A model generated the notes under the pieces. It saw only the letters and a program-made list of their open reading frames with translations. It did no database searches and was not told where the DNA came from. A program made the translations under genes and the position numbers. A stretch of DNA of 64,000 nt, from IMG/VR virus record IMGVR_UViG_3300008954_000007. One strand, 5' to 3'. Shown piece by piece: positions 1 through 64,000 of the stretch. This DNA is from a virus. Positions within the stretch are counted from its first letter, which is position 1. Every line of letters starts with the position of its first letter.

Positions 1-1
1 C

Positions 2-2956
2 TTAAGGAATTATCAGAAGTCACTTTGGGATAGAAGAGGGGTTTTGTGGGGAAATTTAACTGAAGTTAGGGATACTCTAGGGAAGATGTCTTTAATGGAT
101 TATTTGAAATATCAAGTAAAACAATCAACTTCTGAATTAAGTGGAGATTGGTATGATGAAATTGAAGAAATAACATCTGAGATAAGGTCAATTGATCAAA
201 TAGCTGGAACTAGAGTAAAAAGAATAGTTGATAATAGACAAGAGAATTTTCATTCAGATTATGAGTTACAAGATGGAGTAATACATACTAGTAAGATAGA
301 TGGTTTAAGTTATGCACTACTTGACTATAGAACAGAAGAAGATATATTTAGAAATATAGAGACAGGTGTAGAGACTATAGCCCCTTTGGGTTGGAGAGAA
401 GATCCAAATTGGTCAGGTAAATTACCATATCAGGAGTATGTTGAGGATAAGAAAATCCAAATTACACCTGAATGGACTTTATTACATAACTCTAAAGGTA
501 GGGTTCCAGGGTTAAAGACAGGAGAAGAATGGGGTTCACCAGTTTACAGGACTAATCTTCAGTATTCTAGTGTTGGTGATATAGATAAAGCTATTGCTAA
601 TATGTTGGGTGGAGTAATAAGTGAGGACTACATTTTTCATGATCCATCACCTACTGATGATTCTTCAATTAGGGCTTTAAGAGTGCATGGAATTAATGAG
701 TCCATAGTTGAACATGAGGGTGTTCAACATTTTGTTTTTGATTTTGGCAATAAACTTAATATCTTTGTAAAAAGAGATGGTGTTGAGATTGAAGAAAACT
801 ATAGAGAATATTTAAAAAATAAAGGGATTTCAAATGAAGACATTTCTGGCCCTAATGGTAAACAATTTGATCCAACACATATAGATGGTTTTCTTAGTTC
901 ACATTATTCAATAGGTAATAGCATTGGGAAGAAGATAAGACCTTTTAAGAATTTTGATCAATCAGACAAAGCAGATAGTGTTGAGGGATTTTTTTCTTAT
1001 AAAACACATGATTTTGATATTGACATAACTGATGGTTTTTTAAGACAACTTATTAATGAGAATATTATTGATAAAATACATGATCAAAAAGACAGAAGCT
1101 TTTTAGAAGAATTAAAGGGAACAGAAGAGAAAAAGATTGTTGAAGTTCAAAAATGGTTTTTAAGTAAGAGTTTAAGGGAAAGAGATGCTTTAATATTTAG
1201 GTATAATGTGATAACCCTACCAGGGGAAAGGCAATATTTAGTGCCTAAAATAAGACCAAATCAGTCAAAGACTTTAAAGCATTTTTCTCTTGATTCTATA
1301 ACAGAACCTATCGCAGCATTTATTAACAACAAGTTTATTGAACAATTGACAGAAGGAACTATAGATTCTATTGCTAAAAGGATGAATAGTTTTGATGAAA
1401 AAAATAAAAGATCAATTAGTGACTTGGGTATATCTCCATTAGGTGATTTTAGGAGAAGTGTTGCTAGTTTTGTTCTTTGGGCTAAAGGAATAAAGAAAGA
1501 TCTACCTAGAGTTAATATAGAAGATAATTATTTGTTGAATATTTACGAAAAAATTAAAAATGGTGAGTATATACCTAGCAAATGGACAGAAAGTGTAGAA
1601 AAGCAAAATTTGTCTACTGGAATATCTAGAGATGAAATTAAGAATTTATTGGGAGATGAAAACAAAAATAATGAGAGAGCACTGGTATTTGTTCAATGGT
1701 GGAACTTTAAAAGATTAACTGATGGTCATAATATTTTTGGATTTGATCATCATCACTTAATTCCTAAAATATACAATAGTAAACATTCTTTTGTGGGAAA
1801 CTGGCGTAGTGATTATTCAGAAAATGAAGATGGATTAACAGAATTAGAAAAAAATTGGTCTGATTCATTAGGGAGCAATAATTCATTAAATTTAACTTAT
1901 AGTGCGACAGGGAACACACATCAAACAATTTTCCACTCTACAGATGTAAAAATGGGTGCTTACATTAAAGATAATGATGAGGACAAAGTTGATTTACCAG
2001 ATTTATACATGACAACAACAAATATTGGTGGAAAAGTAGTTCCATACTATAATGAAAAAACAATGACACAAGCTAAATATGATGATTCTGAAATACCATC
2101 TATGGATAGTATTTCAGAAGAAGAGATGGGTTGGGTAAAGATAAATTCCTATAGGTCTTTAAAATATAGTGATTTAAGTGAAGAAGAGGTAGTAAGGTTT
2201 AGTTCACAACTAGAAGTTGTTGCTGATAAATATAAAAAAGAATTAAGAAAAGGTTTTGATGGGTTTGAATTGGAAATTGATACAGTTGATATTTTAAAAA
2301 AAATTGATGATAAACAAGGGATTTTGATGCCAACAATATCTGAAACTGGTGAGGGTGATTTAATTTACGACTCTAAAAAAGATAAGAAGGTTAATGCAAT
2401 GAGTCAAGAAGTTTTAGATGATCTCAAAAATCCTAGCAAAATTAGTGCTGGAATACATACTTTACTATCTCTTAGTACAGAGGAAAATGAGGTTGTTTTT
2501 TATTATAAGGATACTACTGGTCTAGTTAAAAACATTAAAACAGGAAAGAGTGTTGACAATAAGAATTTAAGAAAAGCTAAAGAAATAGGAAAGATAGACA
2601 CTACAAAAGATAAGCCAGTTTTAACTCTCAAATTGGATTCAGGTATTTCTTTAATGAAGGATCGTGGGAATAAGTATAAAGATGGAAATAAGCTTGTTAC
2701 AAAAGGAAACACATTAAGTTTTGATTATTATTCAGCAGTATTCCCTAGAGAGAAAGATGAGAAAGACACCTCTTGGAGAGAACATAGTTTTTTTAAGGTT
2801 ACATCTAGTAAAAGACCTATAACCCCAGGTAATAAAGTTAGTAGAAAAATGATTGTTCCAATTTCTACAACTCCTCAAAAAGTAGAGGGAATGTCTCAAA
2901 CAATGAAAAATTGTACAGATATTATTAGAGTACATAGAGAGTTAGCTGGAACATAA
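2..2956 (+). CDS. Large protein, 5'-truncated (>=984 aa), with an internal HNH/AHH-like nuclease motif; possible MuF/minor-head polymorphic toxin fusion
   Basis: The frame is open from position 2 (tta agg aat tat cag...), so TTG 44 is probably not the true start. Motif FDHHHLIP...NNSLNL...NTHQTIFH at ~1742-1936. It lies just upstream of the prohead protease and is followed by a SUKH-like gene. Confidence 0.55.
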   Translation, partial: LRNYQKSLWDRRGVLWGNLTEVRDTLGKMSLMDYLKYQVKQSTSELSGDWYDEIEEITSEIRSIDQIAGTRVKRIVDNRQENFHSDYELQDGVIHTSKIDGLSYALLDYRTEEDIFRNIETGVETIAPLGWREDPNWSGKLPYQEYVEDKKIQITPEWTLLHNSKGRVPGLKTGEEWGSPVYRTNLQYSSVGDIDKAIANMLGGVISEDYIFHDPSPTDDSSIRALRVHGINESIVEHEGVQHFVFDFGNKLNIFVKRDGVEIEENYREYLKNKGISNEDISGPNGKQFDPTHIDGFLSSHYSIGNSIGKKIRPFKNFDQSDKADSVEGFFSYKTHDFDIDITDGFLRQLINENIIDKIHDQKDRSFLEELKGTEEKKIVEVQKWFLSKSLRERDALIFRYNVITLPGERQYLVPKIRPNQSKTLKHFSLDSITEPIAAFINNKFIEQLTEGTIDSIAKRMNSFDEKNKRSISDLGISPLGDFRRSVASFVLWAKGIKKDLPRVNIEDNYLLNIYEKIKNGEYIPSKWTESVEKQNLSTGISRDEIKNLLGDENKNNERALVFVQWWNFKRLTDGHNIFGFDHHHLIPKIYNSKHSFVGNWRSDYSENEDGLTELEKNWSDSLGSNNSLNLTYSATGNTHQTIFHSTDVKMGAYIKDNDEDKVDLPDLYMTTTNIGGKVVPYYNEKTMTQAKYDDSEIPSMDSISEEEMGWVKINSYRSLKYSDLSEEEVVRFSSQLEVVADKYKKELRKGFDGFELEIDTVDILKKIDDKQGILMPTISETGEGDLIYDSKKDKKVNAMSQEVLDDLKNPSKISAGIHTLLSLSTEENEVVFYYKDTTGLVKNIKTGKSVDNKNLRKAKEIGKIDTTKDKPVLTLKLDSGISLMKDRGNKYKDGNKLVTKGNTLSFDYYSAVFPREKDEKDTSWREHSFFKVTSSKRPITPGNKVSRKMIVPISTTPQKVEGMSQTMKNCTDIIRVHRELAGT

Positions 2957-2961
2957 TAGTT

Positions 2962-3444
2962 ATGTTATATGACTTTTTATATAGAAACCCAAGCTTAGTT
3001 AATCATACAACTTATTTGGAAATAGATGAAGTAAGTGATGATTTGTACTTCACTTTTGGTTTTAGGCTTCCTTATTATGTTAAAAATTTTTATGCCACTC
3101 AAAATGGTTTAATTACTAGTTATTTTAATATTTATACGTTAAATGATTTAAAGGAGAAAACAGAATTGAATGGTTGGATAAACTCACCTGGAACTTCAAA
3201 GAGTTTGTGTTTAGGAGAGTTTAATAGTGGTTGTTATCTTTATGACTATAATGAAAAGTTAATTCAAAACTATGACTATTATCATGGCGTTTTAGGTGAG
3301 TATGTAGATGTATTTAGTTTGTTTAACGATCTTTATGAATTGTATGGATTGAAAAACATTATGGAAGATAAAACACAGGGTGAAATACATAAAACAAATA
3401 TTGAGTCTATTGATTTTAGTGGTGTAGAATTTGTTGTTGATTAG
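2962..3444 (+). CDS. SMI1/KNR4 (SUKH) family immunity-like protein
   Basis: EIDEVSDDLYFTFGFRLPYYVKNFYATQNG...FNIYTLNDL...SLCLGEFNSGCYLYD follows the SUKH pattern (E..E..LG..LP..Y..F....NG; hydrophobic-G...G...D). Starts 5 nt after the nuclease-motif ORF. Confidence 0.65.
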   Translation: MLYDFLYRNPSLVNHTTYLEIDEVSDDLYFTFGFRLPYYVKNFYATQNGLITSYFNIYTLNDLKEKTELNGWINSPGTSKSLCLGEFNSGCYLYDYNEKLIQNYDYYHGVLGEYVDVFSLFNDLYELYGLKNIMEDKTQGEIHKTNIESIDFSGVEFVVD

Positions 3445-3452
3445 GAGTTGTT

Positions 3453-3653
3453 ATGGTTACTTTTCAATCTATAAGTCATTTAAGTCAGCATCAAATGTTG
3501 AAAGAGCTACAGGAAGCAAAACAAGTAACTAGGGATGTTATTAGATTACAGATTGCTAACGAACAAAGAGAAAAACATAAACAAAATGTTATTGATAGGC
3601 AATCTTCATACAATAGGGCAAGATATGGCAGCACTTTAGATGTAAGAGCATAG
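3453..3653 (+). CDS. Small helical hypothetical protein ending GSTLDVRA
   Basis: 66-aa ORF with AGGAG RBS overlapping the previous stop codon. Confidence 0.6.
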   Translation: MVTFQSISHLSQHQMLKELQEAKQVTRDVIRLQIANEQREKHKQNVIDRQSSYNRARYGSTLDVRA

Positions 3654-3664
3654 TTTTTATATCT

Positions 3665-3682
3665 AAATGTGATATCATTTTT
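3665..3682. promoter_or_regulatory. Imperfect palindrome AAATGTGATATCATTTTT, candidate operator
   Basis: 16/18 identical to the perfect palindrome at 11044-11061; intergenic, upstream of the capsid-operon promoter. Confidence 0.5.
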
Positions 3683-3700
3683 ATTAAAATAGAAAAAAAT

Positions 3701-3729
3701 TTGACGTATAGGTTGCTAACGTATATAAT
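3701..3729 (+). promoter_or_regulatory. Sigma70-type promoter of the head operon
   Basis: TTGACG (3701-3706), 17-bp spacer, TATAAT (3724-3729), with an A-tract UP-like element upstream. Confidence 0.85.
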
Positions 3730-3761
3730 TGAAAAGGAATAATCTAGAATTGAGGTTAGAA

Positions 3762-5225
3762 ATGGCTGATGTACTCCACCATTCAATACCTTTTAGCTTC
3801 CACATGGGTTTGGATGCTGCGTATGACGACAGCAACTACCTAGAGAAAAGTGAGGATAGTGGAAGGCTTTTTCTAAAAGGTGTAGCGTCAGACACCTTGC
3901 CAGATAAGCAAAATCAAAGGTTCAGTAAGAAGTTTATTGAATCTATGGTAGAGTCTGCCAAGGGGATGACATGTTTTTATGAACATAATAGGGATCTAGA
4001 TCACACTATTGGTGTCTGTAAAGATGCTATAGTTGAAAATGATTCTTTAAATGTCCTTATTGAGTTAGAGCAACCAGAGTCTAATGATTTAGTTAAGAAA
4101 CTGGTTTCAAAATCTCAACAAGGCATACGAATTGGTCTTAGTGTTTCTGGAGTTGTTACAAAAAGCACAGTAGAAAAGAAAGATAGTGCTAGTTCAGACA
4201 TTAAGGCTATGAATGAGAATGAAGAACTACCCATTCAAGTGCTTGAAGAGGGTAGACTAGACGAAATTAGTGCTGTAGGTCTTCCATCCAATCCAAGGGG
4301 TTGGGCTGCAGTTATAATGAAGTCATTTAAGGATGGGGTGAGCAAAAACATGACAGATTTGTCTGATGTACAACAATCAGATTTAGCAGAGCCACCACAA
4401 ATTGTTCCTGATCCATTAGGTGCTGAAGAGAGTTCCTTGTTGAAGGCTGAAGAAGAGCCAGAGAAGCCAGCAGAACCTCAACCAGAACCTGCACAACCTG
4501 AACGCCAAGAGGAGAAAATCACGATGCATTCAGAAATAGTAAATGGAATTGCTGAAGCTATTGGTGGTTCTATTAGGTCGCTAAATGATGCTTTAACAGC
4601 ATTAAGGCAATCTGTTGAACAAAAGAATCAAGAGCTTTCAACAGCAGTATTAAATTTAACTGAAAAAGTTGACTTTACTGAGAAGTCTCAACATGAAAAA
4701 AGCACTAATGCTCTTAGAAGCAATTCTGATAGATTAGAATCTAATCTAAGAACTCAGAATGAATCTAGCATTAGAGCAGCTTTCGATAAGCAGAATGATA
4801 ATATTGCTAGAGCATTTGATCAAGTTAATAGTGCTCTTGTTGAGATCACTAAAGCTTTTGATGGAGTAGTTGAGAGAATTGATGTTCTAGAAACAAAAGT
4901 TGATGCTGGTTCTGACGTTTTCAAGCAACAAGTTAAAGAAGCAACCTCTGAGGCTATTGAATCCTTCCAGCAAAATCCTTCTCCTAGTGATGCAGTTCGT
5001 AAATCTGGTGGAAACCAAGATTTCAACAATGTTGAAGAACGACAAACTGAAGAGCCAGAAGCTAGGGTTTTCAAGAATAATGATGGAGATTTAGTGGTGA
5101 AAGGTGGAAGTGTTAATCCAGCCACCTTAACTAAAACTGAAATATCTGCCCTAAATGATGATCAAAAACTTGATGCATTAAATGCAGTTGTTGGTCAAAT
5201 GATGGGTATGTCAGGTCGCAGATAG
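3762..5225 (+). CDS. HK97-type prohead maturation protease fused to a coiled-coil scaffold
   Basis: LKGVAS..DKQNQRF, FYEHNR..TIG, GLSVSG and LDEISAVGLPSNP motifs, then a P/E/Q linker and a long heptad region. ATG 3762 has a GAGGT RBS; the track's TTG 3729 overlaps the -10 box. Confidence 0.88.
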   Translation: MADVLHHSIPFSFHMGLDAAYDDSNYLEKSEDSGRLFLKGVASDTLPDKQNQRFSKKFIESMVESAKGMTCFYEHNRDLDHTIGVCKDAIVENDSLNVLIELEQPESNDLVKKLVSKSQQGIRIGLSVSGVVTKSTVEKKDSASSDIKAMNENEELPIQVLEEGRLDEISAVGLPSNPRGWAAVIMKSFKDGVSKNMTDLSDVQQSDLAEPPQIVPDPLGAEESSLLKAEEEPEKPAEPQPEPAQPERQEEKITMHSEIVNGIAEAIGGSIRSLNDALTALRQSVEQKNQELSTAVLNLTEKVDFTEKSQHEKSTNALRSNSDRLESNLRTQNESSIRAAFDKQNDNIARAFDQVNSALVEITKAFDGVVERIDVLETKVDAGSDVFKQQVKEATSEAIESFQQNPSPSDAVRKSGGNQDFNNVEERQTEEPEARVFKNNDGDLVVKGGSVNPATLTKTEISALNDDQKLDALNAVVGQMMGMSGRR

Positions 5226-5251
5226 CATAGTCTTAAGAGAGGTATATAATA

Positions 5252-6514
5252 ATGAGTAATTTAGAAGGTGTCTTCACCAAAGGCCCAGATGAAGAAGCTA
5301 TTGGTTCTGTTAGTGCTGATAATCAACCTAATATAGTTGATAGTGTTGAGCATTTTGTTCCAGAACCACTGCTTAACACTTTTCATGGTTTAATGAGGGA
5401 AAAAACATTTGTACGTTCTATGTTTAGAACAGTCAATATGCCCTATACGACCATGAATATTCCAACTATTGCTTCAGGAACCAGGGTTTATCACCAACCT
5501 AATGAAGCAGCACAGGGTGAAGCAACTGGCGTAACGTCAGATAGCTATCAAATCACTGCTAGAAAACTTATGGCTCAAACCATGATTTCTAGAGAAGTGA
5601 TGGAAGATGCAAATCAAAATATTCAGCGTGTAGTGACTGAAGATTTTGCTAGTGCATTAGCTGCTGCAGAAGAGCAAGCCTTTTTGTTGGGTCAAGAAGT
5701 TGGTACTTCAGCAATAGATCCTGATACTTCAGGTGCTAGTGTTAATAGTGGAACTGTAGCTGCTGATATTAGAAGAGCCACCAACATTTGGAAAGAGACA
5801 GGGTTGATTGACTTCAATGGTGCTACAGATCAACAAATGACAAATAACCCTAATGTTATTTGTGATGGTTTGTTGACAGTTGCATTGAGAAGAGGTGGTA
5901 AGAATGTTATTGATGCTGCAGGTGACTCTTTTTATGGTTCTACTGCCTATGAATTAGTTAGAGATGCCATTTCAAAAATGGGTATTTTGGGTAGAAACAA
6001 AAGAGAATTAGTTTTAATTGTTAATTCAGTTGCTGCTAGTCAATTATTGATGAGTAGTGAGTTGATGACTCTAGAAAAGTATGGTAGAGATGCCACTATT
6101 TTGACAGGTGAAGTTGGTCAACTATTTGGATTGAAAATTATTGAATCACAATGGTTACCAGGTGGTGCAGCAGCTACTACACTTGGTGGAGGCCCATCAG
6201 GTTCTCCAGTAGCAGCAGAAGGTGCTACTTATGAAGTCACTAAAGATGGTACTGGTGCATTAGGTACTCCTAGAGAGTATGGTCTTGGTGGTTATGCCAT
6301 CTTGGTTCATATTCCAAGTGTAACTATTGGTGATCGTAGAAAAGTCTCTATCAGAACAGAAGAAGAGATTGCTGTAGATGCTTTTAGAACAGTTCTAACA
6401 TCTAGAGTTGGATTCTATTGTCAGCAACAGTATGAGTATGGTGGAACAGCCCCACTTTGTCCAGTAGTTGCCATTGGTAACATGGATTCATCAATTGGAC
6501 TAGAATCTCCTTAG
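5252..6514 (+). CDS. Major capsid protein (HK97 fold)
   Basis: FVPEPL..., ITARKLMAQTMISREVMEDA, AAAEEQAFLLG, GQLFGLKIIESQWLP; follows the protease; GAGAGGT RBS. Confidence 0.92.
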   Translation: MSNLEGVFTKGPDEEAIGSVSADNQPNIVDSVEHFVPEPLLNTFHGLMREKTFVRSMFRTVNMPYTTMNIPTIASGTRVYHQPNEAAQGEATGVTSDSYQITARKLMAQTMISREVMEDANQNIQRVVTEDFASALAAAEEQAFLLGQEVGTSAIDPDTSGASVNSGTVAADIRRATNIWKETGLIDFNGATDQQMTNNPNVICDGLLTVALRRGGKNVIDAAGDSFYGSTAYELVRDAISKMGILGRNKRELVLIVNSVAASQLLMSSELMTLEKYGRDATILTGEVGQLFGLKIIESQWLPGGAAATTLGGGPSGSPVAAEGATYEVTKDGTGALGTPREYGLGGYAILVHIPSVTIGDRRKVSIRTEEEIAVDAFRTVLTSRVGFYCQQQYEYGGTAPLCPVVAIGNMDSSIGLESP

Positions 6515-6523
6515 TAATCTACT

Positions 6524-7198
6524 ATGCCCTATTATGCTACAGAGTCTTCTGTTGTTGCTCTGAGTAATGGGCAAGTAACTGAAGAGTATATTCAGCCAGA
6601 TTGGGTAGTGTGGAACGACTTTAAGGTTGACACACTACTCAATCTAGGTTTTAGTTTTAGGCTCTATAAAGATCAGTATTCCTTTATATTGTCAGACACA
6701 ACTGTTAGGGAGATCTTTTTAAGATCTCCTTTAGTTGCTGATGATGTCTATGACTTTAAAATATTTGAAAATGATTCTGCTTACCCATCTACATCAGATA
6801 CAGAAACATCTTCAGATGATTATTTAGTTAGAAGTTCTTTTGTAGAGAGAACTAGGGATAGTGTTTGGAAAAAGTACATCACAGTAGAGTACCATTGGGG
6901 TTTCCCTACAATACCTAAAGATGTTGAAGTCCTAGCTAACTTAACTCTCCTTAATTTCTGTTTACTATCTAAACAATCCTCTAGTAGTTCTGTAGCTTCA
7001 GAGAGAATAGGGGAATATCAGTTTAGTTCAACTAGTGTGGAAACTACCACTAGTTCTTTTTCAGATGAAATAGATGATTTGGTTGCTATGGTGAAAACAA
7101 AATACAGTACAGTCAATTTCACCTTTCCAGGCGTTCAAAATCCATCTCCAACGTTAATTAATTCATCCAGAACTGAAATCTTAAACGCACCAGTATAA
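6524..7198 (+). CDS. Head-tail adaptor (SPP1 gp15/HK97 gp6-like)
   Basis: N-terminal YAT, ITVEYHWGFPTIPKDV, SERIGEYQFS; position directly after the capsid gene. Confidence 0.75.
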   Translation: MPYYATESSVVALSNGQVTEEYIQPDWVVWNDFKVDTLLNLGFSFRLYKDQYSFILSDTTVREIFLRSPLVADDVYDFKIFENDSAYPSTSDTETSSDDYLVRSSFVERTRDSVWKKYITVEYHWGFPTIPKDVEVLANLTLLNFCLLSKQSSSSSVASERIGEYQFSSTSVETTTSSFSDEIDDLVAMVKTKYSTVNFTFPGVQNPSPTLINSSRTEILNAPV

Positions 7199-7599
7199 TG
7201 TCTTTTGAGAATTTGTTGATTCATAAGGCAAATGTTTATGAGTTCAACATTAACCCCTCAGATGTTGATGATTATAATATGCCTATAGTGAGTTTATTAG
7301 CAACAGAGTATGCTAATATTTCATGTAGGTTACAACACTACCATCATAAATCTTCAGGGTTGGTGCAACAAGAGGTTGAATTAATTGAAGAAAAACCTGC
7401 TCTTTTGTTCGTATCTGGTACTTCTTTTACTCCTACCCATAGTAATTATGTTTTTCATTTTTCCATTGATAGTAGTAATTTCTATATCGTTCAAGAAATG
7501 AAAGTATTGTATGCACAATCAATTATCCCTCATCATTATGAGCTATTAGTAGTTCCATTTAATGAAGAGATATCTGGAGACTATACAGCACCAGTATAA
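7198..7599 (+). CDS. Head closure/stopper-like protein
   Basis: MSFENLLIHKANV...DDYNMP...NISCRL...HHYEL pattern typical of head-closure proteins; TAATG coupling; synteny. Confidence 0.7.
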   Translation: MSFENLLIHKANVYEFNINPSDVDDYNMPIVSLLATEYANISCRLQHYHHKSSGLVQQEVELIEEKPALLFVSGTSFTPTHSNYVFHFSIDSSNFYIVQEMKVLYAQSIIPHHYELLVVPFNEEISGDYTAPV

Positions 7600-8093
7600 T
7601 GGCTTTTCAAGATCCCATTAAAAATATCATTAAGTATTTAACTACTAATGACAATACTTCTAGTTTAAGAACTGTTGTAGAGATAGGGGAAGACTCTGGA
7701 CTATATAGAATTTATCATAATGCCATTAGATTTTGGGATATGAAAGATGATGAGTGTAAGGCGTTAACCTTAACTAAAATAAGGGATGGTGAGGGAAAGA
7801 ATGCCTTAGATCAAACTGTAGAGATGGCTTTTGAGTTTATATGTTGGTCTAACAAGAACAAAGAAAGTGAATTAATGGACTTGTGGGTTGCTTTGGATGA
7901 GATTTTTCACAATCAACACAATACTATTTATGAAAGCCTAACTGTAATACATTCTTTTAGATCACAAGAGCCAGTGTTTGATAATAGGTTTGCTTTAAAC
8001 TTAAGTCCAGCTACTACTAGATTATCATCTAGAACCAAACTAAGACTTCCTTCTGTATCTTCTACTTATACTTTCCTGGCAATGGAAAACTAA
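7599..8093 (+). CDS. Tail terminator/tail-completion-like protein
   Basis: Size, synteny after head closure, RIY..., FEFICWS...ELMDLWVALDEIFH pattern; TAATG coupling. Confidence 0.55.
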   Translation: MAFQDPIKNIIKYLTTNDNTSSLRTVVEIGEDSGLYRIYHNAIRFWDMKDDECKALTLTKIRDGEGKNALDQTVEMAFEFICWSNKNKESELMDLWVALDEIFHNQHNTIYESLTVIHSFRSQEPVFDNRFALNLSPATTRLSSRTKLRLPSVSSTYTFLAMEN

Positions 8094-9049
8094 GCTAAAT
8101 AGCTTTTAAGTTTTCTATCTCTTCTTTCCATCTCTTCTAGGTCATCAGTAAGAAAATTTAAGTTATTACTTTGTTGTTTTTGGGTAATACTTTCATGACT
8201 CACCCTAGAGTCATAGATGTTTTGTATTTCCTCTTTAGATAAGTCTGATGGGTCTTTCCCCCACTTACAAGCCATAATATCTATATCAAAAAACTTATTT
8301 TTATTAATAGTTTTTTCAATTAGTTTTATTCCACCCTCATCTCCATCCCCAAAAATAATTAATTTTTTAGCACCAAACTCCAATAGGGTTTTAACTTGGT
8401 TATCACTTAAGTCAGCACCCAAGAGTGCAGCACAGTTTTTGAAACCCTTCTGCCACATAGACATTACATCAAAAGCACCCTCTACAATAATGGTTTCTTT
8501 TTCAACTTGTTTTGAGAAGATGAAATTGGATTTAGGCATATTCTTAGGAAATATATATTTTCTTGAAGATAGTCCTGTATAGTCTCTAGCCTGAAAAGCT
8601 AAATTCCCTTTAGTTTCAATAGGAATTATAATTCTTTGATTGTAGATGGAAGATTTTTTCCTACATATGTGAAGATTGAAGTCTACTATTGTTTCAATTT
8701 CAAGTCTATTAGTTAGGTAGTAGGGGCAATCTGATTCATTAAATATCTTTTCAAATTCCTGGGGGAAAAACTTAAAATTTTCTTCTTTAGGGGTTTCTAA
8801 TTGACTTATGTCATCCAGTAGATCCTCTAGGCTATAGGTTATTTCAATATCTTCTAAACCATCAATGAGGTGACTGAGGTGACCTTTCTTATTGCACCCA
8901 TGACAATACCAAAGTTTCTTTTTCTTACTATATGAAGCAGATGGATTATCATCTAAATGGTCTGGACTAGGACAACTAATCCTTATTTCTTCATCAGTTT
9001 CGTTAAAAGTTATTATTCCAGCTTTTTCTAATATTTGTTTATGATTCAT
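8090..9049 (-). CDS. dnaG: DNA primase (zinc finger plus Toprim domain)
   Basis: CPSPDH...WYCHGC zinc finger; RIIIPI...FQAR...KY; IIVEGAFDV; DGDEGG; KDP. Confidence 0.92.
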   Translation of the reverse strand: MNHKQILEKAGIITFNETDEEIRISCPSPDHLDDNPSASYSKKKKLWYCHGCNKKGHLSHLIDGLEDIEITYSLEDLLDDISQLETPKEENFKFFPQEFEKIFNESDCPYYLTNRLEIETIVDFNLHICRKKSSIYNQRIIIPIETKGNLAFQARDYTGLSSRKYIFPKNMPKSNFIFSKQVEKETIIVEGAFDVMSMWQKGFKNCAALLGADLSDNQVKTLLEFGAKKLIIFGDGDEGGIKLIEKTINKNKFFDIDIMACKWGKDPSDLSKEEIQNIYDSRVSHESITQKQQSNNLNFLTDDLEEMERRDRKLKSYLA

Positions 9050-9480
9050 AGTGAGGGTAGGAATTTTGATTTTTTTCTGTAATTTCTTCTTGAAACTATT
9101 CTTTTTCTATATTTCTTATGAAAATCTTTGTTTTCTTTGGTTACTATTCTATCTATGTTGTCTTTTTTTTCAGTTTCTTGAAAAAGAACAATAGAGGCAA
9201 TACCTAAACTTGTTATTAACACAAAAAAAGTAGTTAGCATAAAAAACCAATCATCAGTGTTAAAGAAGTCAAAAAAGAATGAGAGATCAAGTTCTCCTAG
9301 AAGCATCGACCCTATTATTACTTTTGCACCAATTACTTGATGCATGTATTTGTTAGCTTTAGGAGTGCTTTTTGCTTCTGGATGTTTCTCATCCCATTCT
9401 TTAGATTCTTCTTTGACTCTTTCATTTAGTTCTTTAATTGCACTAAATGTTCTAAAAAAGACAAGGATTAGTCTAAGCAT
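9046..9480 (-). CDS. Small membrane protein (two hydrophobic segments, very basic C-terminus)
   Basis: VIGAKVIIGSMLLG and WFFMLTTFFVLITSLGIASIVLF segments; K/R-rich tail; overlaps both neighbouring genes. Confidence 0.65.
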   Translation of the reverse strand: MLRLILVFFRTFSAIKELNERVKEESKEWDEKHPEAKSTPKANKYMHQVIGAKVIIGSMLLGELDLSFFFDFFNTDDWFFMLTTFFVLITSLGIASIVLFQETEKKDNIDRIVTKENKDFHKKYRKRIVSRRNYRKKSKFLPSL

Positions 9481-11020
9481 TAATCATAGAAAAATCCCAT
9501 TCATCACCTATTTCTGTATAGTTATCCAACTTCATTATTTCAGTATTCAAAGAAGCGAAGATAGGATTTTTTAAAGAATAGTCTGTATCAAAATCATCAT
9601 CTTCTTCAGATTGAAATTCATTAACGTGCTCAAGAGAGTCTCCATCAACTTCAATCTTGGAATGACGAAGCTTAGTAAACCAAAACCTAACTCTTTTCTT
9701 AACTACATCATCAGTTGTTCTTTTCCAGTTTAATCCAATATCAATGTGATCTCTGATAGCAGTAGAATATTTATAGCTACCATCTTCTTGAGATTGAATA
9801 GGAACTATTAAAACAACATCTAGCGACCTAGCTAGAGCTTTTAGTTCAGCATATAGGTTAGAGTATGAGTGCCAACTTTGTTCTCCAGATAGAACTTCAT
9901 TCATTATACCTGGATAGTCAATAATTAACACATCACAGCCACGTTTTTCCTTTAGTTGGCTAATTTGAGACTTAATTATCTCAACACTACAACCTGAAGC
10001 AATGTCTATGGGGAAAAAGGTGTTTCTTCTTCTAAGGATTTTGGAATTTTCAAAAAACTTTTCTTCAATTTCTTCCTTACTAAAGGAAGCAAGTTCATTT
10101 CCAAAAAGATTAATGATTTTCTTGGCATCATTATAGCACTCAGGATCAACAGCTTCTAGTAAAACCATTTTTCTTAACCTTAAAGTGGTTTTAAGATCTA
10201 GATCACGCATTAATATCTTAGTGACAGGAATTTCACTCATCCTACTATGGAGTCTGGCTAATAATTCTTCTTCACTCATTTCTAAGCTAACATAAGCCAC
10301 ACTTAAATCTTCTTTATAGGCACTATAGCCCATGTTCATAGATACAATACTTTTACCACCTTGAGTTCCACTACCTAAACCTACTAGATTTGGTTTTCTA
10401 AACCCACCACCCATTTTTTCGTTTAGCTCTTTAATACCACAAGATATAATTTCTTCTTCATTAAAAGAAGTGCTATATCTTTCTAGAGCAATAGGGGAGA
10501 ATTCAGAAATATCATAATTAATGATGTTGTTAGAATATATCTGATTCTTTAGTCCAGCTATTTGGTCTTCTAAAAAACTTAAAGATTCTTGTGGGCTTTT
10601 TTGGCTAGAAATAATACTACTAGCCTCACGCATAGTTTTAATCAGAAAGTTTCTTAGATAGTTAGACTCAACTTGTTTTCTAACTAAGTTGTATTCTGCA
10701 TCAAAAAGGTCAGATTCAAAATTCTGGATGGATTGATAAATGTTGATTGACTCTTCAACATCTATGTCTCTTTTGATAATTTCTTGTTTTACAAGGTTGG
10801 CATCTGGCAAATGACCAGAGCTTTTGTAAAACTCAACAATGATGTTGAAGATGGTCTTATTGGGATTGTCAATAATCCATTCAGGATCAACTTCTCCTGA
10901 AATTCTTTTGACAAAATCTTTACTAGTTAAGTACCTAATAAGAGTAGGTTCTGTATCACAAACCTCTTTCTTAAAATCAACAAATTCATTATCATTGTTT
11001 ACTTTGGATTTTCTAATCAT
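9473..11020 (-). CDS. dnaB: Replicative DnaB/T4 gp41-like SF4 helicase
   Basis: Walker A GSGTQGGKS, YVSLEMSEEEL, VLIIDY, ELKALARSLDV, TKLRH; GAGGT RBS. Confidence 0.92.
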   Translation of the reverse strand: MIRKSKVNNDNEFVDFKKEVCDTEPTLIRYLTSKDFVKRISGEVDPEWIIDNPNKTIFNIIVEFYKSSGHLPDANLVKQEIIKRDIDVEESINIYQSIQNFESDLFDAEYNLVRKQVESNYLRNFLIKTMREASSIISSQKSPQESLSFLEDQIAGLKNQIYSNNIINYDISEFSPIALERYSTSFNEEEIISCGIKELNEKMGGGFRKPNLVGLGSGTQGGKSIVSMNMGYSAYKEDLSVAYVSLEMSEEELLARLHSRMSEIPVTKILMRDLDLKTTLRLRKMVLLEAVDPECYNDAKKIINLFGNELASFSKEEIEEKFFENSKILRRRNTFFPIDIASGCSVEIIKSQISQLKEKRGCDVLIIDYPGIMNEVLSGEQSWHSYSNLYAELKALARSLDVVLIVPIQSQEDGSYKYSTAIRDHIDIGLNWKRTTDDVVKKRVRFWFTKLRHSKIEVDGDSLEHVNEFQSEEDDDFDTDYSLKNPIFASLNTEIMKLDNYTEIGDEWDFSMINA

Positions 11021-11043
11021 AATTACCTCATTGGCTATGGTGA

Positions 11044-11061
11044 AAATATGATATCATATTT
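11044..11061. promoter_or_regulatory. Perfect 18-bp palindrome AAATATGATATCATATTT, candidate operator
   Basis: Perfect inverted repeat in the divergent intergenic region; covers the -10 of the leftward promoter. Confidence 0.6.
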
Positions 11062-11076
11062 GTTTTTCTATTTCAA
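11048..11076 (-). promoter_or_regulatory. Leftward promoter of the helicase-primase operon
   Basis: Minus strand: TTGAAA (11076-11071), 17-bp spacer, TATCAT (11053-11048) with a TGn extension. Confidence 0.6.
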
Positions 11077-11083
11077 GAGAAAA

Positions 11084-11113
11084 ATGACTTTAATTATACC
11101 CCTGTGCTATAAT
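11084..11113 (+). promoter_or_regulatory. Rightward extended -10 promoter of the giant-fibre operon
   Basis: TGcTATAAT at 11105-11113, weak -35 ATGACT at 11084-11089; GGGAG RBS before ATG 11142. Confidence 0.7.
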
Positions 11114-11141
11114 AATCAATTATTAGTGGGAGTATGTAGCA

Positions 11142-14100
11142 ATGCCAGAACTTTTAGCTAGGGATGACGCACAACAGCAAATACAATCTTATTATTTCAT
11201 TGAGGTAATGAATGATTACCTGCAGGATGTAGAAGCAGGTCAAGCTTATCTATTAAATGAAATTAGAAAAAATACAGGTAACATTAGACTAAGAGCAGAT
11301 AACGTTACCATGAATACTCAACAAATTGAGTTGTTGTTGGGTGGACTGCATTCTCACACTGATTATAATGAACTAAAGGCTTCTGATTCTGACCCCTCTA
11401 CTCCTAGCTATTTAATACAAGAATTAGATGGAAGTGATAATCCCACAGGAAATGTAGTTTTAACCACAGACCCTTCTCAACTAGAGAGTGATCAATATGG
11501 GTTGATTTTACAAGATGTTCTATGGGAAGAAATACCAGGTGAAAATGGTGGAGATCCTACATATAAAGAAATAAGTTCATTTAGATATGCTAGAGATCAA
11601 ATAGAAGCAATAAAGGCCATATATACAGCTAGTGTTAGTGATAATAAGACTTTAGTTGACGTTCATGAAGCATTAATTGATGTTTATAGTGCTGTATCAG
11701 GACAAGATGCAGGGAATACATCTGCTTTAGGTGGAGTGTCTAGCACAATTTCTTCATCAATGAGCAACACTACTATATCTTTAATTGGAACTACTCAAGA
11801 GTGGGATGATTGGAATGCATTAGAAGATCCAGATCCAGAACTGGAACCAATTAAATATCCAGATCAAAACCTCTATGAGTTGATAGATACAGAGATTACT
11901 GCAGTCACAACTGCATTAACTGACACTATAGAAGTTACACTTGAGGAAATAGATAAGGCACTAAGAACTGAAGGGTATTTGAAGGATATTGATAGTACAT
12001 TAAGTGATCAATTAGATATAAAAGTTTCTAATTTAGAAACCTTATTGCTGAATGTATTAAGTGCACCTGGTGTTACTCTGGATGCATCTACAAATACATA
12101 TCTAGATGACCAGGGTGTCACAGCTTCTTTTATAAATTTAGATGATGTTAAAACTGAGGTAAACACTGCTAGTGCCAATATTACTGGGGGAATAACAGAT
12201 CAGACTACTACTTTAGGTAATAAAATAGATGCCTTATTTACAGATCCTTTAGATACTGACAAAAGATCACTGTATGACCTATATGAAACCATAACAAAAA
12301 TACATTCAACTACATTAGCTGAATATGCTAGTTTGTTTGATGTTAAAACTTCAATAGATAGTCTTTTGGTTACTTCTGCAACTGGAGTGTCTATTTTTGA
12401 CTTAGATGCGACTGTAACTAGTGAATTCACTAACTTAAAAAATGGGAAAACACTTTCAGATTTAGATACTTCTATAGGGAATGTTCAAGGCGCAATAGAG
12501 ACTCTTCAGGGAACAGAGACATTCACTATTGAAACATTAGAAGGTAAAGTTGGTAGTTTATTAGAAGTCACTACTGATGGAGCAAAAACTTCCATTTTTG
12601 ATTTAAATTTTAATTTAGTTGACGATACTAGTGGTCAATTTAGGCTCTTAAAAGATGATTTAACTAAAGCATATGTTAATGGGGAAGATAGATTAAATAT
12701 TCCAGGATTAGGAGAGAAGATAAATCTTGCTTTATTGGGAACCATAGATGATGGAACTTCAGGTGTTAGTGGCACATCAGTTACTTCAGTTATTGAGAAA
12801 GAAATATCTTCTTTAGAGGATATGTTGATTGGATCTACAGCTTTAGTGGGAGATACCTCTAATCTTTATGAAATAGAAAAAGATATAGAGAGAATTAGGG
12901 GTCTTGTTGGCAATGATGTAGAGGATAGCACTAAGAAAAATTTAAAAGATCTTCATACATCTTTAGAGAGTATTAAGGGATCTAGTGTTAACTATCAAAA
13001 GAATTTAAATGACATTTATGATAGGTTAGGTAATCTTTCTTTAGAAGTCAATAATGTAGCTGTTAATACAGATCAGCTTGAACAATTAATAGGTTGGGAT
13101 TTCACTAGAGATCTATATACTCCTGAGTATATAGCGTATGTTGATGATATATATGTTGTAAATGCGCTAATTTATCCAGACCAGATTGATGCTTCAGGTG
13201 TTTCAGTAGAAGACTATAATAAAAATAATTATCTAGCTTATTCTAGTTCTTATTGGCAAGATGCTCATGAGTCATTAGGTGGTGAGATCTTTTTATATGG
13301 TGGTAATGCAGGTAGGTCAGTTTCTGACGTATCATCACCAGGGGATGAACACCCACTAACAGATGTGGTTGGTTTTTCCTCTATTTTTGATAGAATGTCT
13401 GAGAGTAAAACTACTCTTGACAGTATTAAAAACACACTAGAAAACTTAAATAAAGCTACTAGAGAAAGTAGTTTTTTTGATGGAAATGGTGATCTTACTG
13501 GAACTAAGAAAACAATACAAGATTATCTTGATTCTTTACACATTAACATTAATAAAGGACTAATAGATGGTCAAACAGATAGTGAATCAAGATTATGGCT
13601 TTTAAACGATGATTTAAATGAAGGGTTGTTTACAAACAGGGATTCACAACCTGGTGAAGAGCCTAAACTGGATAGAATAACTAATGAGTTGTTGAGGCTA
13701 CAGGGAAATTATCCAGTTGATTGGGTATCTACTTCAGGGTCACCCCATGATGGCTTTACTAACTCTGAGTCTAGTAATCTCTATGAGATAGAAAAAGATT
13801 TAGAGAGAATTAGAGGTATAGTCGCTGGAGATACATTAGGAAACACTACCTCTAATCTTCTAGAAATAGAATCAAGATTGTTAGATATTCAGGGATATGA
13901 TAATTCTAGTAATAGAGTAGAGACTTTAACAGATGATGCATCATTACCTAATATTGATAGTGTTATTAAGGTATTAAGAAACTTTAGGGGTGGTTCATTA
14001 GATACTGAACTAGATGATGTAGTTGACAATCAGGGTCAAGATGTTACTCAACCATACAATCCAGAAGACCCATTACATGACCCAATAACTACTTTATATC

Positions 14101-17100
14101 CAACTTTCAGGGATATTAGGGATGTTTTAAACACCTTAAAGACATCTATTGATCAAATAGGTGGTGTTTTCTCAGAAAATCCAGGGAAAATTGAAGCTTT
14201 ATCATCTAACTTTTTTGAATTAGGCAATCAAATTAATTCATTAAGGGGTGAAGTTCCAGAGTTAGATCCCTCTGTATATGGGTATTTCTATAATAGTGTT
14301 AGAAATTTGCATGATTTTAATGAAACATATGATGCTTCTAATGTAGATAGAATAGAGGATTTTTGGAATGTTGAAGGATCAGATTTTTTTGAACATTCTA
14401 CTTCAGAAGATACTTCTCATGCTACTACTTATCCTGATCCAGATGGTTCCTATGTATATGAGGCTAAAACATCCAACTTATATCAAGTTAATGAGAATAT
14501 AAAGTCATTATATGCTGCACTAACTGGAGATTCAGTTACAGAAAGCATTATTGATAAGGATGAGGCTAATGATAATCTTTTAAGTCAATTAAGGGTTATA
14601 AGTAGTGACGCAACTGCAGTTGATAATACCAATCTATATGATATTGAGTATGCTATAGGTGAATTGAAGGGTGTTAGTGATAAAACCCTTACAGATGTTA
14701 ATTCAACTATAGGTGATATAAGAGGATCTATTGTTAAAGATGGAGTATCAGAGGAAACTGAAACAACTTTAGCTAGAGTTGTAGAGACTTTAACCAGCTA
14801 TGATGATTTTCAAGTAACAATCCCCAATGTAGCTTATCAAGATTATCTTAATTCTGTTGCCAGTGGTACTTGGACAGGAGAAGAAGATATACCAGCAGAA
14901 ACAATATTAGCAGAAGGTGCTTTTGAGTCTAAAAACTTAGTGGACTTATACTATAAACTGGAGACATTAAGTGGGGATGTTAGAGCTACAGATCCTGTGG
15001 CAGCACTGTCTAATCTAGAGTTATCAGTTGGAGTTCAATCTACAGATACAATTAGGGCTATAGTTGGTTGGGATTATGACCCTGATGCTGATGGTTTTGA
15101 TGAAGCAGCTTGGATAACTGAAAACAGAAATATATTTGATGAAATAAATACTTTATCAAACGATATAACTGGCTATGTACCTGCTGCTGAAGGTGTACCT
15201 GAAGTAACAGCAGGTACTTTAAAAGGTATAGAGAGTGCAATTGGTGGAGTAGCTTCAGACATAACTGGTGGCACTTCATTATCTGCAGTAAGTGATTCTA
15301 TAGGTGGTATAGCTTCTGCAATAACAGGTACTTCATCAACAACTTTATCTGATATTAGTGATAATTTAACAGGTGATGGTGGTGTAAAGTCAGAAGTAAC
15401 TTTAGTAAAAACTGCTGTTGATACTGCAACAACAGCAGTTAATAGTCTAACTGTAGGGGATAAATATAAGTATGAGATTATTAATAATGAACTTACCAGA
15501 GTAATAGATGCCCCCCCTGAACTAGAAGTAGAGTTTACAGCTTTTGCAGACATTTACAATGCTATTATTGATCAAACTGAGGAAGTTAAGAAAGTACAGT
15601 TGGAAGTTGGGTCTGTAATAGTTAATACAGACCAGTTAGAACGCTTAATTGGATGGGATTTTGATGGAAATGTTGAGTTTAACATTGAGGATGGTGATAC
15701 TTTATATCAAAACACCTTATTTCAGCGTCTTGAGATGCAGAAAAAAGACATTGTTGATGCAATTCAGCAAGTAACAGTCAACATTGGTGATGTAGCAGTA
15801 AATACAGACCAACTGGAACGCTTAATTGGGTGGGATTTTGCAGATAAAACACCAGTAGCGTCTTATGCAGATTTTTTAGCTAACCAACTGGTAAATACAG
15901 AAGATAACCCTGTAAATAGACAAGCTTTTTTAGATGAAAACCCCTCTTTTCATTGGGATGACCTATATATAGATGCTTCAGGGGCAGAATCTGTAGTTAA
16001 AGAAGATCCTGATGACACATCTGAAGTAAACAACACACTTTTCCATAAAATTGACTTAATTGCATCAGATTTAGCACTTTGGGCAAATGTAGCAGATTTA
16101 TTTAAAGCACCTGTGGGTGGGGAATTAGGTGGGGCTGCATATATTAACCTAGAAGAGTTAAGAACGTCTGTTGATACCACTACAGGTGAAATCACACGTT
16201 TAATTGATACTTTCACGAAGGATAATCCAGATAATGATCTTTTTGATCATTTAATAAGCCTAACTAGTTCGATAAAGGGTGACCAGGGGTTAGTTGATGC
16301 AATTACTACTCCAGGAACAGGGTTAAGTGCAATAATTGAGAGCAATAGTGGTGCGATATCTGGAGTTGGTGGCTTATCTGAGAAGATAGGGCTTTTAGAC
16401 ACATCAATAAGTGATGGAACTACAGGTTTAAATAGCAAAGTAGTTAGTTTAGACACATCAATATCTGGTGTTGATGGATTAACAGCTAAGATAGTGTCTT
16501 TAGAGTCTGCAAATACAGGGTTAACTACTGAATTAGGTGAATTAGAAACAGCAATAACTACTGTAGACACTGGCTTAAGTGCTAGATTGTTTGGCTTAGA
16601 CACATCAATATCTGCTAGTGATGGCTTAAGTGATAAATTAAGTGAATTAAGTGGGTTTATTACTGGAGATACTGGTCTAAATAAGAAGATTGAGGGTTTA
16701 ACTTCCAATTTAGATAGTGATAGCGAATTTGTTTTAGGGATTGGTCAACTAGAGACAGAAATATCTAACGTTAGTACTGAAATTAGTACTTTTTCTGGAT
16801 ATTTAGCCCCTAATGCTACACTACAAAGTAGTTTTAATATCATAGCTACTTCTTTAGATGACAATATATCAACATCTTTAAGCACAATAGCTGGACTACC
16901 CACTGCTACAGAAGCCTCTAATAGTATAAAGGGTGTAACAGGTGAGGGTAATGATGCAGCAGATGCAAATAATCATCCTGGTATTAATCTGCATCAATTA
17001 TTAATTGGTTTAACTGAGTCTGGAGCTAGTAGTGGAAGTAATCTACATGAATTAACTGAAGCAGTTTCAGCACAAGAGTTGGATTTTGATGATTTAATGA

Positions 17101-17882
17101 TAAATCCAGTTTGGTCTACTTGGAATGATGGAGATAAGGTTGATCCTGAACCACCAGGTGGTGTAAATGACAAAAATAACCTATTCCATATTGTAAATAA
17201 ATTATCTGATTTAACTCAACCAGGTGCTCCAGTTGAAGGAACGACATATGAGCCAAAAACACTATATAACGTAGCAGATAGCGTTGATGGTCTTGAGGTA
17301 GATATTGGTTTAGTGAGGAAAGGATTGATAAATGAAGCCAATATGGAAATTTATGAAACTCAGTGGTTGGATCAAGATAGTGATTATGTAGATGGGTCTT
17401 TAACTATAGCTGCGCCAAGAGGAGAGACTACAGATGAGTTCACAACAGCTACAGGCAGATATGTTTATAAGTTAGATGAAGTAGCTCAAGCAGTTACTGC
17501 TTTAAAAGAGTTTCAAAGACCTACTAATGATTTTGAAAATGGATCTGTAGGTGGTGTTGCGACATCAGGTCAAACACCTATACCAGTTGAAACTACAGAT
17601 GATCCACTCATTGATGCAGTTCCTTTAGCGACAGAAGGATCAGAAGAGGATTTTTCATGCTCTAGAGGGGTGACTGTTACAGCCCACACTGAAAATTCTG
17701 GTATTTTATTTGTGGGGAAGGACAATGAGATTACAGCAGGAACAAATCAATTAAAAGATGGAATACCTTTGACAGCAGGAGATTCATTGTTTTTACCAGT
17801 AAGAAACCCAAGTAGTATTTACGTCATAGCAGACTATGAAGCAGGTAGTTCACCCAATTTTCTTTATTGGTTGGCAGTGTAG
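11142..17882 (+). CDS. Giant acidic segmented coiled-coil fibre-like virion protein (2246 aa) with a small C-terminal beta domain
   Basis: Many short helical repeats (SNLYEIE, KNLxDL, NTLF), VNTDQLExLIGWDF x3, 17-18-aa GLxxKIxxLDTSIS repeats, C-terminal GVTVTAHTENSGILFVG...GIPLTAGDSLFLPV...IYV. Confidence 0.7.
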   Translation: MPELLARDDAQQQIQSYYFIEVMNDYLQDVEAGQAYLLNEIRKNTGNIRLRADNVTMNTQQIELLLGGLHSHTDYNELKASDSDPSTPSYLIQELDGSDNPTGNVVLTTDPSQLESDQYGLILQDVLWEEIPGENGGDPTYKEISSFRYARDQIEAIKAIYTASVSDNKTLVDVHEALIDVYSAVSGQDAGNTSALGGVSSTISSSMSNTTISLIGTTQEWDDWNALEDPDPELEPIKYPDQNLYELIDTEITAVTTALTDTIEVTLEEIDKALRTEGYLKDIDSTLSDQLDIKVSNLETLLLNVLSAPGVTLDASTNTYLDDQGVTASFINLDDVKTEVNTASANITGGITDQTTTLGNKIDALFTDPLDTDKRSLYDLYETITKIHSTTLAEYASLFDVKTSIDSLLVTSATGVSIFDLDATVTSEFTNLKNGKTLSDLDTSIGNVQGAIETLQGTETFTIETLEGKVGSLLEVTTDGAKTSIFDLNFNLVDDTSGQFRLLKDDLTKAYVNGEDRLNIPGLGEKINLALLGTIDDGTSGVSGTSVTSVIEKEISSLEDMLIGSTALVGDTSNLYEIEKDIERIRGLVGNDVEDSTKKNLKDLHTSLESIKGSSVNYQKNLNDIYDRLGNLSLEVNNVAVNTDQLEQLIGWDFTRDLYTPEYIAYVDDIYVVNALIYPDQIDASGVSVEDYNKNNYLAYSSSYWQDAHESLGGEIFLYGGNAGRSVSDVSSPGDEHPLTDVVGFSSIFDRMSESKTTLDSIKNTLENLNKATRESSFFDGNGDLTGTKKTIQDYLDSLHININKGLIDGQTDSESRLWLLNDDLNEGLFTNRDSQPGEEPKLDRITNELLRLQGNYPVDWVSTSGSPHDGFTNSESSNLYEIEKDLERIRGIVAGDTLGNTTSNLLEIESRLLDIQGYDNSSNRVETLTDDASLPNIDSVIKVLRNFRGGSLDTELDDVVDNQGQDVTQPYNPEDPLHDPITTLYPTFRDIRDVLNTLKTSIDQIGGVFSENPGKIEALSSNFFELGNQINSLRGEVPELDPSVYGYFYNSVRNLHDFNETYDASNVDRIEDFWNVEGSDFFEHSTSEDTSHATTYPDPDGSYVYEAKTSNLYQVNENIKSLYAALTGDSVTESIIDKDEANDNLLSQLRVISSDATAVDNTNLYDIEYAIGELKGVSDKTLTDVNSTIGDIRGSIVKDGVSEETETTLARVVETLTSYDDFQVTIPNVAYQDYLNSVASGTWTGEEDIPAETILAEGAFESKNLVDLYYKLETLSGDVRATDPVAALSNLELSVGVQSTDTIRAIVGWDYDPDADGFDEAAWITENRNIFDEINTLSNDITGYVPAAEGVPEVTAGTLKGIESAIGGVASDITGGTSLSAVSDSIGGIASAITGTSSTTLSDISDNLTGDGGVKSEVTLVKTAVDTATTAVNSLTVGDKYKYEIINNELTRVIDAPPELEVEFTAFADIYNAIIDQTEEVKKVQLEVGSVIVNTDQLERLIGWDFDGNVEFNIEDGDTLYQNTLFQRLEMQKKDIVDAIQQVTVNIGDVAVNTDQLERLIGWDFADKTPVASYADFLANQLVNTEDNPVNRQAFLDENPSFHWDDLYIDASGAESVVKEDPDDTSEVNNTLFHKIDLIASDLALWANVADLFKAPVGGELGGAAYINLEELRTSVDTTTGEITRLIDTFTKDNPDNDLFDHLISLTSSIKGDQGLVDAITTPGTGLSAIIESNSGAISGVGGLSEKIGLLDTSISDGTTGLNSKVVSLDTSISGVDGLTAKIVSLESANTGLTTELGELETAITTVDTGLSARLFGLDTSISASDGLSDKLSELSGFITGDTGLNKKIEGLTSNLDSDSEFVLGIGQLETEISNVSTEISTFSGYLAPNATLQSSFNIIATSLDDNISTSLSTIAGLPTATEASNSIKGVTGEGNDAADANNHPGINLHQLLIGLTESGASSGSNLHELTEAVSAQELDFDDLMINPVWSTWNDGDKVDPEPPGGVNDKNNLFHIVNKLSDLTQPGAPVEGTTYEPKTLYNVADSVDGLEVDIGLVRKGLINEANMEIYETQWLDQDSDYVDGSLTIAAPRGETTDEFTTATGRYVYKLDEVAQAVTALKEFQRPTNDFENGSVGGVATSGQTPIPVETTDDPLIDAVPLATEGSEEDFSCSRGVTVTAHTENSGILFVGKDNEITAGTNQLKDGIPLTAGDSLFLPVRNPSSIYVIADYEAGSSPNFLYWLAV
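16300..16715 (+). repeat. Degenerate 17-18-aa coiled-coil tandem repeats (GLxxKIxxLDTSISG)
   Basis: TTAGACACATCAATA occurs three times at DNA level; about 7 degenerate units in the protein. Confidence 0.75.
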
Positions 17883-17891
17883 GAGTATAAA

Positions 17892-20800
17892 ATGGCAACT
17901 CTAGGCACACTAAGTAGATCAGGATACATAAAAAAATCACAACAAACCTACTCCATTAAAGGTGCTCCTGAAGATGAAAAGAATTTTGGTTTAAATACAG
18001 AGACACCATTAGCGCATTTACATATTGTAGGTTGGGGAACTACTGAAGTTGGTAGTAATGGTGAGAAGGGTGGGTCTATAAAATTATCATATGATGACCC
18101 AAGTAAGATTGATAGTGAATTACCTTTAGACAATATAAGTCATTTAGATATTTGGGTTAAAGATGATAACAGTCAATATATAACAGCTAGTAAAGAATTA
18201 CATATTCAGTCTGATTTAGGGGATATTTATATAGAACCTGATTTGGATGTTTTTATTGGTAATCAAGATTTAACTAGCTATATAGAAATGAGGGGTAGGG
18301 TTTTTGTAGATGGTGGTCTAACAGTTAGAGGGGTTATTGATTATCATTCTAGATCTGATTTGGCTGTTGAAGATGCTTCAATTTTCTTAAACACACCACT
18401 TTATTTTTTCAACACTATAGATGAACTAGAAGACATGGCAGAAGATGCCACTAACGTAGGGGGAGAAGATCAAGCAATAGCTAGGCATGAGCCATCTGCT
18501 GAAGGGCTAAATGGATCAGGATTAAAGTTAATTTATGGATATGCAGAAAGTGAAAATGATTATGATCCAGCAAATGGAAGTAAGATTGCCCTTGACGATG
18601 CTACAGATTTAGAGACTTACGATGCTGATGCTTTAGCTTATTATCATGAACATAGTGGATTATATAAGCCAGCAACTAAAGATTTTGTTTATAACTCAAA
18701 TGGTAATGGTAATGGTCATTGGGAATCTAACATACCTATTAAAGCTACAGAGCTTAAGGTAGGTGAATCTGAAGTCTCTATAGATGATTTTATTAGCTCT
18801 ATAGATACTGAAAGTGAAACTTTAGATACTTCTTTAGTAACAGCTAGTGGTATTGATACTTTTGTTAGTGATTCTATTGCACATCTATTTTCTCATACTA
18901 TTTATTCTGGTAATGGTATTGGTGATGCGAAAGCCAAGCTTTCTTTATCTGAAGATGGAAGTGACTCTAGTTTTCTATTTGAGATAGATGATACAGATGT
19001 TTTTAAAATAACTAGTGATAACAATATAAAAATACTTCAGGGATATAACTTAAGTTTCACTGAAAATGGTCACACAGTATTTGACATTAAGAACCCTGAT
19101 GCATCTAGTTGGAGTAGCTTAACAGAAGGTTTTTCTACTAATGTACTAGTTACACATTATGCTGTAGATAGTTTTGTTAAGCAGCATGTTTCTGATGAAC
19201 TAGCAGCTTTCGATATGAGCTTCATCATTAGTGATGATGATGTAGCTAAAGTAGAAACTATAGGATCTACAGATCCATCTATCAATTTCATTATTTCTGA
19301 CATTGGGGTCATAAATGTTGACTCTAATGGTTTAAGAATACCAAGCGATATAACTGATGATTTTGATACTTGGATGACAGATCTAAAAGAGGGTGATGAA
19401 CCAACTGAAAAATATACTGGATCAAACTTCTCTTTAAACCCAGGGGTTGAGATTCGTGCTATTAAAAGAAATTCAACTCAAGAAGAAGATGCTTTTAATT
19501 ACTTAGACATAGTAGATTGGGATTTAGAAGAAGACGATGTCCTCTTAACTCAGAGTGCTATTAAATACAAAATTGGAGATATAACCCATCAAATTGTATC
19601 TCAAGACACTAAAGCTATAGTAATTAATGAAAACCTAGATTTATCAGTAGAAGAGAAGATATCTATTGTTTATAAAACCCATGAAATAGCTAAGTTTAGT
19701 AATGCTGGATTAGAAATTTTATCTTTGGGTGAACTAGATGGATTGGGAGTTCGTACTCCAGTTCTATATTTAGGTAGTGGATCTACTGGAGCTACAGAGA
19801 TAAGGAATGCCAGTAATATTGATTGGGAAAACCCATCAGCTTCAGCTTTAGTTACACAAGAAGTATTAAAGGATTTTGTTGATTCAACTGTAGGTAATGT
19901 CACTACTGTTGGAACTGATGGTCAATCTTTAGCTTTTGAAGAAGATGAAACAATTTTTTATTCTGATGATAATGAAGTACTGTACTTAAGTTCAAATGCT
20001 GTTGTTTTAGATAGGGCTAATGATTCAGAAGTTGAAGGGAATATTTTTGTTGAGGGTCTTTCTTTCTCTGATTATTTAAATGATCAGGGAGAGGTTAGTG
20101 ATAGTCATCATATTATAAGAGGTGTCTTTACTGCCCAAACTTTTGATGATCAAGTGGTTGGAGATTGGTATGACACCAACACTGATGAGCAATTGCCAAC
20201 ACAACTTTCTGTCAAGGGTTTTGTCACTAGTGTTTTAACTTCCACACTATTAGACTATCCACAAAATCAGATTTATGAAGTGTGGAGTGATCAAACCACT
20301 AGGAGTTCTATTACAGTTAGGGGAGATACAGAATCAGAAGACGATCCAATTATTAACTTCACATTAGATGATACTGCAGGAAGATTGCCAGATGCAGTAA
20401 TGACATCCAGCTATTTCCTATTAGATTTAGGTTTAAAGCTTGGCAGAAAGGTTGATGATTCCCCAACAGATCCTACTGCACAATACTTGCAAGATAACAA
20501 AGATAGTTGGAGTGATGATGATTCAAAAAGTGTCAGCATAGCTACTCAAAATTCAATTGATTTATGGATTCAGGATCAACTAGATGGCTTAGATTTCACT
20601 TCAATAAGAACTGCAGATTCAGATGGCATTAGTAGGATTGCTAGTGGTAATGAGTTAGCTAGGTTAGAGATATTAGATAAAAACGTTGCTTTACAAACTG
20701 GATTTGACTCCAGGAAAACATTCTCTTTTCGCACAGATGATTTACAAAGTGTTCCTCATCAAGTACTCATTATAGATGAAGATGGAATTTCTTTTTTCTA

Positions 20801-23800
20801 TACTGGAACTGGAGATAACCCCATCTGGCATGGGATTCCCATTAGGGGTTTCACTAATGACCCTGAAGATATAAATATAGCTCAATCTAATGTACCTGGT
20901 AGTTTAGAGTTAATAACCCCTTATGCGATTAAAGAGTTTTCTAACACCTATAGTAAGACTTCTATAGGTAGTGAAAGAATTGATAATGTTGGGTTTGCCA
21001 AAGATGATCCATTGAGTGGTCAAGTTCTTGTCTATAGTGAAACTAGTGGCAATTGGGAGAATAAGTCTTTTGCATCTACTACTAGTACTCAAATAATAGT
21101 TGAAGATGGAACTTTAGATCTTTTTATAAAAGAAGAGCAAATAAAGAACAATCATATAGCTCCAGATGCAGAAATCGAAGATAGTAAATTAGAATTAATT
21201 TCTTCAGCTAATAAAGTAAGTGCTAGTGCCTTTCCAATAGATACAGATACTGGATTATCAACTGTATTAATAGGGGAAGGGGATGATCGTTTTATTGAAG
21301 GGGAAGTTTTGTATGAGTTGTCTTTAGACAACACCCAAATGGCTGGATATGGACTGCAGTTCAAGTCAGCAGAAAAAGAATTAGAAGTTATTACAGATTA
21401 CACCAAATCTAATTATACAAGTCTTCCTGGTGCTGGATCTGATTTATGGTGGAACAACATCTCTAGATTAACTACTACGTTGTCAGCTAGTTCTTTCTTA
21501 GTACATAAGGATGATGGTGTAGGGGAAAATGTAAATCAGGATGGTCATAGTTATGGTGGTAACATTTATCTTCCACACAGAGAATTAAATGAGCCATTTA
21601 GGTCTTCAGCTTATAACGATAATGGTGATCAATATTATTATGATAATGATCCATTTGGACAAATAAGAGTATTAAAGCCATCTCCAGAATTTGATTACAG
21701 TGATTATATTTATCGTAAAAAACAAGCTCTTGAGGGATCAGAACATCCTTGGGGTCAAAAATATGATCGAAACAATAATAGTCTTTTAGATATAACTGAA
21801 GAAGGTTATTTATTTGATAATTCTGAACCCTTTCAGATTACTAAAGATTATGTGGATGAAGACTTTATAGATCAAAAATTAACTTTTGATACTACGTTGG
21901 GCGTAAATAGAATAGCAGTTACTGAATTATCTTTTTATACAGCAGCAGGGAATGTAGATTCATATGATGATATTACGTACTTAGGAACTCAAGCAGGTGG
22001 GTGGTCAACTGTTAATGGGATTAAGACAGGGGTTACTGATGAAGCTCAAATTAACATGGAGAACCCATCTCAGTTTTTATTAGCCTCAGAGTCTGCTATT
22101 GTTAATTTAATAACAGACCAAATGAATGTTGCTAATGAAATATTTGAACAAAGAGATGCCAAAATTTTTAGGGATGATGAATCTTTTTATCAGTACACCA
22201 TAGAAGAGTCCAAAGCTATGCTTTCCCCACTATCAGATGGGGATTTGCTTATGTTTAGAGAAGGGTTGGAGAAAGATGTATTGGGTGCAGTTACAACCTT
22301 ATCTCCTGGTAAATGGGTCAACTATAAAGTTGCTGAAGATAGTCATATTATTTTTGATGTTGATGAGAATCCAGATGCTTACTACCTGCTAGAATATGCT
22401 CAGTGGCTAGAAGACAGAAGAGATCCACTTGGATATTGGACTTATGGGTTTGAAGACCCCAACTATACAACTGAATATCAAAACTGGATAAATACTGGAA
22501 GTGATGGTAATCCACCAGAAAGATGGTGGGTTGAGAACAAATGGGTTCAACAGGCAGAAGATCCATCTACTGGAATTTCCTGGCCTGTAGAGCAAATTAC
22601 TGAGAATCTATATCCTAATTTAACATCTTCTGAAAGAAGACAAATTAGTGATGATAGTTATGAAAACAGACAGTATTTTCAAGAAGAAAACCCTTCAGAA
22701 TTAAGATCACCCTATTTCACTTCAGAAGAATACTTAGATCTTTTCTATACTGCTGCAGGTGGTGCTCAGTTTACATTTTATTTAGATAGTTCAAATGCAC
22801 CTAGTGAGGTAAGTTTCCCTATTGGTGTTCTTAGTAAAGGTTCTACTATTACCCCTACAGAGATAACTTATGTAAATCTTGAAACTGGTGTAATCACAGG
22901 ATCTTATGATTATCGTCAGTATGTCTTCCCTAATCCAGGTATACATTTAAATTTAAGAGATCTATCTATTACTAATGATGCTATAGCTGTCAATGCTGAA
23001 ATAGCAGACTATAAGTTGGCAGACATTAGTACACCAGATAAGGTTCTTGGAACTGCAGTTCAACTCCATCCATATACTGCACTTGAAAATTATATTATTG
23101 AAGAAGCCTTAAGCCCAGGCTCTAGTTTAGCTCAAGCTGGATACTCTTACGAAGAGGGTGGGTTAAATAGTGTTGGTTTAAGAATCAAATCAAGCTTTGC
23201 TGGTCAGGGTTTAGAGATGACAGAAGATAACATTATGAATATCTCTGCATCTTTAGCCCATGTTACAGAGTTGGGAACTCTAACTATTGGTAATTGGCAA
23301 GCAGATCCAATTGAAATGGAGTTTATTGAGGATATAGATCAGTCTTTATTATCATCATCAACACCATCATTTGCAGGTATACGCTTGGGGTCAGTTGCTG
23401 GTGGATATCATACTATTAGTAAGTTCGATGATGATGGTCAGTTAGGTGGTCAAGTAGATGAAAACCATTTAGGTGATGGGTTTTTACCTACTCAAAAAGC
23501 TGTTAGACTATTCTTTGACCAGAGGTCAGACCAAGACTTAAAGACAACAGATTCAGTGACATTTACTGGATTACAGATAGATGTTTCATCTCCTGTAGAA
23601 ATAAAACATATCTTTGATGATATGTCTTTAACAGATGAGGGAAATACAGGTTATTTGAGTGAGTCTTTAGCAACTCAAGGGTCTATTAAAGCATATGTAG
23701 ACTTAAAATCTGGTGATGCAGCAGATGCTGTAATCTTAAGTGGTTTACAAGACACAAGTATTCAGGCTCCAGTTGTTGGTCAAATGTTGATGTATCAAGA

Positions 23801-26800
23801 GCTTGCTCTTGGTCTTGGGGAAAATAACCCTAAGCGTTGGGTAAATATAAATATAGGTACTGATAATAGTGATATAGAAGTAGATGAAACAAATAGTTTC
23901 ATATTGAGATCCAATGCTGTATCTAATATAAACATTGTTCCAGGAGCAGGTATATCTGACTCTAAACTAGAGCAAATTACTACTCCTGGTAAAGTCTCTG
24001 GTACAGCAATTCAACTATCTACATTTTCTTCATTAACCACTAGGCTAGAAGAGGGTGGTGCTTTAGAGATAAGCCATAATTTAGTAGGAACTCAAACAGT
24101 AACTGGATTAGATTTTTGGCATATAGATGAAGATGGTAATGAAGAGTTAGTTTCTCAAGGATCAGGTGCATCGTTAGATTTACCTAGACAAGAAATTAGG
24201 CTGAATACAGAGAGCATAGAGTGGCAAGGGAATAAATTTAAACTTTCCCACATGGATGCTACTTTCACTAATCAAGCCCTAAGAACACAAGATGAAGTAG
24301 GGTTTCAATCAGTAGATGCCAGTAGCATTTCAGTTACTAATAATATGACTATTGGTGGAACATTAGAGGTGGGTGATGAGCTTACTGTAGATAGTGATGT
24401 TACGATTACTGGTGATTTAGTAGTTCAGGGAGATGGTTCTCAAGTTGAATTAGAAGTAACTCATTTATTTGTAGATGATTCTAGGGTCATGTTTGGAACT
24501 GACCCTACAGAAGGGCCAAACAATGGTGTGGGATTTTATGGGTTATATGGTGGTTCTTCTGCTCAATCTGAAGTCTCTACAGTTGGTCTTGTGTATGGGG
24601 AATCAATTTATGCCACAAATGGAAATCATGGGGATATTTTTTACCTATTTGACACTAACAATGACATTGGAGTTGCTCCTAGTTGGAATTTAAATTTAAT
24701 CGCTAATAATCTCAGTACAATAACAAGCAATAGGGCTACTTTAAGTGCCAATATTATTGGGAACATTCTCACTGAAGTACAAGAGTTTAATGAGATTAAC
24801 CCATCAGATGGAAATGATATTGACATTAATGAATTAAGGGTAACCAGTATTAGTACTGGTGTTGATCCAAGAATCACTATAGCTCCAAAGGCATCTGGTA
24901 TAGCCTTAGTAGTTGGAAATCAACTTGCAAGATATGAAGGAACTTGGAGTGGAGAACTAATACAAAGAGAATATCTTGAAGGAATGAGTGAAGATTCAGT
25001 AGCTGAGTTTAAAAAGCTAGTTCTTGATCATCAAGAAGGTGGAGTATATGACTCTAGTTTCCAACTTAGGGGCGTAGAGATTAATGAAATATCTAAATCT
25101 GGAATTTGGAATTCACATGAATCCACGCAATTTGGATATGGAAATGACATCACTACTGTTACATCTTCTGTGCCTTTAGATATAGAAGAGTTAGCTGAAT
25201 TTGTTCATTTACACTTAAGAGAAACAGGATCATTTTATTATACAGATTATGCAAATATTGGTTCATCTGATGACTTTAGTGATGGAGATATTAAACAACA
25301 TGAATACTTATCAGGTTCAGATCCTGTTAATTTAGATGATGAATTAGTTACTAAAGGGATGTTGGTTGAGTTTTTAAATAATATTAGTATTAATAATTTA
25401 GTTGATGTTGTTACTCATGAAAAACATATTGATTATAATCAAATTAGTAGCACTAATTATACATCTAATATTAGGTGGAGAGCTTTAAACAATGCAGAAC
25501 CTTTCACTTTAAATGAATTTAATGTTGGTGGTGGAGATTTTGATGCTAAAATTAAATCAGATGATAATTATAGTGATGATAGAGTAGAAAGCTTTGGTTC
25601 TGTTTTATTTTATGTGAATGTTGATCAACATGAGAGATACGATACCAATAATGAACAGGGTGATATGTATCCTAAATTTGATTATAAGGATAATATAAAA
25701 CATACTCACCCTACATTTTTTGGAAACCTAAATAAGAAATATAATGATAGTGGTGCTTGGATTCCTAGAAGAATCGAAGACATGGTGTGGAAAGGTAGTT
25801 GGCAAGGAGATCCTATATCCAATGATTATATTGGTGGAATTAATCAGGATTTATTAACTTCTTCATCAGTAGTTTTTCACGAATTAGAACTCTCAACTGC
25901 AGGTGGTTTTTCTCCATCTTTAACACTGCCAAGCACTAAGTCTGTTAATGATAAAGCTGTCATTAACAAGATAAATGATGATGTAATAGAATTAGGATCA
26001 AACCTAACTATAGACACATCAACTGGTGGATATGTAGAAGATAATTATTTAGTAACAGAGTCTGTGCTTAGAACTTATGTTCATGAAACATTAACAGAAG
26101 GTTCTGAATTAAAAGTTGAGGCAATGGGTGATGTTCAATTTGATTTAGATCATATTGACAACTTCAAACTTTGGGTTAGGTATTTAAATCAAGGTGAGAT
26201 TCATACTGAACAGCATAGAACTTATCCCCCTACGCATAATGCATATTTATACGCTAATTTTATAGTTAGTAGAGGGTCAATACCTGTTTTCTTTAAAGAG
26301 CAAGATGTTGATTTTGATCATGAATTAACAACACCTTCTTTAGGTGGTTTAAATCCAACTATTAGATCAATTTTATTTTCATCTAATAGTCAAATTAATT
26401 TTTCTTTACCTCAAAATGTAGTTCAATATTATGGTAAGACCTTAAGTAGTGGTATACCAAATGATCCCACTGGATTTGTTTCTGGAAATCGTGCTATTAC
26501 AGCCAATTATTCTTCTGCACCCCCCATTAATGTAGATTATACTGATGATCATAATTATGCTTCTGGAAGTTGGGATTTTGTACCTGTAGATGAAGATATA
26601 GAAAGGTTCAATAGTCTACACAATAGTATTTTCCCTAAAACTATTTCTGACATCAGGGATCATCTTGGGAATGTAGATGATGGAAATGGTGGTTGGATTG
26701 ATGGATCAGATGGTTCCATAGAAATAGTCTTAAGAGTAGTTGATTTAGATAAGGATTTATCTGGTGAGCCATCTGTACAGGATTTTATATCTGATGATGA

Positions 26801-29800
26801 GGCTCAGTTTGTAGTTAAATTTAATTCATTAGCTGATTGGTGGAACAGATTAATTTCTGTTGAAGCATCTGAATATGCAGGTGAGCAACCAGGTGATGTT
26901 TTTCAAGTTGATGGTTATGAGTCTTTTAGATGGAAATTACAAAGATCAATAGAGGGTTATCTTGATTCTCTTTTAGAAGATCCTAGTTTAACTATAGATA
27001 ACCAGAGTTCTTTAAATCAACAACGTGATATAAGGGCTAATGATAAAGACCTACTGTTGTTTGACTATGATTTAGTTTCTACTGCTACTGGAGAACAGGG
27101 AACATGGACTACTTCAACAGATTTATCTATAGATACTTTAAAACTATATGATTGGGAAAACACTAGAACAGAGGTAGTTCCTTCTGGCGATGAATTTATA
27201 AACATAGATACAGGAAGAACTTATTCATCAGACTATGTTAAATCAGAAAATATTGTTATAGATGGTGCAAATGTATCTCTTCACTTGGGGGAAAACGCTT
27301 ACTTCTATACAGTACAGGATTTACCAAGCTATCTTTTAGAAGAAGATGAAATAACAACTATAAGTAAAGTATCTAGAACTATAGAAAGATATAACAATAA
27401 CGATAAGACTTTAGTAACTGAAAAAGCAATTTTTGATCATATTAGGGAATCTCTTAATACTTTAGAGTTAAAAGATATAAACATTAAATATGATGTTTTT
27501 TCAATTCTTAACAACTACACTCATCCTAATAATAATCTTTCAGATAATAACCTTAGCTATTGGGAGTTAGATCATGTTGACTTCCAAAATGATACTGTTA
27601 AGGAAAGACCTAAGTTCACCATGATGGAAGTTAAGTCTGAGTGGGATAGTCATGTTGGAAATACCAATATAAAGCTTCCTGTTGGGCATCAGACTAATGG
27701 TGTAGATGCTAGTTCTAGTACTAATGAATACCATAGCCTTCAAGATTGGCAAAAATATGAGTTTAATGTATACACTCAGTTAACAGCAAGGGTTGATGAT
27801 TTTTATATTAGTGTACTTCAAAATAGTTGGAGTAGTCGTTATAGCTGGAGATCTCACTACACTGGATATAGTAAGGGAATGCCAGGGTATGATTGGTCAG
27901 ATTCATCAAGCTTCAGTGATATAGAAGCTTATATGCATGGGGAGAATGATGACAATCCAGGAGTCATTTCTTTTAATTATCTACCTCAGTCAATTAACAT
28001 TAAAGATAAAGATCTATCTCCTTTATCTCCAGTATATTCCTATAGGTATAATTATGGTAATAGTGCATATCCAGATTATAGAAGACTTGGTGGAATAAGT
28101 TTAGATCACATAGGTTTTCTTGATAAATATGCTCAAAAAGCTTATGTAGATCAGTCTAACTTAGACGATAACAACAATATTCAGTGGAATCAAGATGATC
28201 CTGATGGTAATGATGATGATTGGAAAGGATTATTTAGCAGTAGTCTTTTAAGATTAGGGGAAGACTTAGAACTACATAATAGTTTTTTAGAGGTAGATAC
28301 AAAAGAATACGATGATAACACTTATGCACGTTATAACAAGTTTAGAAGATCCCATGATGTATTAAAGGTTGACGTACATTCTTTAGTTAGTCCAACGTCT
28401 AGTCGTATAACCCAGGGATATTATGGTCATTCTGATGATCAGTTTTTATATGATGATGCATCCACCTATAGGGTTTCAGATGGAAGTGGTGGGTATGATT
28501 ATGATGTTGATTCTTTTGAATCAGGACTAGAGGTTGTTTCTTATAAATATAGTCCATATATTTATCATTATTCTGGCAGTGGTAATAGTTATAGGCGTAG
28601 GATTGGAGACAGTAATTCCCCAGGTGATTCATTAGGAGATGATGGAGTTGGATCTGCTGATTTTATTAGAACTTCCCCTAATCAACAACACCACCCTTTA
28701 GTAACATTCAATAGTATAGAAGTTAAAAACGATTTAATATTAGGTAGTCAAGAAAACACAGATTATGCAGATTACATTGCTGCTTCAGACCAAGCACAGT
28801 GGTTAATTGATAATGGTCTAACTGAGCCACCAGAGCCAACTGTTCCTTTATTGGGTTTATCTAGTAGTGGGGTTTTAACTGCACAAGAATATAGAGGAGT
28901 ATGGAGAGGAGATCCACTCAAACAGGAAGATTTAGATGACAGTTTTTTAGATCAAGATTTAACTACAGTTTCTTCACCTAATTTCTTAAAGATTGGTGTT
29001 GGGCCATTATGGAACCAAGCATCTACAAATTGGGCTAACTGGAGTTACTTATCTGAGTTTGGAATAGTAGCGCAAGGTGGAATTCTTGTAAGAAAAGATG
29101 TTGACGCAGGAACTGATAATGCACTAGTTGTTACAGAGGGTCTTAAAATAAAAGACATGACTAGTGGGTATGGGCTAACCTCTAATGGTGGCAATGTTTT
29201 AGGTGGCGAAAACATATTAAATCCAGAAGGATTCAGTGATGCTGTAAGTTTACCTTATACCATAGAGTACAATGATGAAGATACTGGAGAGTTAATAACA
29301 GAGAATCATACGTTTAGTGAGATTATTCCTACAATTAATTACATCACTAATAATCCTGACTTTTTCAATGTTTTTAATCCAAATTCAAATACATTTAAAG
29401 ACACTGAGTCTTTAGCCACAGTCTACGCTATAAAATCCTATATTGAAGCTAAAACAGGGATTTCTCCCAACTTGTCTGCACTAGGAGACACCTATTTTGT
29501 AGATTTAATGGAAGTTACAAGTTCTGGAGATGCTCTGTGGTTCCCTTTGTTTAATAAAGATAAAATAGTAGGTGGATCAGAAGGTGTTGGTAAGTGGGTA
29601 AATAGAAAATTTGGTGGTGACATTATACTATCAGACCCACACTTTGCACTAGAGGGTGGACTTGAACCCAAAACTGCAGAGTTTAAAATTGTAAACATAG
29701 ATGATGGTATTGTTCCTATTAACGAAGGTGCTTCAGGGCTAGAAGATGTCAATGGATTAAGAATAAAAACTGACATTGCTGGAGAAGGGCTATTGGTTGA

Positions 29801-32800
29801 TGCTTCATCATCAAGTACAAGTACCCCTGAAGAATATGCAAATTTTTTAGCTCTAGGAACACCTAATTATATGACAGTTAGGGTGGTTGAAGTTCCAGCA
29901 GGAATGATAAGAGCAACTGGAGAGTATGGTGATCCTGTAACAGATTTTGCTACTGGTAATGGAAGTTCTAGTGACTATGAGTTTGTATCTGGAAATGAAC
30001 AATGGTGGTATTTGTCTAGTTATGGATTCTTACCAGATGCTTTAAAAGAGTCAAATACTGGTGGTTTTTCTGTAGGTGATGTCATTACTATCCATACTAC
30101 AGATAGTAATTTTAATTTCTCAAGTACTGAGTATATTACACTTTTAGAATATTTTAGAGAAGCTTTTCAAGCACACTTTGGTGATCAAACTTCTAATGAT
30201 TTTATTTTAAATTTTAATTCTTCAGGTTTAATTTGGGAAGGAAGAGGGTTTACATTATCTGACGTTAGGAGTGGTCTTGAAGATGGTGATCAGTGGGTAG
30301 ATCAAGATTTAAAAACCACAGACGATGTGGAGTTCAAATCAATTGTTATTGATACTCAGACCTCTGTTAATACATTAACTATTAGTGATGGTAATATTAC
30401 TTTAGAAACTTATCATGATCCTATAGGGATTGGTAATGATTATCATAATTTTATAGATTTAAATGTTGATGGTGATGGTTATATTAAGTCTAATGGACTT
30501 CAAATATATGAAACAAGAACTCACCAACAACAACAAAATTCTTCTGCTACTATCACAAAAGAAGGTGCTTTAACAGCCTTATCAATTTCATCAGATAGTA
30601 TCACAACAGATGAATTAGCAGCAAGAGAGATTCAGAGTGATGGGAACTTATCTATTGGTAAAGATTTTAAAGTAGGATCTAACGTCAATATAACTTCTTA
30701 TTATGAGGAAGATCCCATAACAGATTCTTACACTAATTTAGTGAATTTTGAATCTTCTTCTGGACTAAACCTAAGAGATTTTTATTATGTAAATACTGAT
30801 GCTCAGGGTGATTTAACGATTAGGAGACAAGATAGGGAATTACTTGAAGCTCCTTTTATTGATGAAAGTCTTACAGGAGATCAGTTACTAGAAGAAGAGA
30901 AGAAGCATGAGAATCTTTTAGCAGAAGCAGGTCATACTGTTTTAGATACTAAGTCTTTAATTGTTAATACATCATTAATAAAATTATCTAGTAGAAATAT
31001 AACCATAGATGGTGAAGCACCATTTGGAAATATTGCTAATGATAATCATGATATTGGTTTTTATGCCAACTATAGAGATGCCTCTAGTGAAGTAGATAAA
31101 ATAACAGGTTTATTTAGGCAACATTCTGATGGATTAAACGAAGGAGAAGCAGGAAGAAGAAAGGGTGAATATTATCTTTTTGATGTTCCCAGGTTTGTTA
31201 GAGGATATAGGAAAACTAGGAAATATACTGAGAGATATAAGGCATATCAAACACTAGTAGAGTATATAAGTATATCTAGTAATTATCATGCAGATAGTAA
31301 CCCTAAAGGTCAGTCTGAAGGATACTATGTAAACCATTTTCACAGTATGTTTAAGCATCAACATATTGAAGGTGATGGTCAATATGAGCCTAATCCATAT
31401 TGGTATCCAGAGATATTGTTTGATTACACAACTAGAGCTTTATATACACCTTCCACTGATCCATCATCAGAAGGATTTGATGATACTTCTGGTATTTCTT
31501 GGTTTGTTGGTGAATGGACTCAATCTGGAAATTCAACTCAGTATCATGTAGATTTACCAACAATTAAAGATTATAACGATGGGATGGTATATGCAGGTAC
31601 AGCCTCTCCTTATGGATCTCATCAAGCTGAAAATACTTCTCTGAAGGATTATTTCGATGGACTTTTAAGTTGGAAAGATGCTTATGATCATAATAGTACA
31701 TTATCACCTATAGAAGTTGGGGGGGTTGTAGACTCTAGCCACCCTGATTGGATGGTTCCAGGATCAGAGGGGATAAACGCTATATATGAATATGATGAAT
31801 CACATTCTCTTTCTGAGAAAGATTCTGATAAAGCTTGGTTTGGATATGTTTTAGAGGATATGCCTGGTGAATTAGAGTATGAAGCATACAATGATCCTTA
31901 TGATCCAGCACCTTTAAGTGGGTATGATCTAACAGATATAGGTAATCCTGATAATACTCAAAGTGGAACACAGACTGCATCAGAAACACCAGCACCTAAT
32001 TCTTATTCAGAGTTTGATAATTTTAATGAGATTTTAGGCAAGGAGATATATACAGCGTTTGTTGGGGATTATGGTGTTGGTAGTCATATTTACAAGTGGT
32101 ATAGAAAGTCTGGAGAGGACATGGCTCCACCACAAGAATATGAATATATTGACACACCAGAAGGGAGACAATATTCCTATGAAGTAAACAGTACTGTAAG
32201 TATAGAAATGGCTTATTTAGATAGGCTTGAGGATGTAGAGGATGTAACAGGATATTGGGATACTCCTTATAGACGTGTTGATGGAAAAGACATAATAAAG
32301 TTTACCACAGAGTTTGGTAATTTTTTAAATACACCTAAAGTACAGTATAGGTATTCTCCAACTGAAGATTATCCTTTTGAAATAATAACTGGTAGTCCAC
32401 ATTTTTATATCTATCAAGAGCCAGACTATACTGATCATGATTTAGTGGGTAAGTACAGATATTTATGGTTAGTTAAAGGAGAGGGAGATCAAGCTGATAG
32501 AGTTACTACGTTAACGCCAGAAGAATTCTCAGAAATATATGGTGGAAATGTAAATAGTATTGTTCCTTTACTTAGGGAATTTACAGATGATAAATACAAC
32601 CCAAGAGATTTTCAATTAGCAAAATTAAATGCTGTTCTTTCAGAGGATTCTAAGTGGAAAGGACAAAAAATTGAATTTGAATACATAGATGAAGAGTTAA
32701 CTTCTAAAATTCAAGAGGCAGATACTCACAGAGGAAGATTAGACAATCCTCACAATGTAACATCTAATCAAATTCAAGATTTTGATGATAATGTTTCTGA

Positions 32801-35120
32801 ACTACTCAATGTATTTACTGGAGATATAAGAACAGATGAACAGCAAGACTCTAACAATAGTGAATATATAGATCCATCTAATCCATCTGATATTAGTGTT
32901 ATCCAGCATGTAGGTGTAATAGATACAGGAGTGTGGCAAGGAGATAGGATAGATGCAGCTTATTTAGATTTAACACCATTAAACATAGGAGAGGGTTTAA
33001 GACCAAGTTTTGATGGAGTCAATTTTACTGATTACAGTACTGGTAATTTTGGTCTTTTCAATACAGGTCTGAACTTTGAATGGAATGAAAATCAAATTGA
33101 TGCACCTATACATGTTAAAACACTGGATGAGAATGCTGTTATTTTAGAAAGGTTAGTTGGGGATGAGCAAACACCTTCTAATATTCAAGCAGTTTCTTTA
33201 GTTTTTAGATCTTACAATAATGAAGATCATATAGAGTCAATATCTTCTGGTGGAGACTATAGTTATGGTGAGTCTACAGAAAATGGAGCCATCACTGGTA
33301 GATCTAAAGGACTAAGATTAAGAAATAGTGGGGGAACTTCTAGCTTACAACTACTAGAAAATGGAAATATTGCATTTAATTTAGGAGAAGATCCATCAGT
33401 TGATGATGACTTCTATTTTTCTGGTTCCAAACTTAGAATTAACAATCCAAGTGCAGGTGATGTTAATTTATATGTTTCTAGTAGTCAGTCTGACCAAGAG
33501 ATTTTTACTGTTTATGAGGAAAGTCTTGGTGAAAGCACAACCAACAAAGGAACTTGGAAATTTGGAAAAACTTCTAATAATAATTTTGGTATTTTTAGAG
33601 ATTTAGATGATTATGATATTGCTTCTACATTAATAGAAAATTATTCAGGAGCTAGATTAGTAATTATAGAAGATGATCCAAACAATGTTGGTTCTGGATG
33701 TCATTTAATTTTTAATAAGCATTCAGAAGTGGCAGAAAATTGGATCTCTACTGCATCTAAAAGATATTCAGCTATAGAATTAGGTAATGGATTTACCATT
33801 TACAATGAAGATAACAATGGTTCTAAATTTGGATTGGTTAGAGGTGCTTATTTTGGTATAAACGAAGAGGATTACCCCACCTGGAACTCTACTCAGACTT
33901 TTAATTCTGAAAGATTAGAGTTTAATGATGGAATTAAGTTTTTTGTTGCATCTACAAGCCTTGTTGACGAAGCAATTAATTATGATCAACAAATGACTAT
34001 TACTGATAGAGGTGTGGGTATATTTACACTTGAACCTGGATTAATTGGTGGTGATTCATCAAAACCAATTAGATTAGATGTTACTGGTAATTTAAGAGTT
34101 ACTGGTGGTTTATATAAGGGATCACTTGGGAGTGAAGTAAGATTACCTTTTGATGCTTGGACACCAGTAAATGACAATAATGATGATGACATTTACCATT
34201 CTGTAGGTCAAGTTGCAATTGGAACTTCTACTACTCTTAATACAACTCTATCAGTTAAAAATACTGATCAAACTTTCTCTCCATTTCAAGTTAAAGGCGC
34301 ATCTAATATAAATGCTCCTAATGGACTACCAGTTATAACAGTTACTGACGATCCTATTTATACAACAGTAGATGAAGGTTTACCTAATCCACAATATGCT
34401 TTATATGAAGAGCAACTTGCAATTAGTACTGCAGCAGCAGAAGCTTGGTTAGAAGAAAATAATTTAACTGAACCACCAAATCAATTTTTACCTGGAGCAA
34501 CTACACAATATAATCTTCACGATGTGACTGATGTCATCCCTGGATTTTCAGAAGATGATCCTTTAATAGATGTAGTTGGTGGTAGAGTAGGGATTAATGT
34601 TGCTAACCCATTGTTCCCACTAGAAGTTAGAGGAACAGTTTATATTGATGGAAATCTTTCTGTATCTGGTGGAATTAATGGTCAAGATTTTGGTGATTTT
34701 AGTTGGGATAATTCTGGACTTAGTTTAAATGATGCACAGTTAATTACAGTTGTTATAAATCCAGAGACAGGAGCACAAGAAACAAATCTTTCTGCTAATA
34801 CAAAAAGATTTGTAATTGATCATCCAACTAAAAAAGGAAAAAAATTACAGCATGGAAGCCTTGAAGGGTCTGAATATGGAGTTTATTCTAGAGGAAAAAG
34901 TAAAGAAAAGATAATTTTATTGCCAGAATATTGGACAAAGCTAATTGATGATGATACAATTACAATTCAATTGACTCCAATAGGAAAGTTTCAACAGTTG
35001 TGGGTTGAAAAAATTGAGAGCAATATGATTTTTGTGGGTTCTGATCAAGAAGAAGTACACTATTATTTCTTCATAAATGCTGAAAGAAAAGATGTCAGTA
35101 AATTAGAGGTAGAAATTTAA
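17892..35120 (+). CDS. Giant tail-fibre-like protein (5742 aa)
   Basis: About 14 LxTxxAIKxYV-type fibre repeats, WxGxxI...DQDLxTxxxVxF repeats, three IxNxxIxxxAxIxDxKLxxIS..KV repeats, VGI..P...LEV motifs; C-terminal KRFVIDHP...LQHGSLEG.EYGVY.RG...LPEYW...AERKD domain typical of phage fibre ends; GGAG RBS. Confidence 0.8.
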   Translation: MATLGTLSRSGYIKKSQQTYSIKGAPEDEKNFGLNTETPLAHLHIVGWGTTEVGSNGEKGGSIKLSYDDPSKIDSELPLDNISHLDIWVKDDNSQYITASKELHIQSDLGDIYIEPDLDVFIGNQDLTSYIEMRGRVFVDGGLTVRGVIDYHSRSDLAVEDASIFLNTPLYFFNTIDELEDMAEDATNVGGEDQAIARHEPSAEGLNGSGLKLIYGYAESENDYDPANGSKIALDDATDLETYDADALAYYHEHSGLYKPATKDFVYNSNGNGNGHWESNIPIKATELKVGESEVSIDDFISSIDTESETLDTSLVTASGIDTFVSDSIAHLFSHTIYSGNGIGDAKAKLSLSEDGSDSSFLFEIDDTDVFKITSDNNIKILQGYNLSFTENGHTVFDIKNPDASSWSSLTEGFSTNVLVTHYAVDSFVKQHVSDELAAFDMSFIISDDDVAKVETIGSTDPSINFIISDIGVINVDSNGLRIPSDITDDFDTWMTDLKEGDEPTEKYTGSNFSLNPGVEIRAIKRNSTQEEDAFNYLDIVDWDLEEDDVLLTQSAIKYKIGDITHQIVSQDTKAIVINENLDLSVEEKISIVYKTHEIAKFSNAGLEILSLGELDGLGVRTPVLYLGSGSTGATEIRNASNIDWENPSASALVTQEVLKDFVDSTVGNVTTVGTDGQSLAFEEDETIFYSDDNEVLYLSSNAVVLDRANDSEVEGNIFVEGLSFSDYLNDQGEVSDSHHIIRGVFTAQTFDDQVVGDWYDTNTDEQLPTQLSVKGFVTSVLTSTLLDYPQNQIYEVWSDQTTRSSITVRGDTESEDDPIINFTLDDTAGRLPDAVMTSSYFLLDLGLKLGRKVDDSPTDPTAQYLQDNKDSWSDDDSKSVSIATQNSIDLWIQDQLDGLDFTSIRTADSDGISRIASGNELARLEILDKNVALQTGFDSRKTFSFRTDDLQSVPHQVLIIDEDGISFFYTGTGDNPIWHGIPIRGFTNDPEDINIAQSNVPGSLELITPYAIKEFSNTYSKTSIGSERIDNVGFAKDDPLSGQVLVYSETSGNWENKSFASTTSTQIIVEDGTLDLFIKEEQIKNNHIAPDAEIEDSKLELISSANKVSASAFPIDTDTGLSTVLIGEGDDRFIEGEVLYELSLDNTQMAGYGLQFKSAEKELEVITDYTKSNYTSLPGAGSDLWWNNISRLTTTLSASSFLVHKDDGVGENVNQDGHSYGGNIYLPHRELNEPFRSSAYNDNGDQYYYDNDPFGQIRVLKPSPEFDYSDYIYRKKQALEGSEHPWGQKYDRNNNSLLDITEEGYLFDNSEPFQITKDYVDEDFIDQKLTFDTTLGVNRIAVTELSFYTAAGNVDSYDDITYLGTQAGGWSTVNGIKTGVTDEAQINMENPSQFLLASESAIVNLITDQMNVANEIFEQRDAKIFRDDESFYQYTIEESKAMLSPLSDGDLLMFREGLEKDVLGAVTTLSPGKWVNYKVAEDSHIIFDVDENPDAYYLLEYAQWLEDRRDPLGYWTYGFEDPNYTTEYQNWINTGSDGNPPERWWVENKWVQQAEDPSTGISWPVEQITENLYPNLTSSERRQISDDSYENRQYFQEENPSELRSPYFTSEEYLDLFYTAAGGAQFTFYLDSSNAPSEVSFPIGVLSKGSTITPTEITYVNLETGVITGSYDYRQYVFPNPGIHLNLRDLSITNDAIAVNAEIADYKLADISTPDKVLGTAVQLHPYTALENYIIEEALSPGSSLAQAGYSYEEGGLNSVGLRIKSSFAGQGLEMTEDNIMNISASLAHVTELGTLTIGNWQADPIEMEFIEDIDQSLLSSSTPSFAGIRLGSVAGGYHTISKFDDDGQLGGQVDENHLGDGFLPTQKAVRLFFDQRSDQDLKTTDSVTFTGLQIDVSSPVEIKHIFDDMSLTDEGNTGYLSESLATQGSIKAYVDLKSGDAADAVILSGLQDTSIQAPVVGQMLMYQELALGLGENNPKRWVNINIGTDNSDIEVDETNSFILRSNAVSNINIVPGAGISDSKLEQITTPGKVSGTAIQLSTFSSLTTRLEEGGALEISHNLVGTQTVTGLDFWHIDEDGNEELVSQGSGASLDLPRQEIRLNTESIEWQGNKFKLSHMDATFTNQALRTQDEVGFQSVDASSISVTNNMTIGGTLEVGDELTVDSDVTITGDLVVQGDGSQVELEVTHLFVDDSRVMFGTDPTEGPNNGVGFYGLYGGSSAQSEVSTVGLVYGESIYATNGNHGDIFYLFDTNNDIGVAPSWNLNLIANNLSTITSNRATLSANIIGNILTEVQEFNEINPSDGNDIDINELRVTSISTGVDPRITIAPKASGIALVVGNQLARYEGTWSGELIQREYLEGMSEDSVAEFKKLVLDHQEGGVYDSSFQLRGVEINEISKSGIWNSHESTQFGYGNDITTVTSSVPLDIEELAEFVHLHLRETGSFYYTDYANIGSSDDFSDGDIKQHEYLSGSDPVNLDDELVTKGMLVEFLNNISINNLVDVVTHEKHIDYNQISSTNYTSNIRWRALNNAEPFTLNEFNVGGGDFDAKIKSDDNYSDDRVESFGSVLFYVNVDQHERYDTNNEQGDMYPKFDYKDNIKHTHPTFFGNLNKKYNDSGAWIPRRIEDMVWKGSWQGDPISNDYIGGINQDLLTSSSVVFHELELSTAGGFSPSLTLPSTKSVNDKAVINKINDDVIELGSNLTIDTSTGGYVEDNYLVTESVLRTYVHETLTEGSELKVEAMGDVQFDLDHIDNFKLWVRYLNQGEIHTEQHRTYPPTHNAYLYANFIVSRGSIPVFFKEQDVDFDHELTTPSLGGLNPTIRSILFSSNSQINFSLPQNVVQYYGKTLSSGIPNDPTGFVSGNRAITANYSSAPPINVDYTDDHNYASGSWDFVPVDEDIERFNSLHNSIFPKTISDIRDHLGNVDDGNGGWIDGSDGSIEIVLRVVDLDKDLSGEPSVQDFISDDEAQFVVKFNSLADWWNRLISVEASEYAGEQPGDVFQVDGYESFRWKLQRSIEGYLDSLLEDPSLTIDNQSSLNQQRDIRANDKDLLLFDYDLVSTATGEQGTWTTSTDLSIDTLKLYDWENTRTEVVPSGDEFINIDTGRTYSSDYVKSENIVIDGANVSLHLGENAYFYTVQDLPSYLLEEDEITTISKVSRTIERYNNNDKTLVTEKAIFDHIRESLNTLELKDINIKYDVFSILNNYTHPNNNLSDNNLSYWELDHVDFQNDTVKERPKFTMMEVKSEWDSHVGNTNIKLPVGHQTNGVDASSSTNEYHSLQDWQKYEFNVYTQLTARVDDFYISVLQNSWSSRYSWRSHYTGYSKGMPGYDWSDSSSFSDIEAYMHGENDDNPGVISFNYLPQSINIKDKDLSPLSPVYSYRYNYGNSAYPDYRRLGGISLDHIGFLDKYAQKAYVDQSNLDDNNNIQWNQDDPDGNDDDWKGLFSSSLLRLGEDLELHNSFLEVDTKEYDDNTYARYNKFRRSHDVLKVDVHSLVSPTSSRITQGYYGHSDDQFLYDDASTYRVSDGSGGYDYDVDSFESGLEVVSYKYSPYIYHYSGSGNSYRRRIGDSNSPGDSLGDDGVGSADFIRTSPNQQHHPLVTFNSIEVKNDLILGSQENTDYADYIAASDQAQWLIDNGLTEPPEPTVPLLGLSSSGVLTAQEYRGVWRGDPLKQEDLDDSFLDQDLTTVSSPNFLKIGVGPLWNQASTNWANWSYLSEFGIVAQGGILVRKDVDAGTDNALVVTEGLKIKDMTSGYGLTSNGGNVLGGENILNPEGFSDAVSLPYTIEYNDEDTGELITENHTFSEIIPTINYITNNPDFFNVFNPNSNTFKDTESLATVYAIKSYIEAKTGISPNLSALGDTYFVDLMEVTSSGDALWFPLFNKDKIVGGSEGVGKWVNRKFGGDIILSDPHFALEGGLEPKTAEFKIVNIDDGIVPINEGASGLEDVNGLRIKTDIAGEGLLVDASSSSTSTPEEYANFLALGTPNYMTVRVVEVPAGMIRATGEYGDPVTDFATGNGSSSDYEFVSGNEQWWYLSSYGFLPDALKESNTGGFSVGDVITIHTTDSNFNFSSTEYITLLEYFREAFQAHFGDQTSNDFILNFNSSGLIWEGRGFTLSDVRSGLEDGDQWVDQDLKTTDDVEFKSIVIDTQTSVNTLTISDGNITLETYHDPIGIGNDYHNFIDLNVDGDGYIKSNGLQIYETRTHQQQQNSSATITKEGALTALSISSDSITTDELAAREIQSDGNLSIGKDFKVGSNVNITSYYEEDPITDSYTNLVNFESSSGLNLRDFYYVNTDAQGDLTIRRQDRELLEAPFIDESLTGDQLLEEEKKHENLLAEAGHTVLDTKSLIVNTSLIKLSSRNITIDGEAPFGNIANDNHDIGFYANYRDASSEVDKITGLFRQHSDGLNEGEAGRRKGEYYLFDVPRFVRGYRKTRKYTERYKAYQTLVEYISISSNYHADSNPKGQSEGYYVNHFHSMFKHQHIEGDGQYEPNPYWYPEILFDYTTRALYTPSTDPSSEGFDDTSGISWFVGEWTQSGNSTQYHVDLPTIKDYNDGMVYAGTASPYGSHQAENTSLKDYFDGLLSWKDAYDHNSTLSPIEVGGVVDSSHPDWMVPGSEGINAIYEYDESHSLSEKDSDKAWFGYVLEDMPGELEYEAYNDPYDPAPLSGYDLTDIGNPDNTQSGTQTASETPAPNSYSEFDNFNEILGKEIYTAFVGDYGVGSHIYKWYRKSGEDMAPPQEYEYIDTPEGRQYSYEVNSTVSIEMAYLDRLEDVEDVTGYWDTPYRRVDGKDIIKFTTEFGNFLNTPKVQYRYSPTEDYPFEIITGSPHFYIYQEPDYTDHDLVGKYRYLWLVKGEGDQADRVTTLTPEEFSEIYGGNVNSIVPLLREFTDDKYNPRDFQLAKLNAVLSEDSKWKGQKIEFEYIDEELTSKIQEADTHRGRLDNPHNVTSNQIQDFDDNVSELLNVFTGDIRTDEQQDSNNSEYIDPSNPSDISVIQHVGVIDTGVWQGDRIDAAYLDLTPLNIGEGLRPSFDGVNFTDYSTGNFGLFNTGLNFEWNENQIDAPIHVKTLDENAVILERLVGDEQTPSNIQAVSLVFRSYNNEDHIESISSGGDYSYGESTENGAITGRSKGLRLRNSGGTSSLQLLENGNIAFNLGEDPSVDDDFYFSGSKLRINNPSAGDVNLYVSSSQSDQEIFTVYEESLGESTTNKGTWKFGKTSNNNFGIFRDLDDYDIASTLIENYSGARLVIIEDDPNNVGSGCHLIFNKHSEVAENWISTASKRYSAIELGNGFTIYNEDNNGSKFGLVRGAYFGINEEDYPTWNSTQTFNSERLEFNDGIKFFVASTSLVDEAINYDQQMTITDRGVGIFTLEPGLIGGDSSKPIRLDVTGNLRVTGGLYKGSLGSEVRLPFDAWTPVNDNNDDDIYHSVGQVAIGTSTTLNTTLSVKNTDQTFSPFQVKGASNINAPNGLPVITVTDDPIYTTVDEGLPNPQYALYEEQLAISTAAAEAWLEENNLTEPPNQFLPGATTQYNLHDVTDVIPGFSEDDPLIDVVGGRVGINVANPLFPLEVRGTVYIDGNLSVSGGINGQDFGDFSWDNSGLSLNDAQLITVVINPETGAQETNLSANTKRFVIDHPTKKGKKLQHGSLEGSEYGVYSRGKSKEKIILLPEYWTKLIDDDTITIQLTPIGKFQQLWVEKIESNMIFVGSDQEEVHYYFFINAERKDVSKLEVEI

Positions 35121-35121
35121 A

Positions 35122-38100
35122 ATGGCTAAAGACATTGTAATACAACCTTTATTAGGAAAAATTGATTTTCAAGATGACGTTGGTGGTAGTTATGCTACTA
35201 ATAGCAATTTTTTAATTGCTGATGATGGAACCACTACTCTAAGTCTGAATAAAAATAATGGTGGGGCAATTCCAACTATTGATTCTGTGGCTAATGTTGC
35301 CTTAGATATTGATGGTTCTCTTGCTATTACAGATAAATTCATTCAAAATGGAGTTCATCGACCTTATGACAGTGCTTTCTTTGGTGTTTTAAGAGAAGAA
35401 GGAAGTAATGGTGATAAAAGAGCATACTATGAAGGTGGTATGTTGGGCGTTGGTGACTTTTCTTCAAGTGCACCCATTGCAGCTTTAGATGTAATTGGGT
35501 CGATTCATGCTTCTGGTGACATTACAAGTGTTAATGTTAATTTCACTGGAGAGCTACAAGACAATGGTACTAAAGTTGAGTTAGAAAAACTAGACTTTTT
35601 TGATAAACCCTCAGATACAGTTACTACAACCCACAACCTACAAGCTGCTGACATCACAGCTACAGGTGCAGTAATTGTTCAAGGTAATTTGACTGTTGAA
35701 GGCACTACTACCACAATAGAGTCTTCCACCCTAGCCATTGATGATAAAAACATCGTACTTGGTAGATCTGATGATTCAACTAATGATGCATCAGCACAAG
35801 GTGGTGGTCTTACATTAAGTAATGACGCAAATGGCGATAAGACTATTGCATGGTCTGCTACAGGTTCAAATCACATTTCAGCTTGGGAATTTAGTGAAAC
35901 AGTTGTAGTAGCTGGTGATGTAGATTTTACAGGTGCATTAAAGAAAAATGGTGTAGCCATTGATTTTGCTTCAGAATCAGGAGTTATTTGGTCTGAAATT
36001 CCTGGTGAAGCTATTGACTTAACTAGTGCTACACAAACTGCTTATGGGTCAAGTGGTCAGTTAGAGTTAAATTCTACTCAAATAAAAAGTGGAACATCTG
36101 CAACTGATAATATTTCAGATCTTGCCAATATTACAATTAGTGGTGATTTTGAGATTACTCTTACTCCAAATGTAGCAGAGACTATGGGTAGTTCTGCTGC
36201 AGTTAATTTTCTATTTGTGTCTGAATCACTTGGTGTTCCAACCAGTGGTGGTGGTGGTGTATATCCCAATTTTGGTACATTAGTACATATTGGACATTAT
36301 CCAAGTGAAAACAGATCTAGGATCTATAACTTAGCTACTGAAAATTGGCCTGTTAACTCCTTAAGTTATCGTATTATTTATACATCAAGTAGTAGGGTTT
36401 TGGTTGTTTTAGATGATGGTGGAAATTTAATAATACAGACCACAATGCCTGGAACAGGTGGAATTTTATTTGGTGTTCAGGGTTATAATGTAGATCAACA
36501 CACCAATGGCTTAGTAGCTACTTATTCAGGGTTTATTGGTGCTGCATCAATTGATACAGCTACATACACAGGTGATGTTTCAACCACTGGTAACATTAAA
36601 CTAGGTGGAGATTTATTAAATTCAGCAACTGGTGGAAATTATGTTGATGAAAGAATCAATGTAAAAAATGATGGTTCTGACGCTTATTTAGCTGGAAAAC
36701 TATCTATAGGTAGTTCTGCTAATGCTACCAATAATGATAATTATGACTTAAGTGTTCTTGGTTCGTTGAATTATGGAACTCTCCACGCAGATGGAAATCA
36801 AATTGATTATGGTACTGATTTTGGTCAGTGGAGTCTTAGTGGGTCTAGCTTAACTACTGCATCTGGTAATAATTTAGGTCTTGGTGGTGCTGCCAATGCA
36901 TCTTATAAATTAAAAGTAACTGGAGATTCTCATGTTACTGGCAGTTTATATTATGGTGCTTCAGCAACTCTCATAGAAGATTTTATAGTTACTAGTAAAA
37001 CATCAGCTATTAACTATTTAATTAAAGATGGTAGTGATAATTTAAGTTATAGTGATGGTGATTTAACTATAGATAGCACCATTAGTGCAGATACAGTTAC
37101 AGCATCCAATATAGATTTCACTAGTAGTTTACAAAAAAATGGTTCTGCTTTAACCCTAAAATCAGGTGACTTTGGCGTTTGGGAATCTGCTGGAGCTAGT
37201 GTTTCTTTACCAGTTCCTGCTACTCAAGGAATAGATATTTCTTCTTTCATTACATCTGCTGGTAACACTAAAGTTTTTGGAGTAACCAATAGTGGTTTTT
37301 ATTTTCTTGCTAACGATAATCTGTATTTATATAACTTCTCTACAGGAAGTGTCAGTACTATTCAACAAAACTTAGAGAATACTATTGATGGTGATGGTGC
37401 GACTACTACTTATGGTGTAAATACTCATGAATCCATAATAAAAACTGTTTCTTCAGGTGATGAATATTTTGCATGGTCAAATCGTCAGACTAGTAAATTT
37501 TATGTTTACAACATAACAAATGGTTTTACTCAACTTAATGACAGCACTGTTAATTTTTCATCATTGGGTTTAACTAACGATGTACATATTAAGCAATTGA
37601 TTCCAGATCCTTCTGGAACTGAATGGAATGATTTTGCTCTACACAGTTATAGTGAAGATGCTATTAAACACGCTAATAAAAAGTGGACAATAAACTATAG
37701 CACTGATCTTATAGACGATCTTATAGGTCTTGATTCTACTGGTAGGTTGTTTTACTCTACTAGCAGTGGTTCTTTAGCTTATGTAGATGTCAGCAGCTTA
37801 AGTAATGATCAAGTTGTTAATTTAGATGACTTAAGTCCAGTTACAGTTACTACTCTATTTAGTTCCTATACAGATAGTAATGGCAGGTTCCAAATCACAT
37901 CTCAGATAATAGAGTCTTCTGGTAGTCCACAAACTATTTTAACTGACACTTCTGATAATTTTTGTCATCTCTATGATTTGTTGACAGGGGATGTGGTTAC
38001 TGATCTTATAGATGGTATTTTTGATGTGGGTAATGGACTTGAACCTATAGGTGGAAGTAATTATTCGTTTGTAGCTTATAACCCTTCAAATGATGAAACA

Positions 38101-41100
38101 GCTTGGATGGGCAATAGTAAACATGTCTATACAACAGGGGCAATTATTGGTGGACAGGTTATTCATAGTCAAGCTTCTGTTGCTATTGGAAAAACAGCAC
38201 CAGATTATGCTCTAGATGTTGTTGGAGATATTAACATAGAGGGTGGAAAGCTTTATCAAGATGGTGCAGAAGTTGTTACTGGTACATTGGCTACTATTAA
38301 CTTCTTGCAAATGATAGGTGATGAAGCTGCCAGTACAGAATTTTTATATACAGATGCACCTTTCCAAATTGGTCAAAGAGATGCTTCATCTTCTCATGCC
38401 ACTTCAGCTACTTTTACATCAGGTGTTCTTCTTGAAGTTGATGGTCACATTGAAGCAGCTAATAATATTTTAGCAGCAGGAGCAATTTTTACTAATTCCA
38501 TCACTACTGGTGGATTAGATACTGGATCTGGAAATATTGTTACTACAGGTCAAGTTGCGATAGGTGATGGTGCGACTACAGGAACATATGGTCTAGAAAT
38601 TCAAGATGGATTGAACGTTAAAGGTGGATTCTACAACAATGGTGGAAGTGCCTTAAAAGTTGAAGCACTAGATTTTTGGGTAAATAGTGGTGACAATAGT
38701 GAAAAACTATCAACTAGATCAGCTACTGATAACATTACTAAAGTAGGTATTGGTGTAGCAGATCCAACTAGTGCTTTAGAAGTATCTGGAGACATCAATA
38801 TCGTAAGTGGTAGTCTTCTAATTGATGGCACAGCATTAGTAGTAGATCCTTATTTCAATGTTAACGAAGATGGTCATCTAACCCTGCTTGCCAAAGATAA
38901 TGGTGAAGATCCAAATACAGGTAGATCATTAAGTGTTGGTTCTACAGATACTAATAGTGTTCCAAGTGCAACATTAGATGTTACAGGAGATATATTGGCT
39001 TCTGGAGACATTACATTTAATGGAAACTTAAAAAATGGCAATAATACTCTGACAATTGCAGCCCTGGATTATTGGACTGAAGGTTCAGGAAATCTAACTA
39101 GAGGATCTGGTGATGTAATTATCTCTAGTGGAGATTTAAGTGTTAGTGGAAATGTTGATATTGGAGCAGGGGGTCAATTCTTAAGAGATGGAACGCCTAT
39201 TGACTTCAACGCAGAGGGTGGATCTTTATGGACTTTAGGAACTAATAATGACCTTACTTCTGGAGCTAGTAAAGTAGGTATAGGAACAGGTTCTACCACA
39301 CCACTATCAGAACAACTAGAGGTTGATGGAAACATTAAGTTCACAGGTGACCTCAAGCAAGTTGTTGATGGTGTTACCACCACAGTAGATTTACTTAATG
39401 TTTGGTCTTCAAGTGGTGAGACATTTACATATAATCTATTAACTGGAGATAATTCTACTGTTTTTGAAGCATATTCATCTGCAACTGATCCAAGTTATTC
39501 TGCGAATGTAATCACTCACAGTGGCACACTTCAGATTCAAAGTATTCTTCCAGTAACAGAGATGAGCCTAGATTATAGAGTTACTCAATCTATTCAAGGA
39601 ACCCATCTAGGTTATAAATGGCGTGTTAATGTTATTGAGAATGGTGTGGTAGATGCTCAAAATTCTTTTTATTTAAATATTTCATCGCACACAGTTAGTC
39701 CTGAAATATTTACACGATTAGACTTTGTCTCAACAGTAAATGGTGTAGGTGGTTATTCAGAACATCCTGGCTCTTCTCCATACCTAAATGACTCTGCAGT
39801 TTTTAATTATGATGGTGCAGGTAATTTCACATTTGGTAAGTCATCTTCCCAAGTAACAAAATCTATACCAGAATGGGCAGGAAAAACACTGCAGATTATA
39901 TTCGATGGTTCATCAAATCTTTCATCAGGTGGTGTTAATTGTGGTGCAAAACAACTTACTTTTGATAGTGGAACGTTAGTTGTTACAACAGGAGCTTTAA
40001 CAGCTACTTTTGAAGGTTCTGTCTCAGCAGAAGGTGGACTAACTATAGGTGGAGACATCTCAGGTGCTGGCATAACAGGAACTGGTTTAACTCTAGGTGC
40101 TGGAAACATTACTACTACTGGAACTATTGGATCAGGAGCAATCACCAGTTCAGGTTTATTATCAGGTGTTGGAGCAGAATTGGGTGGTGGTAACATCACT
40201 AATGCTGGAACTATTAGTTCAGGACAAATCACTAGCACAGGATCACTATCAGGAACTAGTTTATCATTAGCTGATGGTGGTATTACTAATACTGGTGCAA
40301 TTATTGGAGCTACTACCATAGTGGCATCTAGTTCAATTGAAGGTGGTAGTTTAGACATATCTGGTGTAGCAGAAGTTGGATCATTAACTACTACAGGTTC
40401 AATTGCAGGTGGTGCTCTTTCTGGTACTGGATTAACCCTAACTAATGGAAACATTTCAGATGTCACAAATATCACAGCAGGTGGGTTTGTAAAAGCAACT
40501 GGTGCTCTAGAAGGGGCTACTTTAGCACTAACTAATGCAAGTATTGTTTCTGATGGAAGTATTACAGCTACTAGTCTAGATCTAAATGATGGTGGAATAG
40601 TTGATGCTGGAGCCATAAGTGGTTCAAGCCTTGCTTTAGGATCTGGATCTATTGGTAGTGGTGCAATAACTAGTACTGGAACAGTTCAAGGAACCAGTTT
40701 AGTAGCATCTGCTGGTGGAGTACAGGCTACTGGAAATATTATTTCATCTGCTGGTAACGTAGAAGGTGTAGATGTCACAGCTAGTGGAACTCTTGGTGGG
40801 TCTATTCTTAATGTAGATACCATTAATCTATCAGGTGCATTTAGTCAAAATAATCAAGTAATTGACTTCACTCATGTGTGGAATACAGAGATTGTAGATG
40901 CTGCTGGAGCAAGTGGTGGTGTTCAGTCTGAAAGTTTTGATTTGGATGAGCACTTTATTGACATAGAAGAGCCAAACCACATGGGTGTCATTAAATATGG
41001 TGAAAGTACAACCACCTATGTCCAAAGAGTGAATGCAGGTACACAGAATACTCATGATAATTTTACAGTTAAGTCTGGAATTTTCATGTCAGAGTTAGAT

Positions 41101-44100
41101 ACTACAGTCACAATTCTACAAGTTGGACAGATGAATACCAATCCAGTAATTACGTTTACTGGATCTATTTACATATACGATTCTTTAACTGATGAAGTCA
41201 TAGGTAGGGTTGAATCAGGTAGATACTCGTCGTCAACTAGTGGTGGACATTATCAATGGTGGGCAAATGTTTGGACTTATGATGGTGGTGTTGAGACTGA
41301 GCATGTACATGCAGATACTGGAAGTAGTTTTGCAGAAGGTATTGGCTTTGTAGTTGTAAGTGAAACTGGTGCTATAACACTTGGTAATTACACCCACATA
41401 TCACCAGATTTAATTGGAAAATCATTTTGTATTAGGCTTTCCATTCATGATAAAGCATGGAGATATACCTTTGGTGGTTCTAGAACCTATAAGGGTGCAA
41501 CTGTAACACAAATAAGGGCTGATAAATCAGTAGTAATTGATGGTTCTTTAACTGTTGGTGATACTGCTAGTCAAACTTATGGTTTTGGTACAGATGGAAC
41601 TCTAAACATCTCCACACTGAAAGTTGACAACACTTCAGTTGATCTTTCTTCTATTACAGGTGATTCAACTGCTAGTCAAGAGAACATCAACTATTGGGAA
41701 ATAGATGGTGGAGCCATTTCTTACTACGATGGTGATGTATCCATTGGTGGAACAGATCCAGCAGATAGTACTCTCAAGTCCAGAAGCTTAACAGTCACCA
41801 ATGACTTAGGTGTAACTAATAAAGCTACAGTTGGATCTTTGAATGTTCCAGTAGGTGGAACTCCAACAGATATCACTTTTGGTGAATCAGATCTTTCAAA
41901 AGCCAACATCAACTATTGGACAGATGATTCATCTACATTATCAACTCCTAGAAACATAGATGTAAGTGGTAATGCAACTGTTGATGGAAATTTAGTACTA
42001 GAAGGTGCTGGAAATATAGATTTCAACCATGCAGACAACTCTTATGAAATAAGAGTTACTCCTCATGCCACTGCACCTGTATTTGAAATTTGGAGTGATA
42101 TAGATAGTGGTTATTTACTGAGAAGTGGAAATGGTCAAGATGTAGTTATTAATAGAAATCTTGATGCAACAGATATAGCTGCTAGTGGCGCACTAAGTGG
42201 AGCCACACTAAGCGTTAATGGAACAGCCATTACTTTTGATGTTCCTAATGATGAAGTTAATCAAGCCAACTTAAATTATCTAACTCTATCAGGTTCAGAT
42301 CTCACTTATACTGGTGGAAGTCTTGGTATTGGAACATCCTCACCAGATTCAGCACTAGAAGTTGTTGGTGACATTGAATTATCAGGTAGTTTCAAAAGAA
42401 GTGGTGCAGTACTAGAACTTGAAAATCATTGGGGAACAAGCCCTCAAGGTTCAGGTCTTCCAATTGATAGTAACGTGTTCTTGCCAGGTGGTGATCTTGG
42501 TCAAACTGAAGGTAATGGTAATTTCTTAGTAAATGGTCTTGGAAATGATGCAAGTACTTTGTTATGGCTAAGAACTGGCACTAACCAATATGTGCTTTAT
42601 ACAGTCAACAATCAAGGTCAAGCTAGTACTAATGGTGGTGTACTAACCTTTCAAAACACACCCAATCTTATAGATGCTACTGAATATATAAGGCATGATG
42701 GGGGTACTAATGCGTATACAAGATCTGATTTCTATCCAGGTGGGCTTGGAAACTTTGTTTTCATGTTGGATAACACAAACAGAACGATTCAAACCCACTT
42801 CATAGGTTGGTTGCCAAGAATAGATACGCAACCACATTTAGAATCACAATTATCAATTGGCCCAACTAATAGTGGTTTGCGTCAATGGAGAGCATTCCTA
42901 GATGGTGCACATGCTAGTAATGATTCTTCAAGGTCACTAACTACTAGTCAATCTAATTCTGATTGGAATAGAATAGAAGCTGCATCAGCATATCATAGAG
43001 TTTATCTTTCTAATAATAACACAGCAGGTGAGGGGTCTGATTCTGGAGTTTACTCCTGGAAAATAAACCCAAAACAACATGGTGATTTGTCTTCTGCTGC
43101 TAGTATGTATAGTCAAAATGCAGTACTTTTCCCTTGGCAAAATGTTACAGAAAGCTATGCAGACGCAGATTCAACATTTGACTATGATACAGATGGTAGT
43201 GTAGTACAAGTAGTTCAATTAAATAATATTGTAAACACCTTATATGATGGTATGGATGAAGGAGATAAAGCCTCTGTTAAGATATTAGATATGGCTTTTG
43301 ATGACACAAATGACATTGCTGTATTCTTAACAAACAAGGGTTTGTTCAAAGCAGATATAAATCCTTCAACTGGCTTGTTATCAAATGAACAGAGCTTCCT
43401 ATTATTCTCTGCAATAACAGGGGTTAATACTAATAGTGGTGTAGTTGGAGATCCATTTGCTGATACAAGAATTAGTATAGATCCATCAAAAAGAGAAGTT
43501 TATTGGGCAGATAGAAATGCAAAAGCTATTTTTAGGGCTGGATATTCTTCTGAAGATAACAATTCTTATGACATAGTTCATCAATGGACTAATTCTGATT
43601 CTTGGAATGATACACATCTTATTTCTGGAGACTTAATAGTTCTTGATACTGATACTGACTATAAAACTAGTTACATCACTGGAATGACAAGCATAGTTGG
43701 TGGAGCACCACACGTATATTATGCAGATACAGTCTCTATTGGTAAAACTTCTAAACCAGATTCAACATTAGACGTTGATGGTTCAGCTACTATTAAGAAT
43801 AGTATTACATCTACTCTAGGCAATATTACTGCTACAGCAGGTGGATTAGTTGGTCAAAGCCTTACAGTAGGTGGTGATAGTGTAACTTTTGAAAACTCAA
43901 CTGTTAATAAAGTTAACTATAACTATTTGGTAGATGCTTCAACAAAATACACCCTTAATAATCCACTAGAGATAACAGGTGCATTAACAGGTGTAACTGA
44001 TCTAACAATTGGTGGGGCAATTTCTGGTGCAACCAACGTAACAGCTTCTGGTACATTGTCAGTTGGTGGTGCTGCATTAGGATCTAATGCATTAGCAGTT

Positions 44101-47100
44101 ACTGGAGATGTTCACATTTCTGGTGATATTTCAGCTACCAATGCTACTTTTACAGATATTAACATTGCTGGAATTAGCACAACCATCGAAACTTCAGACT
44201 TAGATGTTACTGATAATGTTATCAGAGTAGCTTCTGGTGTGACAGATACTCTTGTTAATAACACAGGTATATTGTTTGGTGGTAACGCTAGTGATGCTGT
44301 TGGTTCTGGTGAGTTAGAGTCTTTACTTTATCTCACATCTACTTCTGGTTTTAATCTTTCTACAGATTTAGTAGTTTCTGGAGCTTTATCAGCTAATAGT
44401 TTGGATCTTAATGATGGTGGAATCACCAGCGCAGGTGCGATTGCAGATGCCACATCCATTACAGCTACTGGTGCTATCTCTGGAGCAAAAGGTACTTTCA
44501 CTGCTGTTGACGCAACTTCAGGTCTAATTGAAACATTAGGTAACATTGAAGGTGCAGATATTACAGCGTCTGGTGCTTTATCTGCTGCAAGCTTAAGTGT
44601 TACAGGTCTAGATTTCAGCAAGATGGATCTTTGGACATTAGATGGTGGTGGTAATTTAACCAGAGCAACAGGAAACGTAGAAATTGGTGGTGGGAACTTA
44701 ATTGTTGATGGAAACATAACTGCAGCAACAGCTTCTACTATAAGTGCAGGTAGTGCCACATTAACTATCAATAATATCACCTTGGGTGAAAATATCACTA
44801 AAGATGGCACACCAATTGATCTCTACAACGTTTGGGATACAGTTAGTGCACCAGCAGAAGTTCCCTTAGATCTTACAGCCCTTTCTGATAATATATATAA
44901 TAGTGCAATCACTGTTACTAGTACTACTATAGTATCCAACGCATCTGCCAATGATGGTAATTGGTATGTAAGTGGTGTGTTCAATGAAGATTTCACTATT
45001 ACTTTTACTGCTACTGGTGATACTGTACCAGCTACAGGTTGGGGGCCAAGGATAGCATTTGCTAATGGTGGACTCAGTTCTTTTGTAGACCACAATGGTT
45101 ATCTAGACCTCTCTACAGATTTTAATGCTGGATTTCTCTTTAATCATCAAACTGGTTCTAATCCAAATGATACTACTATACCAATTTATTTCTTTAGCAG
45201 TTCTGCTGTAGCAGAACTTGAAGATTCAGATACAATAACCCTTAGTTTTGTTGCATCAACTAATGTAGTTAGTCTTCTTGACAATGAAAACAATGTAGTT
45301 TTTTCAGGTACTTTAGCTAATGGAGATGGTTCTTTTAAATTTGCTGTTCAGATGACTGAAGAGGATCATTTTATAAATTATTCAGGAACAACAGTTAATC
45401 CAAATGCAGGTTCAATAGCCACATTTACAAATAAAGTTGCTCTAGGTGCTTCATCCTACTCAGCTAGTTATACTGGTGCTATTGATGATTCCAGTGGTAG
45501 CTACTCAGCAATTCTAAATGTCACAGCAGATGAAGATTCAGGTGATTATTTCAGAGTTAGTGATGATGGTGATGTTTACTTCTCTGGAGATCTAATTAAA
45601 GATGGTACTGTATTAGATCTAACAGCAGTCTCTGGTGATGTAGCACTCAACCAAGCTCAAATTAACTACTGGACACTTGGTGGTAGCTCTTCATTAACTT
45701 ACAATGCAGGAGCCATTAACACCAATCAAGCTCTAACAGCAGGTAGTATTTCAACTGGTGGAACTTTAGGTGTAACAGGAAAAGCTACTGTAGGTTCCTT
45801 GAATGTTGGTGGATCAGACATTACCTTTACTGAGACAGTTATTGATAAACCCACTTTAAACTATTGGTCTGATGATGAAACTACACTATCTACTACTAGA
45901 AGTGCTAGTGTTACAGGATCTTTAAGTTCTGCTTCATTAACTGTCACTAATGCCATAGGTGCAGCCAGTATGACATTATCTGGAGCAGCTAATGTTCAAT
46001 CATTAACTGCTACAGGGAACATTACAGGTCAAACTATAGACTCTAATGGTGCAATCACTGGTACTGGTCTAACAGTAGGCAGTGGTGGAGTAACCATTAA
46101 TAGTGGTGGAGACTTAAGTGTAGCTGGAGATATTACTTCAGTAACAGGCATTACAGCTACTGGAAATATTGGTGCTGTTGGTATTACTGCTTCTGCAGAC
46201 ATTGGTGCTGATAACATAGTAGCTACAGGTGATGTTACAGGTGCAAACTTAATAACTGGTGGCAATCTTACAGCCACTGGAAACATAAGTGGTGCTAATT
46301 TAACTATAGCTAATGTAAACGTCATAGGTGAATTAAGTAAAAATGGAGTAGTTCAAAACCTAAGTCACACTTGGGGGATAGATCCTGCATATCCAATTGC
46401 AGATATAACAACTTTAAGTGATACAACTTATGATAGTAGTTATTGGTCAGTAACATCAACAACAACTGGTACAAGTTTAAGTTATCTTCAAGCTAATAAC
46501 CCTAATGGTAACGCAGGGGCAGCATATTTAAATAATGTTTATACATATATGCCTGGTGGTAGTGATTTTGACATCACTATATCAAGACCATTAAACACTA
46601 ATGGTGACCCTGTTACTCTTTCTATGGGTTTTGGAGTACCATTAGATATTACTAGTAATGATTTCTTCCATTATAGTAGTGGAATGGTTGATGGGTCTAA
46701 GTATGGAGTAGGTGCTCTTACTTGGGCTGGCTCTAATGGTCATTTTTCTTGGAGATCTTGGGGCAATACTAATACTTTTAGTGACATATCCTTTTATATG
46801 GATGATGCTTCTAATTCTGTACTCAGAATTAAGTATGATCTCTCAGACAATAAAGTACAGTTTATAGATGCCACTACTGGTACAGTAATTCAAGAATATA
46901 ATAGTCCACCAGGTATGGGTAATTCTACCAATGGTTGGGCATTGAGTTTATGGGTTAATGCTAGTGGAGATAACCCAATTACTCTTGATCTTGGTGGGCT
47001 AATGGCTGATGCAGAAAGTGATGGGTTAAATACAGCCACTTATACAGGAAATGCTGTTTTAACCAATGATCTTACTGCTAACAACATTTCAGGTGTTGAT

Positions 47101-50100
47101 ATCACAGGAACTGGAGCACTAGCAATTGGATCTACTGGTCAATTATCAGTAGACGCTACTGGAGCCATAGTATCTGTTGGTGCAATCACAAGTTCAGGCT
47201 TAATTAGCACAACTAATGGTATTACAGCTACAGGAGACATTGCAGGTGCTAATGTCAACATAGCTACAGGTGGTGAACTAACTGTAGGTGGAAGTGCCAT
47301 CAGCTTAGAACCCAACGTTTGGGATAAAGTAAGTGATATTGCAGTTTATTCAGACAATGTTGCATTAGGTGCTACATCATATGATTCAGGATATACCCAA
47401 ACAGAAGCTCTATCAGTCACAGGTAACACCAAAATTGATGGTAACTTAGAGTTCACTGGTAGTCTAGTAGATGGCTCAGGAGCAACTGTTGATACTACTT
47501 CAACATTTGTTGAGGTTATTGAAGAAGGAAGTGTTTTCTTACCAGTTGGCAAAAAGCTTGGTGTTGGAAAAGCCTATACAGAAGGTGCTGAAGCTACTGC
47601 AGGTTTTGATACTAGTAATATCTTAGAAATTACTGGTGAAGCTGCAATTAGTGGAGATTTCAAAGTTGGTAGTTTAGTTGATGATAGTGAAACCATTAAG
47701 CTTAGTGCTGATGGTGCTATTACAGCTACTTCATTTACAAGTTCTGGTGCAATCACAACTACTGGAGACATAAGTGGTGCAAACATCACAGCTTCAGGAA
47801 ATGTAACTGGAGTAGTTGACTTAACAGCTTCAGGAGATATCACAGCTTCTTCTGGAACACTAGGTATTAACAACATCACCCTTGGTGGAGACATCACCAA
47901 AGATGGTACAGCCATTGATCTCTTCAACACCTGGGATAAAATAATTGTACCTGCATTTGAAGATTACCCCAATACAGGTGGTGATGATGGTTTCTTTACT
48001 GATGATAACTACCCAGATTCATCATTTACTGTTTCAATTATAAGTACTGATCCCAATCAGTGGAGCATATATAGAGGCAGTGGCCCAGCTAATGTAGGTG
48101 CTTGGCATACTTCATCCTTAGATTCTGGTATTGAATTTGAATTCAGGATGAATAATGAGTGTAGATATGCTTTGGTGTTAGATGGTGATGATGTAGCTGA
48201 TGCTAGTATTTTTCGTCATGAAGATCATATATTTGGTTTTAGAGTAGAAGGGGATGAATGGTCTGATCATGAGGTTAATATTCATTCTTATGGAACTCTT
48301 GTACTTAATGCTCACAAACCTGCAATTGGAAATGATGAGTATGAAAGGCTCAAATATAAACTCACTTATGATTATGTAACAGGTGATGCCTCTCTTCATG
48401 AAAGTATTGATAATGGAGCTTATTCCTTATTGCATACGCAAGCAATAGGTTCAGGTTTAAATCTGAAAGTTGCTGGTACTTCAACAAAATCCTATGCATA
48501 TACATATATTGACAAACTGCAAAAGATAATTGTAGGTGGTGGAACTACAATAGCTCATATAGATGAAGGAAAGATAGCTATTGGTGCATCTACTTATGAT
48601 GCTGCAAGTTACACTCAGACTGAAACACTAGCAGTTACAGGTGCAATTACATCTACAGGATCAATTACAGGTGGTTCATTAGTCTCTGGTGGAGATGTCA
48701 CCATTGCAGCAGGTAGTAACCTGATAGTTGGCTCTTCAGCTATTGACTTTAGTCTACTAGATAACTCCATAGATCAGATCAACCATTGGGTAAAAACAGG
48801 AACAGATTACATTCTAGGTTCTGTTTCCAGTACTGTAAATGCAGGTATTAACCTTGATTCACTTGGTGATGTACATGCTTTAGAAATCAATGGTTCACTG
48901 AAAGCTTCTGGAGACATCGTAACAGATGCTGATTTAGAAGTTGTACACATCTCAGCTACTGGAGATATGGGAATTGGTGGAGATGTTGTATCTTCTACTG
49001 GAAACATTGCAGCAACTGCTGGAAATGTTACAGCAGGTGGATATATTACAGCTACTGGAGATGTTACAGGTGCTAACCTAACAACTACTGGAGACTTAAC
49101 AGTTGACAATGTTGTTCTAGGTGGAAACATCACCAAAGATGGTACAGCTATTGATCTCTACAACGTTTGGGATAAGTTAGTTGTTCCAGAAACTGAAGAT
49201 ATATCTGCTTCCAATGTAATTGTTTATAAGGATGGTAGTGAAGTTAGTGGTCTAACTCATAACTTTACACCTACTGTTGGTAATACAATTGGTATTGGAA
49301 CAAGTGTTTCAAATGGTAAACCAGTTTTTGATAATCAATCCTTTAGTCTTACAATTGATGCTAATATTAGTGCTGATGATTGGTATAACATTAATATCAC
49401 GACTGAAAGTACTGTAGGCAACCAAAGTCAGGGATTATGGATTGGTGGTTGGGGTGATAGTGCTGGAAACAAAATTACTATATCATGGAACCACTTAGAT
49501 AGTAGCACTGGAGATATCACTACTGCACACAATGGAAGTGATGGTGTAATTACTCTATCTTGGAATAATGATACAGGTGTAATGACCTTTGATTTTGTTC
49601 ATGATAGTGATTCAAGTAAAGACGTTAATTTTGTTTTTGATGACAATCCAGTTCAAAGTGGTGCAGTTTTAGGTGTTTCTTTTGCTGGTGGAACACATGT
49701 TGGTATGTCTACTACTATAGACTCTATTACTTATGGTGGGTCTTTTACAAACCCCAATAGTGGAGAAATAGCAACACATGCTGATAAAATTGCTCTAGGT
49801 GATAAAACACCAGGCGCATACGATGCAGGATATACTCAAGATGAAGCACTAAAAGTTACTGGAGATGCTAACATCTCAGGTATCACTACTCTAGGCAATA
49901 ACTTAAGACTAGAAGGCAATGATCTAGTAATAGATGGTGATATTGTTAACACATCTGGTGTTAAACTAGTAGACAGTGATAATGCAGCAACAGGTGGTGT
50001 TAATCCAGCAGATATTAACTACTTATCATCTGATGGTACTAACTTAAGCTACGCTGGTGGAAACTTAGGAATAGGTTATGCATCTCCAGGAGTTGTTCCT

Positions 50101-50982
50101 TCATCTTTTAGTATTAACACTAATCAACATGTTCAAGCACAGGGTGGCTTTTATAGTTCAGGATTCTTCAAGCTTGATGCTTATAGTTTAGGGAATAATA
50201 CTTTAGATGACATCAGTCATTACACTGAGGTATACACGCCATTAACACACAGCAATGGTGCTCAGTTCCTACATAATGTGGGTATAAAGACTACACCAAG
50301 CACTCAATATGATCTAAACATTGCAGGTGATTTGAACTGGAATGGTAAGTTATATCAAGGTGGAGAAGAGTATAAAGCTCTTCAAGCTGGTGATCAATTA
50401 GAACTGCAAGCAGAAGGTGTAGGTACTGGTGTTAACTACACAGTTCTTAATCTACAGAAGAACAAATTCCAGTTTGTGGATGACACAACTTCAGGTTTGT
50501 CTTATGCTAATGGGTCAGTAGATGCTGCAACTGTAGCTGCAATTACCATCACAGATCAAGCAATAGGTCTTGAAACAGATGGTCAAGTAATTGCATCAGA
50601 TGTTATTGCTGGTAACCAGCAGTCAACTTCAGACGAAAGACTGAAGCAAGACATCACTCAGATCACTAACGCAGTTGATAAAACCCTACAATTAACAGGA
50701 ATCACATTCCAGTGGAATGTTGAAAAGATCAACGAAGAAGGATTGAGAGTACCTGGTGTTGTTGAAGATCGAACAGAAGTGGGTCTGGTTGCACAACAAG
50801 TTGAACAAGTACTACCAGAAGTAGTAACTGAAGTTCAATTTGGATATAGCAATGTTAATGAAGACACAGTCTATAAAACTATCAATTACGATAAGGTTGT
50901 GGCTCTATTGGTTGAAGCTATTAAAGAACAGCAAGAACAGATTAATGACTTAAAGCAAGCTGTTGAAGATTTAAAAAAATAG
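35122..50982 (+). CDS. Giant trimeric tail fibre/spike (5286 aa) with a C-terminal peptidase S74 intramolecular chaperone and multiple inserted globular domains
   Basis: TSDERLKQDI...GITFQWN...VGLVAQQVEQVLPEVV...INYDKVVALLVEAIKEQ at 50626-50982; G/T/S-rich beta-repeat shafts; W...GxVGIG repeats; GAGGT RBS. Confidence 0.88.
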   Translation: MAKDIVIQPLLGKIDFQDDVGGSYATNSNFLIADDGTTTLSLNKNNGGAIPTIDSVANVALDIDGSLAITDKFIQNGVHRPYDSAFFGVLREEGSNGDKRAYYEGGMLGVGDFSSSAPIAALDVIGSIHASGDITSVNVNFTGELQDNGTKVELEKLDFFDKPSDTVTTTHNLQAADITATGAVIVQGNLTVEGTTTTIESSTLAIDDKNIVLGRSDDSTNDASAQGGGLTLSNDANGDKTIAWSATGSNHISAWEFSETVVVAGDVDFTGALKKNGVAIDFASESGVIWSEIPGEAIDLTSATQTAYGSSGQLELNSTQIKSGTSATDNISDLANITISGDFEITLTPNVAETMGSSAAVNFLFVSESLGVPTSGGGGVYPNFGTLVHIGHYPSENRSRIYNLATENWPVNSLSYRIIYTSSSRVLVVLDDGGNLIIQTTMPGTGGILFGVQGYNVDQHTNGLVATYSGFIGAASIDTATYTGDVSTTGNIKLGGDLLNSATGGNYVDERINVKNDGSDAYLAGKLSIGSSANATNNDNYDLSVLGSLNYGTLHADGNQIDYGTDFGQWSLSGSSLTTASGNNLGLGGAANASYKLKVTGDSHVTGSLYYGASATLIEDFIVTSKTSAINYLIKDGSDNLSYSDGDLTIDSTISADTVTASNIDFTSSLQKNGSALTLKSGDFGVWESAGASVSLPVPATQGIDISSFITSAGNTKVFGVTNSGFYFLANDNLYLYNFSTGSVSTIQQNLENTIDGDGATTTYGVNTHESIIKTVSSGDEYFAWSNRQTSKFYVYNITNGFTQLNDSTVNFSSLGLTNDVHIKQLIPDPSGTEWNDFALHSYSEDAIKHANKKWTINYSTDLIDDLIGLDSTGRLFYSTSSGSLAYVDVSSLSNDQVVNLDDLSPVTVTTLFSSYTDSNGRFQITSQIIESSGSPQTILTDTSDNFCHLYDLLTGDVVTDLIDGIFDVGNGLEPIGGSNYSFVAYNPSNDETAWMGNSKHVYTTGAIIGGQVIHSQASVAIGKTAPDYALDVVGDINIEGGKLYQDGAEVVTGTLATINFLQMIGDEAASTEFLYTDAPFQIGQRDASSSHATSATFTSGVLLEVDGHIEAANNILAAGAIFTNSITTGGLDTGSGNIVTTGQVAIGDGATTGTYGLEIQDGLNVKGGFYNNGGSALKVEALDFWVNSGDNSEKLSTRSATDNITKVGIGVADPTSALEVSGDINIVSGSLLIDGTALVVDPYFNVNEDGHLTLLAKDNGEDPNTGRSLSVGSTDTNSVPSATLDVTGDILASGDITFNGNLKNGNNTLTIAALDYWTEGSGNLTRGSGDVIISSGDLSVSGNVDIGAGGQFLRDGTPIDFNAEGGSLWTLGTNNDLTSGASKVGIGTGSTTPLSEQLEVDGNIKFTGDLKQVVDGVTTTVDLLNVWSSSGETFTYNLLTGDNSTVFEAYSSATDPSYSANVITHSGTLQIQSILPVTEMSLDYRVTQSIQGTHLGYKWRVNVIENGVVDAQNSFYLNISSHTVSPEIFTRLDFVSTVNGVGGYSEHPGSSPYLNDSAVFNYDGAGNFTFGKSSSQVTKSIPEWAGKTLQIIFDGSSNLSSGGVNCGAKQLTFDSGTLVVTTGALTATFEGSVSAEGGLTIGGDISGAGITGTGLTLGAGNITTTGTIGSGAITSSGLLSGVGAELGGGNITNAGTISSGQITSTGSLSGTSLSLADGGITNTGAIIGATTIVASSSIEGGSLDISGVAEVGSLTTTGSIAGGALSGTGLTLTNGNISDVTNITAGGFVKATGALEGATLALTNASIVSDGSITATSLDLNDGGIVDAGAISGSSLALGSGSIGSGAITSTGTVQGTSLVASAGGVQATGNIISSAGNVEGVDVTASGTLGGSILNVDTINLSGAFSQNNQVIDFTHVWNTEIVDAAGASGGVQSESFDLDEHFIDIEEPNHMGVIKYGESTTTYVQRVNAGTQNTHDNFTVKSGIFMSELDTTVTILQVGQMNTNPVITFTGSIYIYDSLTDEVIGRVESGRYSSSTSGGHYQWWANVWTYDGGVETEHVHADTGSSFAEGIGFVVVSETGAITLGNYTHISPDLIGKSFCIRLSIHDKAWRYTFGGSRTYKGATVTQIRADKSVVIDGSLTVGDTASQTYGFGTDGTLNISTLKVDNTSVDLSSITGDSTASQENINYWEIDGGAISYYDGDVSIGGTDPADSTLKSRSLTVTNDLGVTNKATVGSLNVPVGGTPTDITFGESDLSKANINYWTDDSSTLSTPRNIDVSGNATVDGNLVLEGAGNIDFNHADNSYEIRVTPHATAPVFEIWSDIDSGYLLRSGNGQDVVINRNLDATDIAASGALSGATLSVNGTAITFDVPNDEVNQANLNYLTLSGSDLTYTGGSLGIGTSSPDSALEVVGDIELSGSFKRSGAVLELENHWGTSPQGSGLPIDSNVFLPGGDLGQTEGNGNFLVNGLGNDASTLLWLRTGTNQYVLYTVNNQGQASTNGGVLTFQNTPNLIDATEYIRHDGGTNAYTRSDFYPGGLGNFVFMLDNTNRTIQTHFIGWLPRIDTQPHLESQLSIGPTNSGLRQWRAFLDGAHASNDSSRSLTTSQSNSDWNRIEAASAYHRVYLSNNNTAGEGSDSGVYSWKINPKQHGDLSSAASMYSQNAVLFPWQNVTESYADADSTFDYDTDGSVVQVVQLNNIVNTLYDGMDEGDKASVKILDMAFDDTNDIAVFLTNKGLFKADINPSTGLLSNEQSFLLFSAITGVNTNSGVVGDPFADTRISIDPSKREVYWADRNAKAIFRAGYSSEDNNSYDIVHQWTNSDSWNDTHLISGDLIVLDTDTDYKTSYITGMTSIVGGAPHVYYADTVSIGKTSKPDSTLDVDGSATIKNSITSTLGNITATAGGLVGQSLTVGGDSVTFENSTVNKVNYNYLVDASTKYTLNNPLEITGALTGVTDLTIGGAISGATNVTASGTLSVGGAALGSNALAVTGDVHISGDISATNATFTDINIAGISTTIETSDLDVTDNVIRVASGVTDTLVNNTGILFGGNASDAVGSGELESLLYLTSTSGFNLSTDLVVSGALSANSLDLNDGGITSAGAIADATSITATGAISGAKGTFTAVDATSGLIETLGNIEGADITASGALSAASLSVTGLDFSKMDLWTLDGGGNLTRATGNVEIGGGNLIVDGNITAATASTISAGSATLTINNITLGENITKDGTPIDLYNVWDTVSAPAEVPLDLTALSDNIYNSAITVTSTTIVSNASANDGNWYVSGVFNEDFTITFTATGDTVPATGWGPRIAFANGGLSSFVDHNGYLDLSTDFNAGFLFNHQTGSNPNDTTIPIYFFSSSAVAELEDSDTITLSFVASTNVVSLLDNENNVVFSGTLANGDGSFKFAVQMTEEDHFINYSGTTVNPNAGSIATFTNKVALGASSYSASYTGAIDDSSGSYSAILNVTADEDSGDYFRVSDDGDVYFSGDLIKDGTVLDLTAVSGDVALNQAQINYWTLGGSSSLTYNAGAINTNQALTAGSISTGGTLGVTGKATVGSLNVGGSDITFTETVIDKPTLNYWSDDETTLSTTRSASVTGSLSSASLTVTNAIGAASMTLSGAANVQSLTATGNITGQTIDSNGAITGTGLTVGSGGVTINSGGDLSVAGDITSVTGITATGNIGAVGITASADIGADNIVATGDVTGANLITGGNLTATGNISGANLTIANVNVIGELSKNGVVQNLSHTWGIDPAYPIADITTLSDTTYDSSYWSVTSTTTGTSLSYLQANNPNGNAGAAYLNNVYTYMPGGSDFDITISRPLNTNGDPVTLSMGFGVPLDITSNDFFHYSSGMVDGSKYGVGALTWAGSNGHFSWRSWGNTNTFSDISFYMDDASNSVLRIKYDLSDNKVQFIDATTGTVIQEYNSPPGMGNSTNGWALSLWVNASGDNPITLDLGGLMADAESDGLNTATYTGNAVLTNDLTANNISGVDITGTGALAIGSTGQLSVDATGAIVSVGAITSSGLISTTNGITATGDIAGANVNIATGGELTVGGSAISLEPNVWDKVSDIAVYSDNVALGATSYDSGYTQTEALSVTGNTKIDGNLEFTGSLVDGSGATVDTTSTFVEVIEEGSVFLPVGKKLGVGKAYTEGAEATAGFDTSNILEITGEAAISGDFKVGSLVDDSETIKLSADGAITATSFTSSGAITTTGDISGANITASGNVTGVVDLTASGDITASSGTLGINNITLGGDITKDGTAIDLFNTWDKIIVPAFEDYPNTGGDDGFFTDDNYPDSSFTVSIISTDPNQWSIYRGSGPANVGAWHTSSLDSGIEFEFRMNNECRYALVLDGDDVADASIFRHEDHIFGFRVEGDEWSDHEVNIHSYGTLVLNAHKPAIGNDEYERLKYKLTYDYVTGDASLHESIDNGAYSLLHTQAIGSGLNLKVAGTSTKSYAYTYIDKLQKIIVGGGTTIAHIDEGKIAIGASTYDAASYTQTETLAVTGAITSTGSITGGSLVSGGDVTIAAGSNLIVGSSAIDFSLLDNSIDQINHWVKTGTDYILGSVSSTVNAGINLDSLGDVHALEINGSLKASGDIVTDADLEVVHISATGDMGIGGDVVSSTGNIAATAGNVTAGGYITATGDVTGANLTTTGDLTVDNVVLGGNITKDGTAIDLYNVWDKLVVPETEDISASNVIVYKDGSEVSGLTHNFTPTVGNTIGIGTSVSNGKPVFDNQSFSLTIDANISADDWYNINITTESTVGNQSQGLWIGGWGDSAGNKITISWNHLDSSTGDITTAHNGSDGVITLSWNNDTGVMTFDFVHDSDSSKDVNFVFDDNPVQSGAVLGVSFAGGTHVGMSTTIDSITYGGSFTNPNSGEIATHADKIALGDKTPGAYDAGYTQDEALKVTGDANISGITTLGNNLRLEGNDLVIDGDIVNTSGVKLVDSDNAATGGVNPADINYLSSDGTNLSYAGGNLGIGYASPGVVPSSFSINTNQHVQAQGGFYSSGFFKLDAYSLGNNTLDDISHYTEVYTPLTHSNGAQFLHNVGIKTTPSTQYDLNIAGDLNWNGKLYQGGEEYKALQAGDQLELQAEGVGTGVNYTVLNLQKNKFQFVDDTTSGLSYANGSVDAATVAAITITDQAIGLETDGQVIASDVIAGNQQSTSDERLKQDITQITNAVDKTLQLTGITFQWNVEKINEEGLRVPGVVEDRTEVGLVAQQVEQVLPEVVTEVQFGYSNVNEDTVYKTINYDKVVALLVEAIKEQQEQINDLKQAVEDLKK
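44770..49175 (+). repeat. Dispersed 55-70-bp direct repeat (ITKDGTxIDLxNxWD) at 44770-44839, 47869-47940 and 49120-49175; partial copy at 47314-47327
   Basis: atcaccaaagatggtacagc.attgatctct.caac...tgggataa read directly from the sequence. Confidence 0.85.
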
Positions 50983-50983
50983 C

Positions 50984-51012
50984 TTGACAATAAACTAGTA
51001 AAGTTATAAAAT
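50984..51012 (+). promoter_or_regulatory. Sigma70-type promoter for the 97-aa gene
   Basis: TTGACA (50984-50989), 17-bp spacer, TAAAAT (51007-51012). Confidence 0.8.
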
Positions 51013-51054
51013 ACATCTATAACTTTTAGAAAAAAAGGAGTCTATAGGATAACT

Positions 51055-51348
51055 ATGGCAGACGAAAATGGTACGATGAAGTTGGAAGACCAAGAATTCA
51101 TGCGAATTCAAGTCCTCACTGAAGCAGTAAATAAGGCTAGAACAAAGTTGGAAGCTCAACGTTCTGTACTAATTGAACATGGTGATAACTTCAAAGAGTA
51201 TTTTGATCAGTTAATTACAAGTAAAGGTGGAGATCCTGAGAACAGGTATCAACTGAATCCACAGACTTTAGAGTTAACTTTGGTTCCAGATCCAGAAGCA
51301 GCAGAAGCTCCAAGTCCACTTGCTCAAGGTGATGCAGAGTCAGTATAA
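51055..51348 (+). CDS. Small acidic coiled-coil protein, possible fibre assembly chaperone
   Basis: 97 aa with a heptad N-terminal half; lies between fibre genes; AGGA/AGGAG upstream. Function inferred from position only. Confidence 0.6.
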   Translation: MADENGTMKLEDQEFMRIQVLTEAVNKARTKLEAQRSVLIEHGDNFKEYFDQLITSKGGDPENRYQLNPQTLELTLVPDPEAAEAPSPLAQGDAESV

Positions 51349-51379
51349 TTAAGCCAAGTCCTTTTGGCTAATACTTAAG

Positions 51380-51417
51380 AGACAGTCCAAAGTTGACTTT
51401 GGGCTGTCTTTTTTTTT
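51380..51417 (+). terminator. Intrinsic (rho-independent) terminator
   Basis: Stem AGACAGTCCAAAG / CTTTGGGCTGTCT followed by a run of 9 T (counting the final T of the stem). Confidence 0.88.
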
Positions 51418-51426
51418 GGGGTTAAA

Positions 51427-54400
51427 ATGAATAACAATAGAAATAAAAATACTTCTACTAGAAATCATCAAGAGAGTCATGTTCCATCATCTTCATCTAA
51501 CCACCAAAAGATTGCACAAAGTGACTATAATCATTTACCTATAGTTAGCCCTCAAAATAGATATGGATTGATGGATTGGGATTTGTTGAAATCAGATCCA
51601 TTGTTATATGGTAAGGGTGTTTTATATGGAAGGATGATTATAGCTGGTTCTTATTTGGGCAATAGAAAATATACAGCAACTATTGAACAGATTCATGATA
51701 GGGTAGTTCAGACAATTACTCCAATAAGTGCAGAAGAGTTTGTAGATGAGGATGGAAACCCTAAACTTACACCACTAACAGAAGAACAGTATGAATCTGC
51801 AGTAGAGGAGGGTTTAGCTCCTCAAGGTTGGGAAGCAAATCAACAATTTGTTGATTCTACTCAATGCATTATAAGGTTTGATGATTTTAAAATTTCTTAT
51901 AACGATAGAAGAAGTAAGAAAAATAAACCAGAAGTAGATTATTATTATATAGTTTGGGATGCTGATGAAAGCGTAGAATGGTCAATGGTTCACCAGATTG
52001 GTGCAGCATTGTTTTCCAATATATCTGCTGATTTTGAGGCTTGGTTAGCCTCTGATCCTATTATATTTAGAGATATAGATTCTGAAGAATTTACTGCAGA
52101 TACTACTAGTCTTTGGTCAACTTCTATGACCTATGAAGAATGGTTAGATAAATTTTTAGCTAGAAATGAGGCTAAACCTAGTGATCAATTTTTAGCTTGG
52201 GTTCAAAATGGATTTAATGTTACTGTTGCTAATAGTATTTTAAATGGAGAAGGTTTAGCCTCATTAGGAGATATTGATAATTTATTTGGAGAAGGGGTAT
52301 CAAAGAAATATAGGATAGAGAATTATCGTGACTATGGTGATAAAAACAGAAGAGATGCCATACAAAATAAAGAAGGTAACTCTAGTATAAATGATAGATA
52401 TGGACAATATTATGTATTAAAAAATATAGATGTTACAGACATTGTTGAAGGAAAGGAAACTACAATAGTTTCTGATGTTACCAAGATAGAAATAGAAGAA
52501 GATGGTCAAACAATAAAGCCATTTTTTAATCAACAATTTGATGAATCTTCAGGCAAGCATTATTTTAGTTATTTAAATGACAATAATTTCCAGTTAAAAT
52601 CTACAGACTTTGGCCCTCATACTTATAACGTGGAGTATTATGGGGATTATATAGCATACAATACTCAAGAAAATTTAGATGCTTATAATGCTTGGATAAT
52701 CGAAAACTCAGAAGAACATAATAGTGATCCCACTAAAGTGTTTGAAGCTTTGGGGTTTACTAATTCAGATGATTCTTTTAGAACAGAACCACCAATAGTA
52801 GCTAGTGGTTTTTTTGAAGATGATTATGCACATTTTGTGGACAATTATGAAATCCAACAAGCATATATGAATTCTTTTGGAAAAAGTTGGTTTGATCTTC
52901 TTAGTTCTGATAAAGATTTAGCTTCAAGTGTTGAAAGAGTAGAAAGATATAGTGATTACTTAGCAAAAAGAGGATTGGATGATACTGAATTAAATAAATT
53001 GGGATATCAGGCTGATTATTTTGAAGCTTATGAGAAATCCACAGGGCAAAGAGCTTTTAATTTAGATAAGAACTTACCTGATGATCAACAGCCTGATGAA
53101 GAAACAGATAGAGTTTATGCTAATTTAATTCATGGTACTTTCCCATTAGAGTTAAGTAACAATAAGACTTTTACAGGAACAGTTAGTATTATTGCTCCAG
53201 ATATATTTTATGATTATAGGAATAGATATTTGGAGTTTTTAGATGTAGATAATTTTGGTTTTCAATCTATAGTAGATAATAAAGAGTTACAGTATAAGTA
53301 TAAAGATGAGTTTTACTCTAATTTATCAAGCAGAAGATTAGAAATAATAGATAAGTCTGATGAATTTTCTCCTACAACATATGGTGATTGGGGAGAAAGA
53401 TCTCAACTATACCCTGGGTATTTAAAACTTCAGAGAAATAGAGGACATTATAGGGTATATAGTGATGTTTTCAAAAATTACGTAAATAGCTTTGTAGATA
53501 GTGGTAGATTTCCTTCTTTTGAGGATGTAATAGGTCAATTAGTAGATGAAACAAATCTCATAACGAATGCAGATTATGCAATTTGGGATTTTGAAAGGCA
53601 ATCTAAAAGAAATGAACTTTATAGTGAGGCTTCAGACCCTAGTAATACATATCATAGTGAGTATTCAGACTATCAAAACGATTTAGATGATTGGAATAAT
53701 AATGGTCAAGTTGGTGATGAACCAATAGATCCATTTATTGGTCTAGCTAATAGTTTCTTGGAATCTTCAGGTGTTGTAAGTATACATGGATCAAGATTAC
53801 AAGGTATTCCTTCAGAAGATATAAGATTTGGAGATGGAAATATATATAGTGAGCCAGATCAAGAAATACCAGAATATTCAACTAACCCAATTTGGACACA
53901 ATGGGATGGATACAGTGCTGAAAAAAAACAAGAAACTACTCTAGAGTGGGATCAATGGGTAGTAGATCATGAAGCATGGGTTGAATTAGGATCTACTCAA
54001 GAACCAGAACCTGAAGAACCATCAGGAAAATATAAATATCCAGAACCTTATAAAACTGTTGTAAATAAAATGAGAGTGGAAAACACTCTACAGTTTAGAG
54101 AGAAAATAGCTGATTCATTAGAGAAAGTTTTTGAGAGAGATATAGATTATACAGTAGATCCTTTGAGTAGTGAGACTGTTAGTGTAGATTTAGGGTTCTT
54201 AGTTGATAAGGGAATAGTTCCTAGTGAAGAAGAATATTTAGAAAAATATAAAACCAACTATAAGCTAACTGCTACTAAATCTTTTTATTATATTGGTGGA
54301 AATGGAGAAAAAATATATTATCAAGAGGAAGATAGAGATAATACAGATCTTATAAAGCCAAAAGAAGAACTTATTAAGCATAATAGTAAAAGAAGAAGTT

Positions 54401-57400
54401 ATTTCAAACAAAATGGATCTCCTGTAACTAAAAAAGATTTTACTAATATAGGATCATCACTTGAGGAAATAAGCTTTGATTTTCATATTACTAGCGATTT
54501 TAAGAGGTGGTATAAATTTAACCAATTTAAGGGTTTTACTGCCTATGAAATGCTTTATAATTGTTTAAATCCACTGTACTCTACTGCAGATGGGCAATCT
54601 TATAGAACAGAAAAACTTTTACATCTAGATTGGAATGGTGCGTATGGTACTTTAGAGAATAAAGTAACAAAAATATCTTGGGAAAAAGATTTAGCTAATA
54701 ATCAAACATCATTGAATTGGAACAATTTAAACTTAAGTGGATATAGTCTTTTTGATCCTACTGATGTTTATAGTGGTAAGTTAATAGAAATGTTGATTTA
54801 TCAAGCATTAGTTAATAAAAAACCATTTGTTTATGAATATTATATAGAAGTTGATAATTGGTATTTATTGCCAGATTTAACTGATGAATCAAAAAAAGCT
54901 TATGATGAGGAATATTCTTATAAAGGCACTCCCTATGAATTGATACCAGATCAAGAAGATGAATCTGATGTTTTCTTTTCAGAATTGTCAAGTGATAAGA
55001 TTTATTTTTCAGTTAAAATGAAAGATGAAGATGGTTATTATTCTTCTTTATCTAGTAATTTCACTTCATTAGATAGAGGTAGATTAACATTACATCAAGG
55101 ATTAATAGGTGCTAATAATGCTGGTATTTTAGAAGTAGATGACTTTAAACCATTATTTACTGCTGTTGTTTCTGGATCTTCTTTTAACATTAAAGAGTAT
55201 ACACCTTTAGCCAAGTATAGAAACATAAGTGGAGTATTAATAGATGAAGAGGTTTCTATTTTTCATCCAGAAGTAAAGGCTGATCAGCAATATCAAACTT
55301 ATCAAAAGGGAACACAAAGTTTTTTAGATTTAACTAGCAAGCATATTTCAATTAAATCAGATGATTGGCAAGTGGATGTTTCAGAAAAAGAAGTGGAGAA
55401 TGGAGAATCCACTTATTTACAGAACAAAGAAGAAAAAGGGTTTTTTGCTTCTCAAGATGGGATCAATATTCATAAAACTTTTTCAATAATAGAACCAGAA
55501 TATTATGTTTATAACGATCAAGGAATTTTAGAAGAGGAAGTTCCAGAAACTTCAACAGAAAAAGAATTCAGTATAAACTTATCCCATAGTACTTTAACAA
55601 TAGATAATCCCTATCAAAGTAAAAACTCACCCAATACTATTCTAGATAGTGACAAATTAGAGTTAAGATCAGATGCAGGTGGTATTACATTATCATTAAA
55701 TTCTAATGTTGACAATGGATCATCTTTATCAGATAGGCCATCTATTATAATTGAAGATGATAGTTATAATTATTTTATTTTAACTAATGATGGTGTAGTG
55801 AATGTAAGTGGTGATTATAAAGATTTTTCATCACATAAGTTTGGAAAAACATTAGAAATCTATGCACCAACAGTTTCTATGGATACTGGTTGGTTATCAA
55901 TAAATAGCGATGGGCGTTATGATTACACTAGTGTTATTACACACAGTTATTTAGGTCATGATCAAATTTTAATAAATGAGTTTAATTATTCTAATTTATT
56001 AACCCCTAGTTCTATTGTTTTAACGAATAAGCATTCTATTCTTGATGATAATGTAAGGTTAGATCCATCAACAGGTAATGAGTTATTTAATATAAGAGAA
56101 GAAGAAGATGATTCGACAAAAACTTATTCTTTAGCAATACCATTTGGTTCATTTGGTCAAATGTACTATATTGAAAATATTGATGTTGATACTAGATATG
56201 GTGATTTTCAAACTCATTTAGCACTTAAAAATTATAATCCTGCTTTATTTGGTAGTCCAGTTGTAGACATAGATGATCCTTATAGTTTTGCAACTCCCCC
56301 TAATCAAGAACAATCAGCTAATATATCAACATGGTTCAGTTTAAAAAATTGGATTATAAGCAGACCTTATCTTTCGCAATATTCATTAACAAAAGAAGAT
56401 TTACTTAAATTTAAAAGATTTACAAATGACGATAATTTTGACTTTCCAAATGGAGAAGAAGAAAATTACTTACACTTTATAACACCACATTATGTTGATT
56501 TTATAGAAACTCCTGATTTTCACTCTTATGCTAGTGAGTTAACATTAAAGCCAAATTATTTGTCTATTTCACATGTTAATGAAGGAGCTATGTTTAGACA
56601 TGGATTAATGGCTTTATCTGAAAACGACAGACTGGAACTCTACCCTAAAGCATTTGCACAGGTTACTAAAGATAACATTACAATAAAAAATAAGGATGAA
56701 GAAAAATTGATCTTAGAAGCTAATTTAGTCGCTGGTGAAAATTCAAGTGGCAAGTTTGTTTTAAATACAAATAATGGATTAGTTCTTTTTGATAACCTAA
56801 CAGATGATAATGACGAAGTTTCTGACTTTGAAGATTTAATTTCAAAAAGTAAATCAACATTAACAACTAGTGGTGTTTCTTTTATAGATAATTTATCTTC
56901 AGACCCCAAATTTGAAGAACTTGCTGAACCTGGTGATGAATGGGGTTATGAAGTCTCTTTAGGTAGATTAAGTGGTTTACGATTAACCTCTAATATTTTA
57001 TTAGAAAGCGAAAGTGAAGATCCTAATAGTGAAGATTCTAAAATTGTTGGATCTTACACTACCTCTATAAAACCAAAAGAAGCAACCTTTGGGGGTAATG
57101 TAGAAGTAAAGAATGATTTATTAATTCAAGGTGATTTTTTAGTTACAGGAGAATCCTCAATAATTGAGACAAGTATACTGTCCATCGAAGATCCATTAAT
57201 TCATTTAGCAAGAGGAAATGAAGGGCTAAATATAATGGACTTAGGGATTTATGGGGATTATTTTGATGCTTCAGATCAAATAGTAAATCCAGAATATGAG
57301 AATTATCAAAATAATCTTGGAAACACTAATTGGTTGTTAAATTGGCAAACTGAAAATGAATACATTACTCAAACACAGAATGAAGTTGCTACAGATGAGG

Positions 57401-60400
57401 ATGGTAATCCTATAATACCTTCACAATATATAGGTGGACATCCAACAAGGTTTGCTTTTGTTAAAAAGCGTAATACCATCAGTGATTTTTATCTGTTAGC
57501 TGATCTACCACAAGATGACAAAGATTTTTTTGAAGAAACAGACGATAATGAAATTATTAATTATCAAATTAAAGAAGATAATTTTGCTAAAGAGTATTTA
57601 GCAACATTATATGCCAATCTTGCACCTTTCAACCTTACTTTAAAGTCATTTAACCATATAACATCTATAGAACCAGATCTTTATAGTCAGATTGAGTATG
57701 CATGGGAGAGTGATGCTGATCTTGAACAACAAGATGGTTCAGACATTAATACTGAAACAGAGATAAATTCTATAGTATTGAAAGAAGGAAAGATTACAGT
57801 TAGTCATGAGTTGAACTCTCAAGGATCTTTAACTGTAGATGGAAGTGCAAAACTTAAAAACGACCTAGTTATTGAAAATACAAGTCTTTTTGAGGCATAC
57901 ACAACTTACATGGGGGATGGTGGTTCAGATGCCTTGGCGTATTTTAATCTTGATGAAGTTCCAACAGAAACTATTGAGGTTTTTAAAGTTGATAATATTG
58001 GAAATACAGATATATTTGGCACAGCATCTATAAGAAGAACCCTATCAGTAGATAAAAAGACAACTCTATCTGATGAGTTGGAAGTAACTGGTGTAACAAC
58101 ACTTAATGATAACCTGAATATTGGAGACGTAGGGGATGATGATTTACCACAATTTTCAGTTATTGAGAGTTCAGGAAACACTAATATAAAGGGAACTCTA
58201 GGTGTAAAAGGGATAACCACTTTAGATAGCTCTTTACAGAGTAGAAATATATATGCTGGTGGTTCTATTTATGTTCAAATCCCCCCCAATACTGATTCAG
58301 GAAATACAGCACCTATAAACACATTTGAGATAGATAGAGACACTGGTAATACGACTATAAAAGGAACATTAGATGTTAAAGAGGAAGATAAACTAACAAC
58401 CCTATCTAAACTAAAGGTATTGGATTCCATTGATATTTCAGGATTTGTTACGTTTGGTGGATATGGTGATAAATCTGGTTGGCTTATAACTGGTAATGAT
58501 GACACTAATGGTGATGATTTAGATAATGAAGAAACAACAGAAAATATCACAACATATATAAAAGCATCTGTAGATGCTTCAGTTAATGATGGTTTACCTC
58601 ATAGCGTTATATTAATAAGTGATGGAGAAGATAGTCTAACAACTTTAAGTACAGTATCTTCAACAATAAATGGAACTTTAGCAGTTACTGGTACTTTAGA
58701 TGTAGATGAATTAACTACTTTGGGTGGAACATTAGGTGTAACAGGAAATACTCAACTTAACAATGGTTTAACAGTAACAGATGATTTAACCACCTTGGGT
58801 GGAACATTAGGTGTAACAGGAAATACTCAACTAGATGGTGGATTAACAGTATCTAATGAATTAACCACTTTGGGTGGCACACTAGATGTGACAGGTGCTA
58901 CTCAATTAAATAATGGTCTAACAGTAACAGATGATTTAACCACTTTGGGTGGTACACTGAGCGTAGCAGGTGCTACTCAACTTAATAATGGTTTAGAAGT
59001 TAGTAATGCCCTAACAACATTAAATCAGGGATTATCTGTTACAGGGGATGTCACTACACTAACTGGATCATTAACAGTAACAGGTGCTACCACATTTAAT
59101 GATGGTAGTGCAACAGCCATAGATAACACTTTAACTGTTACTGGAGCTACTGTCTTAAATTCAACACTATCAGTTCTTAATAACTTAACAACTCTCCATT
59201 CTTTGGTAGTTAATGGGGGAATTACATTTAATGACATTACTGTTTTTGATGGATATGGTGATGAATCTGGTTGGATTATAACTGGTAATGATGACACTGA
59301 TGGTGGAGAATATAATTCTGATGATAGTGATATAAATTCTACTACATATATAAAAGCATCTGTAGATGCTTCAGTTAATGATGGTTTACCTAATAGTGTT
59401 ATATTAATAAGTGATGGAGATGGAACAGAAGAAAATACTGTTATAACAACATTAAGTGCAGTAGATTCAACAATATCTGGAACTATAACCACAACTGGAA
59501 CCACTACATCAGGGGGGAAACTAACAGTAAGCTCTGATGGTCTTGAAGTTACTGGAGCAACAACTTTAAACAATAAGCTAACAGTAAGCTCTGGTGGTCT
59601 TGAAGTTACTGGAGCAACAACTTTAAACAATAAGCTAACAGTAAGCTCTGGTGGTCTTGAAGTTACTGGAGCTACTCTTCTCCAAGACACCAGAATGACC
59701 AGTTGGGAAATTTGGAAAAATGATGATGAAGACGAAAATACGTTATCTAGAAATTCAAATGATGGAGTTTTAACTTTAGGTAAGGGGTTGATTAAAGGGA
59801 GTCAAATTGGTGAAATTCCTTCAGACATAGTTACTGGAAACTCTACAGATATTCTTGGTGCAGGAGAAGTTACTTATGAAGCTTGGCTGCAAGGAGTAGA
59901 TGATTTCAGCTATCTAGTAGGTCATTCTTTACCAGCAATTGGTCTTAGTGCAGAAACCCTAGAAGTCTTAGTGGGAGAAGATAAACCATATTCAAATAAT
60001 AAGTTGTTGTCTCAGGATATCTTCACCAGTGGAATTAATAAAGCAGTAGAATTAGGATTTAGTGAAGCAGAGAGGGCTTTTGTTACTGGTTATTTAACTT
60101 TTTATGAAGATAATTCAGGTCAGAGTAGAAATACTTCAGGTGGTTTTGATGAGCCTGAAAACACTCACTCTAACTCAATTCCTGCTGATGGGATCTATTC
60201 TCCTATAGCATCTAGAGCTTGGGTTAATAATCGAAATATTAAGCTAGGTGTTAAGCAAACAAATGAAAGCATACCTTATTTTGACTTATCTTTCAGAGAA
60301 ATGGATAGTTCTCAAACTTTTAATGACAATAGTAATTCTATATTGTTGTTTGATTCTAGTGATAATAGTATCAATTTAACGTATTCAAATGATTCATCAA

Positions 60401-63400
60401 ATAATCATATAATTAACATAACTGCAGATATACCAGAACAAGCAAAACCCCTGGAAATGTTCTTTTATCCTACATTTGATTTTAAAGAACTATTGCCTTT
60501 AATTAAGGAAAAAGGCACAGGGGGAGATCCTCAATTTATATTTGACTATAACCAATTTCAAATACCAGGAAAATGGCAAGATTTTATTGAAACAAAAGAG
60601 GTTCAAGTTGAGGTTACAAAAAAAAGAGAAATAAGTAAGGTTAACTTCACCACTATAACTGTAAATGCAATTGAATTGTGGAATACAACTTGGAAAGATT
60701 ATTTTGAAGGAGCAAATTCTGCAGCAGAGGCTGCAGATCAAGAACCACCATATGATATGGATTTGATAAGCGAACATGTTGCTGATACTGATTTAGAACA
60801 TATACATATACCAGATGCAATGGATGCTCAAATTGGGGGGTTTGACCCACAAACCTCTCAGCAGATTATGCCTGAGTTAGATGAACCTATTCATTTAAGA
60901 ATTCCAGAGGATGTGAGTACAGAAGAGGAAGAATATACAGTATGGGAACCAACAACTGAAGAAGATGTGGTTCAATCTCTTGTAATACAACCATCTTATG
61001 CCACTACTGCAGAACTTGTTGCTACAGTAGCAGGACAACAACAGGAGTTTAAGCATGGATGGATAATGCAACAACCAAATGGAACTCAGGTAGTTGAATA
61101 TAATAATCCAATAGAATATGATAACTTAACAGTAGTATATGTAGATCAGTATGGAGAAAGAATAACGCAACCAAATGATGTTAATACACAATCTGTGAAG
61201 GGTTTTCAAAGGTTATTTGAGTTTTTCTCACATAAGTTTGGAGATATTGAATCTTCATTCAGGTCTAAAAACTTCTGGACAGGTAAAGATCCCTATATAC
61301 CTAGAAAATATCAATATTATTTAGCCAATGATATTGACGAAGCTTCTACAACTAGAAGTCACTTTAGTGGTCAATTAGTAGAATTAGGCTTTCCAGATAT
61401 TATGAATAAGGAAAGCTTTCAACATCTTGACAGTAAGCATAATTTAACTATTCAAAAAACAACAACAGATGACCATGCACAATATTTTGGTGATTTATTT
61501 GATAATTATGAAAGCTATACAAATATAGTTGGTGATTTAAGTGAGGGAGTGGATGGTGTTATCTTTTCAGAAGAAGTGTCTACGAAAAATGTTTTTTATG
61601 CTGTAACAGATAGCCATGTAGAGGAAGTTTTTAATGTCAGCAACAACTTCCAGGTTGATAGTGTAAGTGGTGCAGATAATGCTGCTTCTGTAGTAGGTAT
61701 TACAGAAAATGATACAGAGATAGGTTTTTATTATCCTGTTGTAAAATATGCCACTCATTGGGAAAGCAATACAAGAATCCCCATAAATACAGCAATGTAC
61801 ATTGCCTCTGATGGTGGTGATCTTGTAGTAACTAATGATGGTCAAGAACTTAATTACTTAAATAGCATAGAGCAATTAGGTTTATATTTTGTAAATTTAA
61901 TAAAAAAAGATCTAGAAGGTATTTTTAACACATGGGATGGGGGTAATAAGCCTTGGCTATATAAAGACAACAGGGGAGATTGGATAGGGTTTGATCATTA
62001 TTATCAACCTAGTGGAACAGATAATTTAGTTTATTATGCACAAAGCAAATTATCTAAAGGTTATGATGGGAAAGCTTCAGCACAACACACAGATCTTAGA
62101 GAAAGAAATTTAGTTGATTTTACTGAATGGGTTGAGCTTAGGTTTACTGAATTTGATGATTATAACTATAATGCTCTAGAAGAAGTATTCCAACAGATCT
62201 ATGACACTATAGATGGTCTTGATAATGATTACCATCCACTAGAAGGTAATCCAAACCTTGATTTTACAGCTAAAACTCTTACGTCTGCTGGATCTATTGC
62301 AGGATTAGATATTTCTGCAAGTGGTGGTTATAATTCAAGTGATGATTCATGGTCAGGTGGGTTTAATGGAGATCTTGACGCTAGTTATGCAGATATTACA
62401 ACTGCTGTAATAACTAATCTTACTTTAAAAAATCCAGGTTCAACAATTACCAATTTACTTTTAACTGCTGAACAAAATGAAGCTTTAGCTGCAGAAGTAT
62501 CAGCAGAACAAATTAGGAATGCTTTTGATCTAGTAGATGACCTTGGTGTTTCTTTATTAGATAAGTTTGCAGAAGAGTTTGACACTAATGACAGTTTAAC
62601 ATTCTATGAGGACTTAGCTAAAACATTTGATTCTAATGATCAATATTTTGAAGAAGCTGGAACCATAGAATTTTATGAAAGACTAGCAAAATCATTTGAT
62701 ATATTTGATAGACACAATGACACTGCAGGTGTGACAGTTTTTGATTTTTATGAAGAATTAGCTAAAGAATTAGATACTGTAACTAATTTTTATCTACAAT
62801 TGTCAGCACAACTTACTTCAGGACAGGTATCAAATGTAGGTAGCTTTATAAATAGATATGATAATTTAGCTTCAGGATTTCAAACTATAAGTTCTGATAA
62901 TGATCAAGACCACAACCATATAGAGAGATTACAGCAAGTTGGAGCTAGATTTGTTGAATATGGAAATTTAGCAGATGGTTTTGAAAATGAATCTATAATA
63001 GTTTCAGTAAGTAGTCAAAATATAGATGGGGCATGGAGATTAGAACAAGTTGGAGCTAATTTAGATGGATATGGTCATATAAAAGATGGATTTTCTCAAA
63101 ATGGAGATAGGCTTAAAGAGATAGGGTATTTACTTACAGGTTCTAATGATTATAGTCAAATAAAAGCAGGGTTTATTGAAGGTAATCCTGGTATGGTTAA
63201 CCTTCAAGAAATAGGGGAGAGGCTTACAATTGCCTCAGACTATAATCAAATAAAAGTGGGGTTTGCAAATAGTGATGATAGACTTAAAGAAGTTGGAGCT
63301 AGGCTAGTTGAATATGAGACATTAGCAGATGGTTTTCAAACAGAAGATATAGACGCTGCAGTACCTGGTGTATTAGAAGATCAAAATGGTGTATATAGGT

Positions 63401-64000
63401 TAAAACAAATAGGGGCTTGGTTAACTGATTATGAACAGATAGCAAATGGATTTTCTGTTTATGATGATGGTGCTAATTTAGCAACTATTGGTGGTTTATT
63501 AAATAGTGATTCTGAATATGAAGCAATAAAGAATGGATTTGTAGTTGGTGGTCATCTTCCTGAGATTGGTGCTTTATTAGATAGTGAGTCTGAATATGAA
63601 GCAATAAAAGATGGCTTCAACACTGATGACAATTTAAATGAAATAGGGAAGCTTCTTGGCGTAGACTCTGATGGCAACACACTTACCTCAGATTATGATT
63701 ATATAAAATTTGGATTTGCCACTGCTGATAATCTTCAAACTATTGGTGGCATGTTAAATTCTGCTATCAATTATCTTAACATAAAAAATGGTTTTGCTGA
63801 AAAGGAAGTTAATGATGTTACTGGAGAAACTAGACTTCAAACTATTGGTGGTTTACTAAACAGTAATGATGAACATGAAACCATAAAAAATGGATATGTA
63901 GATGCTGGATTTCTCACTAATGTTGGTGCTTTATTAGATCATGAGGATGAACATGAGTTAATAAAATCAGGATATGCTACAGATGCTAATCTTGAAATTG
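51427..64000 (+). CDS. Fourth giant fibre-like protein, 3'-truncated (>=4191 aa), absent from the ORF track
   Basis: ATG AAT AAC AAT AGA... in frame 1 reads open wherever checked, through ...GYATDANLEI at the window end. Contains SSIIETSILSIEDPLIHLARGN..DLGIYG, LTVTGATTL beta repeats and C-terminal helical repeats. Confidence 0.88.
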   Translation, partial: MNNNRNKNTSTRNHQESHVPSSSSNHQKIAQSDYNHLPIVSPQNRYGLMDWDLLKSDPLLYGKGVLYGRMIIAGSYLGNRKYTATIEQIHDRVVQTITPISAEEFVDEDGNPKLTPLTEEQYESAVEEGLAPQGWEANQQFVDSTQCIIRFDDFKISYNDRRSKKNKPEVDYYYIVWDADESVEWSMVHQIGAALFSNISADFEAWLASDPIIFRDIDSEEFTADTTSLWSTSMTYEEWLDKFLARNEAKPSDQFLAWVQNGFNVTVANSILNGEGLASLGDIDNLFGEGVSKKYRIENYRDYGDKNRRDAIQNKEGNSSINDRYGQYYVLKNIDVTDIVEGKETTIVSDVTKIEIEEDGQTIKPFFNQQFDESSGKHYFSYLNDNNFQLKSTDFGPHTYNVEYYGDYIAYNTQENLDAYNAWIIENSEEHNSDPTKVFEALGFTNSDDSFRTEPPIVASGFFEDDYAHFVDNYEIQQAYMNSFGKSWFDLLSSDKDLASSVERVERYSDYLAKRGLDDTELNKLGYQADYFEAYEKSTGQRAFNLDKNLPDDQQPDEETDRVYANLIHGTFPLELSNNKTFTGTVSIIAPDIFYDYRNRYLEFLDVDNFGFQSIVDNKELQYKYKDEFYSNLSSRRLEIIDKSDEFSPTTYGDWGERSQLYPGYLKLQRNRGHYRVYSDVFKNYVNSFVDSGRFPSFEDVIGQLVDETNLITNADYAIWDFERQSKRNELYSEASDPSNTYHSEYSDYQNDLDDWNNNGQVGDEPIDPFIGLANSFLESSGVVSIHGSRLQGIPSEDIRFGDGNIYSEPDQEIPEYSTNPIWTQWDGYSAEKKQETTLEWDQWVVDHEAWVELGSTQEPEPEEPSGKYKYPEPYKTVVNKMRVENTLQFREKIADSLEKVFERDIDYTVDPLSSETVSVDLGFLVDKGIVPSEEEYLEKYKTNYKLTATKSFYYIGGNGEKIYYQEEDRDNTDLIKPKEELIKHNSKRRSYFKQNGSPVTKKDFTNIGSSLEEISFDFHITSDFKRWYKFNQFKGFTAYEMLYNCLNPLYSTADGQSYRTEKLLHLDWNGAYGTLENKVTKISWEKDLANNQTSLNWNNLNLSGYSLFDPTDVYSGKLIEMLIYQALVNKKPFVYEYYIEVDNWYLLPDLTDESKKAYDEEYSYKGTPYELIPDQEDESDVFFSELSSDKIYFSVKMKDEDGYYSSLSSNFTSLDRGRLTLHQGLIGANNAGILEVDDFKPLFTAVVSGSSFNIKEYTPLAKYRNISGVLIDEEVSIFHPEVKADQQYQTYQKGTQSFLDLTSKHISIKSDDWQVDVSEKEVENGESTYLQNKEEKGFFASQDGINIHKTFSIIEPEYYVYNDQGILEEEVPETSTEKEFSINLSHSTLTIDNPYQSKNSPNTILDSDKLELRSDAGGITLSLNSNVDNGSSLSDRPSIIIEDDSYNYFILTNDGVVNVSGDYKDFSSHKFGKTLEIYAPTVSMDTGWLSINSDGRYDYTSVITHSYLGHDQILINEFNYSNLLTPSSIVLTNKHSILDDNVRLDPSTGNELFNIREEEDDSTKTYSLAIPFGSFGQMYYIENIDVDTRYGDFQTHLALKNYNPALFGSPVVDIDDPYSFATPPNQEQSANISTWFSLKNWIISRPYLSQYSLTKEDLLKFKRFTNDDNFDFPNGEEENYLHFITPHYVDFIETPDFHSYASELTLKPNYLSISHVNEGAMFRHGLMALSENDRLELYPKAFAQVTKDNITIKNKDEEKLILEANLVAGENSSGKFVLNTNNGLVLFDNLTDDNDEVSDFEDLISKSKSTLTTSGVSFIDNLSSDPKFEELAEPGDEWGYEVSLGRLSGLRLTSNILLESESEDPNSEDSKIVGSYTTSIKPKEATFGGNVEVKNDLLIQGDFLVTGESSIIETSILSIEDPLIHLARGNEGLNIMDLGIYGDYFDASDQIVNPEYENYQNNLGNTNWLLNWQTENEYITQTQNEVATDEDGNPIIPSQYIGGHPTRFAFVKKRNTISDFYLLADLPQDDKDFFEETDDNEIINYQIKEDNFAKEYLATLYANLAPFNLTLKSFNHITSIEPDLYSQIEYAWESDADLEQQDGSDINTETEINSIVLKEGKITVSHELNSQGSLTVDGSAKLKNDLVIENTSLFEAYTTYMGDGGSDALAYFNLDEVPTETIEVFKVDNIGNTDIFGTASIRRTLSVDKKTTLSDELEVTGVTTLNDNLNIGDVGDDDLPQFSVIESSGNTNIKGTLGVKGITTLDSSLQSRNIYAGGSIYVQIPPNTDSGNTAPINTFEIDRDTGNTTIKGTLDVKEEDKLTTLSKLKVLDSIDISGFVTFGGYGDKSGWLITGNDDTNGDDLDNEETTENITTYIKASVDASVNDGLPHSVILISDGEDSLTTLSTVSSTINGTLAVTGTLDVDELTTLGGTLGVTGNTQLNNGLTVTDDLTTLGGTLGVTGNTQLDGGLTVSNELTTLGGTLDVTGATQLNNGLTVTDDLTTLGGTLSVAGATQLNNGLEVSNALTTLNQGLSVTGDVTTLTGSLTVTGATTFNDGSATAIDNTLTVTGATVLNSTLSVLNNLTTLHSLVVNGGITFNDITVFDGYGDESGWIITGNDDTDGGEYNSDDSDINSTTYIKASVDASVNDGLPNSVILISDGDGTEENTVITTLSAVDSTISGTITTTGTTTSGGKLTVSSDGLEVTGATTLNNKLTVSSGGLEVTGATTLNNKLTVSSGGLEVTGATLLQDTRMTSWEIWKNDDEDENTLSRNSNDGVLTLGKGLIKGSQIGEIPSDIVTGNSTDILGAGEVTYEAWLQGVDDFSYLVGHSLPAIGLSAETLEVLVGEDKPYSNNKLLSQDIFTSGINKAVELGFSEAERAFVTGYLTFYEDNSGQSRNTSGGFDEPENTHSNSIPADGIYSPIASRAWVNNRNIKLGVKQTNESIPYFDLSFREMDSSQTFNDNSNSILLFDSSDNSINLTYSNDSSNNHIINITADIPEQAKPLEMFFYPTFDFKELLPLIKEKGTGGDPQFIFDYNQFQIPGKWQDFIETKEVQVEVTKKREISKVNFTTITVNAIELWNTTWKDYFEGANSAAEAADQEPPYDMDLISEHVADTDLEHIHIPDAMDAQIGGFDPQTSQQIMPELDEPIHLRIPEDVSTEEEEYTVWEPTTEEDVVQSLVIQPSYATTAELVATVAGQQQEFKHGWIMQQPNGTQVVEYNNPIEYDNLTVVYVDQYGERITQPNDVNTQSVKGFQRLFEFFSHKFGDIESSFRSKNFWTGKDPYIPRKYQYYLANDIDEASTTRSHFSGQLVELGFPDIMNKESFQHLDSKHNLTIQKTTTDDHAQYFGDLFDNYESYTNIVGDLSEGVDGVIFSEEVSTKNVFYAVTDSHVEEVFNVSNNFQVDSVSGADNAASVVGITENDTEIGFYYPVVKYATHWESNTRIPINTAMYIASDGGDLVVTNDGQELNYLNSIEQLGLYFVNLIKKDLEGIFNTWDGGNKPWLYKDNRGDWIGFDHYYQPSGTDNLVYYAQSKLSKGYDGKASAQHTDLRERNLVDFTEWVELRFTEFDDYNYNALEEVFQQIYDTIDGLDNDYHPLEGNPNLDFTAKTLTSAGSIAGLDISASGGYNSSDDSWSGGFNGDLDASYADITTAVITNLTLKNPGSTITNLLLTAEQNEALAAEVSAEQIRNAFDLVDDLGVSLLDKFAEEFDTNDSLTFYEDLAKTFDSNDQYFEEAGTIEFYERLAKSFDIFDRHNDTAGVTVFDFYEELAKELDTVTNFYLQLSAQLTSGQVSNVGSFINRYDNLASGFQTISSDNDQDHNHIERLQQVGARFVEYGNLADGFENESIIVSVSSQNIDGAWRLEQVGANLDGYGHIKDGFSQNGDRLKEIGYLLTGSNDYSQIKAGFIEGNPGMVNLQEIGERLTIASDYNQIKVGFANSDDRLKEVGARLVEYETLADGFQTEDIDAAVPGVLEDQNGVYRLKQIGAWLTDYEQIANGFSVYDDGANLATIGGLLNSDSEYEAIKNGFVVGGHLPEIGALLDSESEYEAIKDGFNTDDNLNEIGKLLGVDSDGNTLTSDYDYIKFGFATADNLQTIGGMLNSAINYLNIKNGFAEKEVNDVTGETRLQTIGGLLNSNDEHETIKNGYVDAGFLTNVGALLDHEDEHELIKSGYATDANLEI
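58453..59420 (+). repeat. 176-bp direct duplication (58453-58628 and 59245-59420)
   Basis: Near-identical flanks (GYGDxSGWxITGNDDT and TYIKASVDASVNDGLP..VILISDG) around a divergent core of about 13 codons. Confidence 0.9.
58708..59010 (+). repeat. 75-bp tandem repeat x4 (ELTTLGGTLGVTGNTQLNNGLTVTD)
   Basis: The LTTLGG codons recur at 58711, 58786, 58861 and 58936. Confidence 0.9.
59521..59672 (+). repeat. 57-bp near-perfect tandem repeat x2.7 (LTVSSGGLEVTGATTLNNK)
   Basis: Units start at 59521, 59578 and 59635; one mismatch between units 1 and 2. Confidence 0.95.
62600..64000 (+). repeat. Alpha-helical tandem repeats: FYExLAKxFD x4, then about 13 units of (R/N)LxxIGxxL...YxxIKxGF
   Basis: Manual translation of frame 1, e.g. 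NLATIGGLLNSDSEYEAIKNGF and HLPEIGALLDSESEYEAIKDGF. Confidence 0.8.

What the first reader, a model, noticed from the sequence alone, without database searches (positions are those of the whole stretch)
1..64000. Apparent absence of CCG/CGG, and near-absence of CGAG/CTCG, across 64 kb
Seen: reading the CG dinucleotides through the window, I found ACG, GCG and TCG followed by A, T or C, but no CCG and no CGG. The very frequent Asp-Gly and Asn-Gly pairs appeared as GAT-GGN and AAT-GGN wherever I looked, Pro never used CCG and Arg never used CGG. I saw no CGAG and only one CTCG (41226-41229, inside fibre insert 4). GATC, GGCC, GCGC and GCWGC are present, so this is not general palindrome avoidance. 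Removing an entire trinucleotide goes beyond avoiding one 4-6-bp restriction site. Inference: selection from a host defence with a very short target, several overlapping R-M sites, a modification-dependent system, or the phage's own DNA modification or nuclease. The scan was by eye, so rare occurrences may have been missed.
Basis: seen in the sequence. Interest (0 to 1): 0.8.

Follow-up and report, generated by a model that had tools for sequence, protein, structure and literature searches.

The report
Phage genome purged of CCG/CGG
This uncultured marine phage has removed every CCG/CGG from about 140 kb of DNA, and its sister lineage has removed GCG/CGC instead, which looks like an extreme form of escape from DNA-cutting host defences and hints at an unknown agent that reads only CG plus one neighbouring base.

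Summary
The window has 0 CCG, 0 CGG, 0 CGAG and 1 CTCG. Expected CCG+CGG is 104±11 from a dinucleotide model and 322±17 from synonymous codon shuffles. The 133.6-kb record has one CGG, in a non-coding hairpin, and 7.7 kb more from a 144-kb copy has none.

The loss is the same on both strands, covers coding and non-coding DNA, and was achieved by synonymous choices: 245 Asp-Gly pairs, none written GAC-GGN.

GGWCC, GGGAC, GGTCTC, CGCG and 10 of 12 GC-rich CpG-free 6-bp palindromes are absent. GGCC is 3-5-fold depleted. GGAGG is gone even from ribosome-binding sites.

A 105-kb relative shares about 20 avoided words but has normal CCG. The sister clade (at least 5 lineages) keeps CCG and has no GCG/CGC (0 of 1067 CpGs followed by C).

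I found no methyltransferase, base-modification gene or integrase.

Best reading: restriction-type purifying selection on a virulent, unmodified phage, probably by one agent reading CG plus one flanking base. The host and the agent are unknown. This is a new variant of restriction-site avoidance. Earlier notes of this scan describe other phages purged of a two- or three-letter word.

The parts
1..64000 (.). Stretch with no CCG, CGG or CGAG on either strand. CpG observed/expected is 0.15. GGWCC, GGGAC/GTCCC and CGCG are also absent.
   Evidence: 0 observed against 104 (Markov-1) or 322 (codon shuffle) expected.
41226..41229 (+). The only CTCG in the window, and the only one in the whole record. 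It lies inside the 5286-aa fibre-like ORF (35122-50982).
11142..63999 (+). Four giant ORFs (2246, 5742, 5286 and 4911 aa; the last runs off the window). They hold most of the Asp-Gly and Asn-Gly pairs, all written without a C|GG junction.
   Evidence: all X-Gly pairs have 0 first codons ending in C.
5252..6514 (+). HK97-type major head protein. It marks the window as tailed-phage DNA.
   Evidence: phrog_10, E 2.8e-15; PF05065.
9473..11020 (-). DnaB-like replicative helicase. It was used to find relatives and to build the tree on which the purges are mapped.
8090..9049 (-). DnaG-type primase.
   Evidence: phrog_47, E 9e-40.

Best explanation
The CCG/CGG-free state results from strong purifying selection on the double-stranded DNA itself. 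It is an extreme form of restriction-site avoidance in a virulent marine tailed phage that carries no DNA methyltransferase or base-modification genes and so protects itself by having nothing to cut. Shown: the purge is real, strand-symmetric, genome-wide and synonymous, and it is embedded in a large vocabulary of avoided restriction-type words. It is a derived trait of this lineage, while the sister lineage purged GCG/CGC. Inferred: the selecting agent is a host DNA-targeting defence, and it is most likely one agent that reads CG plus a single flanking base (CGG here, CGC in the sister clade) rather than a chance pile-up of longer sites. Each CCG/CGG would then be a potential cleavage or recognition site, so each loss raises the chance that an infecting genome survives. 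Every CpG can be removed synonymously, so the word has been driven to zero.
For: Depletion: 1 against 247 expected in the record; 0 against 104 or 322 in the window; codon junctions 0 against 264 and 0 against 245. Action at the double-stranded DNA level: the two complementary words of each pair (CCG and CGG, CGAG and CTCG, GGGAC and GTCCC, GGTCTC and GAGACC, CAGCTC and GAGCTG) are all 0-1 on the + strand. The single CGG lies in non-coding DNA. Restriction signature: 10 of 12 GC-rich CpG-free 6-bp palindromes are absent, against 9% of composition-matched non-palindromes. 51 recognition sites in Biopython's enzyme table are at least 5-fold depleted, including GGWCC, GGNCC, GGCC, GGTCTC and the BamHI, KpnI, NcoI, AvrII, SacI, PvuII, MscI, StuI, NheI and SphI sites. 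GGAGG is purged even from ribosome-binding sites: AGGAG is followed by G in 2 of 195 cases, against 49 of 187 in relative G001. Lineage specificity: G001 (105 kb, 46% helicase identity) shares about 20 avoided words but has CCG at 318 against 383 expected. On the helicase tree, this phage is sister (support 100/99) to a clade of at least 5 lineages (73-88% nucleotide identity) with 0 GCG/CGC, and the next outgroup has neither purge. One reader rather than many: the context effect ends at +2 of the CG. The purged four-letter classes are exactly the four that contain CCG. Four of the 210 possible sets of 4 out of 10 NCGN classes equal a trinucleotide, and the sister clade shows the same pattern for GCG. 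Lifestyle: no methyltransferase, ThyA/ThyX, TGT or integrase was found; an ArdC-like anti-restriction gene is present. Control: in 80 unrelated bacterial loci the lowest CCG observed/expected is 0.75. Marine methylomes do contain CGCG, GCGC, GGWCC, TGGCCA, CCSGG and CTCC methylation (PMC8919816).
Against: No restriction enzyme with a 3-bp CCG/CGG or GCG/CGC site appears in Biopython's enzyme table; it lists only longer sites that contain them. The host is unknown, since the one host-directed search was uninformative, so no matching defence gene or methylome can be shown. Only one species-level genome represents the CCG-free lineage, and its copies are 99.9-100% identical, so ongoing selection cannot be measured within it. 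The intermediate relatives L018-L020 lack CCGC, CCGG and most CCGA but keep CCGT, which looks more like four-letter words being lost one at a time.
Confidence: 0.5

Rival explanations
1. Modification-dependent route. A host CpG-type or short-motif cytosine methylase marks phage DNA. Type IV enzymes of the MspJI/FspEI/McrBC kind then cut methylated C in a particular context (C-mC gives CCG; mC-N-N-G gives CGNG). The phage escapes by deleting the contexts that would be recognised.
For: All CpG contexts are depleted, not only CCG. CpG observed/expected is 0.16 here and 0.26-0.5 in relatives. C|GA, C|GT and C|GC junctions are 2.5-4.5-fold below the codon expectation. The forbidden contexts are G at +1 and G at +2 of the CG, with only CGTG surviving. 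That resembles the 2-4-base contexts of MspJI-family enzymes such as mCNNR and BB-mCG-D, as listed in PMC12707154. CA, TG, CAG and TGG are in excess.
Against: No CpG methylase is known for any candidate host, and the phage has no methylase. A McrBC-like R-mC reader would also forbid ACG, which is enriched in both lineages. The CGTG exception is not explained. The whole chain is inference.
Confidence: 0.2
2. Several ordinary 4-6-bp restriction sites that all contain CCG (CCGG, CCGC and others) were purged one after another, and together they happen to remove the trinucleotide.
For: CCGG and CGCG are absent from every relative, and GCGC from most. L018-L020 lack CCGC/GCGG and CCGG, have few CCGA/TCGG, and keep CCGT/ACGG, which looks like an intermediate stage. 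The phage plainly avoids dozens of independent sites.
Against: It requires enzymes for CCGA/TCGG and CCGT/ACGG, which are not in Biopython's enzyme table. The purged classes coincide exactly with one trinucleotide in two sister lineages (about 2% by chance for each). There is no context signal beyond +2.
Confidence: 0.15
3. The phage's own weapon. A phage-encoded nuclease with CCG/CGG preference (or the TnpB system, if its target-adjacent motif were CCG) destroys host or competitor DNA, and the phage genome is kept free of the motif for self-immunity.
For: The genome encodes an SNase-like protein, a PD-(D/E)XK Cas4-like nuclease, an SbcCD-like pair, a T5orf172 protein and a TnpB with many guides (earlier notes e1-5877993 and e1-5878006). 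A change of specificity would explain the switch from CCG to GCG between sister lineages.
Against: None of these families is known to be specific for a three-letter word. ORF1's proposed nuclease has no Pfam or PHROG hit, and its neighbour has only a weak match to a protein-type immunity family (SUKH-1, E 0.036, below the family cut-off), which would make a motif purge unnecessary. This rival does not explain the roughly 25 other purged words.
Confidence: 0.07
4. Mutation bias alone. Methylated CpG in a CCG context deaminates and decays to CTG/CAG or TGG/CCA without selection.
For: CpG is depleted overall, and TG, CA, TGG and CAG are in excess.
Against: Zero among about 250-570 expected needs a loss-to-gain ratio above 250. 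The GCG purge is held at exactly zero across at least 5 lineages that differ by 12-27% in nucleotide sequence. The phage has no methylase. GGAGG and CpG-free palindromes are purged too.
Confidence: 0.05
5. An assembly or sequencing artefact.
For: None found.
Against: The same sequence appears in independent JGI, ENA and Logan assemblies of different samples at 99.86-100% identity. Reading frames of up to 5742 aa are intact. The purge is achieved by coherent synonymous codon choice.
Confidence: 0.01

Closest known systems
Type II restriction-site (palindrome) avoidance in virulent dsDNA phages (Rusinov et al. 2018, PMC6286503, as cited in PMC12707154 section 63)
   Same: Short words are removed from a non-temperate phage genome by synonymous change. 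The removal is strand-symmetric and lineage-specific. Classical sites such as GGWCC, GGCC, CCGG, CGCG and many 6-bp palindromes are purged here too.
   Different: The main purged word has three bases, not 4-6, and matches no enzyme in the table used. The vocabulary is unusually large, with about 26 minimal words. A sister lineage purged a different CpG trinucleotide.
Staphylococcal phage K and Bacillus phages that lack GATC or GGCC (from my own knowledge, not checked here)
   Same: A short word has been completely eliminated from a genome of more than 100 kb.
   Different: Those words are the sites of known host enzymes (Sau3AI, HaeIII-type). Here no matching enzyme or host is known.
CpG under-representation linked to CpG methylases such as M.MpeI in Mycoplasma (Wojciechowski et al. 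2013, as cited in PMC11282364)
   Same: CpG deficiency across the genome, with TpG and CpA in excess.
   Different: That is a graded decay driven by mutation in the methylase's own genome. Here there is an absolute zero in one flanking context, in a phage without a methylase.
MspJI-family and other modification-dependent (Type IV) enzymes with 2-4-base contexts (PMC12707154 section 33)
   Same: Very short recognition contexts around a cytosine, of the same size as the purged words.
   Different: They need methylated cytosine. No methylation of this phage or its host has been shown.
Chlorella-virus enzymes with 2-4-base sites, such as CviJI (RGCY), Nt.CviPII (CCD) and M.CviPI (GC) (from my own knowledge)
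   Same: They show that nucleases and methylases reading 2-3 bases exist in nature.
   Different: They are encoded by eukaryotic algal viruses, their specificities are different, and no homologue was looked for here.

Membership tests
Restriction-site avoidance by a phage | The word is far rarer than composition and codon usage predict. | tested here: met
   0-1 observed against 104-566 expected, depending on the null model.
Restriction-site avoidance by a phage | The word and its reverse complement are avoided equally, in coding and non-coding DNA (selection on double-stranded DNA, not on RNA or protein). | tested here: met
   the two complementary words of each pair are both 0-1; the avoidance is synonymous.
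Restriction-site avoidance by a phage | The avoided word is the recognition site of a known restriction-modification system. | tested here: not met
   Biopython's enzyme table has no 3-bp CCG/CGG site, only longer sites that contain it. The feature is met for co-avoided words such as GGWCC, GGCC, CCGG, CGCG, GGTCTC and 10 hexamer palindromes.
Restriction-site avoidance by a phage | The host carries the matching system. | not testable with these tools
   The host is unknown. The histidine-kinase search gave at most 40% identity, spread across many phyla.
Restriction-site avoidance by a phage | The phage is non-temperate and has no protective methylase or base modification of its own. | tested here: met
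   no methyltransferase, ThyA/ThyX, TGT or integrase in a record estimated 93% complete. The missing part encodes large tail proteins.
CpG decay by cytosine methylation and deamination | A CpG-context C5 methylase acts on the genome. | tested here: not met
   no PF00145 match in the phage. A host enzyme cannot be tested.
CpG decay by cytosine methylation and deamination | A graded deficit with the decay products TpG and CpA in excess. | tested here: inconclusive
   CA 1.28 and TG 1.13. However, the deficit is absolute in one context, and it is held at zero across diverged lineages.
Avoidance of a CRISPR or TnpB target-adjacent motif (PAM/TAM) | The depleted word equals the adjacent motif of a system in the host or the phage. 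| not tested
   The motif read by the phage's TnpB is unknown (earlier notes). The published survey found only weak depletion of such motifs in phages (PMC4246573, title and abstract seen).

The most novel reading that the evidence does not exclude
Marine bacteria carry an undescribed defence (a nuclease, or a methylase paired with a methylation-dependent nuclease) that recognises only CG plus one flanking base. Its specificity switches between CGG and CGC, and this has driven sister phage lineages to erase different trinucleotides from genomes of more than 100 kb.
Probability: 0.3. Interest if true: 0.8.

Novelty: new variant of a known kind. Interest (0 to 1): 0.58.

Why it matters
Site avoidance is the imprint that defences leave on phage genomes, so it can be read backwards to infer defences that nobody has seen. 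Here the imprint is a three-base word containing CpG, and a sister clade carries a different one. No enzyme in the table used accounts for either. If a single agent is responsible, it would be the shortest-site DNA defence known in bacteria and a possible new enzyme tool. The CCG-free and GCG-free phage genomes are ready-made negative-control substrates for finding it. The case also shows how far synonymous recoding can go in a phage: about 26 forbidden words, including the core of its own ribosome-binding site.

Tried and rejected
- Close relatives: no DNA or capsid-protein match in the phage collection or IMG/VR. Relatives were reached only through the helicase.
- Host inference: the phage's hybrid histidine kinase gave at most 40% identity across many phyla. 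There are no tRNA genes. The protein-atlas look-ups gave only a weak Bacteroidota lead for the RRM protein and viral clusters for the endolysin. The Bacteroidota lead fits poorly with the phage's clear AGGAG ribosome-binding sites. Relatives cannot be drawn for a virus record.
- Within-population selection: the metagenomic copies are 99.86-100% identical, too few differences to test.
- RNA family for the hairpin that holds the only CGG: only spurious miRNA-like hits.
- ORF1 nuclease: no Pfam or PHROG hit. Its neighbour has only a sub-threshold SUKH-1 hit.
- Defence-system models (PADLOC) on ten candidate proteins: only generic ATPase, Cas4-like and TnpB/Cas12f-like similarities, nothing restriction-related.
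- Literature searches: no report of CCG/CGG or GCG/CGC purges in phages.
- RNA-level explanations, such as a toxin ribonuclease motif, were considered and rejected because both complementary words are absent on the sense strand.
- An artefact was rejected because independent assemblies agree.
Full report
**What the window is.** The window lies at 50274-114273 of a single 133,564-bp virus record. CheckV estimates the record to be 93% complete. It is a tailed phage.
- Structural genes: an HK97-type major head protein, a portal, three tail-tube paralogues and a 2524-aa tape-measure protein.
- Replication genes: a DnaB-type helicase and a DnaG-type primase.
- A GH108 endolysin.
- Four giant ORFs of 2246 to 5742 aa.

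The same genome occurs at 99.86-100% identity in independent JGI, ENA and Logan assemblies of marine water-column samples, on contigs of up to 144,293 bp. An artefact is therefore excluded.

The window has 279 CG but no CCG, CGG or CGAG, and one CTCG at 41226.
- First-order Markov simulations of the window give CCG+CGG 104 ± 11, with a minimum of 77 in 200 runs. Synonymous codon shuffles give 322 ± 17.
- The whole record has one CGG and one CTCG, and also no CGCG. Pooled over both strands, CCG/CGG is 1 observed against 247 expected.
- 7.7 kb more, taken from the 144-kb contig, has none.
- The one CGG (genome 21715) sits at the foot of a long inverted repeat in a non-coding spacer. No Rfam family matches it.

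**How the words were removed.** They were removed by synonymous choice.
- Pro never uses CCG (0 of 1195 codons) and Arg never uses CGG (0 of 1316).
- No codon ending in C precedes a GGN codon (0 against 264 expected).
- No NCC codon precedes a codon starting with G (0 against 245 expected).
- All 245 Asp-Gly and 152 Asn-Gly pairs avoid the C|GG junction.

Each purged word is missing together with its reverse complement on the same strand. The target is therefore double-stranded DNA, not mRNA or protein.

This phage shows very broad avoidance of restriction-type words.
- GGWCC: 0 against 81-97 expected. GGGAC: 0 against 65-97. GGTCTC: 0 against 28-35. GGCC: 26 against 74-135.
- 51 recognition sites in Biopython's enzyme table are at least 5-fold depleted.
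- Eleven of the 41 CpG-free 6-bp palindromes are absent.
- Among GC-rich CpG-free hexamers with at least 8 expected, 10 of 12 palindromes are absent, against 9% of non-palindromes.
- CCTCC/GGAGG is 3 against about 100-127. AGGAG is followed by G in only 2 of 195 cases, against 49 of 187 in a relative. The phage has thus rewritten its own ribosome-binding sites.
- GATC, GCGC and GCWGC are not depleted.

**No self-protection genes were found.** Six-frame searches found no C5, N4/N6, D12 or N6 methyltransferase, no ThyA or ThyX, no TGT and no integrase. Pfam scans of about 65 ORFs found none either. An ArdC-like anti-restriction gene is present. This is the profile of a virulent phage with unmodified DNA, the class in which site avoidance is known to be strongest (PMC12707154).

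**Comparison with relatives.** The helicase led to relatives in other ocean metagenomes.
- All of them lack CCGG, CGCG and GGWCC, nearly lack GGCC, and have low CpG (observed/expected 0.26-0.53).
- G001, a 105-kb relative with 46% helicase identity, shares about 20 of this phage's avoided words. Its CCG is normal (318 against 383) and so is its GGAGG. It has purges of its own: GCGC, ATCGAT, CCAAGG, GATATC and TTCGAA.
- On the helicase tree, this phage is sister (support 100/99) to a clade of at least five lineages that are 73-88% identical in nucleotide sequence. That clade keeps CCG at observed/expected 0.9-1.2 but has no GCG/CGC at all: 0 of 1067 CpGs are followed by C.
- The next outgroup has neither purge.
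- A further clade (L017, L018, L115) has CCG at 0.28-0.37. It has lost CCGC, CCGG and most CCGA but keeps CCGT.
- In 80 unrelated bacterial loci, the lowest CCG observed/expected is 0.75 and the lowest GCG value is 0.52.

**What the allowed contexts show.** Around the surviving CpGs of this phage, only two positions are constrained.
- G at +1 is forbidden (1 of 1246).
- G at +2 survives essentially only as CGTG (65 occurrences against roughly 210 expected from base composition).
- From +3 onward there is no signal.

The purged four-letter classes are exactly the four that contain CCG. Only 4 of the 210 ways of choosing 4 of the 10 NCGN classes equal a trinucleotide, and the sister clade repeats the pattern for GCG. 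I therefore favour one agent reading CG plus one flanking base over an accumulation of unrelated 4-6-bp sites. The intermediate L018 pattern keeps the accumulation rival alive.

**Mechanism.** Shown: strong, long-lasting purifying selection at the DNA level, of the same kind as restriction-site avoidance and specific to each lineage. Inferred: the agent belongs to the host. Either it cuts unmodified DNA at CCG/CGG, or a short-motif cytosine methylase is coupled to a methylation-dependent nuclease.
- The methylation route would also explain the general CpG deficit and the effect of G at +1 and +2. It resembles the 2-4-base contexts of MspJI-family enzymes (PMC12707154).
- Marine prokaryotes and viruses do methylate CGCG, GCGC, GGWCC, TGGCCA, CCSGG and CTCC (PMC8919816). 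That fits many of the co-purged words, but a CCG or GCG motif was not reported there.
- Mutation bias alone cannot hold a word at zero across lineages that differ by 12-27%.
- The phage's own nucleases and its TnpB remain a minor possibility.
- ORF1's proposed nuclease has no family support.

**Novelty.** Site avoidance is well known. A complete purge of a CpG trinucleotide, with a different trinucleotide purged in the sister clade, is not something I could find in the literature searched. Earlier notes of this scan, which I did not check, report other phages purged of a two- or three-letter word: GAG/CTC in one phage family, and CG in crAss-like phages and in an archaeal element. The kind of phenomenon therefore seems to recur. 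I class this as a new variant of a known kind, of moderate to high interest. The interest lies mainly in what it implies about an unidentified short-motif defence.

Noticed in passing
genome 16741-17616 (-), outside the window (L001:16741-17616): An ArdC-like anti-restriction protein (ArdcN plus a zincin peptidase domain) is encoded by the phage. It is a second anti-restriction strategy beside site avoidance.
   Followed up: partly
genome 21680-21790 (L002:2680-2790): A long near-perfect inverted repeat in a non-coding spacer holds the only CGG of the record. It matches no Rfam family.
   Followed up: partly
whole record and relative G001: CTGCAG (the PstI site) is about 2-fold over-represented here (51 against 24 expected) and 1.5-fold in G001 (25 against 16), while most other GC-rich palindromes are absent.
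   Followed up: no
genome 28547-29992 (-) (L002:9547-10992): The phage encodes a hybrid sensor histidine kinase with a receiver domain. Its best cellular matches are only about 40% identical and are spread over many phyla.
   Followed up: partly
genome 27271-27687 (+) (L002:8271-8687): A dCMP deaminase and a dNMP kinase-like gene are present, but no ThyA or ThyX thymidylate synthase was found.
   Followed up: partly
L126:19831-27575 (JGI contig Ga0105018_1000024): Two JGI contigs of identical length (144,293 bp) carry the helicase at different positions, which suggests a circularly permuted complete genome. The roughly 10.7 kb missing from the 133.6-kb record encodes at least two more large proteins (1522 and 1690 aa).
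   Followed up: partly
genome 35338-35646 (-) (L002:16338-16646): An RRM-domain RNA-binding protein lies directly beside the TnpB gene (genome 34039-35334).
   Followed up: no
window 2962-3444 (+): The small ORF after the 1773-aa head-associated protein gives only a sub-threshold SUKH-1 (SMI1_KNR4) hit (E 0.036). The proposed upstream nuclease domain has no family hit.
   Followed up: partly
genome 117375-122265 (L004:3376-8266): Three paralogous Phage_tube_2 tail-tube genes lie in a row, between the giant fibre-like genes and the tape-measure gene.
   Followed up: no

Follow-up and report, generated by a model that had tools for sequence, protein, structure and literature searches.

A 5286-residue marine phage fibre with nine large insertions at a recurring tryptophan-ended shaft module, a candidate multivalent adhesin

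The window analysed here is a stretch of 64,000 nt from the viral record IMGVR_UViG_3300008954_000007, a 133.6 kb sequence of an uncultured, siphophage-like marine phage. Phage genes in the record encode an HK97-type capsid protein, a head-tail adaptor, DnaB, a primase, a 2524-aa tape-measure protein, and tail proteins. Four giant fibre-like genes lie in tandem and occupy 41% of the genome, and host capture must therefore be both very costly and very important to this phage. The gene considered here is a single ORF encoding 5286 aa, its start codon lying 2 nt beyond the stop of an upstream 5742-aa ORF (Table 1); the other giant proteins in the record are 2246, 5742, and 4911 aa long. Distal fibre genes are usually found 3' of the tape-measure gene; the present gene does not lie downstream of it and is flanked by head and neck genes and by tail-tube genes. 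At least six contigs (JGI, ENA, and Logan) carry the same fibre protein at 99.98% identity. Perfect contigs of the gene also occur in a metatranscriptome run (X10), although these do not imply transcription because DNA may be present in metatranscriptome libraries.

Table 1. Features of the fibre gene, with positions in the window.
Feature	Position	Strand	Basis
Fibre gene, single 5286-aa ORF	35122..50982	+	ORF translation
N-terminal region, aa 1-290	35122..35991	+	ORF translation, comparison with relative G001
Insert 1, 187 aa, aa 291-477, distant paralogue of insert 6	35992..36552	+	Translation, alignment
Insert 2, 324 aa, aa 688-1011, exit into VAIGKTAPDYALDV	37183..38154	+	Translation, hairpin alignment
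Insert 3, 197 aa, aa 1429-1625	39406..39996	+	Translation
G/S/T/A-rich repeat shaft without aromatics, aa 1626-1920	39997..40881	+	Composition scan, repeats
Insert 4, 208 aa, aa 1921-2128	40882..41505	+	Translation
Insert 5, 426 aa, aa 2438-2863, exit into VSIGKTSKPDSTLDV	42433..43710	+	Translation, hairpin alignment
Insert 6, 192 aa, aa 3239-3430, between WDTVS and SIATFTNKVALG	44836..45411	+	Translation, alignment
Insert 7, 218 aa, aa 3752-3969, weak paralogue of insert 6	46375..47028	+	Translation, alignment
Empty module: pre-Trp module, W4067 (47320-47322), 13-aa hairpin, VALG	47257..47370	+	HMM, alignment
Insert 8, 205 aa, aa 4272-4476	47935..48549	+	Translation
Insert 9, 198 aa, aa 4684-4881, outside modelled trimer interface	49171..49764	+	Translation, ESMFold2
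Distal shaft and aromatic-rich tip, aa 4882-5169	49765..50628	+	Composition scan
Peptidase S74 intramolecular chaperone domain, from SDERLK, aa 5170	50629..50979	+	PF13884

The two ends of the protein are the parts most readily related to known fibres. The first ~20 residues (MAKD..I.P..GKI) are common to the syntenic S74 fibre of a relative, G001, and on that basis the N-terminus is probably the virion-attachment end; a signal-like hydrophobic stretch is absent from it (MAKDIVIQPLLGKIDF), and residues 127-280 consist of a common fibre-shaft motif. The initial annotation had placed a peptidase S74 domain at the C-terminus, where PF13884 indeed exceeds its cut-off of 22 bits with a score of 55.9 (63 bits in a six-frame search). 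The catalytic Ser-Lys motif SDxxxK as defined for S74 (PMC10769870) occurs once in the whole fibre, as the SDERLK that opens this domain, and the domain resembles the T5 pb1 chaperone 6f45. A second motif of TTIETS type, near residue 3000, was not significant (z 2.6).

Between these ends the same annotation described a recurring Trp-containing module and nine large inserts, and the translation and a module HMM agree with that description. The Trp-ended shaft module is present in 20 copies, 11 of them empty and nine filled by aromatic-rich segments. The pre-Trp HMM was trained on these same 20 W-ended sites and only its specificity is therefore informative: reversed decoys gave no match at that score, and the module was not found by it in the 2246-, 5742-, and 4911-aa proteins. 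As had been noticed, the module at W4067 is an empty copy, reading WDKVS-DIAVYSDNVALG, compared with WDTVS, insert 6, SIATFTNKVALG and WDKLV, insert 9, EIATHADKIALG in two filled copies. In six empty copies the distance from W to the V(G/A/S)(I/L)G strand is 13-22 aa, vs. 201-434 aa in filled copies 2, 5, 6, 8, and 9, whose inserts are placed exactly within this hairpin; the shaft scaffold resumes on both sides of the inserted module. Such clean in-or-out insertion fits an autonomous domain. The proposal that all nine occupy one and the same loop stands for the entry, since every segment begins at the residue directly after a Trp (9/9), but not for the exit, which has the same motif in only 5/9; inserts 1, 3, 4, and 7 leave through other sequences (ATYTG, ATFEG, KSVVIDG).

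Together the inserts make up 41% of the fibre protein, seven of them being 187-218 aa long and the remaining two 324 and 426 aa, much as first described. Their content of F, W, and Y is 10.6%, vs. 5.2% elsewhere in the fibre, and a blind scan for aromatic content recovered eight of the nine blocks as well as the distal tip. All four cysteines of the protein lie inside inserts, as had been claimed (residues 948, 1607, 2103, and 4347, in inserts 2, 3, 4, and 8, respectively). To call the nine inserts different from one another is a slight overstatement, since inserts 1 and 7 are both distantly paralogous to insert 6 (z 7.6 for inserts 1 and 6; z 4.8 for inserts 6 and 7). With a profile of these three, neither inserts 3, 4, 8, and 9 nor a single domain from the other giant proteins scored higher than reversed decoys. 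GC3 does not differ between the inserts (0.177) and the remainder (0.167), and the inserts are thus resident sequence rather than recent imports.

None of the inserts matched Pfam, PHROGs, the PDB, or any of 50,697 phage genomes. Among 1.84 billion representatives there was no match to inserts 7-9, and a word-based search with insert 5, shorter-length proteins included, returned nothing. With the whole fibre as query, only the S74 domain and a short N-terminal motif matched in the 50,697 phage genomes, and a search for homologues of near length returned the fibre itself alone. Pfam at E up to 10 assigned no family to the inserts, repeat families included, nor did PF13385 or PF20350 match anywhere in the genome at that limit. 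By sequence the inserts fell into no CBM or lectin family, nor did they show a binding motif. ESM Atlas offered DUF6645 (0.96) and PelX_N (0.94) for insert 7; recognition fell below the mark for both, and the former was set aside also on the null result of PF20350. For insert 5 its values were 0.83 or less.

Two fold assignments had been suggested for the inserts. A ConA-like fold for the short ones is not established: they match no family of the clan, and fold matches that fall below threshold, obtained with a model of low confidence and including weak rows for a PL7 alginate lyase and GH43-associated modules, provide a weak lead. The model in question, of insert 6 with its flanks on a five-paralogue alignment, reached a pLDDT of 40.1 in AF2, and AF2 without an alignment on residues 3700-4899 gave an unusable 35.8. 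A beta-propeller fold for the long inserts 2 and 5 was unsupported by Pfam and by internal-repeat tests, self-alignment detecting no repeats in either (z 0.4 and 0.3), and the ESM Atlas lead to a YncE/lactonase cluster is weak (0.78). Propeller blades are often without detectable sequence repeats.

The placement of an insert relative to the trimer axis was modelled for insert 9, using ESMFold2 with three copies of residues 4620-4940 (the insert being segment residues 65-262). The trimer gave an ipSAE of 0.71 vs. 0.00 for the best control, the mark having been calibrated on two copies rather than three (21 of 30 solved homo-pairs attained it, and none of the 23 single chains). Contacts were at least 97% alike between runs, with partner pLDDT of at least 76. 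The confident interface comprises segment residues 1-67 and 258-319, plus 69 and 79. About 90% of flank residues confidently contact another chain, compared with no more than 10 of the 198 residues in the insert, all at the insert ends except residue 79. Since the interface comes almost wholly from the flanks, the model predicts that insert 9 hangs off the shaft, in keeping with the off-axis domain first proposed; the trimer's pass may derive in part from trimeric shafts of known structure that ESMFold2 has memorised.

In line with the initial annotation, relatives are not invariant at the inserts. The capsid protein of G001 is 46% identical to that of the present phage, and its syntenic S74 fibre, of 2223 aa, keeps the N-terminus and the S74 domain and has none of the inserts. 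Relative contigs in run X4 are 92-98% identical to the fibre in the shaft, and their similarity breaks at several insert boundaries: 2 nt past the W1428 codon, where insert 3 begins; 31 nt beyond insert 4; within insert 5, 31 nt short of its end, where 243 nt give way to 231 unlike letters (replaced or strongly diverged); and exactly after the W4271 codon, ahead of insert 8. The insert 5 break is seen in run X5 as well, again close to the end of that insert, and 645 nt within the repeat shaft that follows insert 3 are skipped in the X4 relative. These four insert-boundary breaks are hints of cassette replacement. The contigs are short metagenome pieces, matched at 80% likeness to a gene rich in repeats, and some of the breaks may therefore be assembly artefacts or belong to other phages. 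Stretches of the gene that runs X3-X5 and X10 leave uncovered were excluded as evidence, and two apparent joints (40567->44456, side 28; 49809->48655) are probably repeat effects. DNA repeats at the insert boundaries are 63-91% identical over 23-134 nt and would be weak recombination handles. Fibre-based searches found no related loci in viral or metagenome contigs, nor did the capsid protein alone in viral contigs; with a capsid alignment as query, viral contigs yielded a single useful relative and genome contigs yielded none.

The reading favoured here, with a probability of roughly 0.6, is that the gene encodes a giant homotrimeric S74 fibre bearing lateral, probably host-binding, per-chain domains at its Trp modules. 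The folds of the inserts, their binding function, the fibre length, and the virion attachment site are what we infer in this reading. The product would be a very long virion fibre of a marine phage with a long non-contractile tail, perhaps 150-200 nm in length by analogy with other fibres. By default each Trp-ended module would connect to a V(G/A)IG strand through a hairpin of 13-22 aa. In the nine filled copies the chain would instead exit the shaft after the Trp, form a mainly beta domain of 187-426 aa, and re-enter the shaft, so that a trimer would carry 27 lateral domains plus the tip. The S74 domain would chaperone trimerisation and then cleave itself at Ser5170, a predicted autoproteolytic release that would yield the mature trimeric fibre and expose residues 4882-5169 as a conventional distal tip. 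The lateral domains would most likely bind host surface polymers, providing avidity and reach for adsorption in dilute sea water. If the model holds, it illustrates the extent to which loops of phage adhesion proteins can take up inserted domains, here nine autonomous ones per chain; the inserts, none of which has a detectable relative in the searches run, would be candidate new glycan-binding folds of the ocean virome, and the empty and filled sockets would offer defined sites for domain display on fibres. Relative to the shaft, the inserts seem either to undergo exchange or to accumulate differences at a much higher rate. More tentatively, and on balance doubtfully, the Trp-hairpin may be a reusable socket in which orphan binding domains are swapped by recombination between near-identical shaft segments, giving a combinatorial multi-receptor fibre. 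If true, the phage would diversify its means of host capture in dilute oceans at the level of whole domains, in a way that differs from both tip swapping and DGRs.

Other accounts of the aromatic-rich blocks deserve consideration. Knobs along the T4 long tail fibre (gp34 and gp37) are trimeric intertwined domains, and the blocks might likewise be axial knobs built jointly by three chains rather than lateral per-chain domains. Trimer modelling covers insert 9 only, but the near absence of inter-chain contacts predicted for that insert and the clean in-or-out insertion seen in the empty and filled pairs make this quite improbable. The inserts could also be enzymes rather than lectins (polysaccharide depolymerases, lyases, or esterases), the fibre acting as a multi-enzyme drill for capsule or exopolysaccharide. 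Glucanases, alginate lyases, and sialidases are among the enzymes that adopt the proposed ConA-like jelly-roll and propeller folds, the weak fold rows for PL7 and GH43-associated modules point the same way, and depolymerase activity is frequent on S74 phage fibres and spikes, as in the K1F endosialidase; even so, this is judged unlikely.

A further possibility concerns the location of the fibre, which may be a neck, collar, or side fibre rather than the receptor binder on which infection depends: a loose tether to particles, mucus, or cell envelopes, comparable to lactococcal neck-passage fibres or Hoc-like decoration, that is dispensable for infection. The gene sits between connector and tail-tube genes, where siphophage neck-passage genes sit, and four tandem giant fibre-like genes suggest accessory appendages; neck-passage (NPS) fibres are trimeric, CBM-bearing, and non-essential (PMC6669499). 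The S74 end and distal tip, however, are like those of T5 pb1-type tail fibres, and gene position is a weak guide here because a primase/helicase block interrupts the head-tail order. An accessory tether seems rather improbable, and a homotrimeric adhesin with lateral domains is preferred.

Loop-inserted modules decorating phage fibres are a known principle, of which this fibre is an extreme case. S74 fibres such as T5 pb1 (PDB 6f45/4UW8) and the K1F endosialidase share the C-terminal PF13884 domain with SDxxxK, preceded by a beta-rich trimeric shaft, but T5 pb1 has ~1,400 aa and one distal binding region, unlike the 5286 aa and nine large per-chain insertions found here. The CBM-decorated adhesion proteins of siphophages with Gram-positive hosts (evolved Dit, Tal insertions, the neck passage structure, and TpeX, a tail protein) likewise carry modules inserted in a loop of an oligomeric protein, off its axis; the modules vary among related phages and are thought to bind the host, as shown in two cases (PMC9437275, PMC6669499). 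They hold one to a few recognisable CBMs, whereas the present fibre has nine modules at a repeated homologous site, unrecognisable by sequence. The mosaic adhesive trimers (MAT) of Bdellovibrio are phage-like trimeric mosaic fibres with diverse adhesive domains, some of them S74-ended (PMC10769870). MAT fibres are cellular, secreted, ~1,000 aa long, and diverse at the tip, in contrast to the multiple lateral diversity of this phage-encoded protein; they are defined as cell-encoded, with a signal peptide and a ~130-aa beta-rich N-domain, and the present protein comes from a phage gene and starts without a signal-like stretch. In the Staphylococcus phage phi11 RBP, Gp45, a homotrimer places a globular domain, one propeller per chain, between trimeric segments (PMC4901313); Gp45 differs in being a baseplate RBP, far smaller, with that single propeller.

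The window spans bases 50274-114273 of a 133,564-bp IMG/VR virus record (G000) with an estimated completeness of 93%. An HK97-type major capsid protein and a head-tail adaptor are encoded upstream of a series of giant ORFs, as are, on the opposite strand, a primase and a DnaB helicase. Downstream lie genes for four phrog_290 tail proteins and a tape-measure protein whose length implies an unusually long tail; these genes indicate a phage whose non-contractile tail is very long. The four giant ORFs between the head and tail genes total 54.6 kb (41% of the record), the fibre being the third. S74 ends are found only on the last two giant proteins, of 5286 and 4911 aa. In the fibre this domain starts with SDERLK at aa 5170 and is the sole Pfam match (Peptidase_S74, C-terminal, 55.9 bits); its PDB sequence relatives are only the chaperone domains of T5 pb1 (6f45) and MyRF. 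Pfam returns no match for the 2246- and 5742-aa proteins or for the N-terminal half of the fibre. The C-terminal ~110 aa of the 5742-aa protein form a conserved non-S74 end domain: they are 57% identical to the end of the 1811-aa protein in the relative G001, and beyond this domain the two proteins are unrelated.

Coordinates of the fibre, its neighbours, and related features
Feature	Location	Size	Remark
Four tandem giant ORFs	window 11142-64000 and beyond; G000 61415-116435	2246, 5742, 5286, 4911 aa	
End segment of 5742-aa ORF	window 34790-35120	last 110 aa	
Fibre ORF	window 35122-50982 (+)	5286 aa	
Inserts 1-9	fibre aa 291-477, 688-1011, 1429-1625, 1921-2128, 2438-2863, 3239-3430, 3752-3969, 4272-4476, 4684-4881		
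N-terminal shaft motif	window 35500-35960	aa 127-280	
Gap between split products	window 36667-36766	aa 516-548	one ENA assembly
Empty Trp module	window 39102-39229	126 nt	absent from X4 relative
Stretch of G/S/T repeat shaft	window 40118-40764	645 nt	absent from X4 relative
Tape-measure protein	L016 9462-17036 = G000 123735-131309	2524 aa	preceded by four paralogous phrog_290 'minor tail protein' genes
G001 1811-aa protein	G001 19053-24488	1811 aa	
G001 S74 fibre (L011)	G001 24481-31152	2223 aa	

The nine inserts of the fibre were accurately delimited in the initial annotation, the first residue of each lying directly after a Trp; their sizes (seven of 187-218 aa, two of 324 and 426 aa) and the location of all four Cys of the fibre within them also agree with that description. 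Aromatic residues are twofold more frequent in the inserts than in the rest of the fibre (10.6% vs 5.2%), Pro, His, Arg, and Met show a 2-5 fold excess, and a blind composition scan recovered eight of the nine blocks together with the distal tip. GC3 is the same in inserts and shaft (0.177 vs 0.167), and thus no insert looks recently imported. The 25 aa preceding each Trp align as G(D/N)h.h.G.h.K(D/N)G..hDh...W. An HMM of this stretch identifies 20 Trp-ended sites, or sockets, in the fibre, nine filled and 11 empty; reversed decoys, the remaining giant proteins, and the relative's large proteins contain nothing that scores as high. The distance from the Trp to V(G/A/S)(I/L)G is 13-22 aa in six empty copies, which continue into a ..P...L.V.G strand, and 201-434 aa in filled copies 2, 5, 6, 8, and 9. 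The empty copy noticed at W 47320, WDKVS-DIAVYSDNVALG, provides the cleanest contrast, its filled counterparts being WDTVS[192 aa]SIATFTNKVALG and WDKLV[198 aa]EIATHADKIALG. In these filled copies the insertion sits at a hairpin tip. The Trp entry is common to inserts 1, 3, 4, and 7 as well, but they return through ATYTG, ATFEG, or KSVVIDG, so that the proposed use of the same loop is strict in five copies and approximate in four.

Neither BLASTP nor phmmer matches any insert to another insert or to any other giant protein of the phage. Smith-Waterman comparison against shuffled sequences gives z scores of 7.6 for inserts 1/6 and 4.8 for 6/7 (remaining pairs at most 3.3), which makes inserts 1, 6, and 7 a diverged paralogous family; the view that all nine domains differ therefore holds for the rest, which are unrelated by sequence, but not for these three. 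The inserts have no matches in Pfam (E up to 10), PHROGs (E up to 1), or PDB sequences (E up to 1). In inserts 2 and 5, the putative propellers of the initial annotation, neither Pfam nor a test for internal repeats (z 0.4 and 0.3) reveals a repeat, and no relative of insert 5 was found among shorter proteins. An exhaustive phmmer search of 1.84 billion representatives with aa 3700-4899 (inserts 7-9) found nothing beyond a fragment of this phage itself and two weak matches to the G/T-rich repeat shaft. Among 50,697 phage genomes searched by tblastn, only the S74 domain and a short N-terminal shaft motif of the fibre are matched. Some marine cyanophages share this motif, with matches at 34-52% identity in Synechococcus phage S-CBS2 (annotated 'head decoration protein'), S-CAM7, and marine virus AG-345-D19.

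The nearest assembled relative, IMGVR_UViG_3300030419_006839 (G001; 104.9 kb, capsid protein 46% identical), is syntenic, its 1811-, 2223-, and 1995-aa proteins corresponding to the 5742-aa, 5286-aa, and tape-measure proteins of G000. Its S74 fibre agrees with the 5286-aa fibre over the first ~20 residues and in ending with S74, and carries none of the nine inserts. It consists of 23 VGIG(T)TSP units at intervals of 31-116 aa (usually ~80), apart from two longer intervals of 168 and 252 aa. Several units have a Trp about 12-30 aa ahead of the next VGIG, which makes the socket look like a standard part of a fibre repeat that both phages share. The G001 fibre has 44 Cys, many of them in the 252-aa enlarged unit (aa ~950-1200), compared with only four in the 5286-aa fibre.

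A closer relative is present in the public marine sequencing run X4, whose contigs are 92-98% identical to the fibre gene over pieces of shaft. At insert 3 the match of one contig ends at 39407, 2 nt beyond the W1428 codon, and 193 unlike letters take over from the insert start; at insert 4, a contig has 304 unlike letters ahead of a match that starts at 41536, 31 nt past the insert. Another contig matches 43680-44788 at about 96%, and inside insert 5 it carries 231 unlike letters where the fibre gene has 243, next 162 nt that match at about 75%, and finally a further 190 unlike letters; a contig from a second marine run, X5, breaks at the same position, 43680. At insert 8 the match of one contig stops precisely at the end of the W4271 codon (47934) and picks up again at 49761, the end of an insert. 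Each single break is weak, these being short contigs placed at 80% likeness on a repeat-rich gene, yet four breaks at insert boundaries beside well-conserved shaft argue that inserts may be replaced, or may diverge far faster than the scaffold. Unlike these breaks, the start of insert 7 is crossed by a contig at 97% identity. The X4 relative lacks one empty Trp module as well as a stretch of repeat shaft, indicating that shaft length and module number vary between strains.

The main reading, to which we assign a probability of about 0.6, is a homotrimeric fibre in which the S74 domain would drive folding and then be cleaved off at Ser5170, leaving a conventional distal tip and 27 per-chain domains displayed laterally as putative binders of host surface polymers. 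AF2 yielded pLDDT 36 without an alignment and a low-confidence all-beta model (pLDDT 40, pTM 0.41) with a five-paralogue alignment. The only informative model, an ESMFold2 trimer of aa 4620-4940 comprising insert 9 with flanks of 64 and 59 aa, reached an ipSAE of 0.71 vs 0.00 for the best control (contact agreement between runs at least 97%, pLDDT at least 76). The ipSAE mark is reached by 21 of 30 solved homo-pairs and none of 23 single chains, a calibration made with two copies for a model of three, and the pass may partly reflect model memory, trimeric fibre shafts being in the PDB. Confident interface contacts fall on segment residues 1-67, 258-319, 69, and 79. Within insert 9 (segment residues 65-262) at most 10 of 198 residues touch another chain, all at its two ends except residue 79. 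In this model of one insert the flanks thus build the trimeric shaft and insert 9 would stand outside it; the possibility that the inserts are axial trimeric knobs, which the initial annotation had regarded as fatal to its proposal, is accordingly improbable, for insert 9 at least.

Somewhat less improbable, though still unlikely, are two other explanations. The inserts might be enzymes rather than binding domains. Alternatively, the protein might be a dispensable neck or side fibre, as its gene lies ahead of the tail-tube genes, the position of lactococcal CBM neck-passage fibre genes (PMC6669499). For the preferred lateral-display fibre, the ~3,000 non-insert residues would correspond to a length of the order of 150-200 nm at the 0.5-0.7 Å per residue of T4 long fibres and the Bd3182 model (PMC10769870). 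Such a long fibre with many weak binders could increase capture radius and avidity for a phage that rarely meets its hosts.

Outward-projecting autonomous modules are already well known as loop insertions in oligomeric phage adhesion proteins, for example evolved Dit, Tal, NPS, and TpeX (PMC9437275, PMC6669499), and the fibre resembles these. The phi11 RBP trimer carries one propeller per chain (PMC4901313), and mosaic S74 fibres with diverse adhesive tips occur in Bdellovibrio (PMC10769870). What is new is scale and regularity: a single 5286-aa chain carries nine insertions, all at homologous sockets. Also new are empty sockets beside filled ones, the total lack of recognisable insert families, and hints that inserts have been replaced socket by socket in a close relative.

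Five perfect contigs of 160-243 nt from a seawater metatranscriptome (run X10) lie on the fibre gene within window 36625-48773, a hint only of expression as such libraries can contain DNA. In one ENA assembly (a 32,148-bp contig) the gene is split into 522-aa and 4738-aa products, equivalent to fibre aa 1-515 and 549-5286, reflecting either a frameshift or stop variant or else a sequencing error. The fibre gene is not an assembly artefact, since six or more contigs from JGI, ENA, and Logan assemblies, up to 144,611 bp long, encode the protein at 99.98% identity, and the entire 10-kb searched stretch 41000-50979 is present in two marine runs.
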